Positions 1 through 64,000 of a stretch of 64,000 bases of DNA are shown piece by piece. The DNA lies in IMG/VR virus record IMGVR_UViG_3300042868_013692. One strand, given 5' to 3'. Under the pieces are notes generated by a model. The model had not been told where the DNA came from. It did not search any database and saw only the letters and a list, made by a program, of their open reading frames with translations. Every line of letters starts with the position of its first letter. Positions within the stretch are counted from its first letter, which is position 1. Origin of the DNA: an uncultured virus (IMG/VR IMGVR_UViG_3300042868_013692) (taxonomy: Duplodnaviria; Heunggongvirae; Uroviricota; Caudoviricetes). The position numbers were made by a program, and so were the translations under genes.

Positions 1-127
1 CCACAAGTGGTCTTATCGTCCCTCCATGTCCGTTTAAAGTCTCCCAATGCCATAAGGCGACTATGACCAAATTTTAACATAAAGCCGTCCTAGAAGGACG
101 GGGCTTGTGTCCCGTCTTTTCGGTCAA
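1..127 (+). mobile_element. Right-end region of an IS200/IS605-family element; the body lies upstream of the window
   Basis: Subterminal hairpin AAGCCGTCC-TAGAA-GGACGGGGCTT followed by TTTTCGGTCAA ending in TCAA, resembling cyanobacterial IS605/TnpB ends. Confidence 0.55.
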
Positions 128-679
128 TGGAGATCACAACTGCTACTTTCATATATTTAACTGCCCAAAAGGGCATCATTATTCGCAGATAAAAACAATA
201 TTTGCTTCTATCCCAAGCAGTTTTACTACTCCACGATAGAAGAGGAAACTAAAAAACGTGCAACTAAGCACTTTTGATTTTGGTACTATAGTTAAAATGG
301 AGATACCATTTTACATTCTGCAATTTTAATATCTGTAAATCCCTATGCAGCCTCGCTCTTGGGGATTTCTTCTGTTACGCAATATTTAGCTTCTTCCAGA
401 GAAGAGAAGTACACCATTTGAACCAGCCCCAACCCGGTAAATTAATGTGTTTTGTAATTACGCAGTGAGTGTAGATTTTCGCGCCACAACGCTTGTTCTC
501 TATAGCCTTTGAATCTGGTGTAATTACTACCGCAGTGTCCCCACCTCTGCAACTTAAACCTGTGTTATCCATTTCTAGTCTCCCAATTTTATAAACATAT
601 CTATTGATATTAATTCTGCCTAAAAACAGAGTGATCACACAAAAAAATAAAATGAGATCGCTCCGTTTTTTAATCCAAT

Positions 680-973
680 TTAATAGATTAGCCCTCGCTG
701 TAAAACCATTTCTCTCTTCGCTACCCCTACTACGGTAAAACGAAAATTAAAGTCTTCAATGACTTTTTTAAAATTTTCTATATCATCGCCAAAAACACGA
801 ACCTGACCCTTTGATCGCGTTCTTGGAGAAACTATTATAAACCCATTTTTAATGTTTATTTGTGTTTCATCTTTTTCTTTGTCCCATACGTTGGCTTTTT
901 TGAATCCAGATGCAATTAACATATCTGAAAGAACGTGCGCTGCTTCCCTGTGGGTCAAAATATTCTTACTCAT
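680..973 (-). CDS. hypothetical protein
   Basis: ORF; probable ATG at 973 after AAGGA. Confidence 0.65.
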   Translation of the reverse strand: MSKNILTHREAAHVLSDMLIASGFKKANVWDKEKDETQINIKNGFIIVSPRTRSKGQVRVFGDDIENFKKVIEDFNFRFTVVGVAKREMVLQRGLIY

Positions 974-1104
974 TGTTTTTCCTTGATTTATTACAAACAA
1001 CATCTTTTGTGAAGCTAAAAATGTCTAACTTGCTCATATTTTCGACTGCACTTTTAAAATGATAGTATAGTCGTTAGCTATACTATCATTGCTGTGTGAC
1101 ACAA

Positions 1105-1443
1105 TTAATGTTTTAATTCATTTTTGACTATTGCCTCAAACCTTCTCACAAAAATTCTTAGAGTTAGGTAGTACCTAGGGTGAAGAATTTTTAGTCGAGG
1201 AATAAAACTCTTGTGTTCTTCTTTAGGAATCTGTTTTATGTACTCCTCGTTTAAGTCTTTGATGTTTTTGTTTTCCTCGCCAGTTATGTCATAACCATCG
1301 AATGGACAATTCCAGATTACATCCAAGACTTTATCTCTAAAGTCTTGGTCATCAACTCCTACAACTTCTTTTATGAAGCCAGAAACGTCTTTTTTTAGCT
1401 GCGATCTTGTATCCATTTTGCTTCTTTTTTGACTTGTATCCAT
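1105..1443 (-). CDS. hypothetical protein with a 27-bp duplication at the start
   Basis: 112-aa ORF beginning MDTSQKRSK-MDTRS. Confidence 0.7.
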   Translation of the reverse strand: MDTSQKRSKMDTRSQLKKDVSGFIKEVVGVDDQDFRDKVLDVIWNCPFDGYDITGEENKNIKDLNEEYIKQIPKEEHKSFIPRLKILHPRYYLTLRIFVRRFEAIVKNELKH

Positions 1444-1536
1444 TTTGCTTCTTTTTTGATTGAATTTGGTGTTTTATTTTTCTGTATATATAATACCCAA
1501 AAACATATAAAAAGTCAATATTTTTGGTGAAACTTT

Positions 1537-3555
1537 TTATATGTTTTCTACAGAAAAACCCCAATTATTTGATTTTGAAAACCCTTGTTTTTCTATTTCA
1601 ACTATGCAGTCTTTCAGTAAATTGCTATATTTCTCCATCAAACATTTAGCATTTCCTGGCGGATAATCACTTAAATTTCCCCACAATTTAATTACCAAAA
1701 GAACATGGTTTTGCTCCTCTAGTAAAGCCAGCCTGATGACAACTAAAACCTCTTCCTCCGTTTGCGCTTGTGTAACTGTTAAAAGTCCCTCACCTATTCG
1801 AGATTTATTTGTCATAGCCGCTTTAGTTCTGGCAATAATATCATTTGAGTTATACACTTTTTCTCTGTCTATTTTTTCGGCAATTTTTGTTCTTGAAAAA
1901 ATATTTTTATTGGGGTATTTTTCAGAAAGTCCAGCAACAATTTCCTTAACTTTGTTGATATCACCAACAAAAAGTGACTGCAACCGAACATATCCATCCT
2001 CTGGGGAATCGTAAATCAAGTCGCCACGCCCAAGCAAATAATTCGCAGCACATTCCCGACCCATAATAATTGCACCATCGGCGGCTGTTTTTGTTCTGAG
2101 GGCTATCCTTCCGGGCAGGTTTGATCTAATCAATGGGGTCACAACATCCTTATCTGGGCGTTGAGTTGAGAATACTAAATGAATCCCTGCTGCTGATGCG
2201 ATCGCTGCAATCCTGGGCAACACCTTCTCAAGTGTCGCTTTGTTTTCCTTGTCGCCAACATGGTCGGCGTACTCGTCATAAATCACAACCAGCCGAGGCA
2301 TTTTATATCCCATATCTTGATATTCTGCCAAATTTCGTGCGCCGACTTTGGCAAATTTTGAATATCTGTCTTGAGATTCTTCGAGTAAGTCATTCAAAAC
2401 TTCTATTGCATCTTCGGCAAAGCACTTATATTCTTTTACCCACGCCAAATTTTCAAAGATTCTAAAATCTACTTGCTTGGGGTCAATAATTATAAATTGA
2501 ACTTGCTCTGGTGTAAATCGATCCATCACGGATATTACAAAGCTCATAACAAGCTGAGATTTTCCACATCTTGGTGTTCCGCCAATCAAAAAACTTGGAC
2601 AAACACTGTCTGGCGAAGACATATCAACCTCGACAAGCTTGCATTCAATATCTACCCCAATCGCAAATGTTAGCCTTTCTCTGTCCATTTTCAGAGAATA
2701 ATCTTCGTAGTGAATTATTCGTCTATCTGCTGAAGATTTAGCAATATCTATGGCCACATAGCCAGTCTGGGCAGAAATTAACGGATCAATCCGCAATGCA
2801 CAGGCAATTTTAATATCCTTAGATAGCTTGTCAAGAACGCTATATTTTGTGCCATTTCCAATGCCAATTTTAATGCGATTGAAGCTTGGTGCATTTACAG
2901 AACCATAGTATTGAGCATCAAGTTTTCTGTTTGAAAATAAACTAAATAGTCTTCTGATCACCTCTTCGCTGCTTAAGTTGACTTGCTCTGAAACTGGTGG
3001 CAAAACATTCTGCGAGTTCGCGCTACCGGTAAATACTTCCTGGGTGAGTGCTTGTGATTTTTCTTTGACTTGAATGGCAGCAACACCGCGAGACAATTCA
3101 TAGTCTCGCATTTCACCAATTCGTCTGTGAGGGTCTGTAATTCTTCTGTCCTCAGCTATGCTATTCGATAGCACAGCAACGCCAGCGAACATTAGTCCCG
3201 AACCAAGGGTAATCCAGCCCTGTAGCGGGGACGTGGCTGGGGTATCTTCAATTATTTTCGCTCCCTTTGGAAGTTTTGCCGATGTTAATTCAGCGTTAAA
3301 AACATAAGGCTTTTTCCATTTGTCGCAGAAAGTTTTAATTTCTCTATTTTTTTTGTTAACAATCTGCTTACCACAAAATATATAGTTTGTGGTAGAAACA
3401 GCAGTTCCTTTATGAGACATAATTGCCCCAACAAGACTTAATGTTGATAATCCAACTATGATGGAAAATTTTAAATCATAGGGCATCAAAGACATCGCTT
3501 TGAGCGCGTTGCTTTCGCTGCCAGAAATTCTGTCCTCTATGGATACCTTGACCAT
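1537..3555 (-). CDS. ftsK: FtsK/SpoIIIE-family DNA translocase ATPase with N-terminal hydrophobic segments
   Basis: Walker A GGTPRCGKS, IIIDPKQVDF, Walker B VVIYDEYAD, GIHLVFSTQRP, LLGRGD; ATG at 3555 follows GGAGAG. Confidence 0.9.
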   Translation of the reverse strand: MVKVSIEDRISGSESNALKAMSLMPYDLKFSIIVGLSTLSLVGAIMSHKGTAVSTTNYIFCGKQIVNKKNREIKTFCDKWKKPYVFNAELTSAKLPKGAKIIEDTPATSPLQGWITLGSGLMFAGVAVLSNSIAEDRRITDPHRRIGEMRDYELSRGVAAIQVKEKSQALTQEVFTGSANSQNVLPPVSEQVNLSSEEVIRRLFSLFSNRKLDAQYYGSVNAPSFNRIKIGIGNGTKYSVLDKLSKDIKIACALRIDPLISAQTGYVAIDIAKSSADRRIIHYEDYSLKMDRERLTFAIGVDIECKLVEVDMSSPDSVCPSFLIGGTPRCGKSQLVMSFVISVMDRFTPEQVQFIIIDPKQVDFRIFENLAWVKEYKCFAEDAIEVLNDLLEESQDRYSKFAKVGARNLAEYQDMGYKMPRLVVIYDEYADHVGDKENKATLEKVLPRIAAIASAAGIHLVFSTQRPDKDVVTPLIRSNLPGRIALRTKTAADGAIIMGRECAANYLLGRGDLIYDSPEDGYVRLQSLFVGDINKVKEIVAGLSEKYPNKNIFSRTKIAEKIDREKVYNSNDIIARTKAAMTNKSRIGEGLLTVTQAQTEEEVLVVIRLALLEEQNHVLLVIKLWGNLSDYPPGNAKCLMEKYSNLLKDCIVEIEKQGFSKSNNWGFSVENI

Positions 3556-3712
3556 TGCACTTCTCTCCAAAATACTTACAATATACTCTCAATATTAATG
3601 TTATTATATACGATTTTTGGTGATATTGTGCAAAAAACATGATATTTCCAAAAATAAATACAAAAAATATTGACGATAAAAATCTGATTTTTATCGTCAA
3701 TATTTTTAGAAA

Positions 3713-3785
3713 TACAGGATACAGGAATCGAACCTGTCTACCACAAATTATGAGTTTGTTGCCTTAACCTCTCGGCCAATCCTGC
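3713..3785 (-). tRNA. tRNA with CAT anticodon (probably Ile2/lysidine type; Met not excluded)
   Basis: Cloverleaf GCAGGAT...ATCCTGT-A; anticodon arm ACAAA-CTCATAA-TTTGT; T arm ACAGG-TTCGATT-CCTGT. Confidence 0.9.
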
Positions 3786-3884
3786 TTAAAATAGAGTAAC
3801 GCCAAGTGGTATTACTCTTGGTATCCATAACATCTATATCTTAGCACAGATATTGTGTTTTTAGTGGCAAAAAATACAAAATGA

Positions 3885-4076
3885 TTATCTTATATTTTTG
3901 CTCTCTTCCCACTCTTTTTTACTTAGCAATTCTTCTTCATGGCAACTAATATAGTAATCCACGCCAGCATCATCCGGCGTAACAGTTTCACCACGCTTTT
4001 TAGCCTCTGCCAAAATCTTTAGTTTCTTATTTCTGGCGTTAAGAAGATCCTCGCGTTCCTCCTTTAATTTGATCAA
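3885..4076 (-). CDS. small hypothetical protein
   Basis: 63-aa charged ORF. Confidence 0.45.
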   Translation of the reverse strand: MIKLKEEREDLLNARNKKLKILAEAKKRGETVTPDDAGVDYYISCHEEELLSKKEWEESKNIR

Positions 4077-4442
4077 ATTCTCCTGATACCTGTTATCAAT
4101 CTCGTATTCAAGCTGAATTTAATCGAGATTGACAGCCAGGATGTGGAGAAAAGTGTTGAGGGGAAAAGCCCGCACAACCTCTATTCTCTAAAATGCCCAT
4201 GCCCATTACCCGGTGAAACAGATATTAACTTTTGCCTAATAACCATTGGATCAATCCAATGGTTATTTTGTTATGTGGAGCTAAACCGCAAATCAACAGG
4301 GATTTTCGCGGCAACAAACACATAAGCCGATAAAATTGCTATAATAGAATTATCACAGATACACTCTTAACTTTAGTGATCGCAACATCGCTGGCGATCA
4401 CTTTTACCTAACCTTAAATCCTACTTATCCGTTTCAATTTCT

Positions 4443-5141
4443 ATGGACAACCAAAGAACGGATCAACCTTCACCACTCCAAAGTTTACAGCGACATATTT
4501 ACGAACAAGGGTTAGAGGTTGTCGTAGACTTGCTGTTTCCAGTTGTAGCTACAATCTTGTTTGCTTATATTAATCATGTCGTAAAGAATGGCATTATACC
4601 TTACTTAAAGCAGATAGCTGAAAAAATACAATCGGATAGAAAGAATCGCCCAACATTTAACCCAGATCAAGAGGCTAAAATCAAGGAATATATGCGGGCT
4701 ATGCTTGCTGAATCCGATATTGATAGGGTTAGTTTGTTTTTCCTAGATAATCCGCATTTTCACAATGAACTCATTAAAGCGGATTCCTTCACATTGTGGA
4801 TTGCAGCTGAAAAAAATATTGGAAGCGTTAACGAATCCAACAATGAATTAAGTTTTGCCTTTGTCTCAGAAGAAATTAATCGTCTTGCTCAAAGGAGGGA
4901 GAAGATTGCTTCATACAACAAAATTCAAGACGGGAAAGTATGTTTGGTCTTTCTAGAGAAGCGCGGAACTACAGGATACTCATTTTATTGTACAAACGAG
5001 TACGGTTTTTTGCTTATTGAGAAAACGGGAAATGGATTTAGATTATTCAATAATATTAAATATTTCATAGGCGGAAAAAGCTTTGATTATTTAGATTATT
5101 GTAATAAAATTGATCAGATAATTGGAGAATCCGCAACATAA
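4443..5141 (+). CDS. membrane-anchored protein, possibly holin-like with a GAF-type soluble domain
   Basis: One N-terminal hydrophobic helix (LEVVVDLLFPVVATILFAYI) followed by DIDRVSLFFLDN. Confidence 0.5.
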   Translation: MDNQRTDQPSPLQSLQRHIYEQGLEVVVDLLFPVVATILFAYINHVVKNGIIPYLKQIAEKIQSDRKNRPTFNPDQEAKIKEYMRAMLAESDIDRVSLFFLDNPHFHNELIKADSFTLWIAAEKNIGSVNESNNELSFAFVSEEINRLAQRREKIASYNKIQDGKVCLVFLEKRGTTGYSFYCTNEYGFLLIEKTGNGFRLFNNIKYFIGGKSFDYLDYCNKIDQIIGESAT

Positions 5142-5309
5142 TCACTACTCGATATCACTACTCGATGTTTTGTCTATAATTGGTGACTGTGAGAAAATAT
5201 TTGTTTCCTGCTTAATAGCAACATCGTCGCCAATACCGAATTTTGGTGTAGTGATCGTATTCCTGAGTTTTGAAATTTGCCCAAACTAGGAACTGAGAAA
5301 TTTATAGAA

Positions 5310-5897
5310 TCAGTAGATGTTTGTTGATCTATTGTTGCAAGCATTTGTGTCTCCTTGTGCTGTTATGAACCAAAATTTTACTGGGACTTTAATTAGAATC
5401 CCTCTGTTGCTTGTTAATCGCAAACAAAATATCCTGTCATGCGGCTTCTGAAATTCAAGCCTAGAAAAGCCTACATTACCGTCATTCAGTCTTTTACCAA
5501 TAATATATTTTTTAGTCGAGTCAACTAAAGTTACGTTTATTTCCCCGTCTTTCAGATATATTTCTGGAAACGTTAAAGACTCCAGGAAAACAAATTCATC
5601 GCCAAGATGGCATTTTAATAATAAAACGCACCCATCTTCCCTTTCAGATGGCGACAAAGATTTATCCATTATTAAGTCGCCAACCCTTAATTTATTAGTC
5701 CCAAACGTATTTTCTACTTGGGCAGCAATAATTTCATTAACGTCTTTGACTACATCTTCTGTTACCAAGTCGGCGATGTCATTATCTAAGCACTTATTCT
5801 CTTGTATTAGCGTCTCCAGAGAATAATATTTAGTAACATATACTGGTTTTGGACACCATTTCGATTTTTTGTTTTTTTGCACTTTTCCCTCACACAA
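5310..5897 (-). CDS. hypothetical protein
   Basis: 195-aa ORF; start uncertain. Confidence 0.65.
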   Translation of the reverse strand: MCEGKVQKNKKSKWCPKPVYVTKYYSLETLIQENKCLDNDIADLVTEDVVKDVNEIIAAQVENTFGTNKLRVGDLIMDKSLSPSEREDGCVLLLKCHLGDEFVFLESLTFPEIYLKDGEINVTLVDSTKKYIIGKRLNDGNVGFSRLEFQKPHDRIFCLRLTSNRGILIKVPVKFWFITAQGDTNACNNRSTNIY

Positions 5898-6330
5898 TAT
5901 TTATTTAGATATACAAATATTATCACAATATTATCTGGGGCGCAATCTACATCGTAAAAATATTTAGATAAAAGTTACTACTTTGGCTAAATATTTTTAC
6001 GACACCTTTATCAATCGGTTTTTAGCAGCATCAGCGACAACTTTAGCCGACGCTATATTTTCAATCCTTTTTTGCTAAAATATGATTTTACTTTTTGCAA
6101 AGACAAGACAATATGGTTATCTTCTTTGACATCTAAACCTTAGCTGACTCCATAAAGTTTCTGCTGCACAACATATTCAGTTCGTAGCTTTCTCCCGCTG
6201 TGTTATGTAAAACTAAAAACCCACCTTACACACACAAGGAGTCTTTCAAAGATTGGTATACCGTATTTTCTTCTGTGGTTAAACTCATGTTTTTACCTTC
6301 CATTATTTAGTGTTGTTGTTTGGTGAAAGC

Positions 6331-6552
6331 TTATTGATCAATAGTTGTGGCGATCGCTATATCATTGGATCTAGCTTGTTCCAGGAGGGCTGCGATCGCA
6401 ATTGTTTGATCAAGTGATATCCCATGTTGATTACTCAATCTCTTTAAAAGTAAAATAGTGTCACTAACATCATCAACTGTTACGCGACCATACTGCCTCT
6501 CTTCGGTTTCCATTTTATTCTCTATGTAATACTGCCTCTCTTTGGTTTCCAT
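6331..6552 (-). CDS. small hypothetical protein with a 39-bp duplication at the start
   Basis: METKERQYYIENK-METEERQY. Confidence 0.55.
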   Translation of the reverse strand: METKERQYYIENKMETEERQYGRVTVDDVSDTILLLKRLSNQHGISLDQTIAIAALLEQARSNDIAIATTIDQ

Positions 6553-6701
6553 TTTATTCTCTATGTAAATGAATGATTGTGTGATATAATAATAGCACTA
6601 TCTTGGCTAAATATTATTAAAAAGCGCGATTATTGTTTTTGTTGCAGCTTGTTTATCACCTGTTGTGCTGCATATTCGCCTTGGCTATTTAATTGTCTTT
6701 G

Positions 6702-6971
6702 CCAAGCTTCGTGTTAATCAGGTTTAAATTCCACAGCTTTGTCGTAGGAAGATATGGCTTCTTCATACCTGCCTAAATCATCTAGGGAAATGCCCCGGTT
6801 GTACCAAGCTTCGTGTAAATCAGGTTTAAATTCCACAGCTTTGTCGTAGGAAGATATGGCTTCTTCATACCTGCCTAAATTGTCTAGGGAAATGCCCCGG
6901 TTGTACCAAGCTTCGTGATAATCAGGTTTAAATTCCACAGCTTTGTCGTAGGAAGATATGGCTTCTTCATA
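6702..6971 (-). repeat. 102-bp tandem TPR-coding repeats (about 2.6 copies)
   Basis: CCAAGCTTCGTG recurs at 6702, 6804 and 6906 with near-identical sequence between. Confidence 0.95.
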
Positions 6972-7694
6972 ATTTTTTCTAACTCTTTGCAAATAACCTA
7001 ATTCAAAAAATAATTCAGCTTTTTGTTCATTATCTATTTCATGTTCAATAATATCTATAATTTCTAAGATTTTCTGATTTGTTTCTTCATTGGTTAAATT
7101 TGCATATTTCTCATAAGTTCCTTCTTGAATAATCCTTGTAGCTTCTTGTTCTAGAGTTTTTGAATCTAAAAGAAAATCAAATAAACCAGAACGCCAATCA
7201 AAGAAATCGGGGGCGCGGTGAATAAAATATTTAATTGCAAACTGCGGTAATAAAAATACAAAACAAATATTAAAACTATCTCTAAACCGTTCTCGTTGTT
7301 GGTTGATATTAATTAAAAACGGTGGTACACTTTCCTGACTATAATGATGAGTTTCTTTGCTACTCCAACCTGCTAAAGTTTTGGCTTCTTCGTATTTATA
7401 GAATGAAGACTCTAAGCCTGTAATAAATAATATATTGATATTGTTTTTGTTAGGCAATTTATCAACTATTGCATATAAATTCGTCACATCTTTATCTAAT
7501 TTGATAACTTCTATGTTTTGATCATGAATATCTGCTTTCACTTGACTAATTAATTGTTCACCTTCAGCAGGAGAACAACGCACAAATAATATACTAAAGC
7601 CGTCTGTAAACTGAAGTGTACGAATAAAGGCTTGGTATTCTTCATCTTTCTTTATTGGTAAATCTTGATCCCAATCAGTGAGTTTAAGAGGCAT
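6714..7694 (-). CDS. cyanobacterial-type TPR protein, truncated by a stop in the third repeat
   Basis: YEEAISSYDKAVEFKPD..EAWYNRGISL..LGR repeats; N-terminal region with NQQRERF and APDFFDW. Confidence 0.85.
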   Translation of the reverse strand: MPLKLTDWDQDLPIKKDEEYQAFIRTLQFTDGFSILFVRCSPAEGEQLISQVKADIHDQNIEVIKLDKDVTNLYAIVDKLPNKNNINILFITGLESSFYKYEEAKTLAGWSSKETHHYSQESVPPFLININQQRERFRDSFNICFVFLLPQFAIKYFIHRAPDFFDWRSGLFDFLLDSKTLEQEATRIIQEGTYEKYANLTNEETNQKILEIIDIIEHEIDNEQKAELFFELGYLQRVRKNYEEAISSYDKAVEFKPDYHEAWYNRGISLDNLGRYEEAISSYDKAVEFKPDLHEAWYNRGISLDDLGRYEEAISSYDKAVEFKPD

Positions 7695-8024
7695 AATTTT
7701 AGAGGATTTTTTAATAAAATTGTTATTAATAGTTCTGCAAATTCACCGTCAACACTAAAAAATTCCTTTTTTCCATCTGAATCTTCGCCAACCATCTTAA
7801 TTTCTGGTCTATAAAGGTAATGCTATACACCTCATCTTCGTATTGAAATGTCACAATCTAAGGTTTAATATCTAAAATGGTATGACAGCTATCAACCTCT
7901 TTGCGAATAAAACCCTTTATGTTCTTATTTTTTGCTAGATCAATCAACTCGCAAACATTTAGCGTTTTCTGGGTTTTTGTAGTTGTCATTGTTTGGTGTT
8001 TTTGTGTTTGTTTTCTATACATTA

Positions 8025-8053
8025 ATATTACTATGATTAACAAATAAAGTCAA
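8025..8053 (-). promoter_or_regulatory. conserved phage sigma70-type promoter
   Basis: TTGACT-TTATTTGTTAATCATAG-TAATAT, 17-bp spacer. Confidence 0.75.
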
Positions 8054-8125
8054 GCATTATTTTTGGTTATTTTATAATCATAAATCTTATAATATACATA
8101 TTAATTTCATGAGACTTATTTTGAC

Positions 8126-8359
8126 ATGAATCAAACTTGCTCTAAATGTAATTATTGGGAAAGTGAAAGCGCAATAGAGTCTAATAATGTCAGATTTGCT
8201 ACGTGTGGTAATCCAAAAATAAAATATAACAACACCGACAGAAATTTGCCAAATAATTGTTCTGGTGAAGAATTATTTTATGAAGATAGTGATGGGTTCG
8301 CTGCACCACCTTGGATGGGGGAATTATTTGGCTGTGTCCACTGGGAAGCAAAATCTTAA
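8126..8359 (+). CDS. small Cys-rich hypothetical protein
   Basis: CSKCNYW...FGCVHW pattern. Confidence 0.65.
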   Translation: MNQTCSKCNYWESESAIESNNVRFATCGNPKIKYNNTDRNLPNNCSGEELFYEDSDGFAAPPWMGELFGCVHWEAKS

Positions 8360-8464
8360 ATCCGACGAGATAATCCCTAAAAAATGCCGTCAATGTCAAA
8401 TTAAAAAATAGGTATGAGAACTAATTTTTTCTCATACCTATCAAATTTATCTCAATACTTAAAA

Positions 8465-10285
8465 TTATAAGCTACTTTTTGATATTGAATGGCTAATAAT
8501 TTGTGGCTGGATTGTGGTTTTTCCCATGTAAGAATTGTCGTCAAGTTTAAAAACAACATCCAACATTTCTGGAAGCGGAAAATATCGTGCATAGCTCCAC
8601 GCAACGCACCTGATTTCGTGGTATATACCATCAACAACCTGGGACAGTGTAATACTGGCGTGCGTTTTATCTCTCCCCATTAACTCTTGCTTGACAACCT
8701 TGACATTTTTAGCTAAAAATACAGGCTCAGGGTTGCCAATGCCAACAGGTGCGAGTATTTTGCTTTCGACAAAAATCTGGGGTATTTCTGCAAAGTTTAT
8801 CTCTGTATCTACCCTGTAAAGAGGTTTCACGTCTTCCTCTCTGATGCACCCATTGGCAAAATTTATTAATCCTTGTCGCAAAGCATCATAGTTGTCAAAA
8901 TTTAATGAACCACCACCGGCGAGTGGGTGTCCGCCAAATTTTATAAATAAATCGCTGTTGGCTCTCATTGCATCCCCAACAGAAAATTCTGGTATCCCTC
9001 TGGCAGAAAATTTTATCTGTTTATGCCCGTCTTTTTCCACTATCACGCCCACAAATGCTGGCACACCGTAATTCTCGACCAACTTAGAAGCAACCAGTCC
9101 CACAACACCAGGATGCCAATTTTCAGCAATCAGAAAAAGCACTTTATCCTGTTTTAAGGCTTGCTTGAATTTAAATTCAACTTGGGCGATCGCCTGTTCT
9201 GTTGTACTTTTTGACAACATCTGTCGTTCATAGTTGCAAGCCGCGCACTTAATTGCCAACTCCTTAGCAATTTGCGGATCGTCCGTGGTTAGTAATTCCA
9301 CAATAATTTTAGGATCGCCAATCCTACCAATGGCATTGATCATTGGGGCGATTTTAAAACCAATATCAGCGGTCGAGACTGAATTACTGTTTCTGATTTG
9401 AGACTGGGCAATTAGAGCCGCAACGCCTGGGATACCACAATTACCTATGTTTTTCATCCCTCGCCGCACCCACCGACGATTTATCCCAGTCAATGTGGCC
9501 ATATCGGCAATAGTGCCAAGTGCGGCCAGGGTGATTGCTTGAACGATAAAATCCTTTTTTCCTAAATCCAATGCAACTGCTGCTGCCAGAATATATGCCA
9601 CACCAACACCCGCTAAATTTTCATATATTGAATCCTCTGGCAGCAATCTAGGGTTTAAGATCGCATCGGCATTTGGTAAAATTTCTGGAATTTCGTGGTG
9701 GTCGGTGATTATTAGTTTTACACCCAGTTCTTTGCACTTGTCGGCAGATGTTACAGAGGTTATGCCGTTGTCTACCGTGATAATCAGTTTTACTCCATCC
9801 AATGCCAATTTCTCAACAATAGCCGGGTTGATGGCATAACCTTCTGCTATGCGGTCTGGTATTTGATAATTAATATCAGCATTTAAGCTTTTAAAAGTTC
9901 TGATTAGAAGTGCCGTGGATGTCATTCCATCCGCATCATAGTCACCGACAATAGCAATCTTCTCTTTGTTATTTATCGCGTTTATGATTAATTCCTTTGC
10001 TGTAGCTAAGTCCTTAAAATGCAATTCGGGGTTATCAACCTGAGTTTTTTCTGGATCAGCGAACAAATAAAATTGTTCTTTATTAGTAATACCCCTATTG
10101 TTTAGCAACTGCCAAAATTTGTCGCTATATGTTGATACATTTTCTGTTCCAGAGTTTAGCCGATAAAGATGTAATAACCTATGGTCAGGGACTTCAGCAG
10201 AAACAACAACAGGAATCTCATTTTGTGTTTCTGAAGCTAAATCAAATAATGGTAATGTTGTCTGAATGCTTTTAGAGTTTGACAT
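8465..10285 (-). CDS. recJ: ssDNA-specific exonuclease RecJ (DHH family)
   Basis: GDYDADGMTS, ITVDNG, ITDHH, LGTIADM, PMINAIGR, HPGVVGLVAS, FGGHPLAGG. Confidence 0.95.
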   Translation of the reverse strand: MSNSKSIQTTLPLFDLASETQNEIPVVVSAEVPDHRLLHLYRLNSGTENVSTYSDKFWQLLNNRGITNKEQFYLFADPEKTQVDNPELHFKDLATAKELIINAINNKEKIAIVGDYDADGMTSTALLIRTFKSLNADINYQIPDRIAEGYAINPAIVEKLALDGVKLIITVDNGITSVTSADKCKELGVKLIITDHHEIPEILPNADAILNPRLLPEDSIYENLAGVGVAYILAAAVALDLGKKDFIVQAITLAALGTIADMATLTGINRRWVRRGMKNIGNCGIPGVAALIAQSQIRNSNSVSTADIGFKIAPMINAIGRIGDPKIIVELLTTDDPQIAKELAIKCAACNYERQMLSKSTTEQAIAQVEFKFKQALKQDKVLFLIAENWHPGVVGLVASKLVENYGVPAFVGVIVEKDGHKQIKFSARGIPEFSVGDAMRANSDLFIKFGGHPLAGGGSLNFDNYDALRQGLINFANGCIREEDVKPLYRVDTEINFAEIPQIFVESKILAPVGIGNPEPVFLAKNVKVVKQELMGRDKTHASITLSQVVDGIYHEIRCVAWSYARYFPLPEMLDVVFKLDDNSYMGKTTIQPQIISHSISKSSL

Positions 10286-10413
10286 TTGTATTTTCGCGTG
10301 TTTTTATAGTTTTTGCAGACTCATATATTATACATTGTTTACAGACAAAGCACAATAGGGTTTGTTGTAATATTTCAAAAACAAGCGAAAATTATTAACT
10401 ATAGTTTTGGTAT

Positions 10414-10665
10414 TTATCCGAACAAAACCTTTGAGATGTGATCTATTTGGATTTTTTTGCCTATAGCTATTCCGCACTCAATAGCATTAAGATGAGCATT
10501 CACAATCGTTGGTATATGCTTAACTGGAAAGTCTTTAGGCAATGTTAGCTCAATATCACCGTCTTCAGTGGATATATCAATGTTTTCATAATTATTGACC
10601 ATGTAATACTTGTGATTATCTTTTCCGTAAGTTCCAATAAACCACCTTTCTATTTCTGATTTCAT
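10414..10665 (-). CDS. hypothetical protein
   Basis: ATG at 10665 after GAGG, downstream of the promoter at 10697-10725. Confidence 0.7.
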   Translation of the reverse strand: MKSEIERWFIGTYGKDNHKYYMVNNYENIDISTEDGDIELTLPKDFPVKHIPTIVNAHLNAIECGIAIGKKIQIDHISKVLFG

Positions 10666-10696
10666 TACTAACCTCTTCTTTTCTCTACTTAAATAT

Positions 10697-10725
10697 ATAT
10701 TACTGCGGACAACCAATAAAGTAAA
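10697..10725 (-). promoter_or_regulatory. conserved phage promoter (variant)
   Basis: TTTACT-TTATTGGTTGTCCGCAG-TAATAT. Confidence 0.65.
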
Positions 10726-10746
10726 GCGCATTTTTAATTTATTTTT

Positions 10747-11555
10747 GTATTACAGACGTATTACAAGAATTTTAGACATAGGTGCGTACTTGCATAATTT
10801 TTTGATTTTAATCAAAAATAAAATTGGGAAGATGATCACTTTCTTATAGGAAAATGCCCTTTTTTCTTTGCATCTTCCCTTTACTTTTGACACACCTTAT
10901 GTTATAATCCGCCACAGATTTTTTAACGAGAGAATGCGGGTTTGAGGCGTGTTACAAGATTGGGATTTTATCGGCGTTAGCCCAGGCTGGGAACGAATGT
11001 CTGTTTTGCCGGTTTGGAGACGGCTGCGGGGAGCGATCGCTAAAAACACAAAACCCTTGCTGTGCGGAGATTGCAATATGTTTTTATCGCCAAGGCTGGA
11101 CAGATTTTAGGTTTTATGTCCGGTGGCACGGGCGTTAGTAGGGCGTTGGTGCAAATGGTTGGTTTGCGGCTTGGGGGGGACGGCTGCGGGGAGCGATCGC
11201 TAAAAACACAAAACCCTTGCTGTGCGGATATTGCAATATGTTTTTTGTCGCCAAGGCTGGACAGATTTTAGGTTTTTAAGCCGGTGGCACGGGCGTTGTT
11301 AGGGCGTTGGTACAAATGTTTGGGTTGTGGGGGACGGCTGCGGGAAATATTACCAAAAGCTGAAACCATTACTGTGCGGGGATTGCAATATGTTTCTTGT
11401 CGCCAAGGCTGGACAGATTTTAGGTTTTTAAGCCAGTAACACGGGCGTTGTTAGGGTGTTGGGGCAAATGTTTGGTTTATAGTTTTGGGTCGGCTGCGGG
11501 GGAAATATTACCAAAACACAAAACCCTTGCTGTGCGGGGATTACAATATGTTTTT
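10747..11555 (+). repeat. dispersed element copy 1: ~270-bp leader plus 4 tandem ~157-bp units (last partial)
   Basis: CGGCTGCGGG core at 11021, 11181, 11335 and 11491; leader shared with five other loci. Confidence 0.95.
10880..10908 (+). promoter_or_regulatory. promoter inside the repeat-element leader
   Basis: TTTACT-17 bp-TATAAT with extended TGn -10; kept in all copies (TTGACT in copy 3, TATACT in copies 2 and 6). Confidence 0.7.
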
Positions 11556-11571
11556 CTCCCAAAAGACATAA

Positions 11572-11610
11572 ACAAGCAGCACCATAAAATTAATTTATGG
11601 TGCTGCTTGT
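11572..11610. terminator. bidirectional terminator-like inverted repeat
   Basis: ACAAGCAGCACCATAAA...TTTATGGTGCTGCTTGT between the array and a convergent ORF. Confidence 0.7.
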
Positions 11611-11625
11611 AATTCTTGCTTATTA

Positions 11626-12462
11626 CTAACCTTCAAAGTCTGGATTGACCCACGCTCCTCTAACTCGAACTGGCTTAATATCTTTTCTTCCTTCCCCACA
11701 GGGCTGCAATCTCCAATGATGCGAACGATAGTGCTTTGATTTTTTTGCCGTTTCCTTTTGTCCTTCTCCCCTCTCGGTTATCCTGTTGTTGGTTTTTTCG
11801 TTGCCTAACCATCTTGGAAATCTATATTCTGATGGTTTTGCCATACCAAATCCCCTTGATTGTGTCGGGCTTTTCATTTCTTGCTGGATCTCTGGATAAT
11901 ATTGCAACAATAATATTGACTGCAAAACAATATTTCTAACTAAAAACGCTGCATCCTTTTCAAGTCCTGACAGAATAAATGGCGATTGCTTTATAGTTCC
12001 ATCCCACCTGATGCCCTTACCAGAAAAAAGTAATGTGTTATTTGAGTCGAAGCACCCCCAAAAAATTAAATACTTGTATTCGTTGTTTTCGCTGTTCTTG
12101 ACATCATTTTCGACTATATCAACTATTAAATAGTCAATAAATCCGTTCCCCACTGGTGATTTTATTGTGGATTCTGGGAAACATAGCAAATACGTTGGTA
12201 CGCCCAAGTCAATGTTTTTAAACAGCGAAATATTATCACCAACATCAGTTTCTAACATCTCTTCAATTAGCGATCGGCGCACACAATAAACTGGATAACC
12301 GACAAACCATTTTTCATACAAGTAAGCAAGGTTTTTACCAACATTTATGTCATTTGTTAAATCGCAAGGTTTTTGTGCGGACAACAATGATATTTTGTCT
12401 GAGTGGTCTAAAAAGTTCGCCCATTTTATATAATCCTGTGGCAATTTGTATGGCTTTATCAT
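11626..12462 (-). CDS. hypothetical phage protein
   Basis: 278 aa; C-terminal HYRSHHWRLQPCG...VRGAWVN motif of a type seen in phage proteins. Confidence 0.8.
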   Translation of the reverse strand: MIKPYKLPQDYIKWANFLDHSDKISLLSAQKPCDLTNDINVGKNLAYLYEKWFVGYPVYCVRRSLIEEMLETDVGDNISLFKNIDLGVPTYLLCFPESTIKSPVGNGFIDYLIVDIVENDVKNSENNEYKYLIFWGCFDSNNTLLFSGKGIRWDGTIKQSPFILSGLEKDAAFLVRNIVLQSILLLQYYPEIQQEMKSPTQSRGFGMAKPSEYRFPRWLGNEKTNNRITERGEGQKETAKKSKHYRSHHWRLQPCGEGRKDIKPVRVRGAWVNPDFEG

Positions 12463-12922
12463 TGTATTTTTGTATTGTGTTTTTACTGTGTCTTGTTTTG
12501 CTTTTTATACGTAAACTTTTTGTCCGTCGTCTAAGTACAAGAATCTACTTTGTTCCATGATTTTACCATATTGATTTTACAAAATCAATATGGTAATTAT
12601 ATTGATTAAATATTGCTAAAATTGGAATCGCGCATCTTAACTGAAAGTCCAAGTGCAAAAAACAAAAACATGGACACAAAATTTGTGCCGTTTCGCAAAA
12701 TAAAATATGTTGCTTGCGAGTTGTGCGCTTTTGCGAATATTTGCAGCAACTCACAACAATAAATGTAGACGCGAGCCATAAAATATAATTTACGCTTTTT
12801 GATGTGTCGCAACTGATTTTTAATTTATAGAATTATCCAGAAAAAAATATTTTTTTAAAATAAATAGCAACAGAATGATATACAATATATTTTGAACACA
12901 GTTTAATCTATTTAGAATTTTT

Positions 12923-13420
12923 ATGAAAAGATCCACACAGGCTGGGAAAATTCAGACATTGTTTATCAATGGACAATACAACGAGACAACAGCAAAGGCT
13001 CTGATTGAGCAAAATATTCTTGAGTACAAAAACTCAAAAGGGAAAAAACCGCCAACAAGATATATTTTAAAAAGAGTATATAATGTAACGCCAAGCGGTA
13101 ACAATAAAAAATACCAAACCGCCTTAGATGAATTAGAATATTTAACGGGAATCTCATGGAGAAGAATATCTTCGGCAAGTGCTTCACTTCGAGAACAATG
13201 TTATTTAAAACAAGGTTTTTTAGTTCTTGGCAACAACTCAATCAACCTGAAACTAATCAATATGATTATTTCAAACGACATTAATTTAGTCCTGATTGTC
13301 GATAAAATTATTTACGACAACTGGGGTGAAGATGATATTTTTCTAAGCAAAGGTGCAGACTGCAAACTAAACTCATGCGATCGCGCAATGATGGCAAGAA
13401 TTAAAAGTTTGCTGTTATAA
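12923..13420 (+). CDS. hypothetical protein
   Basis: 165-aa basic ORF. Confidence 0.65.
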   Translation: MKRSTQAGKIQTLFINGQYNETTAKALIEQNILEYKNSKGKKPPTRYILKRVYNVTPSGNNKKYQTALDELEYLTGISWRRISSASASLREQCYLKQGFLVLGNNSINLKLINMIISNDINLVLIVDKIIYDNWGEDDIFLSKGADCKLNSCDRAMMARIKSLLL

Positions 13421-13572
13421 TAGTCGGTGGTAGTTAAGAATCTAGAGACACTTTGATAATGGTGAAAAATTTCACCATTATTTTTGCCCTGTTTGTGATA
13501 TTGATTCAATATTAAATAAATATTAGATACACAAAAACAATATATTGGTTTTAATTAGTGGCGATTGTCCGC

Positions 13573-13869
13573 CAAGAGGAAAGCGGTAGCGTTGGGAGCT
13601 TCGCGTCTTCAGACCGAAGGGGAAAACGCACACGGGCGAATTGATTCGCCTTCAATATTGTGTTACAATTAAGTTGTCAGTACAAGACACAAAAACCTAC
13701 CGGGGGACTCTCGGAAAGTATACGCTTGTCAGATATGATTTCGCCCTTTGGGCAAACGAAGTCAGGGCAAGAACCCAATATTAAGGCAATGTCTGAAACT
13801 GGGATAACTGAGGGACATAGACTGAACCCCTCTATAGAATCTGCGTCTCTTTAGAGCGCAGAGTGTCAA
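13573..13869 (+). mobile_element. non-autonomous IS200/IS605 derivative (no TnpA or TnpB) retaining both ends and an omegaRNA-like region
   Basis: Left hairpin CTTCGCGTC-TTCA-GACCGAAG; TACCGGGGGACTCTCGGAAAGTATACGCTTG scaffold-like motif; right hairpin TCTGCGTCTC-TTTA-GAGCGCAGA then GTGTCAA. Confidence 0.7.
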
Positions 13870-13928
13870 ACCCCGCCAACTCAACAGAACTTAACCAAAC
13901 TTGAGCCTGATAATTGGGGTCAGAAAGC

Positions 13929-14174
13929 CTAGTCTTGCGGCTTATTTTCTTCTACTAGAGGTTCAATATTCGGCTGATTTTTGCTTTGCTCAAACCAAGC
14001 AACGCAAGATTCTAATACCGAATAAGCAACCCAACCACTATCTGTTAATTGGGATTGAGTTCTTACATTGTGTGCGTTTCTTGTCTTGGCTATACCTTGT
14101 ATTAATTCTTCTTGTGTTAAAGTAACACCTTCAGAATTTGTGTACTCATTGGGAATCTCAATCTTGATAAGCAT
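13929..14174 (-). CDS. small protein following a tail-fibre-like gene
   Basis: 81-aa ORF coupled to the upstream gene (TAATG overlap). Confidence 0.7.
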   Translation of the reverse strand: MLIKIEIPNEYTNSEGVTLTQEELIQGIAKTRNAHNVRTQSQLTDSGWVAYSVLESCVAWFEQSKNQPNIEPLVEENKPQD

Positions 14175-15556
14175 TAGTAGGAAACCTCGTTAAATTGTAA
14201 TGTACAGTTGACTCTAATAGTTGTGGATGATTGTCCGGTAAATTCTACTTTTAAACAACCATTAGTTGTGTCCGCAGAAATAGTAACAACCCAAGAACTT
14301 GCACCGCTATCTTGGGATATCAAAGTAGTCGTAACTAAACCCACTAAAAAAGTAGCAGCAGCATTAGCACCTCTTTTTATTAATCCTTTAAACTCCCAGC
14401 AAGAAGAATTGCCACCATTTGTTATTGCCGCTACTATTCTACCACTAAAAGCTAAAGTAGAATTGTTGCTTAAAGTTAGCTGGTTGGTTGTACCTGGTGC
14501 ATTTGCGTCAGAAGTTAATGTCGTTATTGTGGCATTTGTTGTTTGCTTTCCTAATACTAGAAAACCTGCTTGGTATTTATCTTGTAGTATGTTTTGTGGG
14601 AGTAATAGCACTCCAGATATACTTCTACTATTACTATTTGAAAAAACAACCGAATCTATACCATTAGATGTAGCGTTTTCTCCCAAAGCTATACTATTGC
14701 TACCACTAGCTGTACTATTTTTCCCTACCAGAAATGAGTTACCGCCACTAGCTACTTGAGACGCTAAAAGCCTTTGTAGCTGTAAATCAATAGCTCTAGT
14801 TCCTCGCGCATTACCTCCAGTAGCGGTATTGTCAGGGGTTTGGGTTACTAACGCGCCTGTATTACTGGGGGAAATTATTAAATTTGTATCCCAAGGCGAC
14901 CTGATTCCCTTACTACATTCAATTATCTGTTTACTAAAAGTGACACCGTTTGAGTATCTGAAACTAGAAAGAGAGTAAAATGAAGTAACAGTGGTATCAA
15001 TACTGGAAGTATTTAAAGGTGTAAATTCATTATCTGGTGAATTGAAAACGAATTTAACTGTATAAGGATACCCACCATTACCTTGCCCTGCAAGCCTAAA
15101 AAATATTTTGTAGATGCTAATATCATATTTCACTTCTAACCAGCACCCCTCATGTCCGTAAAAACCAACTTCTTCCTGAGCATCTAGTCTTTGCCAAGAA
15201 CCTGTAAATCCTGTAGCATAATGCCAGTGAAGATTATATATTTTCGCGCCTCTATACTCGCGGAAAATTTGTATTTGTACAAAATCTGATACTCCTGAAA
15301 ATGATCCTAACTCAATTACCGTGTTAGAAACGTTAGGCATAGTGCCAGAAACGTAGCTCACTTTTGATTGGCTATACCATGTATCACCATTCCAGTAAAA
15401 ATCTGTTCCATTAGCAGAGTTATACCATCTATCTCTAGCCACTAAACCACTACCATCAGGTCTAGTAGTTGGTTTAGTGCTTTGATTTATATAACACACA
15501 TTATTAATTAAAGCCCCATTTGGAATAATGCTGGGGGACACGTAAATCATTCCCAT
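14174..15556 (-). CDS. tail-fibre/virion structural protein
   Basis: Gly/Ser/Thr/Asn-rich; TGGNARGTRAIDLQ and YadA-like ASGSNSIALG repeats. Confidence 0.75.
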   Translation of the reverse strand: MGMIYVSPSIIPNGALINNVCYINQSTKPTTRPDGSGLVARDRWYNSANGTDFYWNGDTWYSQSKVSYVSGTMPNVSNTVIELGSFSGVSDFVQIQIFREYRGAKIYNLHWHYATGFTGSWQRLDAQEEVGFYGHEGCWLEVKYDISIYKIFFRLAGQGNGGYPYTVKFVFNSPDNEFTPLNTSSIDTTVTSFYSLSSFRYSNGVTFSKQIIECSKGIRSPWDTNLIISPSNTGALVTQTPDNTATGGNARGTRAIDLQLQRLLASQVASGGNSFLVGKNSTASGSNSIALGENATSNGIDSVVFSNSNSRSISGVLLLPQNILQDKYQAGFLVLGKQTTNATITTLTSDANAPGTTNQLTLSNNSTLAFSGRIVAAITNGGNSSCWEFKGLIKRGANAAATFLVGLVTTTLISQDSGASSWVVTISADTTNGCLKVEFTGQSSTTIRVNCTLQFNEVSY

Positions 15557-16206
15557 TATTTATACCTCACTTCTGCATAAATTGGAGTTATTGGTGCTAT
15601 TGTTGAACTGTCAGCAAGTCCAGTTACACAAGCAATAGAAATACCTGTAGAAAACACTTCTTGAGGAATCAACGAAGCTTCAAGAAAGTTAATGCCTGGA
15701 TTACTAGCACTACCGCCAGGGACAGCTTGAGTTAGCAAAACAGGAGAAATACCCACAGTTACGTTAGTTGCCAAATTGTAAAACTTTACATACACAGTTA
15801 CAGAGTTAGTATTGATAAAGTTCCACCCCATAACCAAGCCGTCAGAAGCTTTTACCTGTACAGCAGTATTAGTTAATGTTGGATTTCTGCTAGTTAAGTA
15901 TCCTGACTCGGCGGCTAAATCTACAGGGATTCTTCCATTAACTGAAATTGGTATTTCGTTTCTCAATAAAGAAAAAATGGAAAATAAAATTCCCAATAGT
16001 GTTTTTGGTGAATTATTGTTATAACTACCAGAACTAATTTCCTCCAAAAATGGGGCTGGTACTTCACTTTCTTGAACTTCTTCAACAAAATTATCAGACA
16101 GCAACGCACTAATCTCTTCTGGAGTTGCATAAATGTGTTCTCCGAAAGTGAAATATCTATTGTTGTACGACACTTTTCCACGAATAACTTTATAAAAATT
16201 TGACAT
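15556..16206 (-). CDS. probable virion structural protein
   Basis: 216 aa, beta-rich C-terminus, coupled to the tail-fibre-like gene. Confidence 0.65.
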   Translation of the reverse strand: MSNFYKVIRGKVSYNNRYFTFGEHIYATPEEISALLSDNFVEEVQESEVPAPFLEEISSGSYNNNSPKTLLGILFSIFSLLRNEIPISVNGRIPVDLAAESGYLTSRNPTLTNTAVQVKASDGLVMGWNFINTNSVTVYVKFYNLATNVTVGISPVLLTQAVPGGSASNPGINFLEASLIPQEVFSTGISIACVTGLADSSTIAPITPIYAEVRYK

Positions 16207-16445
16207 ATCTTAATTCTTTTATTTTGGCATATTCTTTTAGTCTAAACCATCTGTGATTATTTTAACAGATGCCGACGAGGAGCTTTAGCGTCTTTCTACA
16301 CAAAATTGCACTATTATATTTAATTATCACCACGAAAGACATATTTAAAAACCCTGCACTAAGTTTTACGAAGTGCAGGGTTTTTATGTAATTAGGAGTA
16401 TTCCATCAAGTACACTATACACGATAATTGTGTGCGCCACAATTA

Positions 16446-16961
16446 TCAATCTCTTGTCAAATTATTTTTGACTTCTTTGATAATTGAATCGTCAGGAATC
16501 CACAATCCCTGGTGTCCTTTTATGGGGATAGGCTTTGTTAAGCGATTAGTGTTTGATAATTCCCAAGCATATCTTCCTGCTTGCCAATTACCGCATAGCC
16601 ACTCCAAGAGAGGTGGTCTTTCTCCATTTATAAAAGCATCATCATTGTCTCCATTGTTAGCTGTCATTTGATCACAATTAGTTAAGTCAACCACACAAAG
16701 AACTTTACCCAATGGCAAATACTCTGTGTAAGTTGTGTTTACGCCAAGAAAATCCAACCTCCTCCTATCAAAAGCCCCTATATCAGTTAAATCAAAAATT
16801 TTGTTAATTAATTCGCTGTTTGGTACATATTTCTTTTTAGTAGAGCAGATTAAAAGCTTGCCTCTATATTTTGTACTCCATGATCTCGTCTCACGTTTTT
16901 TAATCTCCAATGCAATAAGAGATGCCCAGGGTTGGTGCAGAGAAATTGCTTTGTATTCCAT
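16446..16961 (-). CDS. ASCH-domain protein
   Basis: KAISLHQPWASLI..KKRETRSWSTKYRGKLLI...PIPIKGHQGLW. Confidence 0.9.
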   Translation of the reverse strand: MEYKAISLHQPWASLIALEIKKRETRSWSTKYRGKLLICSTKKKYVPNSELINKIFDLTDIGAFDRRRLDFLGVNTTYTEYLPLGKVLCVVDLTNCDQMTANNGDNDDAFINGERPPLLEWLCGNWQAGRYAWELSNTNRLTKPIPIKGHQGLWIPDDSIIKEVKNNLTRD

Positions 16962-17281
16962 TTATTTAATCCTAATTCTGATTTGCGCTAAATTTAGACA
17001 AGTCGTTTCTACAATTGGCAGGGTTCTTCAGTTTCTTTTTTATAATCTATATCAGTCGCTGCCATCAATTTGGCATTCATTAAACTCGTGTGCAGCAAAT
17101 TCCCTGGTAAAGAAATCGAAGGCTTGAATTCTAAATCTGTAGCTTTTGTAGATTTTTCAAGAAGTTCTAATTCAGATTCGATAAGTTTTTTGCTTCTATC
17201 AATGCTTTTTTGTATTGTCTGATGTATTTTTGATCAATCATTTTTATAATTTCCCTGTGCTGCTTACTAATTCCTGTGTTT

Positions 17282-17310
17282 ATAATACTATGGCTAACAA
17301 ACAAAGTCAA
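17282..17310 (-). promoter_or_regulatory. conserved phage promoter
   Basis: TTGACT-TTGTTTGTTAGCCATAG-TATTAT. Confidence 0.8.
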
Positions 17311-17333
17311 CCCTGCTTTCAAAATCATTTTTA

Positions 17334-17755
17334 TATTACAAACGTATTACAAGAATTTTAAATACAGGTGCGTGTTTGCATAATTTTTTGATTTTAATCG
17401 AAAATAAAGTTGGGAAGATGATCACTTTCTTATAGGAAACTGTCCTTTTTTCTTTGCATCTTCCCTTTACTTTTGACACGCCTTATGTTATACTCCGCCA
17501 CAGATTTTTTAACGAGAGAATGCGGGTTTGAGGCGTGTTACAAGATTTTGATTTTGGCGACATTGGAAAAGGCTGGGTGCAAGTGTCTGTTTTGCCGGTT
17601 TGGAGACGGCTGCGGGGGAGCGATCGCCAAAGCTGCCAGCCTTACTGCGCGGGGATTGCAATATGTTTTTAGCAGTAAAACTGGGTATCCATTGGGCTTT
17701 CTGCCTATGGTGCGGGGCGTTGGCGAGGCGCAAAGGCTTCGTTGCGGGTTGATTA
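17334..17755 (+). repeat. dispersed element copy 2: leader plus 1 divergent unit
   Basis: Same leader (GGGAAGATG...CATCTTCCC, promoter) and GACGGCTGCGGGGGAGCGATCGC core. Confidence 0.9.
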
Positions 17756-17795
17756 GGTTGGCACTCAGTAACATGGAAAATATCTAAAAATAGGG

Positions 17796-17824
17796 TTGAC
17801 TTTGGGTGTTATCCATAGTATTAT
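17796..17824 (+). promoter_or_regulatory. conserved phage promoter
   Basis: TTGACT-TTGGGTGTTATCCATAG-TATTAT. Confidence 0.8.
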
Positions 17825-17853
17825 AGATAAAGAAATAAAAACCAAGAAAGCAA

Positions 17854-18246
17854 ATGCAAACCGAATTAATTAACTTATCTACAGGACTAGAAAACGTTTT
17901 TCCTCCTGATTGGGCTATGTTGTACGACCCAAAAACAAGATATAAAAAACTTGTCGAGGTTGTAAAAAAAACAAAAACACAAATTACCATCAAAGGAGAA
18001 ACTAAATACAATATCTCGAAAGGAATTACCATTAATGGAGAAACTAAATACAATATCTCGACAGGAAAAATAGTGCCAAGCAACCCAAATCATGCTTATT
18101 TACTAAGAGCTTTAACACTAGAGGAAATTGATGACATTGGCCGATTAGAAGCAAGAGAGTTTATTATTTGCGATATCAAAGAAAACCTTCATTCTTTAGA
18201 TATTGATTCCTTGACAGAAATGGCTAAAGCTTATTTTAGTGACTAG
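17854..18246 (+). CDS. hypothetical protein with an internal 42-bp duplication
   Basis: ITIKGETKYNISKG-ITINGETKYNISTG. Confidence 0.75.
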   Translation: MQTELINLSTGLENVFPPDWAMLYDPKTRYKKLVEVVKKTKTQITIKGETKYNISKGITINGETKYNISTGKIVPSNPNHAYLLRALTLEEIDDIGRLEAREFIICDIKENLHSLDIDSLTEMAKAYFSD

Positions 18247-18526
18247 ACATCATTAAAACGAGAAAAAAAGAGCATAAAAGAAACCAAAGAACAAGTGTAA
18301 AGCTAATGAACAGAGAAACAGAAATAAAGTTTCAAGCAGCTACCAGTAATAAGATATCTTCTTTTGAACTTTCAGCGATTACTGAAATGGTGGCTAATGA
18401 AGAGTGTTGAAGTATTAGATAGTAGCCAGATACTAGAAAATATGTTAGACCCCAGAAATATATCTAATTCTCCTGGAGACAGAGTACGTAAACGGGTTGA
18501 ACTGTTAAAGAAAGAGGAAAACTAAA

Positions 18527-18799
18527 ATGATTATTTGCCTAATAGAAACCTATAAATACTCGTGGGAGGGTCAAGGTGAGATGTACATAATAGATACCTC
18601 TCTATTGAGTTCTGAACCTTTCAGGTCGTTTCTAGAGTCTGCACCAAGCTCGCTATATATTGGGGATGGAGAGTTTTGCACAAGCGAGAAACTAGGCTGG
18701 AGTTGGCAGTATGAGTCAGATATTCAGAGAGCAGTAGTGAAACCGCCGCAGCTAGTTGAGAAGTTAGTATCAGTAACGTTTGATAACCTAGCAGAATAA
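18527..18799 (+). CDS. hypothetical protein
   Basis: GAGG RBS; followed by a hairpin terminator. Confidence 0.7.
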   Translation: MIICLIETYKYSWEGQGEMYIIDTSLLSSEPFRSFLESAPSSLYIGDGEFCTSEKLGWSWQYESDIQRAVVKPPQLVEKLVSVTFDNLAE

Positions 18800-19268
18800 A
18801 GCCCATAAGAGTTTATCTTATGGGCTTTAGCAGAAGGGTACAAAGAGGAAGTCTATAACTTAATAACCCAGCTTAGGTTTGAACACCAGGAGTTAACAGA
18901 ATACTTCAACAACAAAACCTAAAACAGGAATAAAACAATGCTTAACGAATTAAAGGAAATTCTGTATTCAGTGCAGCTAGTAAGACAACTGCTTGGTGGT
19001 AGTTGGTATCTTGTAGCTGACTACAACAGAGACAAAGCTGTGTGGTCTACAAAACCACCGGATGGCTATCAAGTTCTAGATGTAGAAGAATGGGTTTAAG
19101 TCTACAATATCAACATAAGTAAGAGGAAACAAATATGCCCCTGACAAAACAACTTGAAGATTTATTCTCAGAATTAAACGCAAATCCTTCCCCTACCTAC
19201 AGCCAGCTAAAGGAGGAAAATTAGGAAATGTTAAAGCAGATCAGAATTGGCTTGATGGCAACCGCTTA

Positions 19269-19550
19269 GTGTTTAGGAGCGCAATTTCGGAAGTTTTAGA
19301 TTGCTACCAAACTGACTCGCTCATTAAGAATACAACAGATCTACTAGATAAAAACCTTGGACATTCTAACTGGATAGAAGATATCGGAGAAAACCCAGAA
19401 GGAACTGCTGAAGCTTATACCAAGTTGTATAAAGACTTAGACTTAAACAAGTTTTGGACTCAAGTAGGACTAACTGTAACTGTAGGAGAGAACTGTAGGG
19501 TTGCTACTGAACAACCAGAGGATGATTGTTTTATAGGGAATAGACAATGA
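19269..19550 (+). CDS. hypothetical protein
   Basis: Stop overlaps the next ATG (ATGA); start uncertain. Confidence 0.55.
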   Translation: MFRSAISEVLDCYQTDSLIKNTTDLLDKNLGHSNWIEDIGENPEGTAEAYTKLYKDLDLNKFWTQVGLTVTVGENCRVATEQPEDDCFIGNRQ

Positions 19551-20635
19551 AGAGAACTGAAGTTGAACAAAGAGCAATCTTTATAGGTTTAGCTGGTAGT
19601 CATGGTTATGGTTTAAACCGTCCCGAATCAGACTACGACTATCGAGGTGTGTTTATTGCCCCGAAGTCCTACTATCTAGGATTTAATACCATTGAGCAGA
19701 AGGATGCTGGCTGGGATGAACCAGGGCTGTTTCCTTTTATAGATGGCAATGAAGACACTGTAATTTATGAGTTAAGAAAAGTTACTCAATTACTGGCTAA
19801 TGCTAACCCCAACGTCTTAGAGCTGCTATGGCTAACAAACTACCCCTTCAAGAGTGAAGTTGGTCAGCATCTGATAGACCACCGTGACCTCTTTCTCAGC
19901 AAGAAGGTAAAGCATACCTACACAGGTTACGCATTTGCTCAAATTAAGAAGATAGAAACTCACCGCAAGTGGCTTCTAAGCCCACCTAGCAAACAGCCTC
20001 TCCCGTCAGACTTTGGTATTACTAATGAAGAACCCTTATCAAAAGAAGAGCTAAACGCGTTCTTAGAATATCTTTACTTGTTAGTGAGAGGCAAAGTTGA
20101 GTACCTGGAAAAGTCGGAAGAGTTATACAAGCTCCTCACTGCCGATATTGACTTTAAAGGTCTGTTAAAACAGCACCCTCTACCTGACGACACTCTAGAG
20201 TATACAGAAAAGCTGACTTATGGGCGTAAAGACTTTATCAGACTTCTTCAGAAGAGCCAGGGCTACCACAACGCTTTAAGAGAATGGAATGCTTATCTAT
20301 CCTGGCAGAAGAATAGAAACCCTGCTAGGGCTGGTATGGAGCGGCTGGCTGGCTATGATCTTAAACACGGAATGCACTGCATTAGATTGTTAAAAGGTGG
20401 TGTAGAGATTCTGCAGGGTAAGGGAGTCTTGGTTGACAGAAACCTGGCTGGTGATGCTGCTGAGTTAAAGGCTATCTTAAAAGGCGACTACTCCTATGAG
20501 GAACTAAAACAACTGTCAGAAGACCTGCTTGCCCAGATGATTGTAGTGTACGAGCAATCAACACTGCCCCACCACCCTAACCAAAACAAGATTAATGACC
20601 TGTGTATGGAACTAGTAGAAATGCAAGGTTGGTAG
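19547..20635 (+). CDS. Pol-beta superfamily nucleotidyltransferase (YcgL/RlaP-like)
   Basis: GSHGYGLNRPESDYDYRGVF (hGS...DxD), ANPNVLELLW, GYDLKHGMHCIRLL. Confidence 0.88.
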   Translation: MKRTEVEQRAIFIGLAGSHGYGLNRPESDYDYRGVFIAPKSYYLGFNTIEQKDAGWDEPGLFPFIDGNEDTVIYELRKVTQLLANANPNVLELLWLTNYPFKSEVGQHLIDHRDLFLSKKVKHTYTGYAFAQIKKIETHRKWLLSPPSKQPLPSDFGITNEEPLSKEELNAFLEYLYLLVRGKVEYLEKSEELYKLLTADIDFKGLLKQHPLPDDTLEYTEKLTYGRKDFIRLLQKSQGYHNALREWNAYLSWQKNRNPARAGMERLAGYDLKHGMHCIRLLKGGVEILQGKGVLVDRNLAGDAAELKAILKGDYSYEELKQLSEDLLAQMIVVYEQSTLPHHPNQNKINDLCMELVEMQGW

Positions 20636-20747
20636 GTTTTTAACAACTAAGTTATAATAAGACTAAGGGACCGCAAAACGCCTTGCTTTAAGCAGAACGG
20701 ATAGTCCGCGCTGAGAGTATATGCGCCCAGTATAAAGGTAAGCTGGT

Positions 20748-20846
20748 TGGTAGGTGGCAGATCGGAGACGCTCTTGTCTAGTGCTGTTTAGACGTGAACA
20801 GTGCGGTGGCACAAGGAAAGTTAGGTTCGACTCCTAACCCTACTAA
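20748..20846 (+). ncRNA. tRNA-like RNA with an elongated anticodon arm
   Basis: Acceptor TGGTAGG/CCTACTA, D-arm-like TGGCAGATCGGAGACGC, T arm GTTAGG-TTCGACT-CCTAAC, stem CTTGT/ACAAG enclosing 33 nt. Confidence 0.7.
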
Positions 20847-20924
20847 TTGCCCATAAATGCTCCTTGAAGGTTATACGTTTTAGGCTAGTTGGGGCAAAGC
20901 TAGTCTAAAACTTTCTCAATCAAG

Positions 20925-20953
20925 TTGACAGTTCGTTAAAGTTGTGCTACACT
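20925..20953 (+). promoter_or_regulatory. promoter of the tRNA cluster
   Basis: TTGACA-17 bp-TACACT with extended TG. Confidence 0.7.
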
Positions 20954-21010
20954 AGTTTTAGTGGAGGGAGCGAGAGGGTATACACTTGACCTTCTCTCTA
21001 CTGCCAACAA

Positions 21011-21082
21011 GTCCCTGTCGAACATTGGTTAGTTCACTAGGTTTTCATCCTAGCAAAGAGAGTTCGATCCTCTCCAGGGATA
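21011..21082 (+). tRNA. tRNA-Glu(TTC)
   Basis: GTCCCTG...CAGGGAT-A; anticodon arm CTAGG-TTTTCAT-CCTAG; T arm GAGAG-TTCGATC-CTCTC. Confidence 0.9.
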
Positions 21083-21240
21083 CTTCTCGTATAACGAAAA
21101 ACAGCACTACACTGAAGTTGTGTGGCTCCATGCCAGCAGCCAATGTAGACACAGAATGGCAAAGCTGTGAACAGAATAAAGCCCGGTAGTTTTCTCACCC
21201 TAGCAGCAATGCCTGAACAACTAGGAGTTTAACGTTAGCA

Positions 21241-21266
21241 TCCTTTGTGGTGTAAGGGAAAGCACA
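21241..21266 (+). pseudogene. 5' tRNA fragment (acceptor strand plus D arm) abutting tRNA-Asp
   Basis: TCCTTTG-TG-GTGTAAGGGAAAGCAC-A with no anticodon or T arm. Confidence 0.5.
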
Positions 21267-21337
21267 GGGGCTATAGGTTAATGGTAAACCCTAAGATTGT
21301 CGATCTTAAGTTGGGAGTTCGATCCTCCCTAGCCTCG
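21267..21337 (+). tRNA. tRNA-Asp(GTC)
   Basis: GGGGCTA...TAGCCTC-G; TAAGA-TTGTCGA-TCTTA; GGGAG-TTCGATC-CTCCC. Confidence 0.9.
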
Positions 21338-21358
21338 TTCTAGTTAGCTAGAAGTCAT

Positions 21359-21432
21359 TCCCCTGTAGCTCAGTTGGTTAGAGCGCGAAACTGTTAATTT
21401 CGATGCCGCACGTTCGAGTCGTGCCGGGGGAG
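21359..21432 (+). tRNA. tRNA-Asn(GTT)
   Basis: TCCCCTG...CGGGGGA-G; CGAAA-CTGTTAA-TTTCG; GCACG-TTCGAGT-CGTGC. Confidence 0.93.
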
Positions 21433-21454
21433 TTTTAAACCTAGGCTGGTATTA

Positions 21455-21634
21455 ATGCAAGAACAAGAAGAAACCATTAAAGGAACTGTACATCTCAAAG
21501 ATGGTAGCGTTGCCAGAATTGATATTGACTACCTGGCAGAGTTCTTGGAAACTAACAAAGACAATATTGTTGTGAGAAAGTTCATACGACGTGGATCAGT
21601 TAGAGGGGACTTAAACACCCTAAAACTAGACTAG
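21455..21634 (+). CDS. 59-aa hypothetical protein (below the ORF-track cutoff)
   Basis: MQEQEETIKGTVHLKDGSVARIDIDYLAEFLE... Confidence 0.55.
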   Translation: MQEQEETIKGTVHLKDGSVARIDIDYLAEFLETNKDNIVVRKFIRRGSVRGDLNTLKLD

Positions 21635-21969
21635 AAGTAATCATCTCCACTCCAGCTTCCACCATCATTTCTACTAGTACCCCAGCCTTTATAAGCTGTC
21701 TTTATCTGTGCAGCTAGTTCACGCCCAGCTCCTCCAAAAGCTATATCAGAGTTAGCATCACCTGGACTCATTCTAGCCTCTCTACTCTCAGTTCTTATAG
21801 CTGTGCCAGGTATAGCTGCGCTTAAGTCGCTCATTAAGTGCCAGGCTACCACCGCTACTGCATCACAGATGTCTTTAGAATTATGAACAATGATACCAGC
21901 AGCTAAAGCAAAGTTATCCCACTCATCAACCTCAAGATCATAAGATAACCCTAGACCAAGGTATTGACT
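21631..21969 (-). pseudogene. 3' fragment of an intein-containing gene, probably a foreign terminase large subunit
   Basis: Open frame SQYLGLGLSYDLEVDEWDNFALAAGIIVHN|SKDICDAVAVVAWHL: intein C-terminal HN-Ser junction plus an SKDxxDAV motif. Confidence 0.75.
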
Positions 21970-22314
21970 TCACGAAAGCCAATATTCATTGTGGGCAAAA
22001 CCTAGTATTTTTTGGCTACAACGAAAGCTATCTTCGAGAGAAGCTAGAGTGCATTTACGGCACTTCATTAGCCAAGAAGATTATTCCAGAAAGCGATCGC
22101 GCACAAGGAGAATAGCGATATACCGAGGATTGTGAAATACTGAATCTGCCTTGGGTAGTAATCAACAAAAACTCATTTGATATCGTTAGCAAAATAGGAT
22201 ACGAGCCTATTGAATGGTATATTTAGTCAATGTAAATACGCGCTACATTTAATTAAATATAGCGGGTATTTACATAAAAATATAGCAAATATAAACTGCG
22301 TTGATTGATGTAAA

Positions 22315-22899
22315 TTACAAAAGAATAAAATCCTTGGGTTTTAACCCCTCTACTAAATTTTCTTTTATCCAATCAGGCAAGCCCTCTGGATACATATCTA
22401 GAATGTTTCTAAATGTAAACCCAATAACACCAAAGCTACCACCTTTTGCTGCATCTATCCCCGCTCTTATGCAACAATGAACTGGACTTGACCAATCCGA
22501 CACTATCCTTTCTTTGAGGCTGTCATACTCCTCCTCGCTCATAGAGTCTCCGTATTTATCTATAACCTTTTTCTGGCTTCTGTTGGCGTGTTCGTATGGA
22601 CTCCAATATATGTCCTGCTCAATACATTCACTCAATACTGTGGAGAGATAAACGGGGTATTCTGGCTTATCTTTGTTATACCTCTTCCATGTGTATATTT
22701 TATCGTTCGGGGAATATGGCAAAACATTATCCCAGGATTCGTAGAGGCTCAAGTCATCGTGGATGGTTTCAAAAACAGCGTTGATGCTGCTAATTATCCA
22801 CTCTAAGGACGGTCTTTGTGAGTGGCGATAACAGGTTTTAGCCATTCTCAAAGAAAAATCAATCCATCTTTGATTTTTGATTTCTGTTTTTGTGTTCAT
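22315..22899 (-). CDS. hypothetical protein
   Basis: ~194-aa ORF. Confidence 0.75.
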   Translation of the reverse strand: MNTKTEIKNQRWIDFSLRMAKTCYRHSQRPSLEWIISSINAVFETIHDDLSLYESWDNVLPYSPNDKIYTWKRYNKDKPEYPVYLSTVLSECIEQDIYWSPYEHANRSQKKVIDKYGDSMSEEEYDSLKERIVSDWSSPVHCCIRAGIDAAKGGSFGVIGFTFRNILDMYPEGLPDWIKENLVEGLKPKDFILL

Positions 22900-23263
22900 A
22901 TTTTTTGTTATTTGCACATAAATTTAATCACTAAAGTTCTGTATGTCTGACTTATGTTTGGGACATCTGAGAAATCCCCAAGTCTTGAAGACTAAAAACC
23001 ATCAAAAAAAAGTTTACTGATTAGCAGAATGTGATTCACAAAGGTTGTGAATCCCCTCAGTGTCTCCGGCTTCTTCTAAGGTATTCATCTGTGTCCAAAA
23101 GTCGTCAGACCGCTTTATAGCCTCTTGGGTTTGGGGTGGCAATTCAGAAACTAGGACTTCCTCATCTCTACCCCAAACAGACACAAATTCCGTTCTTACA
23201 ATTTTAGCCCTTTTGTTTTCTCCTTCTTGTTGATTTTTTATAGTGAACCATTGGCTTTGCAGA

Positions 23264-23515
23264 CTAATAACTATCCAGTCCCATAACCTTCTTTTTTGGT
23301 TCTGGTCTTTCTGTTTTCCATTTTTTGATGCTGGTTTCGTAGAATTTTTGTCGAGGATTACTGTTCCAGGATGCTATCACGAAACCTATTTCAAGGTTGA
23401 CTTCTAATATCCTGACTCTGTATAATGCGCGAATACTTAATTCAGTGTTTCCAAGTTTTTGAGTTTCGACGCTGTAAACAAGCTGTCCTGGTTTTAGTTT
23501 TTTAATGTCTGCCAT
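23264..23515 (-). CDS. small hypothetical protein
   Basis: 83 aa, directly behind a conserved promoter. Confidence 0.75.
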   Translation of the reverse strand: MADIKKLKPGQLVYSVETQKLGNTELSIRALYRVRILEVNLEIGFVIASWNSNPRQKFYETSIKKWKTERPEPKKKVMGLDSY

Positions 23516-23548
23516 GTTAGTTGATTTTTGTTTTTTCTTTATTCTTGT

Positions 23549-23577
23549 ATAATACTATGGTTAACAAAGAAAGTCAA
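23549..23577 (-). promoter_or_regulatory. conserved phage promoter
   Basis: TTGACT-TTCTTTGTTAACCATAG-TATTAT. Confidence 0.8.
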
Positions 23578-23645
23578 CTACATTTTTTTAATTTTTTCTG
23601 TGGATCTTTAAGCTAAATCCACAGATTCACGGCTAAATCAAATTT

Positions 23646-24155
23646 TTAGAAGCCATCAATATGGCTGCGGCACAAAGCCCAGTCAATAATATCGGTGTGA
23701 TTAAACGCGAGTTTTTCCTGCTTCCATCCATTCCTAGTTACTTCCATCCACTTAACTTCTGTGACCTCAGAGCTAGTTTTTAGTTCTGGGAGTTCTTCTA
23801 CCTTGCAATTAACAATAAATCGCAGCGATACCGTCTCGTTTTCGCTCGGATTGGGGTCAGACATAACCGCATCTGGCTGAGGATTTCTATTGAAACAAAA
23901 ATCAGACAATTTTATGCCTAATTCCTCAAGAACCTCTCTTTCAGCAGCTTCATAAGCAGACTCGCCCCAATCTAGAAAACCGCAAGGAATACCCCAGTGT
24001 TCTGGATATAAATTTAATTCTTTTGAGCGTTTACCGAGTGGCACATAGGTCAACCCTTCGCACTTAAACAATGGGATAACCACCACCGCTACGCTGCGGG
24101 ATATCCAGTAATTTTTGCCGTCTTCGCCTTTGATTTGAAAATTTGGAGTTGACAT
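23646..24155 (-). CDS. Nudix hydrolase
   Basis: Nudix box GFLDWGESAYEAAEREVLEELGI; LAFNH. Confidence 0.92.
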   Translation of the reverse strand: MSTPNFQIKGEDGKNYWISRSVAVVVIPLFKCEGLTYVPLGKRSKELNLYPEHWGIPCGFLDWGESAYEAAEREVLEELGIKLSDFCFNRNPQPDAVMSDPNPSENETVSLRFIVNCKVEELPELKTSSEVTEVKWMEVTRNGWKQEKLAFNHTDIIDWALCRSHIDGF

Positions 24156-24221
24156 ACATGAACAATTAAATTAACTATCTCGCCTTAATTTTAATAGTAT
24201 GCATCTAATTCTATATTTGCA

Positions 24222-24656
24222 TCAAAATACAATCCCCCACAAAAACAGAATAAGATAATTTATTCTTAATCGCCAAGCAGTAAACCAATGTTGATGATTA
24301 TCAATTCCCCCGCGCTGTATCCAGATTTTATGATAATGCAATGACCTGCGGCTTTTGCTAGTTCCATAACTATTTTGATGACACTCTTTGCAAATGGGAA
24401 CAATATCAAACCCTGGAATCTCAAAACCAGAAATTGATTTCACTGGCAAGTTCAGCAGCAACAACCCCAGCGTTCTCCTTAATAGCGATCGCCTGTAATG
24501 GAGATGGTGAACTATCTGTGCATCCCCATGAAAAGGGTTATTAGTGCAAAGCGGCTGCATTTTAGTTGTGTGCTTTACCTTCGAGTGCCAATTCTCGCTA
24601 TATTTAAAGTGTTCCTGCTTTTTGCTCCCTCGCGCATTTGTTGTTTCTCGTTTCAC
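24222..24656 (-). CDS. HNH-like endonuclease
   Basis: IVHHLHY...IVPICKECHQ. Confidence 0.7.
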   Translation of the reverse strand: MKRETTNARGSKKQEHFKYSENWHSKVKHTTKMQPLCTNNPFHGDAQIVHHLHYRRSLLRRTLGLLLLNLPVKSISGFEIPGFDIVPICKECHQNSYGTSKSRRSLHYHKIWIQRGGIDNHQHWFTAWRLRINYLILFLWGIVF

Positions 24657-24748
24657 AATATTTACCCTACATTAATGTTTGATAATTTAATATATCATGT
24701 ATATTGTGAAATTTTAATGATTCTTATATAAAAGCAGCGTCTGGTATG

Positions 24749-25141
24749 CTAGATAAACAGACTAGGATCAACCTTAAAGTGTGCGGACAGAGCCTTTGCT
24801 TGTTTTTTGGAGATGTCGCGCTTACCGCTTAATATTTCTGAAATTACTCCACTGCTAGAACCAGTGATTCTCGCCAAATCTGCTTGACTATTCCCACTAG
24901 AATCCATGATGTGCTTTAGGATTGCTTGGGGAGTTGATTCGTCGTCCATTGGATAGTTTTTTGTCTCATAATCCTCAACAAGAAAAACTACTAACTTGTT
25001 TAACGCCCTTTCTTCGGGTGTTAAATCATTTTTGAATACAAGTCTCTCGGCTATTTTCAGATGTCTTTCGTATTCTTCCTCGGTTTCGATTACTTGGGGC
25101 GCATTCTCTGCCAGTAACTGACTGTATTTTGTGTTGTCCAT
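24749..25141 (-). CDS. higA: HigA-type HTH antitoxin/regulator (orphan)
   Basis: PQVIETEEEY...LVEDYE...SQADLARITGSSSGVISEILSGKRDISKKQAKALSAHF; ATG at 25141. Confidence 0.85.
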   Translation of the reverse strand: MDNTKYSQLLAENAPQVIETEEEYERHLKIAERLVFKNDLTPEERALNKLVVFLVEDYETKNYPMDDESTPQAILKHIMDSSGNSQADLARITGSSSGVISEILSGKRDISKKQAKALSAHFKVDPSLFI

Positions 25142-25275
25142 ATTCTCACCACCAAATTTTATTTTATAGTAAAAAAATAATGACACCCGTTTTTAATAAG
25201 TGTCATTATTTACCAATTGCAAAGTAGTGTCTTAATAATAGCACGATGATACGTTTTACTATTATTGAGGCGTTT

Positions 25276-26004
25276 TTACTCTAAGGTATTACCAGTTAAA
25301 AACGCGATCGCTCTTGATAGATCGTCGGGTTTGTCCGTGAAGAACTCCAACTTGAACTGTCCAGTTTCAGTTGAGACAACGTTGACAGACCCTTTTCTCA
25401 TGGCGTTTTCAGTGTCAATTTCAAATGACATCCCGTCGCCAGAAACATCCGCGTTGGCTGCAATTGCCAAGGACTCAATCGCCGATTTTACTTTCTCAAT
25501 TTTTTCCCAAACTCTATCTCTTTCGGTTTTTGACTCGTCATAGAGGTCAGCGTATTCGGGGAAATATTTATAGATTGCGGATGCGATCACTTTCTCGCCC
25601 CTGCCTAATGCAATCTTGATCGTTTTAACTTTCCGCTTTTTGTCTGCGCCCTTGTCGATGTAATCTGTCAACAGTCTTCCGCAGGGAAGTTTTTCTTCTG
25701 GGGAAATAGTAACTGTAACATCGCCATCTGTTGTAAACGATGGGATTGAAAGCTCAAAAACATACTTTTTAAAAACACGAAACCCTTGTTGTGTCGTGGT
25801 AAAAGCAATTTCAGATTTCCCGCACTGAGTGAGAACCACATTACCTGTAACAACAAATTCAGGATCTACATTTTGCTGGATTTCTTCAGCAATTCTTTTA
25901 ACTAAAAATTCTAGATTATCCGGGTCCAGTCCTAAATCAATACCTTCTTGTCTGGTGTAGATTTGCTCCCAGAGCGGATTTGTTTTTGCGGTTTTAGTTG
26001 CCAT
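25276..26004 (-). CDS. hypothetical protein
   Basis: 242-aa ORF with an A/C-rich leader. Confidence 0.8.
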   Translation of the reverse strand: MATKTAKTNPLWEQIYTRQEGIDLGLDPDNLEFLVKRIAEEIQQNVDPEFVVTGNVVLTQCGKSEIAFTTTQQGFRVFKKYVFELSIPSFTTDGDVTVTISPEEKLPCGRLLTDYIDKGADKKRKVKTIKIALGRGEKVIASAIYKYFPEYADLYDESKTERDRVWEKIEKVKSAIESLAIAANADVSGDGMSFEIDTENAMRKGSVNVVSTETGQFKLEFFTDKPDDLSRAIAFLTGNTLE

Positions 26005-26428
26005 TGTTTTGCGTTTTTAATGTTTTATTGTCTATATATAATATACTATTTTTTAGAAATAAAAGCAAGTCATTTTTTAAAATATTTTACCAATTTTAAA
26101 AAGAAATTACTAAATTCTACAAGGCTGTTTTGCGGATAAAAATTATTTTAGCTTGGGGTTAAACTTTGTGTGCTTCTAGCTTCAATAGATTGTTTTTTAT
26201 TATGCGGCTAAAAGTGCGATGCTTACCAAGGTTTCAAAAAATGTTTCTTTTTTGGTAGCGTTTCATAAAAAATAGGGCGTTCCTCTAAATTTGAAAAAAG
26301 GCTCTCTTGGAAGCAATACCCTCTAAATGCATCTCTAAAGTACATTTTTAATTCGTCACGTGGGGTGCTTATAGGCGATCGCCTATAAGCACAAAAAAAG
26401 ACCCGTCGTAACAACGAGTCTTTCTGAA

Positions 26429-26818
26429 CTAGGTGGTTCGTCTTGCTGGTCTAAGAAGTGCAGATTGATAGGTGGTTCGTCTTGCTGGTCTAAGAAGTGC
26501 AGATTGAAGCGCAGCTTCTTTTTCCGATGAAATCCATCCATCTCTTTCTAGATCAGATAGATCCCTGAAATTCGTGTTGATCACCCACGTTCGATCTGGA
26601 ATGTCGAACGTGGACAATCCTTTTTGCCCAACCATGTCTTGTGACAGGACGAAGAACCCAAACTTCTTCCTCCAAGTCGTCAGTCCACACTTGGACAAAA
26701 CCTCCACTTCCCACCCATTTAATCGGGCTTGCTCTAGTTTGAGGTTTTTATTCCGTTCAAGATCCGCCAACGCGGATTCAACTCGCTGTCTATTAAAATA
26801 GTATTTATTGATTGTCAT
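26429..26818 (-). CDS. hypothetical protein with a 39-bp C-terminal duplication
   Basis: QSALLRPARRTT occurs twice; behind a conserved promoter. Confidence 0.75.
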   Translation of the reverse strand: MTINKYYFNRQRVESALADLERNKNLKLEQARLNGWEVEVLSKCGLTTWRKKFGFFVLSQDMVGQKGLSTFDIPDRTWVINTNFRDLSDLERDGWISSEKEAALQSALLRPARRTTYQSALLRPARRTT

Positions 26819-26860
26819 TTTTTCTCGCTTGTTTTGTGTTTTGTTTTTTCTACTTCACTT

Positions 26861-26889
26861 ATAATACTGTGGTTAACAAATAAAGTCAA
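26861..26889 (-). promoter_or_regulatory. conserved phage promoter
   Basis: TTGACT-TTATTTGTTAACCACAG-TATTAT. Confidence 0.8.
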
Positions 26890-26912
26890 GCGGTATTTGA
26901 AAATCATTTTGT

Positions 26913-27403
26913 ATATTACAGGCGTATTACAGGTTTTTTATCTAGGTGCGTACTTGCATAATATTTTTATAAAAAAGGAAAAAATATTTGGGAAGATGTG
27001 CATTGTTTCTTTAAGGAAATGCCATTTTTATTTCACATCTTCCCTTGACTTTGGTACGCTCACTATGATATAATCCGCCCCAAATTTTTAACAGTAAAAT
27101 AGGGGTTTGAGGCGTGTTACAAGATTTTAGTTTTATGGGGCATTATCCAAAACTGGGAACGAATATCCGCTTTATGATTTTGGGAATGTCTCCCCGCAGC
27201 CGACCCAAAGACAGAAGCCTTGTTATGTGGGGATTACAATATGTTTTTGTAACAAGACTGGGCATCCGTCGGGCTTTTTTGCCGATGGTGCTGGGCGTTG
27301 ACGTGGTGTGAGTACAAATGCTCGTTTTATAATTTTGGTGCGGCTGCGGGGGAAATATCGCTAAAACACAAAAGCCTTGCTGTGGCTAGATTGCAATATG
27401 TTC
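26913..27403 (+). repeat. dispersed element copy 3 (most divergent): leader plus about 1.5 units, first core inverted
   Basis: GGGAAGATGTG...CACATCTTCCC; TTGACT-18-TATAAT; CCCCGCAGCCGAC at 27192 versus CGGCTGCGGG at 27341. Confidence 0.9.
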
Positions 27404-27561
27404 TACCGACAAAAAACCCCAACTTCTGCCTGTGAATGCAGCTTTGTTTGTTGTTTTGATAATTTCATTTTGCTTGTTTTTTGTGTTTAAAGTTTGTCAA
27501 CTATAAACACAAAAGTAGCGTGTGATAGTTGATTATTTTATGTTTTAAACCAAACTTTATT

Positions 27562-28002
27562 TTATCTGTTTTTCAGATAAAATTCTATAGATTCATCTCC
27601 TTGAATGGGTATGCCGTGCTTGTGAATATTTTTTTGAACTTTTCTTAGTTCGCTCAAATATTCTGGATAGTAGCGCAGATAGTTAAATAACTTACTATCA
27701 TCGTATATTACCGACAAAGGAACTGATTGATCAGAATCACAAATGCTATTAAAAATTGGACTGTAACAATAGGGGTTTTTAGTTAATAAAACCTCGTACA
27801 CCCAAAGCAGGGTGTCATAATTTTGTATCACTTTATTGTTGTCAGTAACATGAATGTCGAAAGATGGCGTGTTTTTAATTATTTTTTCAAGCAAATGCTC
27901 TCCTGTGGTTACAGTATTCTTGTTTTCGGGATGTCTTTCTAGGGAATCAAAAAGACTTATTAATTCTCTCAATTCGTAGGCTGTTAGCTTTGTTAGTTTC
28001 AT
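27562..28002 (-). CDS. hypothetical protein
   Basis: ORF; ATG at 28002 after an A/C-rich leader. Confidence 0.7.
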   Translation of the reverse strand: MKLTKLTAYELRELISLFDSLERHPENKNTVTTGEHLLEKIIKNTPSFDIHVTDNNKVIQNYDTLLWVYEVLLTKNPYCYSPIFNSICDSDQSVPLSVIYDDSKLFNYLRYYPEYLSELRKVQKNIHKHGIPIQGDESIEFYLKNR

Positions 28003-28056
28003 TTTTGGTTTGGGGTTTTTATTATGTTTGTGCAATGCTACGGCTAAAAAATAAAT

Positions 28057-28305
28057 TTAACCGCTGTTTTTATTTCCAATCAGACCAGAAGAAATCGTCA
28101 TACTTGCCAGTCCCAGCTTCGTATGGAACAAAAACGGAATTGCTCTCTTTAATAAATTCTGGAAACCAAGCTGATTCATTCCTTGCTTAACGCATTGATC
28201 ATTAGCAGCATAAAATGTAAATGGCGTGTAGCCATTCAAGCAGTCTAATAAATCGGAAACAAAATCATTAGTTGGGCTTTTTCTTTTGATTGAAATTAGT
28301 TCCAT
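28057..28305 (-). CDS. hypothetical protein
   Basis: 82-aa ORF with an A/C-rich leader. Confidence 0.6.
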   Translation of the reverse strand: MELISIKRKSPTNDFVSDLLDCLNGYTPFTFYAANDQCVKQGMNQLGFQNLLKRAIPFLFHTKLGLASMTISSGLIGNKNSG

Positions 28306-28393
28306 TTTTGTTTGTTTTTTGGTTTGAGTATTTATCTCTTTGTTTAGTAAGCAATACAGTAACTCATTAGTTATTGTATTGCTTAATTGCTGC

Positions 28394-28612
28394 CTACTTT
28401 TGAGGTCTAAAGTCTTCGCTTTGTTTCCTAAGTTCGGCTATTAGCTCGACAGACTCGTTAACATAAAAAGCTACTGGTTCTGCAACTCCAGCTACATACA
28501 CAAACAAAATTTCCGTCCTTATTTCCCACATTACTATAGATTTAATTCGGATTCCATACTCGGCAGTGTGGTTCTTTTCGGTGGTTTCCAGATTTGCAAA
28601 TGGCTTAGTCAT
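28394..28612 (-). CDS. hypothetical protein
   Basis: 72 aa, behind a conserved promoter. Confidence 0.7.
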   Translation of the reverse strand: MTKPFANLETTEKNHTAEYGIRIKSIVMWEIRTEILFVYVAGVAEPVAFYVNESVELIAELRKQSEDFRPQK

Positions 28613-28656
28613 CTTTTTCTCGCTTGTTTTGTATTTTGTTTTTCTTTACTGAATAT

Positions 28657-28685
28657 ATATTACTATGGTTAACAAATAAAGTCAA
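28657..28685 (-). promoter_or_regulatory. conserved phage promoter
   Basis: TTGACT-TTATTTGTTAACCATAG-TAATAT. Confidence 0.8.
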
Positions 28686-28706
28686 GCGCATTTTTGATTT
28701 ATTTTT

Positions 28707-29590
28707 ATATTACAAACGTATTACAGAAATTTTGGATATAGGTGCGTACTTGCATAATTTTTTGATTTTAATCAAAAATAAAATTGGGAAGATGATCACT
28801 TTCTTATAGGAAACTGCCCTTTTTTCTTTGTATCTTCCCTTTACTTTTGACACACCTTATGTTATAATCCGCCACAGATTTTTTAACGAGAGAATGCGGG
28901 TTTGAGGCGTGTTACAAGATTTTGATTTTATCGACGTTAGTCCAGGCTGAGAACGAATGTCTGTTTTGCCGGTTTGGAGACGGCTGCGGGGGAATATTGC
29001 CAAAACACAAAACCCTTGCTGTGCGGATATTGCAATATGTTTTTTGTCGCCAAGGCTGGACAGATTTTAGGTTTTTAGCTGGTGGCACGGGCGTTGTCAG
29101 GGTGTTGGTGCAAATGGTTGGTTTATGACTTTGAGGACGGCTGCGGGGGAGCGATCGCTAAAAACACAAAACCCTTGCTGTGCGGATATTGCAATATGTT
29201 TTTTGTCGCCAAGGCTGGACAGATTTTAGGTTTTTAGCTGGTGGCACGGGCGTTGTTAGGGCATTGGTGCAAATGGTTGGTTTGCGGCTTGGGGGACGGC
29301 TGCGGGGGAGCGATCGCTAAAAACACAAAACCCTTGCTGTGCGGATATTGCAATATGTTTTTATCGCCAAGACTGGGCAGATTTTAGGTTTTTAGCTGGT
29401 GGCACGGGCGTTGTTAGGGCGTTGGTGCAAATGGTTGGTTTGCGGCTTGGGGGACGGCTGCGGGGGAATATTGCCAAAAACACGAAACCCTTGCTGTGCG
29501 GGGATTACAATATGTTTTTGTCGCCAAGGGTGGCATCCGTCGGGCTTTTTTACCGATGGTGCTGGGCGTTGACGTGGTGTGAGTACAAAT
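28707..29590 (+). repeat. dispersed element copy 4: leader plus 4 tandem units
   Basis: CGGCTGCGGG at 28981, 29138, 29297 and 29455 (periods 157, 159, 158). Confidence 0.95.
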
Positions 29591-29673
29591 CTACGGCTAA
29601 CAACAAAAGTCAACCCTTGTTTTATTTTTTAATGCAGTAATTAAGCTTTTACTGCATTACTTGATTGATTGGT

Positions 29674-31551
29674 TTACCCTATGAAATACTCGTCGTTATT
29701 TACCGCTGTCAACCTATCAACTTCGTCTGTTACCCAGCGTTGACTATACCCACAAAATTCGGCAACCTTGGCGCATAACTCGTATGCCTCTGATATATTT
29801 CTAAAACATTCTGTGTTTATTTTCCGGTTTTGCCCAACCCACGCTTTGAAAGTATTGCCAGGGCGTTCGTTGTGTTCCAACAAAAAACCCATAATATAAA
29901 ACAAGTGATCTTCACTTGGTGTCCAGCGGTAACCCTTCTCAATCTTCTGTCCCCGCACCCATTGAATAAATGCCGCAGTCACTTTAAACGGCTTACCTTC
30001 TTTAGTGGTGCATTTTTTACACGCCCAATACAACTCTTCGTAGTCTGGGGAAAAATTACCAAGCTGCTCAAACGCCCATTGATAATTTCTGCTTTCCTGA
30101 ATGAGATTTATAAATCTCTCACTCAAACTTGTCTCAATTAACTGAAGCTCAATTTTCTTGTTCTGTCTAACTTTTTTGCGATCGCTCCCACCCTTCTTTG
30201 GCTCTGGTTCAGGCTTCGATAAATCAAACTCAAAGCCACAGTGTGGGCAGTATTCTTCTAGTTTGGGAATATCAGCCCGTCCACAGCCCCAAGCACCGTT
30301 AATGTCTTTCTCACCCTCTGGGCATCGCTTGCTGGTGGGTTTTGCTTTCTTAATCCCGTCCAATGTCCAGAGGTGTGGATCGTCAGGCATACCATGTTCA
30401 TCTATAATTCCTGCGTGATCCAAATATATGGCTTTTTTAGTGCCACTTATCTTGACACCCCTTGCTCGTCCCCGTCTTTGGTTGGCTTTTGTGATCCGTT
30501 TTGTTGGTGATGCTAATTGCACACAACCCACCGATATTGAAGGTAGTTCTAAAATCTCGCAGTATGTTTCGAGATCGAACCCCTCGGTGAGAACGTCACA
30601 GTTGCACAATATGTGTGCCTCACCAGAGATAAATTTACGCAGAGCCTCTTTACGCTCTGGTTGGCGCATTTTGCCATCAATATGAACCGCAGGGATACCA
30701 GCCTGGTTGTATTCGGCAGCTATCTCCTTGGAGTGGATAACGCCACCGGCAAACACAATCGTCGGCAGATTCCCGTACTGATTCCTAACCCGCTTAACCC
30801 ATGTAGCCACGAGTTCGCCTCGCAGTTCCTTGGTGTTGATCTTGTTTTGCAGCTTTTCTGCAACATAATCACCGTTATAGACTGGCACATCCTCAAGATC
30901 GGGAGGTGTTGTCGCATAATAAACGATTTCTGGCAGAAACCCTTTAGTTATTAATTCCGCGTGGGAAACCCCACATAAAATAGTGTCAAATATTCCCTTG
31001 AAGGTTTTTCCATAAGGGGGTTCAGGTGTGGCCGTGAAACCTATCTTGTAAGCTTTTGGCAAGTTTGCAAACAAGTCTACAAAACTGTTTGAGGTTGCCA
31101 AGTGGCATTCATCAATAATAATTAGCTGAAAGTCAAATGGTAGCCTGTCCGCTTTCCATTGTTCCCAATTTTGGGCGACGGACTGAATCATAGAAACTTG
31201 AATCGGTCTGAATGGTGTGAATGGCCAAGTCCCGCTATTTGGTCCTTGAATAACCCCGATATCACTTTTATCTATACCAGCCGTAATTAAATGTTGGCGG
31301 ATCTGTTTGATTATCTCGCCTCTATGTGACAGGAATAATATCTTTGACCCACTTAACCACGCTTTTGTAATTATTTTGGCGATTATTTTGCCTTTACCGC
31401 CACCTGTGGCAAGCTGAACAATCACAGATTTTTTTCCAGACTTAAATTGGTCTCTAACGCCTAAATACAAGTCTTTTTGATAATATCTCAAGTCAGATAT
31501 TATTTCGCTTTCAGAAAGTTCTCGGATACTTTTTTGCACTACTGGTATCAT
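29674..31551 (-). CDS. SF2 DEAD/DEAH-like helicase with a C-terminal Zn-ribbon (RadD/YejH-like)
   Basis: LATGGGKG, IIDECH, GFTATP, DVLTEGFD, QRRGRA, CPHCG. Confidence 0.9.
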   Translation of the reverse strand: MIPVVQKSIRELSESEIISDLRYYQKDLYLGVRDQFKSGKKSVIVQLATGGGKGKIIAKIITKAWLSGSKILFLSHRGEIIKQIRQHLITAGIDKSDIGVIQGPNSGTWPFTPFRPIQVSMIQSVAQNWEQWKADRLPFDFQLIIIDECHLATSNSFVDLFANLPKAYKIGFTATPEPPYGKTFKGIFDTILCGVSHAELITKGFLPEIVYYATTPPDLEDVPVYNGDYVAEKLQNKINTKELRGELVATWVKRVRNQYGNLPTIVFAGGVIHSKEIAAEYNQAGIPAVHIDGKMRQPERKEALRKFISGEAHILCNCDVLTEGFDLETYCEILELPSISVGCVQLASPTKRITKANQRRGRARGVKISGTKKAIYLDHAGIIDEHGMPDDPHLWTLDGIKKAKPTSKRCPEGEKDINGAWGCGRADIPKLEEYCPHCGFEFDLSKPEPEPKKGGSDRKKVRQNKKIELQLIETSLSERFINLIQESRNYQWAFEQLGNFSPDYEELYWACKKCTTKEGKPFKVTAAFIQWVRGQKIEKGYRWTPSEDHLFYIMGFLLEHNERPGNTFKAWVGQNRKINTECFRNISEAYELCAKVAEFCGYSQRWVTDEVDRLTAVNNDEYFIG

Positions 31552-31750
31552 TTTTTTGTGTTTTTTTTGTGTTTGTTTTTATTCTTGTTTTCTACAACAA
31601 CTGTAACATATTGAAGCAATATTGTCAACAAAAACATCAATATCGCATCAATATTATATTTATATTTGGTGGTGAAAACAAAAAAACGCTTGATATTTGC
31701 ATCTAGCGTTTTTAGGTAGTAAATTGGTGCTGCAAATATTATAACACATC

Positions 31751-32602
31751 TTACCATCCTCGGCTAACTATTGTGTCTCCATGACTATCTGTAGCTCCAA
31801 TAGTAGCAATACTTTTCCCATTAATTTGTATATCTGTTGCGTTTATCAAATTCATGTTTGATCCATTTAAATCAAGCTCGATGATACCACCATTTGAACC
31901 CCCAAATCTAAATCGCTGTCCTGAAGCGTTTTTAATTTCCCAATATCCATTCGCTGCGATAAAAGTCGCGCCACCTTGCGACAATGTAATCTTTTCATTC
32001 CCTGTTATGTTGATTGTTTTTTTTGTTTTGATATCAACATTAAAGCTGCCATCAATTTTGATATTGCCTCCGCCTGAAGAGATAACTTCTATATCTCCTT
32101 GCGGAGCATTAATAACTATTTTTTCGCCATTACATTTAATTGTAAAATCCCCCTCCACTATTATGTCTTTGTCTCCGCCAACCCCAATTTTACAATCACC
32201 AGCAATCAACCGTCGCTCGTCTCCGGGTATTTCTTGGGTATTATCATTTACTGGGCTTGTTTGCGATAAGTCTGCTGGGTTTTTATTGTTCGTCAAAGTC
32301 CTCAGCAAAAAACCGTCACTCGAATTGCCCTCCACGAAACAAACTAGAACCGTCGTTCCTATCGGTGGTATTGGCTCGTCGCTGTAACTTGTACTGCGCC
32401 CAGCTTGAATCCAATAGCTTTGTCCTTGTCCACCCATAGCTTCCGTTGAAACCCTTATTCGGCGATCATTTGCAGGATCTTGATTGTCTGTAACTGTTGC
32501 CACCTGTATAGCGTGTGACCGCGTTACAAGCTCACGAATATATGGTAAAAGTTTTATTAAATCTGCGATCGCGCTCCAGTAATTTGCGGTTGGTCTTTGC
32601 AT
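31751..32602 (-). CDS. baseplate spike protein (gpV/gp5/VgrG OB-fold)
   Basis: ATVTDNQDP...RIRV...PPIGTTVLVCFVEGN; beta-helix-like repeats; terminal DSHGD. Confidence 0.82.
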   Translation of the reverse strand: MQRPTANYWSAIADLIKLLPYIRELVTRSHAIQVATVTDNQDPANDRRIRVSTEAMGGQGQSYWIQAGRSTSYSDEPIPPIGTTVLVCFVEGNSSDGFLLRTLTNNKNPADLSQTSPVNDNTQEIPGDERRLIAGDCKIGVGGDKDIIVEGDFTIKCNGEKIVINAPQGDIEVISSGGGNIKIDGSFNVDIKTKKTINITGNEKITLSQGGATFIAANGYWEIKNASGQRFRFGGSNGGIIELDLNGSNMNLINATDIQINGKSIATIGATDSHGDTIVSRGW

Positions 32603-32768
32603 ATAATTTTATTTTTGATTTAAAAAATGCCAAAAGTCTTGATGTAGATTCCAACATACCAAAACTCCTGACATTAATCCAATATTGAGATTTGTAAATT
32701 CACGGGGAATTATTTATATTATATATTTAAATCTGCGAACAATTTTATTATTTTATTTTCCCAGTCGC

Positions 32769-32797
32769 TTGACTTTATTTGTTGACCACAGTATTAT
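32769..32797 (+). promoter_or_regulatory. conserved phage promoter
   Basis: TTGACT-TTATTTGTTGACCACAG-TATTAT. Confidence 0.8.
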
Positions 32798-32931
32798 AGA
32801 GCAAGGAAATCAAAAACAAAACGTGCGAGATTTTATGGTTTTCTGGACGCAAGGAGTTCCAGATTATGAAGCCTCACAACAAATTAAAAATGGAAGTGAG
32901 CTTTACTAAATAACGATAAAAGGACAAAAAA

Positions 32932-33252
32932 ATGAATTCACAAGAACCTTTTGAATGTGAAACTGAATCAGATAAATTGGCGCAGCTTTACATGAAACTA
33001 AACGCCACAAGTCAGCAAGACGCACTAAACAGAATCGCTGACCTAAAAACAATTAGTTCAAGCACAGAGGCTTCAATTAATGAAATACTAAATATTGACT
33101 TTCACATTGCTAGACGCGATCTGCGAAACAAATCTATTACTCAAAAACTAACAATGCTTTCTATTATTGGAAAAAGATTGCGAACATTAACGGATGTTGC
33201 TAACTGTCCAGAAGTTTTGAGTTTTGAAGAATTGGCAACGCGTGACAACTAA
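32932..33252 (+). CDS. hypothetical protein
   Basis: 106 aa, AAGGA RBS. Confidence 0.7.
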   Translation: MNSQEPFECETESDKLAQLYMKLNATSQQDALNRIADLKTISSSTEASINEILNIDFHIARRDLRNKSITQKLTMLSIIGKRLRTLTDVANCPEVLSFEELATRDN

Positions 33253-33319
33253 ATCCAAAGCCTTAACAAATTAATTATTTGATGATTTGAAAATAATGCC
33301 AAATCATCAAATAATTAAT

Positions 33320-34114
33320 TTAATACATAAACTTGTTGCTGTTTTCAAATTTTGCCCGATAAATCGAGATATCAGTCCATCTTGTTAGTGGCGCAGAGCT
33401 ACCACTAACAATCAACTCATTGGACTGCTGAAGAAACCAATCAGTGTTTACCTCAAAGCCAAAATGCTGAGAGGGAATATTCAGTTTTTCCGTGATATAG
33501 GCGACAGTTTTGCGCTGTAACCTGATCAAATTATCAACTGCACCATAATTAAGCTTATTTAAAATTCCCCTGCCACCAGCAACGTGCAAAAATTCATCCT
33601 TTGCAATCATTTCGCTAACCCACAACAAGGAATGTCCGCCCAGCCGCAGAAGTATTGGCAGCGAACAGCCAAGGAACACGCCAACCTCTAAAGTTGATGA
33701 CTTTTGCAAAGGATGCCCTCCCGCGCTTTTCCACTCTTCATTAATTAGTGCAGCCTCATTCCGATGCCAATCGGACACCGGATATGTTTGTAAAGCGTAT
33801 TTAATTTGATGTGCGTGAACCGCCTCATCTTTTATAAATGCCTTGAGAAGTTTCCCAACAATTCCGTCCGTGGTTTTTTCATCAAGCTTCCTGATAAATT
33901 CACCAATATATGCACCAACCTCAACTTCTAGTACGTCTGCCAAAGATAGCACCCTAGAAATTGTTTCAGAGATTCCAAAATCACCACCAAAGGTATATTC
34001 GTGCGCGTCGAGTTCTTGCGGTGTCCAGAAGTGCGGTGACCCATTTTCCTTGCATTTAAAATCATACAGATTTTGTAAACTTACACTATTCTTTTGCTGA
34101 GTTAAATTCATCAT
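33320..34114 (-). CDS. ferritin-like ribonucleotide reductase small (beta) subunit, compact cyanophage type
   Basis: Carboxylate motifs LEVEVG, DEAVH, LEVGVF, DEFLH; adjacent to the alpha gene. Confidence 0.8.
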   Translation of the reverse strand: MMNLTQQKNSVSLQNLYDFKCKENGSPHFWTPQELDAHEYTFGGDFGISETISRVLSLADVLEVEVGAYIGEFIRKLDEKTTDGIVGKLLKAFIKDEAVHAHQIKYALQTYPVSDWHRNEAALINEEWKSAGGHPLQKSSTLEVGVFLGCSLPILLRLGGHSLLWVSEMIAKDEFLHVAGGRGILNKLNYGAVDNLIRLQRKTVAYITEKLNIPSQHFGFEVNTDWFLQQSNELIVSGSSAPLTRWTDISIYRAKFENSNKFMY

Positions 34115-34147
34115 TTTGTATCCGTGAGTTTCGTGTTTAAAAAATAA

Positions 34148-35908
34148 TTAGCCTTCGCCGCAAACCATACAAATTTCCTCTTCGCATTGGGCTGTCATTG
34201 CAATACCCTTATTTAAATACTCCTGATTTACACTATCTGCCATTTGATAGTATGTTGTTGGCAATGGCGATCGCAATGTAAAATCCTCAAACCAGTCTTT
34301 GTCTATTCTACGGTGAATATCAAAACTACCCGCATGAGCCAGTCCAGTGTATTCAGCGAGAAGTTGAAATTCCTCCCACAAAAGCTGAATAGTATCATGC
34401 CCAACCTCGGACATAACCTCAACATCTCCATGCTCTGTAATTGCATCTCCGTATACTTCTGATGCACGAACTTGTGTGCGAGAGTATGGTGGATTTATAT
34501 TTCTGCAAGTTGTAAACCCATCAATATCCTTGTAATCCAAATAGACACGCTGGTTTGGTTCAATACTATAAATTCTTTCTAAATTAAATTCTCCGCCTAT
34601 CTCAGCCCCCTTTTCATAAGCAGTTTTAAGCCATGACGCAATTTCTACTCCCTTATAGCTGCCACCATTATCAAGATATTTGATAGTATCATTCAATCTT
34701 AACGCTCTCATGCTGTTGGCGCACTCTAGATAGGTTACGCCCTGCCTTCTTAGGAAATTAGCCCAACCTAACCAACCAACAGCAATCTGCCTGTCCTCGT
34801 TTGCCGGCAGATATAATTCTGGGTTTGCATTAACAGCATCTCGCCAAGAATAGTGAATTAAAGCAAGCAACTTGACAACGGCACATAATGCCTCTGGCAA
34901 ATCTTCGGGCTTTTCAATTTGCCCAGCATTTACTGGGGACACCAAACAAGAAGCCTTATCTTCTAAATAAATACCCATACAGACATTGGCATACAGACCA
35001 GGTGCTTTTATTTTTTCTAGCATCAAGGACTCGTTGTTAACTTTTTCTATCACCAAGTTCACCAATTTGGTGTTTGAAAATATCTCCGAAGAGTATCGGA
35101 GACCTTTTTTACTTCCGCCCAAAATTTTGCTTAATGGATAATTTAAATACTCTTCAATATCTGGATTTGTGTAATCCATCGCGGTTGTTACAATCCCGCC
35201 CCGTTTTTTTGTCGTCCCACCACGAGCTAGAACTTTACAGATACCATTTAAAAGCTGTAAAACGCTACCAACGTCGCCACTCTCAATACATTTAGCCAGC
35301 CACCGATATATTTCTATAAACCCTGTGTCTGTGCTGCCAAGCCCAAAAATACCCGTGCTGACAGTTTTGGTAGAGGTCTGCTCCCCAGCCTGTCTAATTG
35401 CAGACAAATCCAAAAATATTTGTTTGCCTAGCAAGGCTGCATCAATAAAAGATCTCCAACTACCCTCAATTGAATCCATATCGTCACCGACAAAAATAAT
35501 TGCAACATTTTTGTCGGAAGACATATTTTGCTTCTCTAAAATTTCTCCCCATTTTTGCTTATCTACATATACCTCCTTGTTCTCTTGAGACATTTTATCA
35601 ATGTCTGGATGGCTTGGATCACAGTAAAAATTCCAAACTATAGGGACAGCTTCCCAAAACACAACCTTTTCAGCACCAAACTGAATTTTAACTCCTGCAC
35701 CTTTGCGGATGTAATATGATATTGCACTTACCATCGCGCCTAGACCTATTTTTTTGTCCCAAACACGAAGCATACAACTAGGGGCGTTAGTTTTATACTC
35801 TGGATTTAAAATAAAATCTTTAATTCTGCCTGTTGGGGCAACGTACTGAGAGTCAAGCAGGGATTGAATTTCTGGCGAAACTCTTGTAGCATTTTTTGTG
35901 TCTGTCAT
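34148..35908 (-). CDS. divergent minimal ribonucleotide reductase alpha subunit (cyanophage, clade-O-like)
   Basis: PTGR..PSC, GAGV, RGG, YANVCMGIYL..ASCL, DRQIAVGWLG, TTYY, C-terminal CMVCGEG. Confidence 0.8.
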   Translation of the reverse strand: MTDTKNATRVSPEIQSLLDSQYVAPTGRIKDFILNPEYKTNAPSCMLRVWDKKIGLGAMVSAISYYIRKGAGVKIQFGAEKVVFWEAVPIVWNFYCDPSHPDIDKMSQENKEVYVDKQKWGEILEKQNMSSDKNVAIIFVGDDMDSIEGSWRSFIDAALLGKQIFLDLSAIRQAGEQTSTKTVSTGIFGLGSTDTGFIEIYRWLAKCIESGDVGSVLQLLNGICKVLARGGTTKKRGGIVTTAMDYTNPDIEEYLNYPLSKILGGSKKGLRYSSEIFSNTKLVNLVIEKVNNESLMLEKIKAPGLYANVCMGIYLEDKASCLVSPVNAGQIEKPEDLPEALCAVVKLLALIHYSWRDAVNANPELYLPANEDRQIAVGWLGWANFLRRQGVTYLECANSMRALRLNDTIKYLDNGGSYKGVEIASWLKTAYEKGAEIGGEFNLERIYSIEPNQRVYLDYKDIDGFTTCRNINPPYSRTQVRASEVYGDAITEHGDVEVMSEVGHDTIQLLWEEFQLLAEYTGLAHAGSFDIHRRIDKDWFEDFTLRSPLPTTYYQMADSVNQEYLNKGIAMTAQCEEEICMVCGEG

Positions 35909-36086
35909 TGGAATTGAAAAATGGTTATCAAACAATTATATTGTAAAATTGAAAATTTATTTTTAAGGACTTCAAAAACCAAAGCGAAGATTCACTATAT
36001 ATTTTTTGAAAAATATATAGTGAATCTTCTATAAAAATGTAATAATATTATTTTGTAGCTCAATTATACGACCAAAGGAGAAAATA

Positions 36087-36932
36087 ATGCTAACAGATGC
36101 TGAAACAGAACAAAGCGAAGAGGTACAAAGCGAAGAGGCAAAAGACGAATTACTTACAGAAGAGTGGAGTGAATTATTGCGGAAAAAAAACCACAAAACA
36201 AAAATAGCTACGACAATTTCACAAATTATTAATGATCCACATTTTCCAGAAAAAAGGATAGAAGGAGCTTATCCCGATCTTAAAGATAGTGAGGTAGAAA
36301 TTAAATATCAAACTTTTGCGAAAAAATGGTCGGGAATTAGGCAAGAAAAAAAATATGGGAGAACAACTGTCCCGCCAAGTGAGGCAAAAGGTTTAACCCT
36401 TGATGATTTTGCGGCATTAACTGGCGACTTTCTTGGGAAGAAAGGACTAAACAGGGATGTTATTAATCGCGTTTTACATAGTGGTGACAGCAGTGTTAAA
36501 ACAAGACACAGAACGGCAAATGAGAAAGCCATTAAAATATTAAGTAATTTTACAAAAGATTACACTTTCGATCAAATTCTGAATATGGCTAAAGAGGCGA
36601 TCGCTGAATCCAAAAAAAATGAAGCCGAAAGAATAAACAATCCGCATGAAACTGATCCAATAGAATATCCAATAAAAGAATCTGGATTAAAGCTGCGCGA
36701 TGTAGTTAACAGATACATAAAAAGACATGGACATGATCACCTACTTTCTGAAATTATGAAAATTTCAGGATACGAAGAGGAGTCAAAAGCTAAAGCTCTC
36801 GCTTTTAATTTGTTGTCTGGGTCTGATCCACATATTGCGACCGTTGTCATCCTCTCACGAGAGATGGAAATACCAGGAGAAAAAATGATCGAAATTGTTA
36901 GGAGGTCTTTTATGCCAAACATTAATATATAA
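36087..36932 (+). CDS. hypothetical protein, possibly DNA-binding
   Basis: 281 aa, AAGGAG RBS. Confidence 0.75.
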   Translation: MLTDAETEQSEEVQSEEAKDELLTEEWSELLRKKNHKTKIATTISQIINDPHFPEKRIEGAYPDLKDSEVEIKYQTFAKKWSGIRQEKKYGRTTVPPSEAKGLTLDDFAALTGDFLGKKGLNRDVINRVLHSGDSSVKTRHRTANEKAIKILSNFTKDYTFDQILNMAKEAIAESKKNEAERINNPHETDPIEYPIKESGLKLRDVVNRYIKRHGHDHLLSEIMKISGYEEESKAKALAFNLLSGSDPHIATVVILSREMEIPGEKMIEIVRRSFMPNINI

Positions 36933-37074
36933 ACATTATTTATATAATAACATATATTTTGCCGTATAAAATATATGTTATTAGTTTATTTATCTTGCCA
37001 AATCCAAATATTGCTGCTATTATAGAAATGTGGAGACACACAAAAAAACAAAACTCAAAAAACGCACAAAAAAT

Positions 37075-38100
37075 ATGGTTGCCTCAAATACAGCAATAAA
37101 CACAGCAGCAGCAGAAAATGAATTTGGATTTGACGAATCATTCGAGAGTAAGAGAAATGAAGGTCATCCCTTTGCTCAACTAATAAACCCATCTATGCCT
37201 ATCTCAGACGAAGAAGGCAATTCAAGACTTCAACCATACGGACTTGCAATACGGCTAGACAACGCAGAAAAGGTTGGATTGACGAGCACGAGCCTAACAG
37301 AGAATGGCTGGGAAGAAGTGGACTATAAGTTCACTAGTGGATCAGAAAAACTCTGGATGACTCGGAAACCGCGCTTTGTTATAGTAAAGAAAACACCAGT
37401 CTTTGTGTTTGACAAAAGTACCAAGCGGACTGTTGGAAAATTTGATGAAAAGGTGTACAACAACCTGCTTCACAAGACTTTCACTGAAGCATTCATTCTA
37501 ATACTCGGCAAGAACAACGAATTGCTTCATTCAATCCCAGAGGGTGACGAATTTGATCCAGAATCCGAAGAAGCCTTACCAATGCCCTTAAAAATAAAAT
37601 TAGGTGGCGCAGGGGGAACGAGGTTTGGGGTCTCTTACAGATCATACGACAGAGAACTGAAGCTTGAGAAAGGCTTTATAGCCGAACTAGAACTTGCCTA
37701 CGCCCAACTTCGTGGCGAAAAGAAACCCAAGAAAATGAACTCAATCTGGTACGCACACGGCATCTTTGCGCCGACAATTACTAGCAAACCAGCGGGTACG
37801 CCACCAAACGTCAAGGATGTGTGCGACTTTTCAAGATATGAAGTCCCTACCCCAGAAAAATTGGGGCAGAATCTAATCAAAGGCAAAACCGAGCTATCAA
37901 AGCTTATAATTGCGATCCACAATAAGTACGAGCAATACACTCCGAAAATAGGATCAACAAATCTAGACATCTTAGATGATGTCGAAGAGTTTGGTACTGC
38001 AACATCTGGGCGACCGAAAGTCCCAGCATCTGCATACATGGCTGGCACACAAGTAACAGCAAAAATTGAAGTAAGCGATGCTGATATGCCTCCATACTAA
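37075..38100 (+). CDS. DUF5895-like protein, probably ssDNA-binding or recombination related
   Basis: PFAQLINP..YGLAIR..NAEKVG..W; LILGKNNELLH..PLKIKLGGAGG..F; acidic C-tail ending DMPPY. Confidence 0.6.
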   Translation: MVASNTAINTAAAENEFGFDESFESKRNEGHPFAQLINPSMPISDEEGNSRLQPYGLAIRLDNAEKVGLTSTSLTENGWEEVDYKFTSGSEKLWMTRKPRFVIVKKTPVFVFDKSTKRTVGKFDEKVYNNLLHKTFTEAFILILGKNNELLHSIPEGDEFDPESEEALPMPLKIKLGGAGGTRFGVSYRSYDRELKLEKGFIAELELAYAQLRGEKKPKKMNSIWYAHGIFAPTITSKPAGTPPNVKDVCDFSRYEVPTPEKLGQNLIKGKTELSKLIIAIHNKYEQYTPKIGSTNLDILDDVEEFGTATSGRPKVPASAYMAGTQVTAKIEVSDADMPPY

Positions 38101-38312
38101 AGGCTAAACCAAAAGTGCCAAGGTTATGTTGTATAACCCTGGCACTAAAAAAACACAAAAAACACAAATACAGCAAAACAAACTTACTGACATCTGGCTT
38201 TAATTAACTATATCAATAATCCACCAAGAAAGCTATAACCACAGCAGGATTTTTAGATATAAAATTGTGCGTTTGCACGATAAACACAAAAACCAAAACA
38301 CAAACAAAAACA

Positions 38313-39815
38313 ATGACTATATTACCAAACTCAATTGCTGAGTTAAGCGAATCAGATTTTAGCCTACCAAAATACACTTCTCCAGTAGAAAGACTTGTTA
38401 GCCCTAATGGTATGCTCCTAACAAAAGAGCAAACATCTGCGGTAGAGGTTCTTGTGAACTGGGCTATCCAGGCAATGGTTATCCCCAGAGAAGTCCCTGT
38501 CCGAGACAGATCAATTAGGCTTGAAGGCGTTCCTGGGGCTGGAAAATCAACGATCATAATGACCTTCGTAAGAGAACTTACGAATATAAAAAAGTGTGTA
38601 ATTGCTGCCACAGCACCAACGCACAAAGCGAAGCGTGTCCTGATAGACCTCGCGGTTGAAAATGCGATGTGGGATTTGAAAATCTCAACACTACAGTCCC
38701 AGCTAGGTCTTAAAACAGCCCTTGATGACATGGGCGAGGACGAATTTTTCTTTGACAACCGCAAACGCAAGATTCAAGAAAACGATATTGTCCTCGCGGA
38801 CGAGGGGTCAATGATCAACCCAACGCAATGGTCATACCTGAACAACATCCCCGACTGCCCACCAATGATAATTTCGTGCGATCGCAGCCAACTAAAACCT
38901 GTAGAATCAAGCGAGAAGTCACCAATATTCTTTGAAGTTAAGCGTGCAGTCTTCTTAACTAAAGCAATGCGTTACACAGGCGTAATAGGTGAGTATGTCG
39001 AAGCATTGCGGAAGAGCAAGACATTTGTAAATCCCATACCATTTGCGGATGGGGAGAATTTGATTGTATGCAACAGAGACAAATGGCTTAATATGCTTGT
39101 TGACGAATTTTCCAACAACGAGACACCAAGTGCAAGAGCTTTGGCATTCACAAACAAGGGTGTTAAGTTTGTAAATAATTTTGTTCACTACGAATCAGGA
39201 TTGAGAAAACACAATCTTAGTTATGCTGGGGTAAATGCACCAATAGTCGAAATACCCCAATACGAAAACGGTATCTACATCATATTTAAAAAAGCCATCA
39301 ATGAGTGGGATAAACTAGAAGGCAAGCGCGTTGTGCGCGTTCACAACAGTACCGAAGCAAAAATAACGGAAGCGTACAAGACGGTTCACAATGATTACAA
39401 TGCTTGGTTTCTAAGCATGGAGTGGTACGATGTTACTGTTCATGGGCATATTATCCCTATGTCGTACCAGGGATACTGCTTGGATGACTCAAGCATGAAA
39501 AACTTTAACGGCGACTTAGAGGTTCTCAGGCAGCAGATATCAGAATATCTCCACGTTGAATACAGCCCAATAAAAACGGCTTTGAAAAGGGATATAGCCA
39601 GACATAGGGATATGTTCATAAATTGGGACAAGGGCGAGTTGTCAGCCCTCACATATACCTACGCTTCCACAATTCACACTGCCCAAGGAAGTGGATGGAA
39701 GTCTGCTTACGCTTTACTCCCAGATATCGTCAAATGTAGCGATGGCTCGACACTACAGGAATTGATATATACCTGCATGACAAGAGCAAAAGAGAAACTA
39801 ATTGTAATGATTTAA
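38313..39815 (+). CDS. SF1 helicase (Dda/RecD-like)
   Basis: GVPGAGKST, APTHKA, LADEGSMI, DRSQLKPV, YASTIHTAQGS, YTCMTRA. Confidence 0.92.
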   Translation: MTILPNSIAELSESDFSLPKYTSPVERLVSPNGMLLTKEQTSAVEVLVNWAIQAMVIPREVPVRDRSIRLEGVPGAGKSTIIMTFVRELTNIKKCVIAATAPTHKAKRVLIDLAVENAMWDLKISTLQSQLGLKTALDDMGEDEFFFDNRKRKIQENDIVLADEGSMINPTQWSYLNNIPDCPPMIISCDRSQLKPVESSEKSPIFFEVKRAVFLTKAMRYTGVIGEYVEALRKSKTFVNPIPFADGENLIVCNRDKWLNMLVDEFSNNETPSARALAFTNKGVKFVNNFVHYESGLRKHNLSYAGVNAPIVEIPQYENGIYIIFKKAINEWDKLEGKRVVRVHNSTEAKITEAYKTVHNDYNAWFLSMEWYDVTVHGHIIPMSYQGYCLDDSSMKNFNGDLEVLRQQISEYLHVEYSPIKTALKRDIARHRDMFINWDKGELSALTYTYASTIHTAQGSGWKSAYALLPDIVKCSDGSTLQELIYTCMTRAKEKLIVMI

Positions 39816-39901
39816 AGCTATTCTACACAGTGCCTTTGTCTGGGCTGTGTAGAATATTTTGTTTTGTTAATTTTATCTTCAAACGTTGACATTAGCTATT
39901 C

Positions 39902-40285
39902 TTAATTAAGCTCTAGTTCTTCGTCTTGTTTGTATGAATCTGGCTTAGATGCTAAAAGTGATAGTAAAATCTCCCTATTTTCCTCAAAAGCAGCCGACAA
40001 ATTGCGGCCAGGAGCGAAATATGGGACTATTTTTTGAGGGACATTAACTTTCTCTTGGGTTTTTGGATTTTTACAGACTTTACCCTCGGTAAATTTATGA
40101 TCAAAACTTCCAAACCCATGAATAGTAACTGTATTTCCTGCGGACAACTCCGCAATAAATGCACTAAAAATTTCATCAAAAACTAGCTTAACTGTAGTTT
40201 GAGGTAGTTTCGTACTTTTTGCAACGTTTGAAATTATACGCGATTTAGAAACCTTGCCCACGCCTAACTTTTTCTTTCTTGGCAT
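39902..40285 (-). CDS. HU/IHF-family DNA-binding protein
   Basis: VTIHGFGSF...KNPKTQEKVNVP..VPYFAPG. Confidence 0.9.
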   Translation of the reverse strand: MPRKKKLGVGKVSKSRIISNVAKSTKLPQTTVKLVFDEIFSAFIAELSAGNTVTIHGFGSFDHKFTEGKVCKNPKTQEKVNVPQKIVPYFAPGRNLSAAFEENREILLSLLASKPDSYKQDEELELN

Positions 40286-40644
40286 ACTGATAGAGTTCGC
40301 AACATTAATGCGATATTGTTTTAGTCAATAATAATAATAGCATATATATCAAGTTAATATCGGTAATCGCTGAAGCCCGCCTATAAAACAATTTCAAAAA
40401 ATTACTTTGTAATCATTGTATTACATTGACTATTTTGCCCAAAAGTGTGGTTTAATAGAGTTGTTATATAAAATAAACATGAATATGGTTTTATACAGCA
40501 GAACATTCAAAGCAAAAACACAAAAAAAAGAAACAAACATGAAAAGCACAACTACACACCATCAGTAAATCTCATCACCATTATTAAATTTTGCTAAACG
40601 CTACAAACATCAAAAAACACAAAGCACAAAAAAAGTAGAAAAAT

Positions 40645-43600
40645 ATGGGGAACTTTACTAGCATCGGCAAAAACTGCCCAATATGCAACGGAAGAAAAAA
40701 ACGCTGCTCCACTTTAAGCGATTCACTTTCGCAAGTAATCCAATATCACTGCAGAGAAAATATTGAGCTACCAAACTACAAAAATCTCGGTCTTTCATCC
40801 ATCGGCTTCTATATGTATAGTCCGATAGATATTGATGGCGAACAAAATCAATACAAAAACACAGAAGAATATATTCCAACAATCTCCCAAGAGGAACGCC
40901 AAAAAGCGCGAGAAGTAGCAGAAAAAGAAGCATTTCTTGCTGAGGAATATCATAAAAACAGAATTTCACAACAATTAAGCCCAAAACAGAGGCACATTGA
41001 GTACGCAAAAATGCTCAAATCAATGAGCATAAGTGACATACATAAAGGACACCTAAACGGAACAAGAGGTTTTTTACACGAACAAATAGAAATCAATGGA
41101 TACAGATCGGTTGGCAAATTTGAAGCCGTAGATCCATCTATATCCCCAAAAACTCCTGGTATTTTTGTAAACTACCTGGGAGAAACGGTAATAAATTATG
41201 GCGGGAGGGGGATTCTCCTTCCTGTACGCGACCTAGATCAAAACATCGTCGCATTTCAAATTCGCAATACCGAAACACAGAAAGACAAAAATAAAAGTGG
41301 CGAAGACTTCGGCAAGTACCTATGGTCGGGATACCCACAAACACTTAAAACAGGCGCTGAAAATAAGCGTCTGTTTTATCCAAGCATACATTTACCAGAG
41401 AATGGTGAAAAACCTCTTCATATCGCAAATCCGCACAACCTTAAAGATGTTGAAATGCTATATCTGGCAGAAGGTGTATTAAAGCCAGATATAGCAGCAT
41501 ACAGATTTGAGCAGGCCATTGTAGGTTCTCCTGGCGGATCGTGGTACTCCTCACCAGAACAACTTTTTGCAGCTATCAACTACTTTAACACAAGAAATGT
41601 TGTTTTGTATGCTGATGCAGGGGCGATTATAAATTCTAATGTGATCACGATCTACAATCGGGTCAGACAATTACTTGAGAATGAGGGGATTGACTTTAAA
41701 ATCGCATGGTGGGGTCAAATTGCGAAAACTGAAAGCAAATTTTTACAAAGTGGTCCACAATTTTCTGACATTGACGAGCTTGACGGATTCCATCCAGGAT
41801 TTGGTCACAGTAAGCCAGACTTTGAAAAAATCCAATATCTAACATGGGATCAATGGATAGATTTGGCGTATTCAGAAGAAATTATCGCCAAAAGACCCAA
41901 AAAAGATTTTAAAACTAATTTTGTAAAAGAATCAGAGGCAAGAGAAAGCCTACAGGAACTTATAGATGGCGTAAACGGAACAAAAAACAAGGCGAAATGG
42001 TGGGAAAATTACAAAAACCTCACCCAAAGAAAAAAACCAATCTTTGCTGCGGAAAAACCAGACAACATTGAATTGCCAGTATTTGATCAATCAATTATTG
42101 ACGATTTTGCATTCGGATCAGAATTTGAGGAAGACAGAAATTTTACCCCAAGGCAAGATGATGAGAGTGAATCATCTTGCCATGAAGAACAAAAAGGAAA
42201 AAATACGGCAGAAAACAATGCCGTAAACTTTGACATATCTGACAAGAAAAAATTCAATACCTGGAAGCGCAGAATTGAGTACACACCAACCCATGAGTTC
42301 AACGATCCATACGTAAGCATTGATCGCAAAATAGAGGCAAACAGCATCTACACAATTAATTCTGGATTAGGGACAGGGAAAACTTGGTGGGCTTTAGAAA
42401 TGCTCAAAGAAATGGATGCGCCATTCCTCTACGTCACCTTCAGAAATTCCCTTTGTGAGCAATTCATCGAACAGTGCAAAAAAAGAGGCATTGAATGCTC
42501 ACACGGGAACGAAAGCGGCTTCAAATACCAAAATGACACACAAGTTTTCCAGGGCATGGCATTCTGCATTGACTCTTTACACAAGGTTTCCCTACCAAAT
42601 CTTGACGGCAAAATCATAATCGTGGATGAGTCGTTCAGCACGATACAGGAGATGATGACCAAGAAAAGCCTAGAGAAAGGCAGAGTTAGGCTGCTTGAAT
42701 TTTTCAAGGAATCTCTTAAAAAATGTGCTGCCGCAATCTTCATGGATGGTCACTTAACAGACAGCCTTGCTGACTATGTACATCAACTCGCGCCAGAGAA
42801 AAAAATAATCAAATACAAAAATAACTTTCAAGGAAGAAAGTTTGATATCACTTTTGTTAATGGATCTTACGACGACATAGCCAGCGACTATTACACCCAA
42901 GAAGAAATAAACGCTGGCACGAGTGAAAACGGCGAGAAAATTAAAATAAAGGTGCGCGATCGCTCACCTGTTCTAAATGCAATCAACAACTCAATTGGTA
43001 ATATCTGTATTGCAACAGATAGCTTAAACCAATCAATGTCCCTAAACCAAAGGCTAAAAGACCAGGGAAGATTCGGGCTTGTTGTAAACAGCATCAGCTA
43101 CAGGGAAAACTGGCTTTTATGCGCTGCCGATCCAGAGTCATCGGTGCAAAACTTCATCAAAGATGTAGACGGGTTTATTGAAAAATACAAACTCGAATAC
43201 CTGATTTACACCCCAACAGCAGAGGCAGGGATAGACATCTCTATCCACAAACGCATACCTAACTACTTCACTCACCAATACTGCCTATTCTTTAACGTAA
43301 TTGGTACATTTGGACAATCGCAAATGATCGCTCGATTGCGTGACCCAGAATGCCCACGAACAGTTTGGCTGTACCCACACCCAATGGGTACAGACTACGA
43401 GTACACAGGATGCTCAACCAAAGAGTATAGAAACATATTCCTGACGCAACAAAAAGCATACTTAATTCAGATGCGAAAGGATGCTGAACTTCAAGGGACA
43501 CCAATCAACGAAGTACAAATGCTTGTTGAAGCTTCAAAAAAAGTTGTTGAAACAAGCACTTTTGAAGAGATTCACTCAACATTATGCTCCGATTTAATTT

Positions 43601-44826
43601 TAAAAATTAAATATGAGAAAAGTGAACCTCGCGGGTGCTTGTTAAACATTCTAAAAAGCTCTGGACATAAAATTTTAGAGGTAGCACTTTTAGAGTCCAA
43701 GCAAGCTACAGAACTCAATAAAGAGGCTTCTGATAATTTCAAAAAAGAAGAATCCGCAAATATAGCACAAGCAGAGGTGCTAGACTCCAAACAATATGAT
43801 CTGGAATCGGCAAAAATAAATATATCAAGCGCGACAAGATACAATCTTGAGAAAACTGGCATCAACTTCATAGTTCCAGGTATTACAGACAAATCTATAT
43901 GGGATGCAGATTTTGTCTATCACGTAAAATATGGCGACAGGGCATTTTTAAGAGGGCAAAATAGATTCTACCTCTTCAACAACCAAGATGCCTTGATGAA
44001 GTATGAATTGAATAGACATAAAAACAACGTTTCCTATGCAATATTTAGCAACAAATACGAAAGCGTGACATTTGATGTAAACAATCAATATACACAAATC
44101 AGGCTCTTACAGGAAAGCAACATCTCTTGGTTTTTAAATCCAGATAACAATTGGTATGTAAAAAATGAATGGTTTGATGATTTTAATGGCACAAAATTTA
44201 TTAATAAAAGCAATGACCCAGTAGCACAAAAAGTATTTGATTTCTTGATATTTTTCAACAAAAATTTAGAAATTTTTGGTAAGCAATTCCCAATCAAGAA
44301 AACAGCAAAATCAAAAAACCCCGCATCGGCAGCCACAAAACAAATCATAAAAATTATTCAATGGCTGGGGCTAAAAGTCAAATCCAAGAAATCAAGCGGA
44401 TTTAAATACTCGATTGATCTGCAATCTTTCAGCCCATATCACCAAGCTTGCCAAGATTGCCTCAAGGTCAAGTATAGCGATATCAAAGTACAAACAATAC
44501 CCGACACAATTATTGAGAAGGGAGCGACGGTGTTCAACCTAGAGGTTGAACCCGCAAAAGAGCCGGACAAAGACTACAAATACACTTATCCATACGAGGT
44601 ATTTAAGGCTTTAGAGGTGGTATGGCAAGATCAATACAGCATTTACGCCATACTCCAACAATCAATGCCAGCGGTAGTTTCTGCACTAGTTTCCATACCC
44701 AACAGCTTCTACGGCACGACATCAGCGAACTATCTGAAAGATATCATTACCTGGGGTAACAAAAATCTAGCGAAGCCTGACGAGAAAGTGACGATAATAG
44801 AGAACGAAAAAGTCCCAATTGCTTAA
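40645..44826 (+). CDS. large replicase: Zn finger, Toprim-like primase and SF2 origin-binding helicase (CyRepA1-like)
   Basis: CPICNG; LAEGVLKP...YADAG...IAWWGQ...DIDE; SGLGTGKT; IIVDE; YTPTAEAGIDI; QMIARLR. Confidence 0.8.
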   Translation: MGNFTSIGKNCPICNGRKKRCSTLSDSLSQVIQYHCRENIELPNYKNLGLSSIGFYMYSPIDIDGEQNQYKNTEEYIPTISQEERQKAREVAEKEAFLAEEYHKNRISQQLSPKQRHIEYAKMLKSMSISDIHKGHLNGTRGFLHEQIEINGYRSVGKFEAVDPSISPKTPGIFVNYLGETVINYGGRGILLPVRDLDQNIVAFQIRNTETQKDKNKSGEDFGKYLWSGYPQTLKTGAENKRLFYPSIHLPENGEKPLHIANPHNLKDVEMLYLAEGVLKPDIAAYRFEQAIVGSPGGSWYSSPEQLFAAINYFNTRNVVLYADAGAIINSNVITIYNRVRQLLENEGIDFKIAWWGQIAKTESKFLQSGPQFSDIDELDGFHPGFGHSKPDFEKIQYLTWDQWIDLAYSEEIIAKRPKKDFKTNFVKESEARESLQELIDGVNGTKNKAKWWENYKNLTQRKKPIFAAEKPDNIELPVFDQSIIDDFAFGSEFEEDRNFTPRQDDESESSCHEEQKGKNTAENNAVNFDISDKKKFNTWKRRIEYTPTHEFNDPYVSIDRKIEANSIYTINSGLGTGKTWWALEMLKEMDAPFLYVTFRNSLCEQFIEQCKKRGIECSHGNESGFKYQNDTQVFQGMAFCIDSLHKVSLPNLDGKIIIVDESFSTIQEMMTKKSLEKGRVRLLEFFKESLKKCAAAIFMDGHLTDSLADYVHQLAPEKKIIKYKNNFQGRKFDITFVNGSYDDIASDYYTQEEINAGTSENGEKIKIKVRDRSPVLNAINNSIGNICIATDSLNQSMSLNQRLKDQGRFGLVVNSISYRENWLLCAADPESSVQNFIKDVDGFIEKYKLEYLIYTPTAEAGIDISIHKRIPNYFTHQYCLFFNVIGTFGQSQMIARLRDPECPRTVWLYPHPMGTDYEYTGCSTKEYRNIFLTQQKAYLIQMRKDAELQGTPINEVQMLVEASKKVVETSTFEEIHSTLCSDLILKIKYEKSEPRGCLLNILKSSGHKILEVALLESKQATELNKEASDNFKKEESANIAQAEVLDSKQYDLESAKINISSATRYNLEKTGINFIVPGITDKSIWDADFVYHVKYGDRAFLRGQNRFYLFNNQDALMKYELNRHKNNVSYAIFSNKYESVTFDVNNQYTQIRLLQESNISWFLNPDNNWYVKNEWFDDFNGTKFINKSNDPVAQKVFDFLIFFNKNLEIFGKQFPIKKTAKSKNPASAATKQIIKIIQWLGLKVKSKKSSGFKYSIDLQSFSPYHQACQDCLKVKYSDIKVQTIPDTIIEKGATVFNLEVEPAKEPDKDYKYTYPYEVFKALEVVWQDQYSIYAILQQSMPAVVSALVSIPNSFYGTTSANYLKDIITWGNKNLAKPDEKVTIIENEKVPIA

Positions 44827-44860
44827 GCGGTTGATATTGATCAACCGCTGGCAAAACTAA

Positions 44861-44899
44861 CCAAAATAGACACAGATTTAACGTCTGTGTCTATTTTGG
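44861..44899. terminator. terminator-like inverted repeat after the replicase
   Basis: CCAAAATAGACACAGA-TTTAACG-TCTGTGTCTATTTTGG. Confidence 0.7.
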
Positions 44900-45017
44900 T
44901 GGGAATTTTTGGCAGAATTATAGCAAAAACCTCGATTTTTTCATTTTGTGTGCTTGTTTAGGCACAAGCAAAAGCAATGTAATACATTTGTAGTTTTAGA
45001 CTAGTCGCACATAAGAG

Positions 45018-45150
45018 GCTGAAACCCCTATTCTCTCGTTAAAAAATCTGTGGCGGATTATAACATAAGGCGTGTCAAAAGTAAAGGGAAGATGCAAAGA
45101 AAAAAGGGCAGTTTCCTATAAGAAAGTGATCATCTTCCCAACTTTATTTT
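45018..45150 (-). repeat. dispersed element copy 5: leader core only, inverted, no units
   Basis: Reverse complement matches the leader from AAAATAAAGTTGGGAAGATG through TATAATCCGCCACAG to GAGAGAAT. Confidence 0.92.
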
Positions 45151-45368
45151 ATTTTTTTGATAAATAGCTGTCGCCAATCATGTAGTACAAAACCATCGTT
45201 CCGTGAAGCTATCGCCCCAGTTTTGGGGTGTGTGAGGCGATCGCCCCCAAGTTGGGTAAACTATAAAGCCGTCAAATTATGCGCCAACGACGAGCGAACA
45301 CCCCGACACAACTTTTTGACAATATGTAAAACAATGCTATACTGTTAGAGACAAAAGAAAATAGTATT

Positions 45369-45734
45369 ATGCAGAAAATTAAGACAATACCGTTATCAGA
45401 AATCAGGAATAGTCTGCCTAAATTCAGAAGACAGGTTCAACTTGGCAACATTATCATCTTGCCTACTTTCTACGGGGATGTTGTGGGAGTATTTGTAAAT
45501 TTGTCGTCCGCCGAAAATCTATCTATTAAGACTTCGACACAATTGTCAATAGGCGAGTTTCGGACTAATATTACCCAGTGCTGGGAAAGGCTGCAAGCTG
45601 AACTTGATTGCTTCTACCTAACAAGCCATTTGCGAATGGTGATGGCCTTTGTCTCGCCAAAGTACATCTCAGATTTAAGAATAGATTTGCCAATAAATAT
45701 ACTGGATTGTGGCGACACAGTAACTCAGCCCTAA
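45369..45734 (+). CDS. tandem Phd/YefM-like antitoxin-fold protein
   Basis: Two repeats: IPLSEIRNSLPKFRRQV..TFYGDVVGVFV and LSIGEFRTNITQCWERL..LTSHLRMVMAFV. Confidence 0.6.
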   Translation: MQKIKTIPLSEIRNSLPKFRRQVQLGNIIILPTFYGDVVGVFVNLSSAENLSIKTSTQLSIGEFRTNITQCWERLQAELDCFYLTSHLRMVMAFVSPKYISDLRIDLPINILDCGDTVTQP

Positions 45735-45750
45735 AAGGACTGAGTTACTG

Positions 45751-45806
45751 TGTCGCTTCCCTCTCAACACTAAAGTGTTTGAATTTCCCACTTACCGCGA
45801 GGTCTT
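45751..45806 (+). mobile_element. IS200/IS605-like end remnant forming a gene leader (copy A)
   Basis: 46/56 identical to 50381-50436; CAC-TAAA-GTG hairpin; runs into ATG. Confidence 0.55.
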
Positions 45807-46490
45807 ATGACAACATTTTTCAAATTTGACGAGAATCAAACATATTATTCGCCAGAAATTCCCGAAGATATCACAGCAGCGATCGCCTATAACCGCAACT
45901 TAAATTATGGTGAAGCATTTGCTTATTTGTATCGCAGGTTTGGGGATTCTCCAGAGAAAAGAGATAAATATAAAGATTTGGCTGTTTATTGTTTATCAAC
46001 ACCATTAGAATCGGTAGCATTAGCGGTGTTCCCACATCATGAAAGCTATCCGTTTAAGTGCTGGGTTGATAGCGAAACTAGAAAAAAACTCTATCAAGAG
46101 AGCGAAGTAATTGGATATGAGTTTGAGGAAAGATTCAATGCTTGGTGCAAAGAAAACAATAAAATAGTTTTTCCTAAATATGGCTGGAAGAACACACCTG
46201 AAGAATTAGAATATCTAAAATCTTGGCTAATATCAAACAATTTAGAAATTTATGTGGATGCAGACATTAAGCTACCAAAAGAACTGGCTGACAAGTTTTT
46301 GAATGAATGTCAAGTAGAGTTTGTGGCTTTCAGGACTTGGTATTTTGATAATGTTGAAAATGTCAATAATTTAGCTGGCGATTTTCACAAGCAAGTGCAA
46401 GCAGCTTTGATGGTAACGATCAAGGATTTACTACCCCCAGTAAATATTAGGGACTGGGAAATAAATATACTTGGCAAAATTGGTTCTTGA
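45807..46490 (+). CDS. hypothetical protein
   Basis: 227-aa ORF. Confidence 0.8.
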   Translation: MTTFFKFDENQTYYSPEIPEDITAAIAYNRNLNYGEAFAYLYRRFGDSPEKRDKYKDLAVYCLSTPLESVALAVFPHHESYPFKCWVDSETRKKLYQESEVIGYEFEERFNAWCKENNKIVFPKYGWKNTPEELEYLKSWLISNNLEIYVDADIKLPKELADKFLNECQVEFVAFRTWYFDNVENVNNLAGDFHKQVQAALMVTIKDLLPPVNIRDWEINILGKIGS

Positions 46491-46622
46491 TGAAGATTTG
46501 GGCGTTAAACCTATTACAGATATGTAGAGAAATATGAGCGCAGTTGATGAAATAAAAGCTTGACTTTATTATCAACTTTGAGTTAATATTGTGAAAGACA
46601 GAAAACACAAAAAACACAAAAA

Positions 46623-47336
46623 ATGACAACAACAAATCAAGACAAATCCAAAATCATAGCAAGAATAAAAAGGTTATTAAAGCTTTCACAATCACCAAAT
46701 GAAAATGAGGCTCTTCACGCAGCTTTAAAAGCCCAAGAACTTTTAGTTTTTCATAACATATCGTTTTCTGATATTGACAACGAAGATAATAATGTAATTG
46801 AACATAAAGTTGAGACATTTGGGAATATCCCAATGTGGAAGAAAGCACTGCTGTTTGCGATCGCGTCATCAAATTTTTGTGTACCAATCGTTAAACCTTT
46901 GGGTGAAAAAAGAAAGTGTGTTTTTTTTGTTGGTAAACCAGCAAACTCTATTGTTGCCGAAATATTGTATTCCTATCTAAGAAATGAAATAGAGAGGCTT
47001 GCTAGACTTTCGGTAGACAAATCTCATACATACAAAACAAATTTCATGCTTGGGTGTGCAGTTAGAATATCTCAACGATTACAAGAAGAATTAAAACAAC
47101 AAGAAGAAAACGGTATACACTCTGGACCCGACTGTAGTGTCTCTGCAATTGTAGTATCTTCGTTGCACAAAAAAAATACTGCTGAGATTGAGGTTTATTT
47201 AGAAAGTAAAAAAGTAAAAAAAGGCAGGAAAAACAAACCACAAATAAAAGATACTGCTTCCGCGATCGCATACAGGGACGGTTTTGATGCTGGGGATAAA
47301 ATAAATTTAAATAAGCAGATAAAAGGGGCGGAATAA
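46623..47336 (+). CDS. DUF2786-domain protein
   Basis: KIIARIKRLLKLSQSPNENEA..AALKAQELL; C-terminal AYRDGFDAG. Confidence 0.85.
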   Translation: MTTTNQDKSKIIARIKRLLKLSQSPNENEALHAALKAQELLVFHNISFSDIDNEDNNVIEHKVETFGNIPMWKKALLFAIASSNFCVPIVKPLGEKRKCVFFVGKPANSIVAEILYSYLRNEIERLARLSVDKSHTYKTNFMLGCAVRISQRLQEELKQQEENGIHSGPDCSVSAIVVSSLHKKNTAEIEVYLESKKVKKGRKNKPQIKDTASAIAYRDGFDAGDKINLNKQIKGAE

Positions 47337-47758
47337 TGATGGAGAAAATATACAAGAATTGGCTAAAGCCAGAGAATTTTTTAATTGCCTCCTCGCTGCA
47401 AGATAGTCTTAGTTTTCTGTATCTTGGTGATTTTCAAGAATTGGGATTTGGTGATGAATTTGATGATGAAACTTTGCTAGTAGAAAACTCAGACGTAAAG
47501 ATAAGTCCAGATGTTGATAATCGGTGTATTTCAGTCTGTACAGAGTCTGATTTATTTGTCTACAACATAGATTTTGACAAATATTACTATGACAATGATG
47601 ACGAGGACAGCATTACTAGCGATGAAGCGGACGTTTTAGTAGAAGAGGAACTTGATGATATTTGCGATGCGGTAATAAATATTATAACAAGAATTATTAA
47701 TGAGCATCACAAAAATAATCCGGCAAAATTTGTGCAGATGTGCCTAGCTGTTATATAA
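47336..47758 (+). CDS. highly acidic hypothetical protein
   Basis: 140 aa, Asp/Glu-rich. Confidence 0.75.
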   Translation: MMEKIYKNWLKPENFLIASSLQDSLSFLYLGDFQELGFGDEFDDETLLVENSDVKISPDVDNRCISVCTESDLFVYNIDFDKYYYDNDDEDSITSDEADVLVEEELDDICDAVINIITRIINEHHKNNPAKFVQMCLAVI

Positions 47759-47829
47759 TAGTGTTGTTAACACTTATTTCTTTAGGTGGCACACCCATCG
47801 TGCCACCTATTTTTAATTAACCTTGTGAT

Positions 47830-48753
47830 ATGAACAATCGAAAAGTTGACAATTCCAAAATAAAGGTTTTAAATCTTTTTCAATATCAAAGACGCTCAAA
47901 AAGCCCACTAAGATATCCTGGTGGAAAGCAGAGGGTTATAAAGTACCTAAAAGAGTGTTTCCCCAAGGAGTATAAAGAATATCGTGAGCCGTTTTTAGGT
48001 GGTGGTTCTGTATTTCTTGAGGTGAAATCGCAGCAAAAATGTGACAAATTTTGGGTAAACGATTTAAACCAAGAGGTTTATTTTTTTTGGCAACAGGTTC
48101 AATCAAATCTCCCTGCACTTGTTGATCTGGTTGCCAGAATTAAAAAAGATTCACATAATAGAGAGGGGCGATCGCTTTGGATAGATTTGGTGTATTCTAA
48201 TCCCCAAAAAAGCGGATTCATTGATATCGAGAAATTGACACCACTGGAACGCGCTGCTAGATTTTTTGTTCTAAGTAGGACTACTTTTAGTGGAACAATA
48301 GAGTGTGGCGGATATTCTCAATATGCATTTGACAAAAGATTCACGGACTCGTCCGTCGAGCGATTAGCGCAGATGTCTGGGACTTTTAATGAAGCGCAGA
48401 TTACCTGTGTTGATTATAGCGAAATGCTTTTAGATGGTGGCAGCGATGTGTTTACATTTTTAGATCCGCCATACCACAAAAACAGAAATAGCCGTCTTTA
48501 CGGGCGTAAGGGCGGATTACTACATTTGTTATTTGACCACGCCTTGCTGGCGGAGAATTTGAAAAAATGTCAACATCAGTGGCTTCTTACTTGTGATGAT
48601 TGCAAAACTATTAGAGACTTATTTAGTTTTGCGAATATAAAAGAATTTGAGATCCGCTACTCAATTAATAATGTGGACAAGCAATTTATAACCCCAAACA
48701 GAGAGCTTTTAATTTCAAACTACGATTTCACTTGTATGTATTTAATGTCATAA
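47830..48753 (+). CDS. DNA adenine methyltransferase (Dam/D12 class)
   Basis: SPLRYPGGK, YREPFLGGGSV, NDLN, FLDPPY, ELLISNY. Confidence 0.93.
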   Translation: MNNRKVDNSKIKVLNLFQYQRRSKSPLRYPGGKQRVIKYLKECFPKEYKEYREPFLGGGSVFLEVKSQQKCDKFWVNDLNQEVYFFWQQVQSNLPALVDLVARIKKDSHNREGRSLWIDLVYSNPQKSGFIDIEKLTPLERAARFFVLSRTTFSGTIECGGYSQYAFDKRFTDSSVERLAQMSGTFNEAQITCVDYSEMLLDGGSDVFTFLDPPYHKNRNSRLYGRKGGLLHLLFDHALLAENLKKCQHQWLLTCDDCKTIRDLFSFANIKEFEIRYSINNVDKQFITPNRELLISNYDFTCMYLMS

Positions 48754-48791
48754 AAAACAGCGATCGCGTAGCACTGTGCGATCGCTGTTTT
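48754..48791. terminator. bidirectional terminator built from two HIP1 sites
   Basis: AAAACAGCGATCGCG...TGCGATCGCTGTTTT. Confidence 0.75.
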
Positions 48792-48828
48792 GTTTACAGG
48801 TCAAAATTTTAAAAATAGATCGGTAATA

Positions 48829-48939
48829 TAAGTCCTAGCTAGTCTCACCTTGTGACGAGGGGCGATTATCGAGTGGGTTTCCGATTTCGTGTTTGCGTTC
48901 CATCCTCCCTTGGGGATTGAACCCAACCTCTAGAACTTA
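48829..48939 (-). ncRNA. circularly permuted tRNA-like RNA (T arm 5' of D arm; YrlA-like topology)
   Basis: Ends pair TAAGTTCTAG/CTAGGACTTA; TTGGG-TTCAATC-CCCAA; GGGAGGAT/ATCGCCCC; TC-GTC-ACAAGGTGA-GAC; own promoter and downstream terminator. Confidence 0.7.
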
Positions 48940-48945
48940 ATATCT

Positions 48946-48974
48946 ATAATACTGCGGCACACTATATTTGTCAA
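48946..48974 (-). promoter_or_regulatory. promoter of the permuted tRNA-like RNA
   Basis: TTGACA-AATATAGTGTGCCGCAG-TATTAT. Confidence 0.8.
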
Positions 48975-49003
48975 TTATTAAATTATTTTTATTAAATAAT
49001 CGC

Positions 49004-49032
49004 TTGACTTTTTTTGTTAACCATAGTATTAT
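49004..49032 (+). promoter_or_regulatory. conserved phage promoter
   Basis: TTGACT-TTTTTTGTTAACCATAG-TATTAT. Confidence 0.8.
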
Positions 49033-49070
49033 AGACATATAAACAAAAACACAAAAAACACAAAAATACA

Positions 49071-49547
49071 ATGACCACTACAACAACAGTAAAAACCAAA
49101 AAAGCGGTAGTAAGAATTGGCGGAGCGATTGAAAAGACATTTAATGAAGCGTACGAAGCGGCTTGGTTTGCGAGATTTTTGATTACAAACGGCACGAAAA
49201 GAGAAAACATAAAAGTTAGTTGGGAATACGCAACAACGCCCCAAAAGGCAATAACAAATGGGCTAAACGTTACCCAAGACGTTGATGGCAGAGAAATATA
49301 TAAAACCCTGCTCAGAGCGTTCGCTGATTATTACGTCCAAATTGATTTGACAGACCTAGATCACAAAAATATTTGGTATAAAGAGTACGACTTGAAAACC
49401 AACGAGCGCATCGGCTTTGAAAGCCTCAGAACTGCAACAGAGCTAAATCCAGGCGAAGGTAGACCAACTAATTCACACAGAGCGATAATGTCTCAGGCAA
49501 AATGGGATATATACGAATCAGTGGGCAAAATGCTGGCGAATATCTAA
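49071..49547 (+). CDS. hypothetical protein
   Basis: 158 aa, behind a conserved promoter and A/C-rich leader. Confidence 0.8.
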   Translation: MTTTTTVKTKKAVVRIGGAIEKTFNEAYEAAWFARFLITNGTKRENIKVSWEYATTPQKAITNGLNVTQDVDGREIYKTLLRAFADYYVQIDLTDLDHKNIWYKEYDLKTNERIGFESLRTATELNPGEGRPTNSHRAIMSQAKWDIYESVGKMLANI

Positions 49548-49823
49548 ATATCAATTAGCAGGGAATACAAATAAAAATTTTCCCTACCAATAAAAACAAT
49601 CTATGAAATATTTACACGACAACGCTGAAGACCTGTTCTCTATAGCGATCGCCGCAATCAATGGGCAGATAGACGAATCCTTTATTCCGCTGTTTATTCG
49701 CATTACAATTTCGTTGTTTTAGATAAGGGAAAACCAAAATATTAACTTAATATTGCTTGACAAAATATCAATATTGAGTTAATATAGTTATATAAACAAA
49801 AAAACGCAAAAACAAAAAAACGT

Positions 49824-50342
49824 ATGACACACACAAAGAAAATGATTAATTACAGACCCGCTGGTACAAACCTTTTCCTAGAAAAAACTGAGTCAATTGT
49901 AAACGCTGTAAATTGTCAGGGCATATCTGGTTCAGGCATAGCATATTTTGTTTCCATCAAGTTTCCCAAAGAAACCAAAGTTTACGAAAGAATGTGCGCC
50001 GATAAGGCGATCGCGCCTGGGATTGTCGGTGTAATACCCGCGAAACCAACCGCAGGAAACCCAAACATCAAATACATTTTCGCGCTCCCCACAATCGGCA
50101 CATTTCAAGAATTCAATAAGCTAGATTACGCAGGGAAATTGAACCTTGTAAAAATTGGCTTAGAGGATTTGAGACGGGTGTTGCTAACCATGCCCGAATT
50201 AAAATCAATATCTATCCCTGCCCTTGGGTGCGGTGTAGCTGGGCTAAAATGGGGCGATGTGAAACCTATTATCGAGGAGTTTTTGAGCGATGTACCACAA
50301 GATGTATTTGTAATTGAACCCCGCGACAAGGGCAAGGAATAA
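49824..50342 (+). CDS. macrodomain protein (DarG-like ADP-ribose glycohydrolase)
   Basis: SIVNAVNCQGISGSGIA...KFP; SISIPALGCGVAGLKW. Confidence 0.88.
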   Translation: MTHTKKMINYRPAGTNLFLEKTESIVNAVNCQGISGSGIAYFVSIKFPKETKVYERMCADKAIAPGIVGVIPAKPTAGNPNIKYIFALPTIGTFQEFNKLDYAGKLNLVKIGLEDLRRVLLTMPELKSISIPALGCGVAGLKWGDVKPIIEEFLSDVPQDVFVIEPRDKGKE

Positions 50343-50380
50343 GAAACAGGTCTAATTATCAATGCGGTTAAAACCGCGCG

Positions 50381-50436
50381 TGTCGTTTCCCTCTCGGCAC
50401 TAAAGTGACTGAGTTTCACACTTACCAGGAGTTCTT
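50381..50436 (+). mobile_element. IS200/IS605-like end remnant forming a gene leader (copy B)
   Basis: CTCGGCAC-TAAA-GTGACTGAG hairpin, preceded by GCGGTTAAAACCGC; runs into ATG. Confidence 0.55.
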
Positions 50437-51330
50437 ATGAAAACAATCATATCTCATCAAGACAATTTAAGCTTTTTAATTAACGCTGCCAAAAAAAATA
50501 GAATTGCGTCTGCATATCTATTCACCGGGCGCAAAGGTGTTGGTAAATTTACAGTTGCCAAATCTTTCGCCAACACCCTAACAAAAAATCCAATGGCGGA
50601 CATACATATTGTTGCTCCAACATACACAGAAGATGGTGAAATTTTAACTATTGAAGAGGCTTTTGAAAAAGGATTAAATAAAAGAACAAAACCAGTTATT
50701 AGAATTGAGCAAATAAGGGATCTGGACGGTTTTATCTCTCGCAGACCTTTGGGCATCAGCAATAATTATGGTTTCCCATCCAAAAATATTGTCATAATTG
50801 ATGACTGCCAAGAACTAAAGGAAGATAGCATGAACGCATTGCTTAAAAACCTAGAAGAGCCAGGCGCACACACGGTTTTTATCCTCGTTGCTTCTGGCAA
50901 GGTTTCTGACACAATATCCTCAAGATGCCAAGTTTTAAATTTCAGCAGACTTTCAAAAGAAAATTTGCTGGAAATTGCAAAAATTAATTTTTTAGACATC
51001 AATGATAATATCTTGAACATTTGTGACGGCAGTTATGGTGACGCGATCGCCATTAAAGCCGTACTAGAGGAAGTGCCGGAACAAATTATTTGTTCCGCTT
51101 CAACAATACCAACGAAAGTTATTGATTGCTTACAAATTGCAAGAGACATTTCTGCGCTTTCTAGTAGTCAACAAATCGTGCTAATGGAGTACGCGGTTAG
51201 CATGATTTGGATGACTTATTTCAACATGGGGTTTGTCACTATTTTTAACGACTCAATTAATAAGCTAAAAAGCGGAATGCAGTCGCGCTTAACTTTGGAG
51301 GCACTTTACCTAAGCCTATTGAATACATAA
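50437..51330 (+). CDS. holB: DNA polymerase III delta-prime subunit
   Basis: AYLFTGRKGVGK, IRIEQIR, IIDDCQEL..MNALLKNLEEP, TISSRCQ. Confidence 0.9.
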   Translation: MKTIISHQDNLSFLINAAKKNRIASAYLFTGRKGVGKFTVAKSFANTLTKNPMADIHIVAPTYTEDGEILTIEEAFEKGLNKRTKPVIRIEQIRDLDGFISRRPLGISNNYGFPSKNIVIIDDCQELKEDSMNALLKNLEEPGAHTVFILVASGKVSDTISSRCQVLNFSRLSKENLLEIAKINFLDINDNILNICDGSYGDAIAIKAVLEEVPEQIICSASTIPTKVIDCLQIARDISALSSSQQIVLMEYAVSMIWMTYFNMGFVTIFNDSINKLKSGMQSRLTLEALYLSLLNT

Positions 51331-51334
51331 GAAT

Positions 51335-51529
51335 ATGGAGAATACTGAGACGACAGAAATATGCCTTATAATTTCTGATGTTGTGACACCAGAAAATGCA
51401 AATAACAAAATTTTAGAACACTTAGCGCAAAGTCCCAAGAGGATATTGGTAAGACCTGTTGACGAAAATAGGGTTGTTGTCACCGCAGAATACACACAAA
51501 CACTTCAAGAAATAATTGAGTATTTTTAA
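51335..51529 (+). CDS. small hypothetical protein
   Basis: 64 aa filling the gap between holB and holA. Confidence 0.65.
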   Translation: MENTETTEICLIISDVVTPENANNKILEHLAQSPKRILVRPVDENRVVVTAEYTQTLQEIIEYF

Positions 51530-51531
51530 TT

Positions 51532-52536
51532 ATGTCCAGAAAAACAGCAGAGCCAAAAGCGAAAAAAGAGTCAGCAAAAAAACCGCCGGCTAAAAAGCGA
51601 GATATAGGGGCAGATGGTGGTAAAATTTTTATTTTGTGGGGTAACGACGAGTTTTTAATAAACAAGAAAGTAAAAACATTTTCTGATTCGGTTTCTGATT
51701 TTAGGGAATTTAACTTCAATGAGGTTTCTGATATTTCGGATGGTTTAACAACCGCGCTAGAAGCACCATTTGGTTCTCTAAATAGAGTTGTTATTGTTAA
51801 GCAAACGATAAAAGCTGATGACATAGATTTGTTTGAGAGATACCTGCCAATCCCCCAAACATCAACATTGGTAATTGTGTGCGACAGCAAGCCAGACGAG
51901 CGCACAAAAGTCGTCAAACTGCTTAAAACGCAGGGTGAAATCATTGGATATGAAATAATACCAAGTTGGAAAGAAGACGATATCCGGCGACATATTTTGA
52001 AGGTTGCACAGCATCTTGAGGTAAAAATATCTAGCGACGCAATTGACGCTCTAATGGCTGTCACAGGTTCGGACACCTATCGCATTGTTTCCGAGCTTGA
52101 AAAGCTATTTATTTACAAAAACGGTGGGTTGATAGAAAAAGCGGACGTGATGGAAATGCTGCCAGACATATCTGGTAATATTTTCAAGTGCATTAGTGCG
52201 ATCGCAGCAGGTGAAAAACAAAAGGCGTTGATTTTAATTGATGCGCTTTTTCAGGCAAATGAACATCCGTTGAAATTGCACGCAGCGATGGCTTCAACGA
52301 TTAGGACGTGGCTGTTTGTAAAAGAGTTGATGGGTAAAACTGACAACACATCAATTGCGACCGAGGCTGGTATAGGCAATCCACAAAGAGTCTATTTTCT
52401 ATCTCAAGAGGTAAAAAATATTAAACTAGAATGGATTGTGAAATGCTTAATAGGATTAAGCGATCTTGAATTTAAACTCAAGCGTGGTGGTGGAGAATTA
52501 GACTTTAAAGTGTTTATTTCTGAAATGTCGCAATGA
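51532..52536 (+). CDS. holA: DNA polymerase III delta subunit
   Basis: FILWGNDEF, PFGSLNRVV, KPDERTK, SELEKL, ANEHPL, GIGNPQRVYFL (cyanobacterial type). Confidence 0.85.
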   Translation: MSRKTAEPKAKKESAKKPPAKKRDIGADGGKIFILWGNDEFLINKKVKTFSDSVSDFREFNFNEVSDISDGLTTALEAPFGSLNRVVIVKQTIKADDIDLFERYLPIPQTSTLVIVCDSKPDERTKVVKLLKTQGEIIGYEIIPSWKEDDIRRHILKVAQHLEVKISSDAIDALMAVTGSDTYRIVSELEKLFIYKNGGLIEKADVMEMLPDISGNIFKCISAIAAGEKQKALILIDALFQANEHPLKLHAAMASTIRTWLFVKELMGKTDNTSIATEAGIGNPQRVYFLSQEVKNIKLEWIVKCLIGLSDLEFKLKRGGGELDFKVFISEMSQ

Positions 52537-52623
52537 CACCGCAGGAACATTTTGCCTTCTGCGTTATTTACCAGGACTTAAGCAATTGCCAAAGAAAAAT
52601 ATAAAAACATTGGAGTACAAAAT

Positions 52624-52809
52624 ATGAATCCCATAATAGAAGGATTAAGCATTTTAGCAAAGTATTATCCTGATGATGAATTTGCAGCAGCGCATGATCA
52701 AGTTTGGTATGCACCTTACGAACCAGGTAAAATAAGTGCTGATGATTTGGCTAAACTAGAAGAATTGGGATGGAGGGAAGATTCTGATAGCTGGGGTCAT
52801 CGCTGCTAA
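52624..52809 (+). CDS. small hypothetical phage protein
   Basis: GGAG RBS; AAHD...LEELGW. Confidence 0.7.
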   Translation: MNPIIEGLSILAKYYPDDEFAAAHDQVWYAPYEPGKISADDLAKLEELGWREDSDSWGHRC

Positions 52810-52905
52810 ATCGCAAGCCAACCATAAAATTTTCTTCATTTTCTCCCCTTATAAAGACTAAAAAACATTAGCTAATATGACTGCATATTAGCTAATGTTT
52901 TTATT

Positions 52906-53256
52906 TTACTCGTCCGACTCCCAATCGTCTCCAAATAGCAAAGTTCCGATATACATCCCACGCTTTTGCATAAGATAAAGATATGCTTGTCTGATAATAT
53001 TTCCAGACAATTCTAAAACAGGAAGATCAAGCCAAAGATTAAACTCCTCTGAAGTAACTAACACCAATTGACTATCAATTGGTGGCTTTATTTTAGCGTC
53101 TGACTCTTCCTTCGATGTGTATACAGAGATATATACATTCGCAGTTTTTGAATCAAAATCATATTGAATTGACGAAATTCGCAAATATCCTTGTTGGTAC
53201 GATTCATTGCTGGTCGAACTAACAAAACTTGAGCCGTCTTTTAATACTAAAGCCAT
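52906..53256 (-). CDS. small virion or tail-associated protein
   Basis: Last gene of the structural operon; GAGG RBS. Confidence 0.65.
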   Translation of the reverse strand: MALVLKDGSSFVSSTSNESYQQGYLRISSIQYDFDSKTANVYISVYTSKEESDAKIKPPIDSQLVLVTSEEFNLWLDLPVLELSGNIIRQAYLYLMQKRGMYIGTLLFGDDWESDE

Positions 53257-53276
53257 AATATTCCTCTGTTTTTTGA

Positions 53277-56200
53277 TTATGCGATCGCTAATGCAGCCTG
53301 TTCTACGGCTTTTAATTCTGGTGTAGTCATGTAATTATTATAGGCAGCCAAGAAACTCATATTCCCGATAAATGTGCGATCATTTACACCATCTCCGCCA
53401 ATACATTGGTATCCCTGGCTGCCAACACGATTACCAAAGCCTCTGCCTGTGTAAGAAGGGTGTAGTTCCGATCCAATATTCACACTGTCGACTCTTAGTG
53501 ACGCTTTCCCAGTATTAGGGTTAAAAGTTGCCGAAACAACAGCCCAAGTCCCATTTTTTCCGTATTCTTTGAATAGATTATATTGCTGGTTATTCGCACC
53601 GTAATTCGCTAGTAATAAACTATTATAAACAAACCCAAACACAGCTAGATTCCCTAGCGTCAAAATGTATTGAAATACTCTTCCGTTCGTGCGATTAATA
53701 ACCGCAACGCAGGTAAATCCACGAGATATGTCAATTGGGCTTGAATCAGGCAAAACAAGCCTTTTGTGATTGTCCGTAAACCTGATTGTCGGCAGACCTC
53801 TTCGCAAAGCAGTCCCATCCGATGTTGGATTTTGACCTGTGGGAGCAACAACGTCATTTCCGTATCCACTCTGATCATTCCAACGAGTGACAATATTCCC
53901 AGCGTCAACAATCACCCCAGTATCATGGCGTAGTAGCAATACAGGTCTGTAGACGTTTGCAAAAGTGGCTTGCGCTGGGGCTATTCGTGGTTCATCGCCT
54001 TTAACAATCATGTACTGAGGAATGGTTATTGTTTTACCAGCGTCCGCAGAGTTACAGATTAAAGTTCCGGTAGATCCATTCACCACGATTTCGTTAATTG
54101 CTGGGACAATAGCATCATTGGTGCGGACTGTCGCTGGAGTTCCATAGCCTGATATTTGGGCAGAGATAGGAATAACTTCTACATCAAGCCATCTAAAAGA
54201 AGGATCTGGGTTAGAACCACCGGCAGAAGATTTGCTCACTATTGCAGAATAAGGTTCTGCTGTAGAAATGGTAAGAGTTTCAGATACCGTTATTAATTCC
54301 GTTGGGCGCAAGTATGTTGATGCTTTAATTGATACATTGTTGATATTGTCTTTTAGTACACCCAAGCAAACCACCTGAGTGTACCAATTCCCAGAAACAA
54401 AGCCTAAATTACCCAATTCTGTGAAATTAATAGTTAGTCCATCAATCAAGGTTTCCGTTGCTGCATGAGTCGGCTTGCCAGTTCTAGTAGCTTGAACCCA
54501 TGCCGTGCCATTCCATGTTGGATCTGCCGACACCCAGGACGAAGTCCCCGGATTCCAGTGGAATGTCTCCCACACAAAGGGATTAAATACATTGCTCGTG
54601 TTTATTCCTGCACCAGTAATTCCTGTTATTCTGTTTGCGTTGCCATATTTGTATATATAGTCACCGCTTTTATCCTTTTTCGATCCAAAAAATAGTCCAT
54701 CGCCCAACCAGCAAACACTATCCCATATACTGTTGTATCTACTGTCTACCTCTGTCTGGTGCTGAAATAGAGTTGTTTTCCCTTCTTTAATGAATTTACC
54801 CGACAAGAGATACCCATTCTCGTCCAATATCGGAGTATCTCCTAGCAAGCCACTTGAATCGAAATCATTGTTGACAATCCATTCGCTAGTTGTTGTACCA
54901 AAAGTGAGAAGTATCCCTGAGTGTGTCCACGTAGGGGTGGGGATGCTTGCGCTATACCATTGTCCTTTAGGAGAGGAAACGAGATATTTGGGCGAAGCTT
55001 GCCGTAGCGACAAAGCATTTGTATTAGTTGCTCCAGCAACACCAAATCCGTATCCGTTGGCAATACCACCAGATAAAGTCCACCACCATACAAGTGCGTT
55101 GTTATTTGATTGAGTGCCGAATAGAGCTATTCTATTGGGTGCTGATTTGTCGGCAGTGATAAACCAAAGAGATCGATTGTCGCTTGAGTTGAGGTTTGAT
55201 AGAGGGAATGTGAAAGTTAAATTTGTGTTCCAGTCTTGGCTATTTCGCAGGGTGAAAATTGCTCCATCCCAAAATAATGCGTACAGAATATTAGAGAATC
55301 CAGCACTAACACTTCGACACCCTGTAGTGACCAAATTAATAACTGCTGAGGAATTTCCAGGCGTTATTTCCCATAATCCGGTATTGTCACAGGCCGCATA
55401 TATTTTCCCAGTCGCCAGAACAAATTCCACATGACGAAGTGCTGTGACAGGCAAGGAAGGTTGTGTGCTGGAGTCCCAATCCTGGTGATCTCCATTGACA
55501 AGATTTATTATGCTTATCCCTGTACTGTCATGTCTGATAATTTGAGTTTTACTGTAGGCAATATCATGAGTTGTCTCTCCCGTGCCAGCATGATATCTGG
55601 GATAAGGCTTTCCGTTTGCAAGATTATTTTGGTGGGTAAAGATTGTTGCTAGTTCTATGTAATTAAAAGCATTGTCGTTGAAATGTGTCACTCTGCTTCT
55701 TTGAAAAACATAAGTAGCAGTACCTATAGAGCCAGAGTTTAGGATCTCAATTCTGTAAAGTTCGGGAAAATTATCCGCCCAAGAGCCTTGTATATTTGGT
55801 TTTCCACTGCCACTAGCCAAGTTGTTGCTATCTTGGAAAGGTAATGTGGCACTATTCCCATGTGAAAACATATTTTGGAACGGCGTGGATGTAGATTGAT
55901 AATTAATGCTGCCAAATAGTTTACTTACAGTTCTCCCGGCAATTCGATCTCTTGACGGTTCTGCTTGATATCCAGTCCCTATCATCGTGTAATATCTGCC
56001 TACCGATTTTGTATTTGGCACTGAAGCGACAAAATCATATCGAGCTGCACCATACGCCTGTGTATGAACTTCCTCAGAATCATCGCTAAATTTGCGTACA
56101 CCATCCCCATATACAAAAAAGTTAAGGCAAGACTTATTTGCCTCTTTAAAATTGCCATAAAGTAGCGGGAAAACAAAGTTGCGGATAGATGTATAAAAAG

Positions 56201-56894
56201 TTGAGTTCCACGAAAATCCATTCGCTCTATTTATGGCATAAATCATGTCTTGGGAAATAGCAGGAACATTGTTATAGCCAGAGTAACTGCTAGGAAGCCT
56301 GATTCGGTAAGTAACGTCAATGATTTCATTCTTTTTCTGCTGGATGTTAGAGCCAATATCTATATAAGCCCATATAGCACCAGATGTTCCACTGTTAGCT
56401 TGAGCGGCTGTGTGATCAATTGCTGAAGCGATGTTAGTTAATGCTATCGTTCTGAAAAATCGGTCAAAAGCAATGTTGGAGGGATACAAAGATCCCACAA
56501 ATCCCAGTCTTTGTGATATTGTTATTTCTTCAACTATTCCATCATTATTGAAATCAATATAATTAGTTTTTGGACCAATGTTAATGGTATCCGTACTCGC
56601 AGTCCCAATAAAGTTACCAATCCAAAATAAACTACGCTTCCCATTCCCAGGTGCTTCTGTGGAAAAAGAAATATTAAGTGAGGTTAGCCAAGGCAATATT
56701 ATTCCTCCATAACCAATGTATTCATTTGCGTATGTACTATGTCTAGCGGTATAAGCTTCATTTATGAAACGATCAGTAATTGTATTTTCCTGTGTAATAG
56801 TTTGCCGAACCTCAAGAGTTTTAGCGTCTTTAATTTCTATTGTAAATTCGCCTTCTAATCCACCAAAATAATTAACAATTTGATTATTTTTCAT
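53277..56894 (-). CDS. large virion structural protein with propeller-like middle and LamG-like C-terminus
   Basis: 1205 aa, Gly/Asn/Thr-rich; WNDQSGYGN and FIGNMSFLAAYN motifs. Confidence 0.7.
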   Translation of the reverse strand: MKNNQIVNYFGGLEGEFTIEIKDAKTLEVRQTITQENTITDRFINEAYTARHSTYANEYIGYGGIILPWLTSLNISFSTEAPGNGKRSLFWIGNFIGTASTDTINIGPKTNYIDFNNDGIVEEITISQRLGFVGSLYPSNIAFDRFFRTIALTNIASAIDHTAAQANSGTSGAIWAYIDIGSNIQQKKNEIIDVTYRIRLPSSYSGYNNVPAISQDMIYAINRANGFSWNSTFYTSIRNFVFPLLYGNFKEANKSCLNFFVYGDGVRKFSDDSEEVHTQAYGAARYDFVASVPNTKSVGRYYTMIGTGYQAEPSRDRIAGRTVSKLFGSINYQSTSTPFQNMFSHGNSATLPFQDSNNLASGSGKPNIQGSWADNFPELYRIEILNSGSIGTATYVFQRSRVTHFNDNAFNYIELATIFTHQNNLANGKPYPRYHAGTGETTHDIAYSKTQIIRHDSTGISIINLVNGDHQDWDSSTQPSLPVTALRHVEFVLATGKIYAACDNTGLWEITPGNSSAVINLVTTGCRSVSAGFSNILYALFWDGAIFTLRNSQDWNTNLTFTFPLSNLNSSDNRSLWFITADKSAPNRIALFGTQSNNNALVWWWTLSGGIANGYGFGVAGATNTNALSLRQASPKYLVSSPKGQWYSASIPTPTWTHSGILLTFGTTTSEWIVNNDFDSSGLLGDTPILDENGYLLSGKFIKEGKTTLFQHQTEVDSRYNSIWDSVCWLGDGLFFGSKKDKSGDYIYKYGNANRITGITGAGINTSNVFNPFVWETFHWNPGTSSWVSADPTWNGTAWVQATRTGKPTHAATETLIDGLTINFTELGNLGFVSGNWYTQVVCLGVLKDNINNVSIKASTYLRPTELITVSETLTISTAEPYSAIVSKSSAGGSNPDPSFRWLDVEVIPISAQISGYGTPATVRTNDAIVPAINEIVVNGSTGTLICNSADAGKTITIPQYMIVKGDEPRIAPAQATFANVYRPVLLLRHDTGVIVDAGNIVTRWNDQSGYGNDVVAPTGQNPTSDGTALRRGLPTIRFTDNHKRLVLPDSSPIDISRGFTCVAVINRTNGRVFQYILTLGNLAVFGFVYNSLLLANYGANNQQYNLFKEYGKNGTWAVVSATFNPNTGKASLRVDSVNIGSELHPSYTGRGFGNRVGSQGYQCIGGDGVNDRTFIGNMSFLAAYNNYMTTPELKAVEQAALAIA

Positions 56895-56900
56895 GATTTT

Positions 56901-57653
56901 TTAGTTAAAAATTGTTCCTGCTGTAGACCAAGTATACTGATTATTTGTTGTTGTTGTAGAGCTAATAAAGCTAGAGGTCTCTGCTATTTCGCCTAACGCA
57001 TCTCTTTGAGAAATAGATGTAAAGAAGAAAACATCATTATTTGTCGTTGTAGTCTCAACTGGAAAAATTGAAGCCTCAAGCAGCGGTGATTCATAGGATT
57101 GGGTTGAAATTCCCGTATAGAAATAAACATCAGAATTTATGATTGAATTAACTCCAGCAAAGATGGATGCTTCAGCAGCTAATCCAGACACAACACCCGC
57201 TCCTATGAATCCAAGATCGGAAGGAGCTTCGTAAATTGGACTTGTTTTTATTTCCTGGTTTACATAATTATCAGCCTTGAAATATCCGACCAATCTGTAA
57301 TTAGCTTTTACTCCAAAAATCCTCCTAAATATCATATCTGTAGAAGTGTGGTAAAGCTTGTATTCCCCATCTAAATTCGCCCACACCTCTACTTTTGTTA
57401 AAAATTGACTCAGAAGTGACGGCATTACGAAATATGCTGGTAGTTTTAGTGGGTCTGGCAAAACTATGATTGATGAATCAATTGCATCAATCCTTGGTAA
57501 TGGATGTGAGCCAAGAATTAGCTGAGGTAATGCCATCGCATCTGGCGTAATTTCTAATAATTGATTTTGCAATATAGAAGGGACGGGCAAAGGCGCATAA
57601 AGTTTTTTATTGAAACCAATATCTGGGCGTTTCCACAAAAGATGTCTAAACAT
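56901..57653 (-). CDS. probable virion structural protein
   Basis: 250 aa, closely packed in the operon. Confidence 0.65.
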   Translation of the reverse strand: MFRHLLWKRPDIGFNKKLYAPLPVPSILQNQLLEITPDAMALPQLILGSHPLPRIDAIDSSIIVLPDPLKLPAYFVMPSLLSQFLTKVEVWANLDGEYKLYHTSTDMIFRRIFGVKANYRLVGYFKADNYVNQEIKTSPIYEAPSDLGFIGAGVVSGLAAEASIFAGVNSIINSDVYFYTGISTQSYESPLLEASIFPVETTTTNNDVFFFTSISQRDALGEIAETSSFISSTTTTNNQYTWSTAGTIFN

Positions 57654-57655
57654 AA

Positions 57656-59113
57656 TCAGAAATCATTATTCATTACACAATACAAAATGTTGTCGCATGC
57701 AAACGAAGATATAATATCAACGCCATCAATCGTAAATTCTGGAACTAATTTATTTGCAAACTTAAAAACACTTGGATCTAGTGTTAAGTTTCTGTCAAAA
57801 CTATCTGAAAAAAACATAAAAATATAGCTCGCGCCTTGTACAAAATTTGTGCAAGTCAAGAAAGCATTAGAAAGATTTAAATTCACAATAAAGATATTGT
57901 TTTTGCCTAAATTTATGGACGTATTCGCTACTAGAGTGACGTTTACAATTGAAAATGGCGCAGAATTTAAAACTCCCAATACGTTTATTGTAAAATCATT
58001 GCCGACAATGATACCACCAAGTGTTGATGTTGTGGCAATTGGTATGTCTAAATTAATATTGTCCTGGATATAATTTATGTCAACGGCAGTTAAGCCAGTG
58101 GCATCAACATCAAGCCCGTTACCGACAATGATACCACCAAGTGCTGATGTTGTGGCAATTGGTATGTCTAAATTAATATTGTCCTGGATATAATTTATGT
58201 CAACGGCAGTTAAGCCAGTGGCATCAACATCAAGCCCGTCGCCGACAATGATACCACCAAGTGCTGATGTTGTGGCAATTGGTATGTCTAAATTAATATT
58301 GTCCTGGATATAATTTATGTCAACGGCAGTTAAGCCAGTGGCATCAACATCAAGCCCGTCGCCGACAATGACACCACCAAGTGTTGATGTTGTGGCAGGA
58401 ACTAGGCCTCCACCTCCGTTGAATATTAAGTCAACGGGTATCCATTTTGAGCGATCGCTTGGTAATATGCCAACAATTCCATCATCTCTGCACACATAGC
58501 GGAAACCATTGTAAAGAACGGTATTTCCGACTCTGTATAGCTGAGTCCCGCTATAGTTTGATGTTGGAATTACTATTTCTAACATTGTCGCTAAAAATGC
58601 GGGATCTTTTTTAAGAATGTCTGCCACTTGCTTTGCCGTTTGAGGAGTTCTATCGTTCCAAAATCCAGTTTTTTCTAGGTCTGCAAAATCAACAGAATTC
58701 TTGTTGGGTATGGCAGCATAAAAAACCGGTTCTACCTCTACCTCTTCTGTATTGGTTTTCTTGTTTAAATGTATACTTTCATTTGTCCAAACATATCCAA
58801 CATAATATTCGTTTTCGTGAAGAATATACGGCAACTCGCCATCGTAACCATAGAAGTCACCATTGTCATAGTAAAAAGAGTTCGTGGTTGCTTTCTGAAA
58901 AATAGAAAAACTGTAAACCTGTTTTCTAGTTTCGGATTCAGGAAGTTCTAGTGAAAATCTTCCATTTATAATTTCGGCATCAAACTGAAGGGGAAGTGAA
59001 ACTTTTTTTGGAGACTGAACACCGGAAATTAGCGGCTGTAAAAGCTGAATTCTCAGAAAGCCGTTTATTGGATTTGACCCAGCATCTGCTATGTTTCCGC
59101 TTAAAAGTGTCAT
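57656..59113 (-). CDS. tail-fibre/baseplate-associated protein with 40-aa repeats
   Basis: PIATTSALGGIIVGDGLDVDATG repeats; YRVGNTVLYNGFRYVC module. Confidence 0.78.
   Translation of the reverse strand: MTLLSGNIADAGSNPINGFLRIQLLQPLISGVQSPKKVSLPLQFDAEIINGRFSLELPESETRKQVYSFSIFQKATTNSFYYDNGDFYGYDGELPYILHENEYYVGYVWTNESIHLNKKTNTEEVEVEPVFYAAIPNKNSVDFADLEKTGFWNDRTPQTAKQVADILKKDPAFLATMLEIVIPTSNYSGTQLYRVGNTVLYNGFRYVCRDDGIVGILPSDRSKWIPVDLIFNGGGGLVPATTSTLGGVIVGDGLDVDATGLTAVDINYIQDNINLDIPIATTSALGGIIVGDGLDVDATGLTAVDINYIQDNINLDIPIATTSALGGIIVGNGLDVDATGLTAVDINYIQDNINLDIPIATTSTLGGIIVGNDFTINVLGVLNSAPFSIVNVTLVANTSINLGKNNIFIVNLNLSNAFLTCTNFVQGASYIFMFFSDSFDRNLTLDPSVFKFANKLVPEFTIDGVDIISSFACDNILYCVMNNDF
58002..58397 (-). 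repeat. 120-bp tandem coding repeats (about 3.3 copies)
   Basis: CCGACAATG recurs at 58002, 58122, 58242 and 58362. Confidence 0.95.
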
Positions 59114-59164
59114 AAATATAAAATTATTTGTAAAATTATTATATTATTTTAGCGCAAAATTATC

Positions 59165-59515
59165 ATGGTAGAAAGAGCAACACCAAAATATCCAATACAG
59201 GTTTCAAATGGCAGAATTATGCTTTCTACAGGAACAGATATTGAGAAGGATGCCATATTTAGCGTACTGGAAACAAGACAATATGAGCGTGTTATGCGAC
59301 CACTTTCCTATGGAACTAAAAGCTATATTTTCGATACAACCTCTGCTACATCTGTAATACCCGCGAGGGTTGAGGTGGCACTGCGATCGCAAATACCAAA
59401 CCTTAGTAAAATCCAGGTCACCGGAAGCTTTGATGAAAGTGGTGTTCAACAATTAAAAATTTATTGGGAGGACAAGGATTTTAGGAAAAACGATCTCAAG
59501 CTATCTGTCTCTTAG
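59165..59515 (+). CDS. GPW/gp25-family baseplate wedge protein
   Basis: IFSVLETRQYERVMRP.SYGT motif. Confidence 0.8.
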   Translation: MVERATPKYPIQVSNGRIMLSTGTDIEKDAIFSVLETRQYERVMRPLSYGTKSYIFDTTSATSVIPARVEVALRSQIPNLSKIQVTGSFDESGVQQLKIYWEDKDFRKNDLKLSVS

Positions 59516-59522
59516 TTTCGTG

Positions 59523-59860
59523 TTACAGACGTATTACAAGAGTTTTAAATACAGGCGTGTGTTTGCACAATATATTGATTTTAATCAAAAATAAAGTAAA
59601 GGGAAGATGATCACTTTCTTATAGGAAACTGCCCTTTTTTCTTTGTATCTTCCCTTTACTTTTGACACGCTTTATGTTATACTCCGCCACAGATTTTTCA
59701 ACGAGAGAATGCGGGTTTGAGGCGTGTTACAAGATTCGTGTTTTGGCGGCATTGTGACAGGTTGGAAGCGAATGCCAGTTTTGTGGTTTTGGGGACGGCG
59801 TTGGGGAGAATGCAACTAAAACCGGAAACCTTGCTGTGCGGGGATTACAATATGTTTCTA
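59523..59860 (+). repeat. dispersed element copy 6: leader plus a partial divergent unit
   Basis: Leader with extended inverted repeat AAAGTAAAGGGAAGAT/ATCTTCCCTTTACTTT; CCTTGCTGTGCGGGGATTACAATATG. Confidence 0.9.
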
Positions 59861-59930
59861 GCCTGTGTGGATATATCGGCACACCAAATTTTTAGCGTGA
59901 TCGCAACATAAAAATATTTTTCAGAAACAC

Positions 59931-59959
59931 TTGACTTTTGTTGTTAGCCATAGTATTAT
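59931..59959 (+). promoter_or_regulatory. conserved phage promoter
   Basis: TTGACT-TTTGTTGTTAGCCATAG-TATTAT. Confidence 0.8.
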
Positions 59960-59991
59960 ATTTACAGAAACAAACACAGAAAGAGAGAAAT

Positions 59992-60216
59992 ATGGTAGGC
60001 AAAAAAATCACAAAAGTAACCCAAGAGAATTATGACACCGTGTGGGAAAAGCTAGAGGTTGGCGACATTATTACATGGAGCAAACAGTTTGCGTTCCATG
60101 ATATGAAATTCCACTGTAGGAGAATTACGGACGACAAAAAAAGCTGTATGCAGACTGGCACAACAGGCAGTAAGTCGGCAGTAATATGTTTAGTAAAAGA
60201 GAAAAAAGCGGCTTAA
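59992..60216 (+). CDS. hypothetical protein
   Basis: ATG at 59992 behind the promoter. Confidence 0.7.
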   Translation: MVGKKITKVTQENYDTVWEKLEVGDIITWSKQFAFHDMKFHCRRITDDKKSCMQTGTTGSKSAVICLVKEKKAA

Positions 60217-60268
60217 CCTTTATGTAAAAGTCAAGCTGTATTTCACAAATTAATTTATAAAATACAGC

Positions 60269-60297
60269 TTGACTTTTATTGTTGTCCACAGTAATAT
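60269..60297 (+). promoter_or_regulatory. conserved phage promoter
   Basis: TTGACT-TTTATTGTTGTCCACAG-TAATAT. Confidence 0.8.
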
Positions 60298-60328
60298 AGA
60301 TGCAGTAGAAAAAAACAAAAAAACGAAA

Positions 60329-60607
60329 ATGAGTAAAACACAAATTACGCACGAAGATGCTACAACGGAATTGTTAAGGGGGAAACAAATAATAGTAAAA
60401 ATTCACGATGGTGAATTTAAATACAAATTTGTGACAGGCTCTAGCGACACTTCATACTTAGAGATAATTTCTCCCAATGGCAGCTTATTTAGTAAACGGG
60501 CTATCGAAAGGACTGATCTTCCTAAGAGAATGGAAGAAGCAAATTCTCTTCCTCACGTTACATTTTGGACAAAAGATATAGTTGTACAAGAAGCGGAGAA
60601 ATTATGA
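60329..60607 (+). CDS. hypothetical protein
   Basis: ATG at 60329 behind the promoter. Confidence 0.7.
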   Translation: MSKTQITHEDATTELLRGKQIIVKIHDGEFKYKFVTGSSDTSYLEIISPNGSLFSKRAIERTDLPKRMEEANSLPHVTFWTKDIVVQEAEKL

Positions 60608-60843
60608 AAAAAACAAGGCGACAATTAACGCCTCAAGAACATAGACTTAGGGAGTATGTATTGGTTTTAAAAGACTTGCAGACTTTAGTAAATATGGAGT
60701 TAGAAAATTTTTATGAAATTCCAACAACTAAAGACTTGTTGCCTCCATTAAAATCAGTTCCAGAAACTGCTCTAAGGTTAATAGTTGCATCGGAAAGATA
60801 TAGAGGGTTTCTGGAAGCGCAAGAAGGGAAAGAAAGTCTCTGA
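60604..60843 (+). CDS. hypothetical protein
   Basis: ATGA overlap with the upstream gene; GGAG RBS. Confidence 0.65.
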   Translation: MKKTRRQLTPQEHRLREYVLVLKDLQTLVNMELENFYEIPTTKDLLPPLKSVPETALRLIVASERYRGFLEAQEGKESL

Positions 60844-61090
60844 TTCTCTGTAATAATTTCGATAGCAGCATTAAAAAGCTGGCAAGCTGATTTAACAGTT
60901 TTTAACTGGTCAGCCTCACACACAATAATAATCCCACACGCAGGTATTTTAGATTGAATCCCCATAGACTCAAGTGCTTTAACTATCGCTAGAGCATTGG
61001 TGTATGAACCTGCGGAAATAAAAACAATTTACGTACATATATTTTAATGTAGTATAACGTTATTATAATAGCGTTATACTACATTAAAAT

Positions 61091-62662
61091 ATGAAAACAA
61101 TAACCCCTAACTTTGACCATTTTACGCAACTAAACAAGCTTCAGAAGAATTGTGATGTTTATATTAAAAATAATTATCAAACCGTAAAAGACCCGCAAAC
61201 AGAAGAGAAAAAGCTTCTTTATGAAAGTTCATTGTATGAGTTTTTTAAGGCATCTTGGCACGTAATTGAGCCAGGGAAAGACATATATTTAAATTGGCAT
61301 CAAGAGGCTATATGCGAATACTTAGAGTATTTTAACAAAGGGCATATTAATAAATTATTAATAAATATAGCACCAAGACACCTTAAAAGCATTATTGTTA
61401 CGATTAATTTTCCTGTTTGGGAATGGTTATCAGATCCCACGCTTAGATATTTGTGCTTGTCATACTCATCAAGATTGAGCGTGAAGCATAATTTGAAGCG
61501 CAGAACGATCATTAGATCAAACTGGTTTCAGAGTTTGTGGGGACATAAATTCGAGTTAAGTGGCGACAACAACCTTAAAACTGAATTTTCCAACAACTTC
61601 CAGGGTCAAATGTTTGCCTCATCGTTTGGAGGAACTGTTCTTGGGGAAGGGGGCGATCGCATTATTGTTGATGACCCTCATCACCCCGAAGAATTGGAAT
61701 CTGACAATGTGCGCGAAGGAACTGTCTCTGAGTTTGATGATGTCGTCGGAACGCGGCTTAATGACCCCAACAAAGGGGGAATTATAACGGTTATGCAAAG
61801 ATTACACGATAAAGATATTTCGGGGCATACGTTGGCAGAAATTGGGGGATACACCCACTTATGCTTGCCAACTATAGCCGAGGAAGACCAGCGGATTATA
61901 TTCCCAATGTCTGGCAGGTATGTTGACAGAAAAAAAGGAACTCTTTTACATGAGGAGCGTTTTGGTTGGTCAAAAGTCAAAGATGCTCAAAAAGTCCTTG
62001 GTTCTTACAAGTTCGCAGGTAGACATCAACAGCGACCAGTCCCTGCTTCCGGTGGTATTGTTTCGCCAGAATGGATTGTAAGGTACAAAAACTTACCGGC
62101 ATTAAAAAGAATTATACAAAGTTGGGACACAGCCCAAAAAGACAAAACAGAGAACGACAATTGGGCTTGCACAACCTGGGGTGAAAGCTATGATCGAGAC
62201 TATTATTTAATTCACAGTTTTATTGGAAAATTTGATTATGTGAAGGGCAAAAGAGCATTCTGTAGTTTGTACGATTCCTTCTTGCCGGATGTCATTTTGA
62301 TAGAAGATAAATCTACTGGCTCAAGCCTTATTCAAGAGGCAAGAAAACCTATAATTTTAGATGGTGGGGAAAAAATAATCAAAATTGATTCCTGGATAGT
62401 TGGCATAATTCCGAAACAAAACAAAGAAGTTAGAATGGAGGTCGAGGCTACAGCTTACGAGAACAAGCGTGTACATCATCCGTATGATTCTCCCTGGTTA
62501 GCAGAATACGAGAGGGATTTATTTAATTTTCCCAAGGGAGTAAAAGACAGTATTGATAGTACAAGTCAGTTTTTGGGCTGGGTTCGCCAAAATATCCGCG
62601 ATGGTGTTGCCAACGCAAGTTCAGAAAGCGAAACCGAGAACATTCTGCAAATGTTGAGATAA
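61091..62662 (+). CDS. terL: terminase large subunit
   Basis: NIAPRHLKS (Walker A), IIVDDP (Walker B), MQRLH, QSWDTA, IEDKSTG, DSIDSTSQ. Confidence 0.93.
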   Translation: MKTITPNFDHFTQLNKLQKNCDVYIKNNYQTVKDPQTEEKKLLYESSLYEFFKASWHVIEPGKDIYLNWHQEAICEYLEYFNKGHINKLLINIAPRHLKSIIVTINFPVWEWLSDPTLRYLCLSYSSRLSVKHNLKRRTIIRSNWFQSLWGHKFELSGDNNLKTEFSNNFQGQMFASSFGGTVLGEGGDRIIVDDPHHPEELESDNVREGTVSEFDDVVGTRLNDPNKGGIITVMQRLHDKDISGHTLAEIGGYTHLCLPTIAEEDQRIIFPMSGRYVDRKKGTLLHEERFGWSKVKDAQKVLGSYKFAGRHQQRPVPASGGIVSPEWIVRYKNLPALKRIIQSWDTAQKDKTENDNWACTTWGESYDRDYYLIHSFIGKFDYVKGKRAFCSLYDSFLPDVILIEDKSTGSSLIQEARKPIILDGGEKIIKIDSWIVGIIPKQNKEVRMEVEATAYENKRVHHPYDSPWLAEYERDLFNFPKGVKDSIDSTSQFLGWVRQNIRDGVANASSESETENILQMLR

Positions 62663-62726
62663 AAAATAATCGTGAATTAAATTTAATTCACGATTATTGT
62701 ATAATCAGCTATTTTATTGTAGATAA

Positions 62727-63164
62727 TTAATACAGAAAATGTATAGAGCATTGGATAACCTCAATGCCTAAAACACTTTTAACTTTCAAAATCTTGGTGA
62801 AACTAGAATTAGCATATCCATTAGCCTCATCACGCTGCACCTGTTGTTCCTTCACATTTAAAAGTTCTGCTAATTGTCCCTGAGTTAAACCACGAAAAAT
62901 CCGGGCTTTAATAAGTGCTTCTGGTAATTCTTCTAAAGACTTACATTCCAACCTATCTATTTTCCTTGATTTGAGGTTTTCATATTCCTCCACTTGTTCT
63001 AATAGTTCTTCTATTTCACCATTGAGTGAAGCTAAATATGATTGATGTCGTAACTTTTCATTTTCATTATCTTGTGGGGGATCTTTTTCCAAATTTTCTG
63101 TTGCTGATTGAAATTTTTTAATCTGAGATTTAGTAATCATGTATTGGCGTTCATTTAAGATCAT
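62727..63164 (-). CDS. XRE-family HTH protein, antitoxin-like (orphan)
   Basis: MILNERQY..TK...LIKARIFRGLTQGQLAELLNVKEQQVQRDEAN. Confidence 0.85.
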   Translation of the reverse strand: MILNERQYMITKSQIKKFQSATENLEKDPPQDNENEKLRHQSYLASLNGEIEELLEQVEEYENLKSRKIDRLECKSLEELPEALIKARIFRGLTQGQLAELLNVKEQQVQRDEANGYANSSFTKILKVKSVLGIEVIQCSIHFLY

Positions 63165-63427
63165 GGTTAGCGTCCTTAGTTAGTATTTGTTCTGTATAGA
63201 GATATCATGCTTTAACAATTACCATTGTTCAAGCGGAAGACTGTAATCTAGAGTTTCAAGCCCGTTATGCCAAGGAACTGTTTTAAAGTTTTGCAGAATA
63301 GCACTGATCTTTTCATTTCTTGTGAGTTCTTTGCTTTTTGGTGCTGACATATATTTTTGTTTTTGCTTGTGTTTTTTGCTTCTTTATATAGCATATACCA
63401 CTGGATAACAAAAGTCAACAAAATACT

Positions 63428-63868
63428 TTATGCACTGTTCTCGTTCATTGACAAATTTTTGATTGATTTTATGCAATTTTCAGCATAAGAAGAATCATAA
63501 AGTTTTCCTGCTGGTATTCTTACGACAACAAAGCCATTACGAGCAAACAAAGAGTTGCGTATAGCATCCTTAACTTTGTCTTGATGGTATGCAGCACCAT
63601 CAATTTCAACGACTATTTTTTTAGCACCAAAGATTAAAAAATCTGCCTCTCTGAACGCAAAAGATCCGTCACGTTGTTGAAGCTGCATTCTTACGTTTAC
63701 GCCAAATACAAAACCAGCGTCTCGCAGCATTTCGGCAAACTTTACCTCTGCGGGTGAACGGAATATAAAAAAGGAGGTTAGGTCATTCTTATCAAAGCCT
63801 CCTTGTTCTACAATTTGTTGTGATTTTAATTCGAGTGTTTCTCTGGTTTCGTGTATTGTGTTGTTCAT
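63428..63868 (-). CDS. DUF559/Vsr-like PD-(D/E)xK endonuclease
   Basis: RSPAE...EADFL...VEIDGAAYH...D..RN..F...GFVVVRI. Confidence 0.85.
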   Translation of the reverse strand: MNNTIHETRETLELKSQQIVEQGGFDKNDLTSFFIFRSPAEVKFAEMLRDAGFVFGVNVRMQLQQRDGSFAFREADFLIFGAKKIVVEIDGAAYHQDKVKDAIRNSLFARNGFVVVRIPAGKLYDSSYAENCIKSIKNLSMNENSA

Positions 63869-64000
63869 TTTGTTATTTGTTAAGATAACAATATCTTAAC
63901 ATAATTATTTAAAACTCATTACACTCAAAAACAGAATATTTTCTTTTGGTAGCTGAACTTTTCCCAATTATACCCAAGGGGTCGCAAATTTTCTTGAACA

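Follow-up and report, generated by a model that had tools for sequence, protein, structure and literature searches.

Tandem direct repeats make up iteron arrays and plasmid centromeres (for example sopC of F); every repeat has a short palindrome, the period is fixed, at about 17–43 bp, the arrays occupy one locus beside rep/par genes, and no promoter points toward them. Stoperators, the 13-bp repressor sites of cluster A mycobacteriophages, are single and occur in many oriented intergenic copies within gene runs. In the T4-type phages RB49 and phi1, PeSLs combine a sigma-70-like promoter with a stem-loop terminator at ~50 sites per genome, and recombination between PeSLs has been described as generating indels between related phages (Arbiol et al. 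2010, PMC2839356). Phage PhiTE was reported to escape ToxIN when a non-coding repeat expanded from 1.5 to 4.5–5.5 copies (PMC3475682). T4 origins, of which at least five are active, are described as a promoter with a downstream unwinding element and a persistent R-loop (PMC3016281).

We analyzed a 64,000-nucleotide stretch of an uncultured Caudoviricetes virus (IMG/VR IMGVR_UViG_3300042868_013692), hereafter the window, which is one part of a ~165-kb freshwater cyanophage genome. The window contained six copies of a shared leader, with one to four repeat cores behind five of them and none behind the sixth (Table 1). A sequence-only reading of the window had claimed six elements; that count held for the window, but the whole family is larger, with 12 elements counted over the window and two related records (G001 and G002). 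BLAST of the elements against the sister record returned ten element loci (E = 0 to 1e-22), and the non-coding modules take up ~6 kb of the ~165-kb genome. Phage DNA was present in 20 of the 24 public runs listed, from 12 studies labeled mostly as freshwater or lake metagenomes. The replicon was a phage and not a plasmid, and its gene set included HU, an FtsK-type translocase, and a protein with a helicase region resembling the herpes origin-binding protein.

Table 1. Modules W1–W6 in the window and the parts of W1, in window coordinates.
Feature	Position	Strand	Basis or context
W1: leader, 4 repeat cores, end hairpin	10735–11615	+	flanking ORFs both on opposite strand
Left operator-like words (GTATTACAG, CGTATTACA)	10747–10765	+	CGTRTTACA pattern
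P1, weak upstream promoter-like site TTTAGA-16-CATAAT	10771–10798	+	9/12 matches
Leader hairpin GGGAAGATG...CATCTTCCC, A and T runs at its flanks	10826–10879	.	predicted bidirectional intrinsic terminator
P2, predicted promoter TTTACT-17-TGtTATAAT (extended -10), toward array	10880–10908	+	10/12 matches plus TG
Right operator-like word CGTGTTACA	10948–10956	+	about +33 from predicted P2 start
W1 array: 3 full units and terminal core, G-rich	11019–11555	+	G 31.9%, C 17.3%
Hairpin between W1 array and convergent gene 11626–12462	11572–11610	.	17-pair stem
W2: leader and 1 unit	17320–17785	+	inside 6.5-kb stretch missing from G001
W3: diverged leader and 2 cores	26900–27425	+	leader comparison, core motifs
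W4: leader and 4 cores	28695–29575	+	leader comparison, Tandem Repeats Finder, core motifs
W5: hairpin and P2 core, zero units, toward 3' end of 1393-aa gene	45019–45150	-	
W6: leader and 1 core	59515–59875	+	leader comparison, core motifs

Copies of the 300-nt leader were located at 10692, 17278, 28652, and 59467, with the latter three sharing 82%, 93%, and 66% identity with the first, and a further, more diverged copy at about 26838. The 132-nt core of the leader, which holds the hairpin, was 94–96% identical between copies. It recurred inverted in W5, where it was 94–96% complementary to four leaders, and stood without units at two sites, W5 and G93. Both the dispersed leader copies and the inverted core of the earlier reading were therefore present, and Tandem Repeats Finder confirmed its array units as tandem. 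Each leader consisted of a pair of CGTRTTACA words at a distance of ~191 bp, weak P1, a strong two-way hairpin, and the near-consensus P2 directed toward the array. All 11 CGTRTTACA words in the window lay inside elements, paired at 190–193 bp, and other leaders retained the -10-like GCAYAAT of P1. The leader hairpin had folding z-scores of -3.22 (plus strand) and -4.21 (minus strand), and 0/200 shuffles were as good. A promoter pointing into the units had been proposed before, and predicted P2 agrees with this in both W1 and W4, where it lies at 28840–28868 (TTTACT-17-TATAAT with TG, 10/12 matches). The bidirectional hairpin (10826–10879) and the second, weaker predicted promoter are leader parts beyond those of the earlier description. 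From these motifs we infer promoter activity for P2 and terminator activity for the hairpin. The terminator-like hairpin reported at the end of W1 was also recovered, scored on both strands.

Tandem Repeats Finder gave a period of 152 for 11019–11555 (3.4 copies, 85% matches) and 159 for 28965–29533 (3.6 copies, 90% matches). The motifs GACGGCTGCGGGG, CCTTGCTGTGCGG, and ATTRCAATATG recurred in register, with cores numbering 4, 1, 2, 4, 1, and 0 over W1–W6. Core-to-core periods were 160/152/158 in W1 and 159/159/157 in W4, so most of the 154–160 bp claimed for these two copies was borne out, the exception being the period of 152. Unit lengths overall were 140–161 nt. The ~15 helical turns noted for the unit did not hold as a constraint, because periods of 140 and 152 bp occur and strict helical phasing is not kept. 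Conservation was uneven along the unit: identity between loci was 91% in the GGCTGCGGGG block and 82% in the 3' core vs 48% in the intervening 12-nt stretch. In the first core of W3, the GGCTGCGGGG block was inverted in place (27192–27204).

Seven of 11 elements were antisense, between two opposite-strand ORFs. An ORF directly behind P2 was found in 0/11, and P2 led into non-coding DNA in 11/11. The phage also has a separate 30-bp promoter family with nine copies, five of which abut an element. RNA contigs from metatranscriptome runs X18 and X19 (one study) and X20 (another study) spanned the gene beside the short G116-type element and ended inside its hairpin or slightly before it, at the window equivalents of 10893 and 10835. 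These ends fit termination of the flanking gene's transcript at the hairpin, the contigs carrying no strand information; the contigs also cover the P2 region and thus neither prove nor place P2 activity.

Strains differed in their arrays. L053 had a shorter W1 array, lacking about 280 bp, or almost two units, and L049 had at least two extra units at the G116 locus. L047 was without 26119–27311, comprising small ORFs, the W3 leader, and the first unit, and its junction fell in the unit tail GTACAAATG, which is similar to ACAAGGCTGTTTTGCGG at the other edge. This was the one indel junction found inside a unit; no element sequence was present at the edges of the 6.5-kb stretch by which the window differs from G001. 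Comparison between strains gave positive evidence for recombination at units only, and such recombination may matter to the phage.

The arrays contained no conserved ORF and their periods were not multiples of 3, which together with predicted P2 upheld the description of the elements as non-coding and promoter-headed. Array RNA had no excess folding stability over shuffles (plus strand z -0.04, minus strand z +1.42), and z-scores ranged from -0.93 to +1.06 over three units, with +0.25 for the leader. RNAalifold predicted only 10 pairs at -4.66 kcal/mol, and its sole helix had zero compensatory changes and was not above shuffles. Two proposals of the sequence-only reading were not supported by these results: the imperfect unit folds were no better than those of shuffled sequence, and a structured or processed ncRNA found neither stability (z ~0, -4.66 kcal/mol) nor covariation on its side. 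Rfam matched four tRNAs and nothing else over the window, and nothing above noise over W1, where the top score, from the end hairpin, reached 27 bits and the gathering threshold is 55. Two exact patterns searched against 185,579 species genomes gave zero matches and one chance-level match (a Clostridia MAG), and no comparable elements were found in phage records, plasmid records, or distant relatives. A MITE or host repeat was rejected on these counts and on the lack of reported inverted ends, and a CRISPR array was rejected as the whole ~158-bp unit repeats, with a variable stretch of only ~12 nt in a few recurring variants and no unique spacers. The earlier statements that the elements belong to no named family and are not a transposon, MITE, or CRISPR array stand after these Rfam, genome, phage, and plasmid searches. 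The module appears to match no described element and to be confined to this phage lineage in the searches made.

Our tentative preference is for a PeSL-like mobile terminator-promoter cassette joined to a repeat array, serving in cis as operon insulator and recombination substrate. The modules would form a phage-specific family of cis-acting intergenic modules, in which the cassette is a strong two-way hairpin terminator with P2 directly behind it, set between operator-like CGTRTTACA words ~191 bp apart, and most cassettes would have gained 0.5 to 6 tandem ~158-bp G-rich units 3' of P2. The hairpin would halt transcripts from neighboring genes and P2 would fire, usually antisense to its neighbors, into non-coding DNA until the next terminator, and the module would therefore insulate adjacent transcription units. 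The P2 RNA, predicted to be unstructured, is taken to be short-lived and not a folded product. Near-identical cassettes and arrays could serve as substrates for homologous recombination that expands or contracts the arrays and adds or removes small gene cassettes between strains. Like PeSLs as described, the modules combine a sigma-70-like promoter with a terminator stem-loop and repeat among small genes of unknown function, and the indels between related phages by recombination at PeSLs may have a parallel in the one junction within a unit. In the published account, however, PeSLs immediately precede an ORF with its Shine-Dalgarno sequence and start codon, whereas P2 faces non-coding DNA in all 11 elements; most copies here also carry tandem ~158-bp units, and their core is much longer (132 nt, 94–96% identical). 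By that description, the closer PeSL counterpart is the separate 30-bp promoter family. Because the GGCTGCGGGG block and 3' core are conserved at 91% and 82% against 48% between them, the unit core argues for sequence-specific recognition, which a plain insulator or recombination role would leave unexplained.

Such recognition could act on RNA. The arrays may be genes for a trans-acting repeat RNA, a G/U-rich multivalent P2 transcript in which each unit would offer its bipartite 65-nt core to a sequence-specific host or phage RNA-binding protein, as a sponge or decoy against, for example, a defense nuclease; unit number would then be under selection, as for pseudo-ToxI of PhiTE. In line with this, the arrays have a promoter of their own, which is highly conserved, is accompanied by operator-like words, and leads to no ORF; hairpins stand behind several arrays; conserved blocks surround a variable 12-nt stretch; and unit number varies between strains. 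ToxI and pseudo-ToxI are likewise described as promoter, non-coding tandem repeats, and terminator, and the PhiTE array varies in unit number, giving a precedent for non-coding repeat expansion against ToxIN (PMC3475682). The antitoxin RNA units are, however, 36-nt pseudoknots, with a toxin gene after the host array (PMC3475682), whereas neither folding nor covariation gave a signal in the ~158-nt units here. No nuclease or endoribonuclease toxin gene followed any array among Pfam matches, downstream genes being convergent or unrelated, and no host look-alike to mimic was seen among the 185,579 species genomes. We consider a repeat RNA somewhat unlikely. The units could instead be read as double-stranded DNA, with the arrays supplying binding sites to a protein of the phage or the host; such sites might be iteron-like and bind an initiator, resemble a centromere, serve packaging, or be decoys for transcription factors, and transcription would be incidental or regulatory. 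The fixed spacing of conserved blocks (motif A to motif C, 49–52 bp), the presence in the cores of a palindrome (ATTGCAAT) and of a direct pair of GCTG(N)CGGGG words at a distance of ~36 bp, A/T tracts recurring at ~31–32 bp, and the tolerated in-place inversion in W3 are as expected of DNA sites, and the phage-encoded HU, herpes-origin-binding-like helicase region, and FtsK-type translocase are of the fitting kind. Tandem direct repeats with a palindrome are common to the modules and to iterons or sopC, but period, number of loci, and P2 set them apart; stoperators too are dispersed, oriented, non-coding intergenic sites, but the modules are 0.3–1.2 kb long with their own promoter. An origin, centromere, or pac site would not usually be spread over twelve dispersed loci, the 140- and 152-bp periods break strict phasing, no ParA/ParB pair, rep, or initiator gene was found beside the arrays, and array orientation relative to P2 is always fixed, which common descent could explain. 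We consider DNA-site arrays unlikely.

A third use of the arrays would depend on the transcript staying in place. As transcription-activated R-loop- or G-quadruplex-prone elements, they would keep G-rich RNA hybridized to the template, where it would prime many replication origins, in the mode of T4 oriF and oriG, or set off recombination much as switch regions do. The non-template strand of the arrays was G-rich (G 32–35%, C 16–17%), the RNA was unstructured, and 6 of the 11 G4Hunter blocks ≥1.4 in the window lay inside elements (peak 1.96 at unit junctions), as did four of the eight plus-strand G4+N1-10G4+ sites. T4 oriF and oriG are similarly described as a promoter with a non-coding downstream element at several sites in a ~170-kb genome, and their function needs the transcript to stay on the DNA (PMC3016281). 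Their unwinding elements, however, are ~50 bp and A+T-rich with little shared sequence between origins (PMC3016281), in contrast to the G-rich tandem repeats here. The G content is also modest, the first units behind P2 are without the strongest G clusters, and the A/T-rich best-conserved block ATTRCAATATGTTT would be left unexplained. R-loop elements seem improbable. A new kind of element, in which regulated promoters make a G-rich repeat RNA kept on the DNA in R-loops or hybrid G-quadruplexes at a dozen replication or recombination initiation sites, is likewise a long shot. Such an element would unite the logic of T4 R-loop origins with that of immunoglobulin switch regions, and would also drive gain and loss of accessory gene cassettes.

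A widespread lake and freshwater phage carries a non-coding module that matches no described family. Should the arrays serve solely as a recombination substrate, the PeSL idea of mobile regulatory cassettes would extend from coliphages to cyanophages and gain a new form that bears repeats. Protein recognition of the conserved 65-nt cores, or R-loop formation by the transcripts, would make the modules a new type of decoy RNA, site array, or multi-origin system in phages, and either possibility could be tested directly in bloom-forming cyanobacteria.

The repeat family is real. A repeat search of the window recovered leader copies and an inverted core (table), and motif scans found GACGGCTGCGGGG, CCTTGCTGTGCGG, and ATTRCAATATG in register across units. 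These scans counted 4, 1, 2, 4, 1, and 0 cores in the window's six elements (W1-W6, in order of position) and gave unit periods of 160/152/158 and 159/159/157 in the two 4-core arrays. Elements also occurred in the related virus record G001, and one more with 3 units lay at the end of record G002, for a total of 12 over the window and both records. G001 (IMG/VR, 138 kb, rated 83% complete) was 99.5-99.8% identical to the window outside 13777-20269. That 6.5-kb stretch, which contains W2, an ASCH-domain gene, and a gene for the RNA-repair-associated nucleotidyltransferase RlaP, was missing in G001 and 100% identical in metagenome contigs L048 and L054; its edges carried no element sequence and no repeat.

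Repeat-family features and other annotated features of the window and related records
Feature	Record	Position	Description
Leader, first copy	window	10692	300 nt
Leader copy	window	17278	300 nt, 82% identical to first
Leader copy	window	28652	300 nt, 93% identical to first
Leader copy	window	59467	300 nt, 66% identical to first
Diverged leader copy	window	near 26838	from shorter repeat families
Inverted core (W5)	window	45019-45150	132 nt, 94-96% complementary to four leaders
W1 array	window	11019-11555	period 152, 3.4 copies (Tandem Repeats Finder)
W4 array	window	28965-29533	period 159, 3.6 copies (Tandem Repeats Finder)
G72	G001		2 units
G74	G001		1 unit, promoter core absent
G81	G001		6 cores
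G93	G001		core alone
G116	G001		1 core
30-bp predicted promoter family	window	8024-8053, 17281-17310, 17796-17825, 23548-23577, 26860-26889, 28656-28685, 32769-32798, 49004-49033, 59931-59960	TTGACTTTnTTTGTTAACCATAGTATTATA
tRNA Glu, Asp, Asn cluster	window	21011-21433	
tRNA-Met	window	3713-3785	apart from cluster; four tRNA genes in all
1393-aa protein gene	window	40645-44826	W5 points at its 3' end
533-aa phage protein gene	L029 (G001)	6156-7757 (126156-127757)	surrounded by structural genes
In-frame tandem repeat	window	58001-58397	120 bp x 3.3 in 485-aa ORF; length varies among strains
In-frame tandem repeat	window	6702-7007	102 bp x 2.6 in TPR protein gene

Pfam searches of the window identified an FtsK-type ATPase, RecJ, three helicases, HU, clamp-loader subunits, and a Dam-class methylase, while a Mu-type portal, baseplate proteins, and additional methylases were found in G001 only. 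The word GCGATCGC occurred 35 times against 0.8 expected, an excess that is a hallmark of cyanobacteria. Of the 24 public runs listed, 20 contained the stretch; these came from 12 studies and were mostly labelled freshwater or lake metagenomes. In Pfam, residues 565-733 of the 1393-aa protein resembled the helicase portion of the origin-binding protein of herpesviruses (E 9e-9), and a search of phage records returned no relative of this protein. The 533-aa protein had a C-terminal ADP-ribosyltransferase domain (Pfam E 5e-10).

Leader anatomy. Toward the array, each leader contained GTATTACAG and CGTATTACA, P1, a hairpin, P2, and CGTGTTACA, the last located ~33 nt past the predicted P2 start. 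P1 is a weak predicted promoter-like site (TTTAGA-16-CATAAT, 9/12 matches) and P2 a predicted promoter (TTTACT-17-TATAAT with TG, 10/12 matches). The hairpin, GGGAAGATG...CATCTTCCC, was flanked on each side by A and T runs and folded with z-scores of -3.22 (plus) and -4.21 (minus), none of 200 shuffles folding as well; among the element parts tested, the folding signal was confined to it. All 11 window occurrences of CGTRTTACA fell within elements, paired at a spacing of 190-193 bp. The HLR1/RpaB site is given as (G/T)TTACA(T/A)(T/A) in PMC6525291. The leader words are similar, but the upstream pair has a spacer of 3 nt vs 2 nt and carries A in position 1, and because of these mismatches we do not claim HLR1/RpaB identity for them.

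Seven of 11 elements were antisense between two opposite-strand ORFs, with two sense and two at gene-direction switches. The separate 30-bp predicted promoter family had nine window copies where none were expected, with a conserved spacer, and five adjoined an element. Each copy was followed by a ~20-35-nt A/C-rich leader and then a start codon. We regard it as the probable early promoter class of the phage and as the nearer counterpart of PeSL, the promoter-early stem-loop of T4-type phages. Antisense pairing of array RNA with the A/C-rich 5' leaders downstream of these promoters (9 genes) was rejected: mean duplex energy was -23.9 for units vs -21.8 for shuffled units (z -1.5), and pairing was stronger with random 60-nt targets from the window (-31.7).

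RNA evidence came solely from assembled contigs of three metatranscriptome runs. For a short G116-type element, contigs spanned the flanking gene, half unit, and leader, and ended at window-equivalent positions 10893 (run X19) and 10835 (X20), both upstream of the predicted P2 start. These ends are compatible with a gene transcript that terminates at the hairpin, or with a transcript from P1; the contigs carry no strand information. P2 activity is not shown by these contigs, and P2 stands as a predicted promoter. The W1 units and the gene at 11626-12462 had no RNA contig; missing cover and contig depth are uninformative here.

No test supported a folded RNA or a gene. The W4 transcript (766 nt) had a folding z of -0.04 relative to shuffles (+1.42 for the opposite strand), and z lay between -0.93 and +1.06 for the W5 transcript, the leader, and each of three individual units. 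RNAalifold on 22 units predicted 10 pairs (-4.66 kcal/mol) in a single helix with no compensatory changes, no better than column shuffles. Fold z-scores, RNAalifold, and pair counts were all negative for a structured ncRNA, and the proposal in the sequence-only reading that units can fold was not supported. Its view of the elements as non-coding held up: copies shared no ORF, periods were not multiples of 3, and small ATG-led frames in the units were displaced as T-run length changed, which rules against a coding array.

Array length and content varied among strains. The W1 array was shorter by ~280 bp (nearly two units) in contig L053, and L049 had at least 2 additional units at the G116 locus. 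L047 lacked 26119-27311, comprising small ORFs, the W3 leader, and the first W3 unit; the junction fell within the unit tail GTACAAATG, and the opposite edge, ACAAGGCTGTTTTGCGG, is similar to that tail. In the first W3 unit of the window, a ~23-bp segment with GGCTGCGGGG (27192-27204) was inverted in place, and with downstream TGTGGGG it forms a 7-pair inverted repeat. ACATGT, AGTACT, and CATATG were absent from the whole G001 record and from the window, against ~44 expected each, as were at least 11 more 6-bp palindromes (e.g., GGATCC, CTCGAG, GAGCTC). This extreme avoidance is a sign of strong restriction pressure exerted by the host. The arrays contained none of the avoided palindromes, and we rejected them as a restriction-site decoy.

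Rfam returned only tRNAs in the window and no credible match over W1, and BLAST searches of phage and plasmid records returned no match, which bears out the earlier impression that no known family fits. Two exact patterns, which were the only searches to cover the 185,579 species genomes (cyanobacteria included), returned 0 and 1 matches, respectively; the single match, from a Clostridia MAG, was within the number of chance matches estimated for that pattern. At that stringency, the elements are therefore not a repeat family of the host. In viral and metagenome scans, every match was to a strain of this phage. At four loci where distant helicase or RecJ relatives are encoded (26-33% protein identity), long-period repeats in tandem were absent within 13-22 kb; closer helicase relatives exist (74-77% and 48% protein identity).

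We tentatively favor reading the core as a PeSL-like terminator-promoter cassette with an acquired tandem array, a possible cis insulator and recombination substrate whose promoter and terminator are predicted. The likeness to PeSL (PMC2839356) is the joining of a predicted terminator to a predicted promoter in the element core. The first unit starts ~100 nt past P2, and its ~65-nt core spans GACGGCTGCGGGG to ATTRCAATATGTTT; 6/10 arrays (W1, W3, W6, G74, G81, and G116) end right after this core. Identity between loci was 91% for the GGCTGCGGGG block and 82% for the 3' core, compared with 75% for the linker, 66.5% for the pre-core, and 48% for the 12-nt stretch separating the two conserved blocks. 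Insulation or recombination leaves the strong conservation of the two blocks unexplained, and three rivals therefore stay alive.

A trans-acting repeat RNA might offer these cores to a protein, by analogy with pseudo-ToxI, a reading that we consider rather unlikely. Arrays of DNA binding sites are unlikely, slightly more so than the repeat RNA. A/T tracts recur every ~31-32 bp; helical phasing was rejected, as GG autocorrelation was flat and periods of 140 and 152 occur, and the suggestion of phased units of ~15 helical turns falls with it. Plus-strand arrays were 32-35% G and 16-17% C, and 6 of the window's 11 G4Hunter blocks of at least 1.4 fell within elements. R-loop-prone, transcription-activated origins or recombination sites, analogous to T4 oriF/oriG, would be the least probable of these.

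Follow-up and report, generated by a model that had tools for sequence, protein, structure and literature searches.

The locus described here lies in a window of 64,000 nucleotides (the whole stretch of DNA that was analysed) from an uncultured virus of the Caudoviricetes, IMG/VR record IMGVR_UViG_3300042868_013692. The window has a G+C content of 38% and encodes TerL, ribonucleotide reductase, helicases, a clamp loader and a baseplate protein, and G001, a nearly identical 138-kb virus record with a completeness estimate of 83%, adds a tail sheath, a Mu-type portal, a major head protein and a DnaE-type polymerase and holds no further tRNA genes. The relatives of TerL beyond the same phage are 30-32% identical in the collection viral_contigs and at most 36% identical among 50,697 phage records, and as judged by these comparisons the phage is isolated in sequence space. 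The 1.2-kb stretch around the element was found whole in 14 runs from ten studies, which were guessed to be DNA runs, 11 of them labelled freshwater, 2 lake water and 1 marine, and some of these may be the source of the window. The features of the locus, together with the one ordinary tRNA gene that lies elsewhere in the window, are as follows.

3713: tRNA-Met, ordinary, called by default ARAGORN and by Rfam
19547..20635, + strand: ORF of 362 aa, RlaP-family Pol-beta nucleotidyltransferase (Pfam PF10127, phrog_388)
20629..20658, + strand: promoter-like site between RlaP and the element, TTGGTA, 18-nt spacer, TATAAT, 10/12 consensus matches
20748..20846, + strand: tRNA-shaped element of 99 nt (ARAGORN with introns allowed), with acceptor, weak D arm, extended anticodon arm, 5-nt variable loop and T arm
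20773..20815, + strand: extended arm of the element, with an anticodon-type stem of 5 bp, a bulge of 1 nt, 3 bp, a GG bulge of 2 nt, a hairpin of 10 bp and a loop of 4 nt
20780..20805, + strand: 26-nt insert in the ARAGORN register, between loop positions 33 and 34
20877..20911, + strand: hairpin of 14 bp downstream of the element, a possible terminator or processing site
20925..20953, + strand: promoter-like site ahead of tRNA-Glu, TTGACA, 17-nt spacer, TACACT, with TG
21011..21083, + strand: tRNA-Glu(TTC), ordinary (ARAGORN, Rfam 55.7 bits)
21267..21337, + strand: tRNA-Asp(GTC), ordinary (ARAGORN, Rfam 64.4 bits)
21358..21433, + strand: tRNA-Asn(GTT), ordinary (ARAGORN, Rfam 65.9 bits)

The element stands at the head of a tRNA cluster. 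Four promoter-like sites were found in the region against 4.1 expected by chance, so that each of them is weak evidence. A contig from an RNA library starts at 20975, downstream of the promoter-like site at 20925..20953. The stretch 20847-20925, which contains the 14-bp hairpin, folds at -21.3 kcal/mol with a z of -2.32, and a terminator scan did not flag this hairpin. The ORFs of 17473-19550 and 21631-24656 gave no NCBIfam, Pfam or PHROG match and a neighbouring 93-aa ORF gave no Atlas match, while a 49-aa ORF on the opposite strand (20663-20812) was taken, as a matter of judgement, to be a by-product of the RNA gene.

When the sequence of 20748-20846 was read directly, the anatomy that the earlier note had claimed was present. 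The acceptor arm is TGGTAGG/CCTACTA, the T arm is TTAGG-TTCGACT-CCTAA, and the anticodon stem pairs CTTGT (20773-20777) with ACAAG (20811-20815) and encloses 33 nt (20778-20810) and not 7. By the same direct reading the enclosed 33 nt pair as CTA/TGG and then as GTGCTGTT/AACAGTGC, including two G-U pairs, with an 8-nt loop, and together with the stem they give a bulged helix of 18-19 bp whose two bulges (1 nt and 2 nt) both interrupt the 3' strand, 3 bp apart. The arm 20773-20815 has a minimum free energy of -15.5 kcal/mol (z -2.34; 6 of 200 shuffles as stable), and for the whole 99-nt element the fold z is -1.70 (13 of 200 shuffles as stable). The elbow and core of tRNAs have conserved positions, U8, A14, the GG of the D loop and a T loop of the form UUCRANY, and the element has all of these, its T loop being UUCGACU. 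In the ARAGORN drawing only two of the three positions of the D stem are Watson-Crick pairs, the third being an A-C mismatch, and a supernumerary C separates the T stem from the acceptor strand. The body of the element is 49-64% identical to the four tRNAs of the phage, which are 55-59% identical among themselves.

Default ARAGORN called the four ordinary tRNAs of the window and did not call the element. Rfam gave no match to the element at gathering scores, nor at E<=10 on 20600-21000, and the RF00005 covariance model, by which the four ordinary tRNAs score 55.7-65.9 bits, left the element unmatched. The earlier note had named the ARAGORN intron option as a check, and with it the program did call the element, as a tRNA-His(gtg) of 73 nt that is interrupted behind loop position 33 by an insert of 26 nt. 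With introns allowed there were no calls in 30 dinucleotide shuffles of the window (1.9 Mb) and no intron-bearing calls in 160 other loci (862 kb), and chance in the permissive mode does not account for the call. This bears on the reading in which the resemblance to a tRNA is fortuitous and there is no RNA gene here at all. The modest z of the whole-element fold and the silence of Rfam would agree with it, but the empty shuffles, the canonical T loop and D-loop GG, the position at the head of a tRNA cluster and the pairs kept in a variant phage described below leave it a negligible probability.

The element appears to occur only within one phage species among the collections searched. It is unchanged in G001, where 401 of 401 bases agree, and in a metagenome locus of the same phage (L020), so that three records are identical over the element and one, the variant, is about 94% alike. 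Exact 21-mers of both halves had no match in viral_contigs, and looser patterns, which put N at variable positions or had a gapped hairpin, gave none either. When blastn was run against the 50,697 phage records, the only match was a 20-nt identity in the T arm (E = 1) with a 62-nt 'tRNA-His' of Gordonia phage GodonK, which was treated as chance. In 143 sources a covariance model built from the element (R1) found nothing below E 0.18 except the window's own copy; the best other matches were a Gordonia phage tRNA at E 0.18 and two at E 0.37 and 0.95 far from RlaP.

Several known kinds of element could be ruled out. A recent copy of a host tRNA is excluded by the best blastn match of E 0.3 in five Nostocales genomes, a bulge-helix-bulge intron, which would have two 3-nt bulges on opposite strands around a 4-bp helix at the splice sites, by the two bulges being on the 3' strand with sizes of 1 nt and 2 nt, a group I intron by the 26-nt size of the insert and the lack of any Rfam intron match at E<=10, and tmRNA by the silence of both ARAGORN -m and Rfam. 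The hairpin is not a mobile repeat: a search of the window that tolerated up to 3 mismatches found it once, and a search of 938 kb, which took in the rest of G001, found no second copy. Nor is the element an attP-type tRNA fragment, since both halves are present and no integrase was seen among the scanned phage ORFs.

In one metatranscriptome run (X16) a 2300-nt contig with a depth of 289 matches 20303-21264 with 59 differences and 6 indels, and it comes from a variant phage that is about 94% identical. Within 20748-20820, that is, element positions 1-73, which is the part that was compared, the variant has 8 substitutions, at 20762 and 20763 in the D loop, at 20772 (position 26), at 20786, 20789, 20799 and 20800 in the hairpin, and at 20820, the last base of the variable loop. 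None of the 30 modelled pairs is broken by these substitutions, as read at positions 1-73. In the hairpin G39-C52 has become A-U by changes on both sides, U38-A53 has become U-G and the loop-closing U42-G49 has become C-G, and the fold and energy of the arm are the same in the variant. When 8 random substitutions were placed in positions 1-73, all 30 pairs remained intact in 2.7% of 200,000 trials, and at least one pair-preserving double change arose in 9% of such trials, which used the observed transition share of 71%. Both hexamers of the promoter-like site at 20629..20658 are unchanged in the variant, in which three spacer bases differ. A 6-bp T stem (G73-C91) was dropped from the model because the variant has G73 changed to T, and covariation of the Levitt pair at positions 15 and 48 was dropped because the two changes are not isosteric.

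From these data the hairpin is probably under structural selection, as seen in one diverged variant over positions 1-73, and the claim that the insert does not look like random decay was borne out, all tested pairs being kept through 8 substitutions with one pair changed on both sides. The opposing reading is that of a relic: the phage once had a tRNA gene here, a small insertion that forms a hairpin put it out of action, and what is left now drifts without a function. This would suit the confinement to one phage species, the defects of the body (the A-C mismatch in the D stem and the extra C at the junction of T stem and acceptor), a tRNA model of Rfam that stays silent even at E<=10, the absence of detectable similarity to the tRNAs of the five candidate host genomes (best E 0.3), and a substitution rate that is as high in the element as in its flanks (8/73 nt in the element, 25/333 nt in the RlaP coding sequence and 6/112 nt in the leader). 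However, every modelled pair survives the 8 substitutions, for which the chance is about 3%, and one of these pairs is changed on both sides, whereas a small hairpin in the 5' leader lost one pair in the same variant (20723 G>A); moreover the element comes with its own promoter-like and hairpin signals, and one RNA-library contig is restricted to it. We consider a drifting relic unlikely, though it deserves to be kept in mind.

That contig comes from a comparison in which four metatranscriptome runs, from four studies and all in the form of contigs, were matched to 20300-21500. In run X20 a single contig of 160 nt is equal to 20692-20851 with 0 differences and with the insert retained, and there is no other cover of the 1.2-kb stretch in that run. 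In runs X15 and X19 short contigs cover 20975-21161, which is tRNA-Glu with its leader and trailer, and 21184-21400, at tRNA-Asp and tRNA-Asn. Stretches that lack cover in these runs need not be silent. No joint across the insert was seen in the contigs of the four RNA runs, and contigs drop rare forms. Contigs of RNA libraries may also hold DNA, and they cannot show RNA ends or rare spliced forms, so these data hint at transcription of the locus and at the existence of an unspliced form. They do not choose between the two readings that the earlier note had put forward, a non-decoding tRNA mimic and a tRNA from which the insert is cut out and religated, and they do not count against splicing.

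The upstream ORF was confirmed to be RlaP, as had been claimed, by its match to PF10127 (E 5.4e-22; 79.1 bits against a cut-off of 23), and it also matches phrog_388 (E 2.1e-51) and has a GS...DYD motif near its N-terminus; a sequence search of the PDB found no match to it. The ORF ends 112 nt before the element and is on the same strand. RlaP enzymes are described as adding 1-2 nucleotides to the 3'-OH ends of damaged RNA and as helping to restore tRNA function (PMC12776372), and the name is traced to an association with RNA ligase genes (PMC12776372, PMC7824862). The best 80 relatives of the ORF in genome_contigs are all cyanobacterial chromosomal genes with 67-80% identity, mostly of Nostocales, where the identity is 72-80%, and those of Dolichospermum/Anabaena are the closest at 79-80%. 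The metagenome loci comprise 50 at 67-80%, 2 at 34-35% and one identical copy, and the viral scan gave 4 loci at 35-50%. Thus the RlaP gene looks, by similarity, to have been captured from a Nostocales host. Since the gene appears to be host-derived, and as the G+C of 38% fits, the phage is probably a large myovirus of a Nostocales cyanobacterium.

The proposal that the RNA is functionally linked to the adjoining RlaP gene found no support. When 17000-24500 was compared by tblastx with 53 metagenome loci, the RlaP ORF alone was common to 52 of them, and the exception, L020, is the same phage. In 10 cyanobacterial RlaP loci the neighbours are unrelated genes (L21/L27, CemA, AAA ATPases, acetyltransferases and threonine dehydratase), with no RNA ligase beside RlaP in any of the 10. 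In 136 loci of RlaP relatives (4 viral, 52 metagenomic and 80 genomic, with some duplicates between collections) ARAGORN with introns allowed found no tRNA within 2.5-3 kb of RlaP, and the co-occurrence search with covariance model R1 that had been suggested as a check gave no credible match. As the ORF is the only item shared with its relatives and the element is found at 0 of the 136 loci, the RNA is not a conserved partner of RlaP. It could still be argued that the element is a dedicated substrate or guide of this RlaP, for instance that the enzyme adds bases to a cut half before ligation, given that the two genes are 112 nt apart on the same strand, that the contig of the variant also holds the 3' end of RlaP beside the element, and that such enzymes extend damaged 3'-OH ends (PMC12776372). 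But the 136 loci, the otherwise unshared surroundings, the housekeeping neighbours in the 10 cyanobacterial loci and the promoter-like site that parts the two genes all speak against it, and we regard such a partnership as very improbable. The two genes are still adjacent in this one phage lineage, so a looser link at the level of a pathway may exist, in which spare tRNAs and a host-derived RNA repair enzyme would both serve the phage against tRNA-cleaving host responses.

The call of an intron-bearing tRNA leads to the question whether the insert can be removed. A 7-nt anticodon loop is reached only after 26 nt are removed in silico, and when this was done default ARAGORN called a tRNA in all 8 deletion registers, three of them with the anticodon GTG (His), three with AGT (Thr) and one each with ATG (His) and AGG (Pro). 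Registers 0-2 give GUG, and register 2 alone also restores U33, with G37. At the 110% threshold of ARAGORN 6 of the 8 registers pass, as do the four ordinary tRNAs of the phage, and at 120% those four ordinary tRNAs also fail. By this threshold, which is a coarse measure, the body of the element is as good as that of the ordinary phage tRNAs, and the anticodon outcome is ambiguous.

These results are what brings forward the reading that the hairpin is a miniature intron, in which a host nuclease would cut out the 26 nt and a host RNA ligase would rejoin the halves into a decoding tRNA, most likely His(GUG), which would join the Asp(GUC) and Asn(GUU) tRNAs of the phage. If the cut sites are marked by the shape, then pairing should be kept in the variant, as it is. 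The fold shows for one register an excised piece made of a 10-bp stem, a 4-nt loop and a 2-nt 3' overhang, and a stem with such an overhang resembles the product of a double-strand RNA nuclease. RtcB is encoded in 5 of 5 Nostocales genomes that have an RlaP relative (an RNA ligase of PF09414 in 2 of the 5), and short inserts that do not splice themselves have been described in the tRNA genes of Lak phages (PMC6784885). Against this, the contigs of the four RNA runs show no joint, the bulge-helix-bulge motif is absent, the anticodon varies with the register between His, Pro and Thr, and no phage RNA ligase is seen in the scanned ORFs. More widely, the scanned ORFs of the window and of G001 (completeness estimate 83%) yielded neither an RNA ligase nor an RNase III nor a polynucleotide kinase, the scans being overlapping sets of 41 ORFs against PHROGs, 95 against Pfam and 76 against PHROGs. 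The RNA ligase that an RlaP should have as its conserved partner is thus absent from these ORFs. In bacteria we know of no protein-dependent tRNA splicing and of no splicing endonuclease, and a full-text literature search brought up no description of the removal of such inserts in bacteria. The identity of the tRNA is a further difficulty, because bacterial tRNA-His has an extra G at -1 that pairs with C73, and this G-1:C73 pair is not present in the element, which has U at -1 (T at 20747), A at 73 (20846), U1-A72 and G2-U71 and is thus poor in tRNA-His features. We consider removal and rejoining by some such route unlikely, yet worth serious thought. A more particular scheme is decidedly improbable: a double-strand RNA nuclease from the host would attack the base of the 10-bp hairpin, a ligase, also from the host, would close the loop again, and the host-derived RlaP would fill in or trim the 5' half.

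The explanation that we prefer, and hold tentatively at somewhat short of an even chance, is that the element is a tRNA-derived RNA which is unable to decode as it is made, persists, and is kept for its shape. It can read no codon in this form because a closed helix of 18-19 bp with a small loop replaces the 7-nt anticodon loop. The element appears to be transcribed from its own promoter. The parts that have been kept, namely the acceptor/T-arm helix, U8, A14, the D-loop GG and the T loop, are those that processing enzymes read, and the ends would presumably be made by RNase P and the CCA-adding enzyme. The mature look-alike may then act as a decoy by occupying a host factor that binds tRNA, for example a tRNA nuclease induced by stress or defence, and it would not be a substrate of the adjoining RlaP.

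This explanation of a look-alike kept for its shape draws on the ARAGORN call, which is far from chance (0 in 30 shuffles, 0 intron calls in 862 kb), on the 30 modelled pairs that are all intact in the variant, on the 160-nt metatranscriptome contig in which the insert is retained, on the signals of its own that the element has in the upstream promoter-like site and the downstream 14-bp hairpin, on the poor fit to a tRNA-His that can be charged, to which the 2-pair D stem and the extra C contribute, and on the scanned phage ORFs, in which no rejoining enzyme was found. The context of the likely host also agrees with it. In Anabaena under translational stress, tRNA arrays, rtcB and hen1-pnkP are induced and the array tRNAs are cleaved, and the authors of that study raise a role of the array tRNAs as a sponge (PMC8421152). 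What weighs on the other side is that there is a single diverged variant, compared at positions 1-73, that the substitution rate in the element is not below that of the flanks, that no homologue was found beyond the phage species in the collections searched, and that the loop left after exactly 26 nt are removed is a normal one, having U33, a purine at position 37 and GUG, the anticodon natural to His, which fits an intron equally well.

Among the literature searched, the closest case in print is that of the tRNA genes of Lak megaphages, whose 'enigmatic' introns are predicted to be 23-141 nt long (Table S6) and whose authors knew of no earlier introns in phage tRNAs (Devoto et al. 2019; PMC6784885). 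The present element shares what defines them, namely that a standard tRNA is regained once a short insert is taken out of the anticodon loop. The likeness goes further (PMC6784885): the inserts are not group I, are found only by a tRNA finder that takes introns into account, are kept among close relatives and have a removal mechanism that is left unexplained, and the 26 nt of the present insert fall within 23-141 nt. On the same source, the Lak host is Prevotella whereas here it would be a cyanobacterium, several Lak introns have 76-141 nt and one maybe a tRNA-like fold whereas here there is a plain 26-nt hairpin, and the Lak inserts lie at 37/38 whereas the present one lies at 33/34 (ARAGORN) in a tRNA body that is less canonical (PMC6784885).

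Other systems share less with the element. Like the archaeal and eukaryal bulge-helix-bulge introns, which depend on EndA and RtcB, it has a short insert that pairs with loop bases and lengthens the anticodon arm, and the candidate host has RtcB, but it contains no 3-4-3 bulge-helix-bulge. The group I introns of cyanobacterial tRNA-Leu(UAA) and tRNA-fMet are from the same phylum as the host and lie in the same loop, whereas a ribozyme core, of about 200 nt or more, would not nearly fit into 26 nt. The tRNA-like domain of tmRNA and the bacterial Y RNA YrlA are mimics of the acceptor and T arm with a long helix and are non-decoding. The element is like them in these respects, but it has no tag reading frame and no Rfam or ARAGORN match to such RNAs, and no Ro/Rsr gene was seen among the scanned phage ORFs.

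The idea that this RNA is the partner of the RlaP encoded beside it was a tempting one and is now removed as unsupported. The finding bears instead on the question whether phage tRNAs with a hairpin insert are spliced or have been turned into non-decoding look-alikes. If the insert were removed by the improbable scheme of a host nuclease, a host ligase and RlaP, then the phage tRNA would mature only when the RNA-repair response of the host is on. The present case contributes three things: a natural variant in whose hairpin one pair has changed on both sides and still pairs, an RNA contig from the environment with the insert in place, and a likely culturable host group, Dolichospermum/Anabaena, for which studies of tRNA cleavage, RtcB and tRNA arrays already exist. 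With a host group that is likely culturable and already studied, and with the variant and the RNA contig at hand, the question whether such tRNAs are spliced or serve as look-alikes becomes one that can be tested at the bench.

The phage RlaP, a PF10127 Pol-beta nucleotidyltransferase encoded upstream of the tRNA-shaped element, was compared with its relatives in cyanobacteria.

Window 19547-20635, + strand: RlaP ORF, with relatives at cyanobacterial loci L074-L153.

Among the best 80 relatives (these same loci), single-copy chromosomal genes of Nostocales were 72-80% identical to the phage RlaP. In Anabaena/Dolichospermum the relatives were adjoined by rplU-rpmA, and no RNA ligase was found in the neighbouring genes. 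Judged by sequence, the phage RlaP looks like an auxiliary gene of host origin and its kinship points to a host of the Dolichospermum/Anabaena type. When RtcB was examined in the five Nostocales genomes carrying an RlaP relative, the match was in two pieces, N-terminal and C-terminal, in three of them; an intein or another kind of insertion may account for this.

G002:C16:32859-34514: split RtcB match, both pieces within a single 589-aa open frame.
G006:C43:48587-50242: split RtcB match, both pieces within a single 589-aa open frame.
G004:C150:21990-23908: split RtcB match, pieces in two open frames of 366 and 246 aa.

A metatranscriptome run labelled marine (X16) yielded a 2300-nt contig, at a depth of 289, that was about 94% identical to window 20303-21264. 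On the upstream side, beyond 20303, this variant continues as sequence dissimilar to the window and therefore the RlaP gene there is far more diverged or different. The variant also has one additional G in the loop of a hairpin downstream of the element.

Window 20877-20911, + strand: 14-bp hairpin between the element and the promoter-like site of tRNA-Glu.

Matches of 10 nt to the 26-nt insert of the element recur in tandem heptanucleotide repeats at L149 4472-4537 and at several other cyanobacterial loci. As copies of the insert these were rejected, being 10-nt chance matches only and unrelated to the element. An annotated tRNA of a Gordonia phage shares an exact 20-nt identity with the element, over the variable loop and T arm, and no other likeness.

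L073 266-327: 'tRNA-His' of Gordonia phage GodonK, 62 nt, codon CAU.

This 'tRNA-His' is itself an odd, truncated tRNA, and ARAGORN made no call on the 62 nt.

Several other genes of the phage (its loci L006-L009 and the window) are listed here.

L009:15656-17257: 533-aa protein, C-terminal ADP-ribosyltransferase domain (PF03496, E 5e-10).
Window 49824-50342; window 23646-24155: macro-domain protein, NUDIX hydrolase.
L008:7046-10864, L008:11590-13104; window 50437-52536: DnaE-type DNA polymerase III alpha subunit, tau/delta'-like clamp-loader subunits.
L006:3633-5051, L007:15971-17095, L008:10966-11583, window 47830-48753: DNA methyltransferase genes.

The 533-aa protein has PHROG similarity to virion proteins, and together with the macro-domain protein and the NUDIX hydrolase it could constitute an NAD/ADP-ribose toolkit. 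The DNA polymerase encoded by the phage is of the DnaE type and not of family A or B. The methyltransferases, which comprise ParB-fused N6/N4, C5 and Dam-like types plus one further, number at least four, in keeping with a host that has many restriction systems.

Follow-up and report, generated by a model that had tools for sequence, protein, structure and literature searches.

Apparent relocation of the catalytic glutamate in a class-O-like ribonucleotide reductase of an uncultured phage

The window analysed here, a stretch of 64,000 nucleotides from an uncultured virus, encodes a ribonucleotide reductase (RNR) alpha subunit that is probably an active class-O-like enzyme in which the general base no longer lies on the finger loop but at the end of the barrel strand preceding the phosphate-binding helix. 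The glutamate that canonically lies two residues past the radical cysteine (NxCxE; Glu441 in E. coli) is absent and Gly312 stands in its place, and a different glutamate, Glu450, directly precedes the invariant proline of the phosphate loop. Judged from the sequences of its relatives, this swap is not a product of decay, nor does it stand alone.

The alpha open reading frame occupies positions 34148–35908 on the minus strand, as do all features given below, and encodes a protein of 586 aa (P0001) from an ATG at 35908, with an in-frame TTG at 35935 as a possible alternative start. The best sequence match was 7urg_A, with an E-value of 7e-38 by HMMER and of 5e-145 with the family profile A2, for which the next PDB family after 7URG lay at about 1e-13; by sequence, the nearest relatives of P0001 are class O. 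An AF2 model (pLDDT 92.2, pTM 0.91) contained the ten-stranded alpha/beta barrel with its finger loop, and matched 7urg_A by Foldseek (E 2.8e-26) and in a VIA alignment (Z 43.2, rmsd 2.9, 388 of 401 residues), the VIA Z for class I alphas being 25–30. The Pfam RNR barrel family PF02867 scored 19.8 bits, below its gathering cut-off of 23.9, an observation that counts against reading the protein as an active RNR. No ATP-cone family match was found in P0001.

P0001 is longer than the class O average of 412 aa. Profile alignment and the secondary structure of the model delimited an extra N-terminal segment (about residues 78–134; 35507–35677), absent from 7URG, which separates two beta-alpha-beta units at residues 45–77 and 135–167. 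A possible N-terminal duplication is suggested by one line of evidence, the double alignment of 7URG residues 33–66 to the family profile (positions 10–66 and 112–546); BLASTP of residues 36–80 against 126–178 gave no match between the two units. All 56 matching records of the phage collection aligned only from query residue 106 onward.

The finger-loop motif N308-V-C310-M-G312 (34973–34987) lies in a stretch read from the DNA as TAT GCC AAT GTC TGT ATG GGT ATT TAT TTA GAA GAT AAG GCT TCT TGT TTG, which translates to YANVCMGIYLEDKASCL, with the GGT codon of Gly312 at 34975–34973. The phosphate-loop motif I449-E450-P451-N452-Q453-R454 (34547–34564) was read as TAT AGT ATT GAA CCA AAC CAG CGT GTC TAT (YSIEPNQRVY), with the GAA codon of Glu450 at 34561–34559 and Pro451 directly following. 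In the HMMER alignment to 7urg_A these loops pair with NVCLEVYLPSRGTCL and FAIAPTASCSY, which places Gly312 at the canonical Glu position and Glu450 at the position of the pre-Pro Ala; of the class O motif NVCLE, P0001 retains NVC and has lost the Glu. In the model, strand 445–449 stops just ahead of Glu450 and a helix begins at 455. A sequence-only reading of this DNA had singled out YANVCMGIYL, with its GGT glycine, and SIEPNQRVY, and both are borne out by the DNA and, for the former, by the 7URG alignment, in which Gly and not Glu occupies the canonical position. The cyanophage motifs NVCLE and IAPTAS that it had named are correct, in agreement with 7URG and PMC9669993.

An identical (100%) protein of 586 aa and homologues at 83–85% identity share both motifs, which rules out sequencing error, already considered unlikely in that reading. 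Decay, which it had named as a possible refutation, is ruled out by the same sharing of motifs and by a dN/dS of 0.087, which indicates purifying selection; dS was saturated in 14 of 15 pairs, and this value comes from the one in which it was not.

The state of the two positions was compared across 165 aligned relatives, 161 of which had columns 312 and 450 both filled. A canonical state was found in 86 of the 161, with C-x-E in the finger loop and a residue other than Glu before the proline (84 Ala, 1 Ser, 1 Lys). The remaining 75 share the swapped state, with C-x-Gly (70), C-x-Ala (4) or C-x-Ser (1) and Glu before the proline, so that the search for homologues bearing both changes, proposed from the sequence alone, returned a large group. 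None of the 161 had both glutamates or neither, the library relatives among them being the best 150 of 231 matches. Column 312 accordingly holds 86 Glu, 70 Gly, 4 Ala and 1 Ser, and only small residues stand in for the finger-loop Glu; column 450 holds 85 Ala, 77 Glu, 2 Lys and 1 Ser over all 165 rows, and Pro451 is kept in every one of them. A misaligned row, P0017, reads CVE with KP. Mutual information with the state was 1.0 at columns 312 and 450 only, the next column reaching 0.67. Motif picking by regular expression had returned 19 apparent 'double-null' rows, which arose from mis-assignment of the phosphate loop and have no counterpart in the alignment columns. Glu316 and Asp317 (IYLED) were considered as the substitute acid and rejected, as their columns vary among swapped relatives and only column 450 tracks the state.

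Phylogenetic trees were built after removal of the trait columns. The FastTree topology (156 rows) needed five changes of state, with five forced by well-supported branches alone, and the IQ-TREE topology (90 rows) needed six, with three forced. An AU test rejected a single clade of swapped rows (delta lnL 164.8, p 1.9e-6). Both positions changed together in all five independent pairs, for which a sign test gave p 0.0625, the lowest value attainable with five. The suggestion that the Glu of IEP compensates for the lost one is strongly favoured, at the level of sequence comparison, by mutual exclusivity in 161 of 161 relatives, by repeated switching and by the small residues at position 312.

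The other catalytic, radical and redox residues are in place, and are conserved in relatives down to about 25% identity. Cys310, the radical cysteine at the finger-loop tip, is conserved in all 158 filled rows, and position 308 ahead of it holds 139 Asn and 15 Gln over the 165 rows. Cys45 (PSC; strand betaA, 35774–35776) is the first reducing cysteine and is kept in 149 of the 150 filled rows. The VIA range, in which residue 41 of the model pairs with residue 26 of the chain, matches it to Cys30 of 7URG, a partner in the active-site disulfide according to PMC9531940. The second reducing cysteine, Cys321 (ASCL; strand betaF, 34946–34948), is invariant in 162 filled rows and aligns to the GTCL Cys of betaF in 7URG. 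The Tyr553-Tyr554 dyad (TTYY; 34247–34252), putatively receiving the radical from beta, aligns with the tyrosine dyad of 7URG and is Tyr-Tyr in 163 of 165 rows. C580-M-V-C583 near the C terminus (34160–34171) is a putative redox shuttle (of the 165 rows, 153 have Cys580 and 161 have Cys583); a C-terminal CXXC is described, in the same source, as a feature of class O and class I. All the residues listed as retained in the sequence-only reading (the PSC, NVC and ASCL cysteines, TTYY and the C-terminal CxxC) are therefore present.

The ferritin-like RNR beta gene (33320–34114, 264 aa; phrog_6799, 6e-20) starts 33 bases downstream of alpha, and its ORF is intact, in agreement with the earlier description of an adjacent, intact beta. 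Its metal ligands E63, E97, H100, E143, E174 and H177 are all present, and none of them varies among 43 unique betas; Ile104 occupies the tyrosyl site and Tyr264 is the final residue. Of 57 viral loci, 53 have beta downstream of alpha, and each of five phage records carrying a swapped alpha has one beta. Apart from the swapped alpha, no RNR was found in two complete phage genomes of relatives (G003, G004), which contained neither a further PF02867 signal nor an NrdD. The glycyl-radical domain PF13597 had no match in the nearest record (G001, used in place of the window's own assembly) or in the records of four relatives. The neighbourhood of alpha is an ordinary phage DNA replication context, and no thioredoxin or glutaredoxin gene was found among the 46 ORFs of at least 106 aa in the window. 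A genome scan for cellular swapped alphas returned a single, intein-bearing 9.3-kb MAG contig (L058). P0010 and P0011 carry inteins, in both cases at NV|C. Motifs were read for two cultured phages, S-CBP4 and Microcystis phage Mic1 (NVCLE, VAPTAT), and both are canonical.

We propose a reaction in which the oxidant would be made by the small ferritin-like beta, with its intact metal ligands and a redox-inert Ile at the tyrosyl site, a trait of class O and class Ic as well. The radical would pass from the beta C-terminal Tyr264 through alpha Tyr554 and Tyr553 to Cys310, and the Cys310 radical would abstract the 3'-H. Glu450, at the C-terminal end of its barrel strand, would reach the ribose 3'-OH and serve as general base and acid, taking the 3'-OH proton and returning it, and Gly312 would keep the space free. 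Electrons would be provided by Cys45 and Cys321, the disulfide of which would be re-reduced by Cys580 and Cys583, with nucleotide reduction as the predicted outcome. A carboxylate beside the phosphate site could hinder nucleotide binding.

It is rather unlikely that the radical machinery has been kept for a different chemistry or substrate, for example as an NTP instead of an NDP reductase, or for another radical reaction on a nucleotide-like substrate. On that reading Glu450, Gln453 and Arg454 would remodel the pocket for the phosphates, perhaps so that it binds a metal-nucleotide complex, and would not take over from the general base. The entire loop does differ, reading E-P-N-Q-R against A-P-T-A-S, and Arg454, in the first helix turn, recalls Lys501 of the triphosphate-using class III enzyme of Thermotoga maritima (PMC4493059); the class O substrate, moreover, is not established according to a 2026 virioplankton survey (PMC12918982). 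However, Gln453 is uncoupled from the swap, being present in 20 canonical rows and, among swapped rows, present in 66 and missing from 6, and it co-varied with the swap in none of the five independent pairs, while no more than 28 of the 165 rows have Arg454. Of the phosphate-loop remodelling noted earlier, Glu450 is coupled to the swap, and Gln453 and Arg454 are not. The ordinary replication context also speaks against an altered substrate, and the strict pattern of one and only one Glu is better explained by replacement in the same role than by a new pocket.

A purely structural or electrostatic Glu450, with water, a substrate phosphate or a small carboxylate such as formate as the base, is improbable in our estimate. 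Most class III RNRs are described in PMC4390871 as having no protein Glu and using formate, and Gly312 opens a cavity; but all 75 rows without the finger-loop Glu have Glu450, and none of the 86 rows with it does, a distribution not expected of a merely structural residue, and Cys45 and Cys321, with the C-terminal CxxC, point to thiol-based and not formate-based reduction. It is very improbable that P0001 is a catalytically dead homologue with another role, as are certain herpesvirus R1 homologues whose active sites are mutated. The missing residue is regarded as essential in the PASV preprint, and the Glu after the radical Cys counts among the four RNR residues treated as immutable. Against a dead protein stand the conservation of every other catalytic, radical-transfer and redox residue, the co-encoded beta with intact ligands, the compensation of the Glu loss every time it occurs, and the low dN/dS.

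Sequences without the finger-loop Glu are discarded as bycatch or as non-functional in the PASV preprint and in a 2026 virioplankton survey, so that a large set of viral RNRs has probably been thrown away in surveys. The homologues rejected for want of Glu441 include 286 RNRdb representatives, which the PASV preprint mentions. No published description of the swapped variant was found in a search confined largely to literature outside subscription journals. The paired positions offer a clean natural experiment on the relocation of a catalytic residue in a radical enzyme, and the P0001 family links the class I/II arrangement with that of class III. A broader and more doubtful proposal, which we advance tentatively, is that RNRs can shift the position of their general base in the course of evolution. 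Within a single aerobic and ferritin-dependent lineage, the Glu would have hopped repeatedly between two sites, the finger loop and the strand end ahead of the phosphate helix, the latter being the site that thioredoxin-type class III enzymes appear to use. If so, the Glu of NxCxE would not be a universal signature of classes I, II and O, and about half of class-O-like diversity would be invisible to residue-based filters. The class-O-like clade might then preserve both solutions, which would have passed separately to the anaerobic and the aerobic classes, with a bearing on the base used by the ancestral RNR.

Among known systems, the closest solved structure to P0001 is the class O alpha of S-CBP4 (7URG; Burnim et al. 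2022, PMC9531940). The two have in common NV before the radical Cys, the Tyr dyad, the C-terminal CxxC and the apparent lack of an ATP-cone, and their partners are alike, a small ferritin-like beta (about 240 aa; here 264) with E/D and EXXH twice, an inert tyrosyl site and a C-terminal Tyr. They differ in that the S-CBP4 alpha has NVCLE, IAPTAS and 470 aa, whereas P0001 has NVCMG, IEPNQR, 586 aa and one more beta-alpha-beta unit at its N terminus. In PMC9669993, NVCLE is reported in 30 of 35 class O sequences and the class is said to share NXCXE; PMC12918982 and PMC9531940 describe no class O RNR as biochemically characterised. The second-best structural match was the class Id alpha of Flavobacterium johnsoniae (6DQW; Z 30.1, profile E 1.2e-13), which is similar in size and also without an ATP-cone, but has the canonical Glu with A-P-T-T-S, and its sequence is much further from P0001 than that of 7URG.

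With class I/II alphas (E. coli NrdA, human RRM1), P0001 shares the ten-stranded barrel, the Asn, the radical Cys, the reducing Cys pair and the invariant phosphate-loop Pro. The class I Glu (E. coli NrdA Glu441, human RRM1 Glu431) hydrogen-bonds the ribose O3' (PMC4728125; PMC5819950), and this residue is Gly in P0001. In human RRM1 the residue preceding Pro603 is Met602, which is contacted by docked ligands that hydrogen-bond Glu431 and Asn427 (PMC9496582). Class III RNRs have a glycyl-radical domain, are anaerobic and use NTP substrates, in contrast to the Tyr dyad and ferritin-like beta of P0001. In the thioredoxin-type class III enzymes (NrdD2; Neisseria bacilliformis, T. maritima), however, the putative proton-transfer Glu is described as lying off the finger loop, and both these enzymes and P0001 have a cysteine pair for reduction. 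According to PMC4493059, the N-terminus of helix 499–514 is where the T. maritima enzyme holds the substrate phosphates, and Glu495 lies just ahead of that helix. Going by the residue numbers in these papers, Glu495 and Glu450 appear to be a topological match, at the same strand-to-helix junction.

The RNR alpha gene (34148-35908, minus strand) encodes a 586-aa product (P0001), with an alternative in-frame TTG start nine codons upstream of the ATG, and is followed 33 bases downstream by a gene for a 264-aa RNR beta (33320-34114, minus strand). Reading of the DNA gave YANVCMGIYLEDKASCL for the finger loop, with Gly312 encoded by GGT (34975-34973, minus strand), and YSIEPNQRVY for the phosphate loop, with Glu450 encoded by GAA (34561-34559, minus strand), confirming in detail the motifs NVCMG and IEPNQR of the sequence-only reading. 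In the HMMER search the closest solved structure was 7urg_A (E 7e-38), a class O RNR alpha from Synechococcus phage S-CBP4; its NVCLEVYLPSRGTCL and FAIAPTASCSY, which carry the cyanophage motifs given in the same reading, aligned with the Gly312 and Glu450 stretches. The replacement of Glu by Gly is real and not an artefact. Other active-site and redox residues in P0001 are Cys45 (PSC), Cys310, Cys321 (ASCL), Tyr553/554 (TTYY) and Cys580/583 (CMVC).

The PF02867 RNR barrel model scored P0001 at 19.8 bits, below the cut-off of 23.9, and PHROGs label the alpha and beta products as RNR subunits. An AlphaFold2 model of P0001, made from 111 aligned relatives (pLDDT 92.2, pTM 0.91), gave 7URG as its top Foldseek match (E 2.8e-26). 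VIA-align matched the two with a Z of 43.2 and rmsd of 2.9 Å over 388/401 residues, followed by class Id, class Ia and eukaryotic alphas at Z 25-30. Since model residues 41-561 match chain residues 26-426, Cys45 falls on Cys30 of 7URG, one of two active-site disulfide cysteines (PMC9531940). Part of the extra length of P0001 is a further beta-alpha-beta unit close to the N-terminus, and 7URG residues 33-66 match the family profile twice; direct comparison revealed no pairwise similarity between the two units of P0001, which occupy residues ~36-178 (35375-35803). Long-form relatives (~560-600 aa), canonical and swapped alike, have two such units, versus one in 7URG, the first retaining the active-site Cys45 and a GAGV motif and the second retaining V-x-D...SIE-SW and LS-x-R-x-G motifs.

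A word-indexed search returned 19 relatives of P0001 (28-100% identity), and an exhaustive HMMER scan across 1.84 billion representatives gave 231 matches at E <= 0.001, the best 150 of which were taken. The resulting alignment of 165 alpha sequences, without beta and a duplicate of the query, has columns 312 and 450 both filled in 161 rows and a gap in one of them in four. With HMMER matches limited to the best 150 of 231, 86/161 rows are canonical, with Glu at Cys+2 and Ala (84), Ser (1) or Lys (1) before Pro, and 75/161 are swapped, with Glu before Pro and Gly (70), Ala (4) or Ser (1) at Cys+2. The search for homologs sharing both changes, suggested at the outset, thus found them in 75 of the 161 relatives among the matches listed; within the same set no row has both glutamates and none has neither. 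One gap row, P0017, reads CVE and KP in a smaller alignment. The loop alignment is secure because Pro451 is present in 165/165 rows, and a scan of every column found a mutual information of 1.0 with the Glu state solely at columns 312 and 450 (next column, 0.67). Seven swapped rows, including P0020 and P0038, have an extra Glu right after the radical Cys (column 311; C-E-G or C-E-A), whose side chain should face the opposite way.

Trees were built from shared barrel residues 205-575 without motif regions 306-316 and 447-456. FastTree, run on 156 rows with nine fragmentary rows left out, required five state changes, and branches with support >= 95 alone force five; shuffled labels required ~52. 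Both positions change jointly in 5/5 independent pairs (sign test p 0.0625, the minimum reachable with five pairs) and Gln453 in 0/5. A short IQ-TREE search (LG+G4) on 90 hand-chosen rows, comprising 25/49 of the largest swapped clade, 18/23 other swapped and 47/84 canonical rows, required six changes, three of them forced by starred branches. The best tree uniting all swapped rows was rejected by the AU test (delta lnL 164.8, p 1.9e-6), ruling out a single swapped clade. Independently of any tree, the swap is seen on two loop backgrounds: E-P-x-Q-x rows adjoin canonical A-P-T-Q-x relatives, and E-P-T-A-S/T rows, which account for six swapped rows without Gln453, adjoin canonical A-P-T-A-S relatives. 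Gains and reversals are indistinguishable because the trees are unrooted, and the presence of the finger-loop Glu in classes I and II suggests that this state is the older one. On the sequence evidence, this radical enzyme has repeatedly had a presumed catalytic residue relocated, with compensation each time. The fourth loop position (Asn452-Gln453-Arg454, 34547-34555) holds Gln in 66 swapped and 20 canonical rows, and Arg454 is present in 28/165 rows. As judged by the alignment, the Gln453/Arg454 changes are older than, or independent of, the Glu relocation.

Conservation down to ~25% identity covers Cys45, Asn308, Cys310, Cys321, Tyr553/554 and the cysteines at the C-terminus. Glu450, Pro451, Gln453 and Arg454 do not vary in the 11 nearest swapped relatives (43-85% identity) among the matches listed. 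The sole gene pair with unsaturated dS (14/15 pairs are saturated) gave a dN/dS of 0.087, with no sign of the decay considered in the sequence-only reading. Inteins of family PF14890 lie directly before the radical Cys in two swapped alphas (P0010, P0011), inserted exactly at NV / radical Cys, and an intein is also present at a third locus (L058). Many representatives of 700-1313 aa among the best 150 of 231 matches align with the query in two or three separate segments, a pattern suggestive of additional inteins.

The beta gene lies downstream of alpha on the same strand in 53/57 viral loci, and 5/5 phage records with a swapped alpha have one beta. All 43 unique betas share E63, E97, H100, E143, E174 and H177. 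Leu occupies the tyrosyl-radical site in 38 of them, Phe in 3 and Ile in 2 (Ile104 in the window's beta), and the chain ends in a Tyr or carries one beside its C-terminus; class O beta has the same feature set (PMC9531940). In two complete relatives' genomes, beta is not adjoining but 2.4-3.2 kb downstream of alpha (L004, 8186-8959; L005, 9007-9744).

The window is phage DNA, with genes for terminase, baseplate protein, helicases, RecJ, clamp-loader subunits, Dam methylase and HU, and the record closest to it, a virus contig, is 138 kb long. It also encodes a 1205-aa ORF with no Pfam or PHROG match (53277-56894, minus), a 1393-aa ORF with a weak origin-binding/replication match (PF02399, phrog_4913; 40645-44826, plus), and phage-encoded Macro domain protein (49824-50342, plus), NUDIX hydrolase (23646-24155, minus) and RlaP-type nucleotidyltransferase (19547-20635, plus). 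Two relatives, G003 (121.8 kb) and G004 (119.2 kb), are complete with direct terminal repeats. Genome scans found NrdD in neither; the PF02867 signal in G004 lies solely in the swapped alpha, and no match to this model scored anywhere in G003.

The possibility that the variant is already common among described RNRs found no backing: the mostly open-access literature searched yielded no description of an RNR with a relocated Glu. Within that literature and as judged from sequence, the swapped alpha is a previously undescribed variant of a class O-like RNR. Swapped forms come from uncultured viral contigs (6/57 loci), metagenomic protein clusters and one MAG contig. Among sequenced phages, 56 records match the query, all from residue 106 on, so none is a long form; the motifs of one, Mic1, are canonical. 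The PASV preprint demands N437, C439, E441 and C462, and 286/29,401 RNRdb representatives lacking at least one of these were removed; a 2026 virioplankton survey (PMC12918982) applies the same filter. Since E441 is required, such pipelines would drop the swapped family, and residue-based RNR surveys would lose it to filtering on the finger-loop Glu.

The finger-loop Glu of class I/II enzymes, which hydrogen-bonds ribose O3', has been proposed as the general base (E. coli Glu441, PMC4728125; human counterpart Glu431, PMC5819950), and phosphates are bound by residues after the Pro (E. coli Ser622 and Ser625, PMC4728125; human Thr604-Thr607, PMC5819950). In the P0001 model, barrel strand 445-449 leads into Glu450-Pro451, and a helix begins at 455. 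Glu450 probably supplies the carboxylate in the same pocket as the finger-loop Glu. The reciprocal exchange of Glu and a small residue, the lack of double or null states and the several independent switches are as expected if a single carboxylate is required there, suppliable from either wall, the finger loop or the pre-Pro strand end; supply from either wall is plausible given the class III Glu495 position and the contacts of human RRM1 Met602, the equivalent of the pre-Pro residue, which touches ligands also hydrogen-bonding Glu431 and Asn427 in docking, itself weak evidence (PMC9496582).

Such a relocation is supported by strong sequence covariation together with topology. A changed substrate or chemistry is less probable: Arg454 recalls Lys501 of an NTP-using class III enzyme, but Gln453 and Arg454 are uncoupled from the swap. 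Neither a small-molecule base nor a dead enzyme agrees well with Glu450 being present in every row that lacks the finger Glu, or with conservation of the radical path and beta.

By sequence, class O RNR (7URG) is the nearest kin of P0001, which probably resembles class O and class I in its workings. P0001 differs in lacking NXCXE, called common to classes O, I and II in PMC9669993, where NVCLE is reported in 30/35 class O sequences, and in length, being ~115 aa above the solved class O enzyme (470 aa; published class O mean, 412 aa, PMC9531940). In thioredoxin-type class III RNR, Glu495 (T. maritima numbering) is the putative proton donor and lies well away from the finger-loop motif (328-331; PMC9669993). 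The substrate alpha and beta phosphates of that enzyme bind at the N-terminus of helix 499-514 (PMC4493059), which places Glu495 four residues before the phosphate helix by residue numbers, whereas Glu450 lies five residues ahead of the model helix of P0001.
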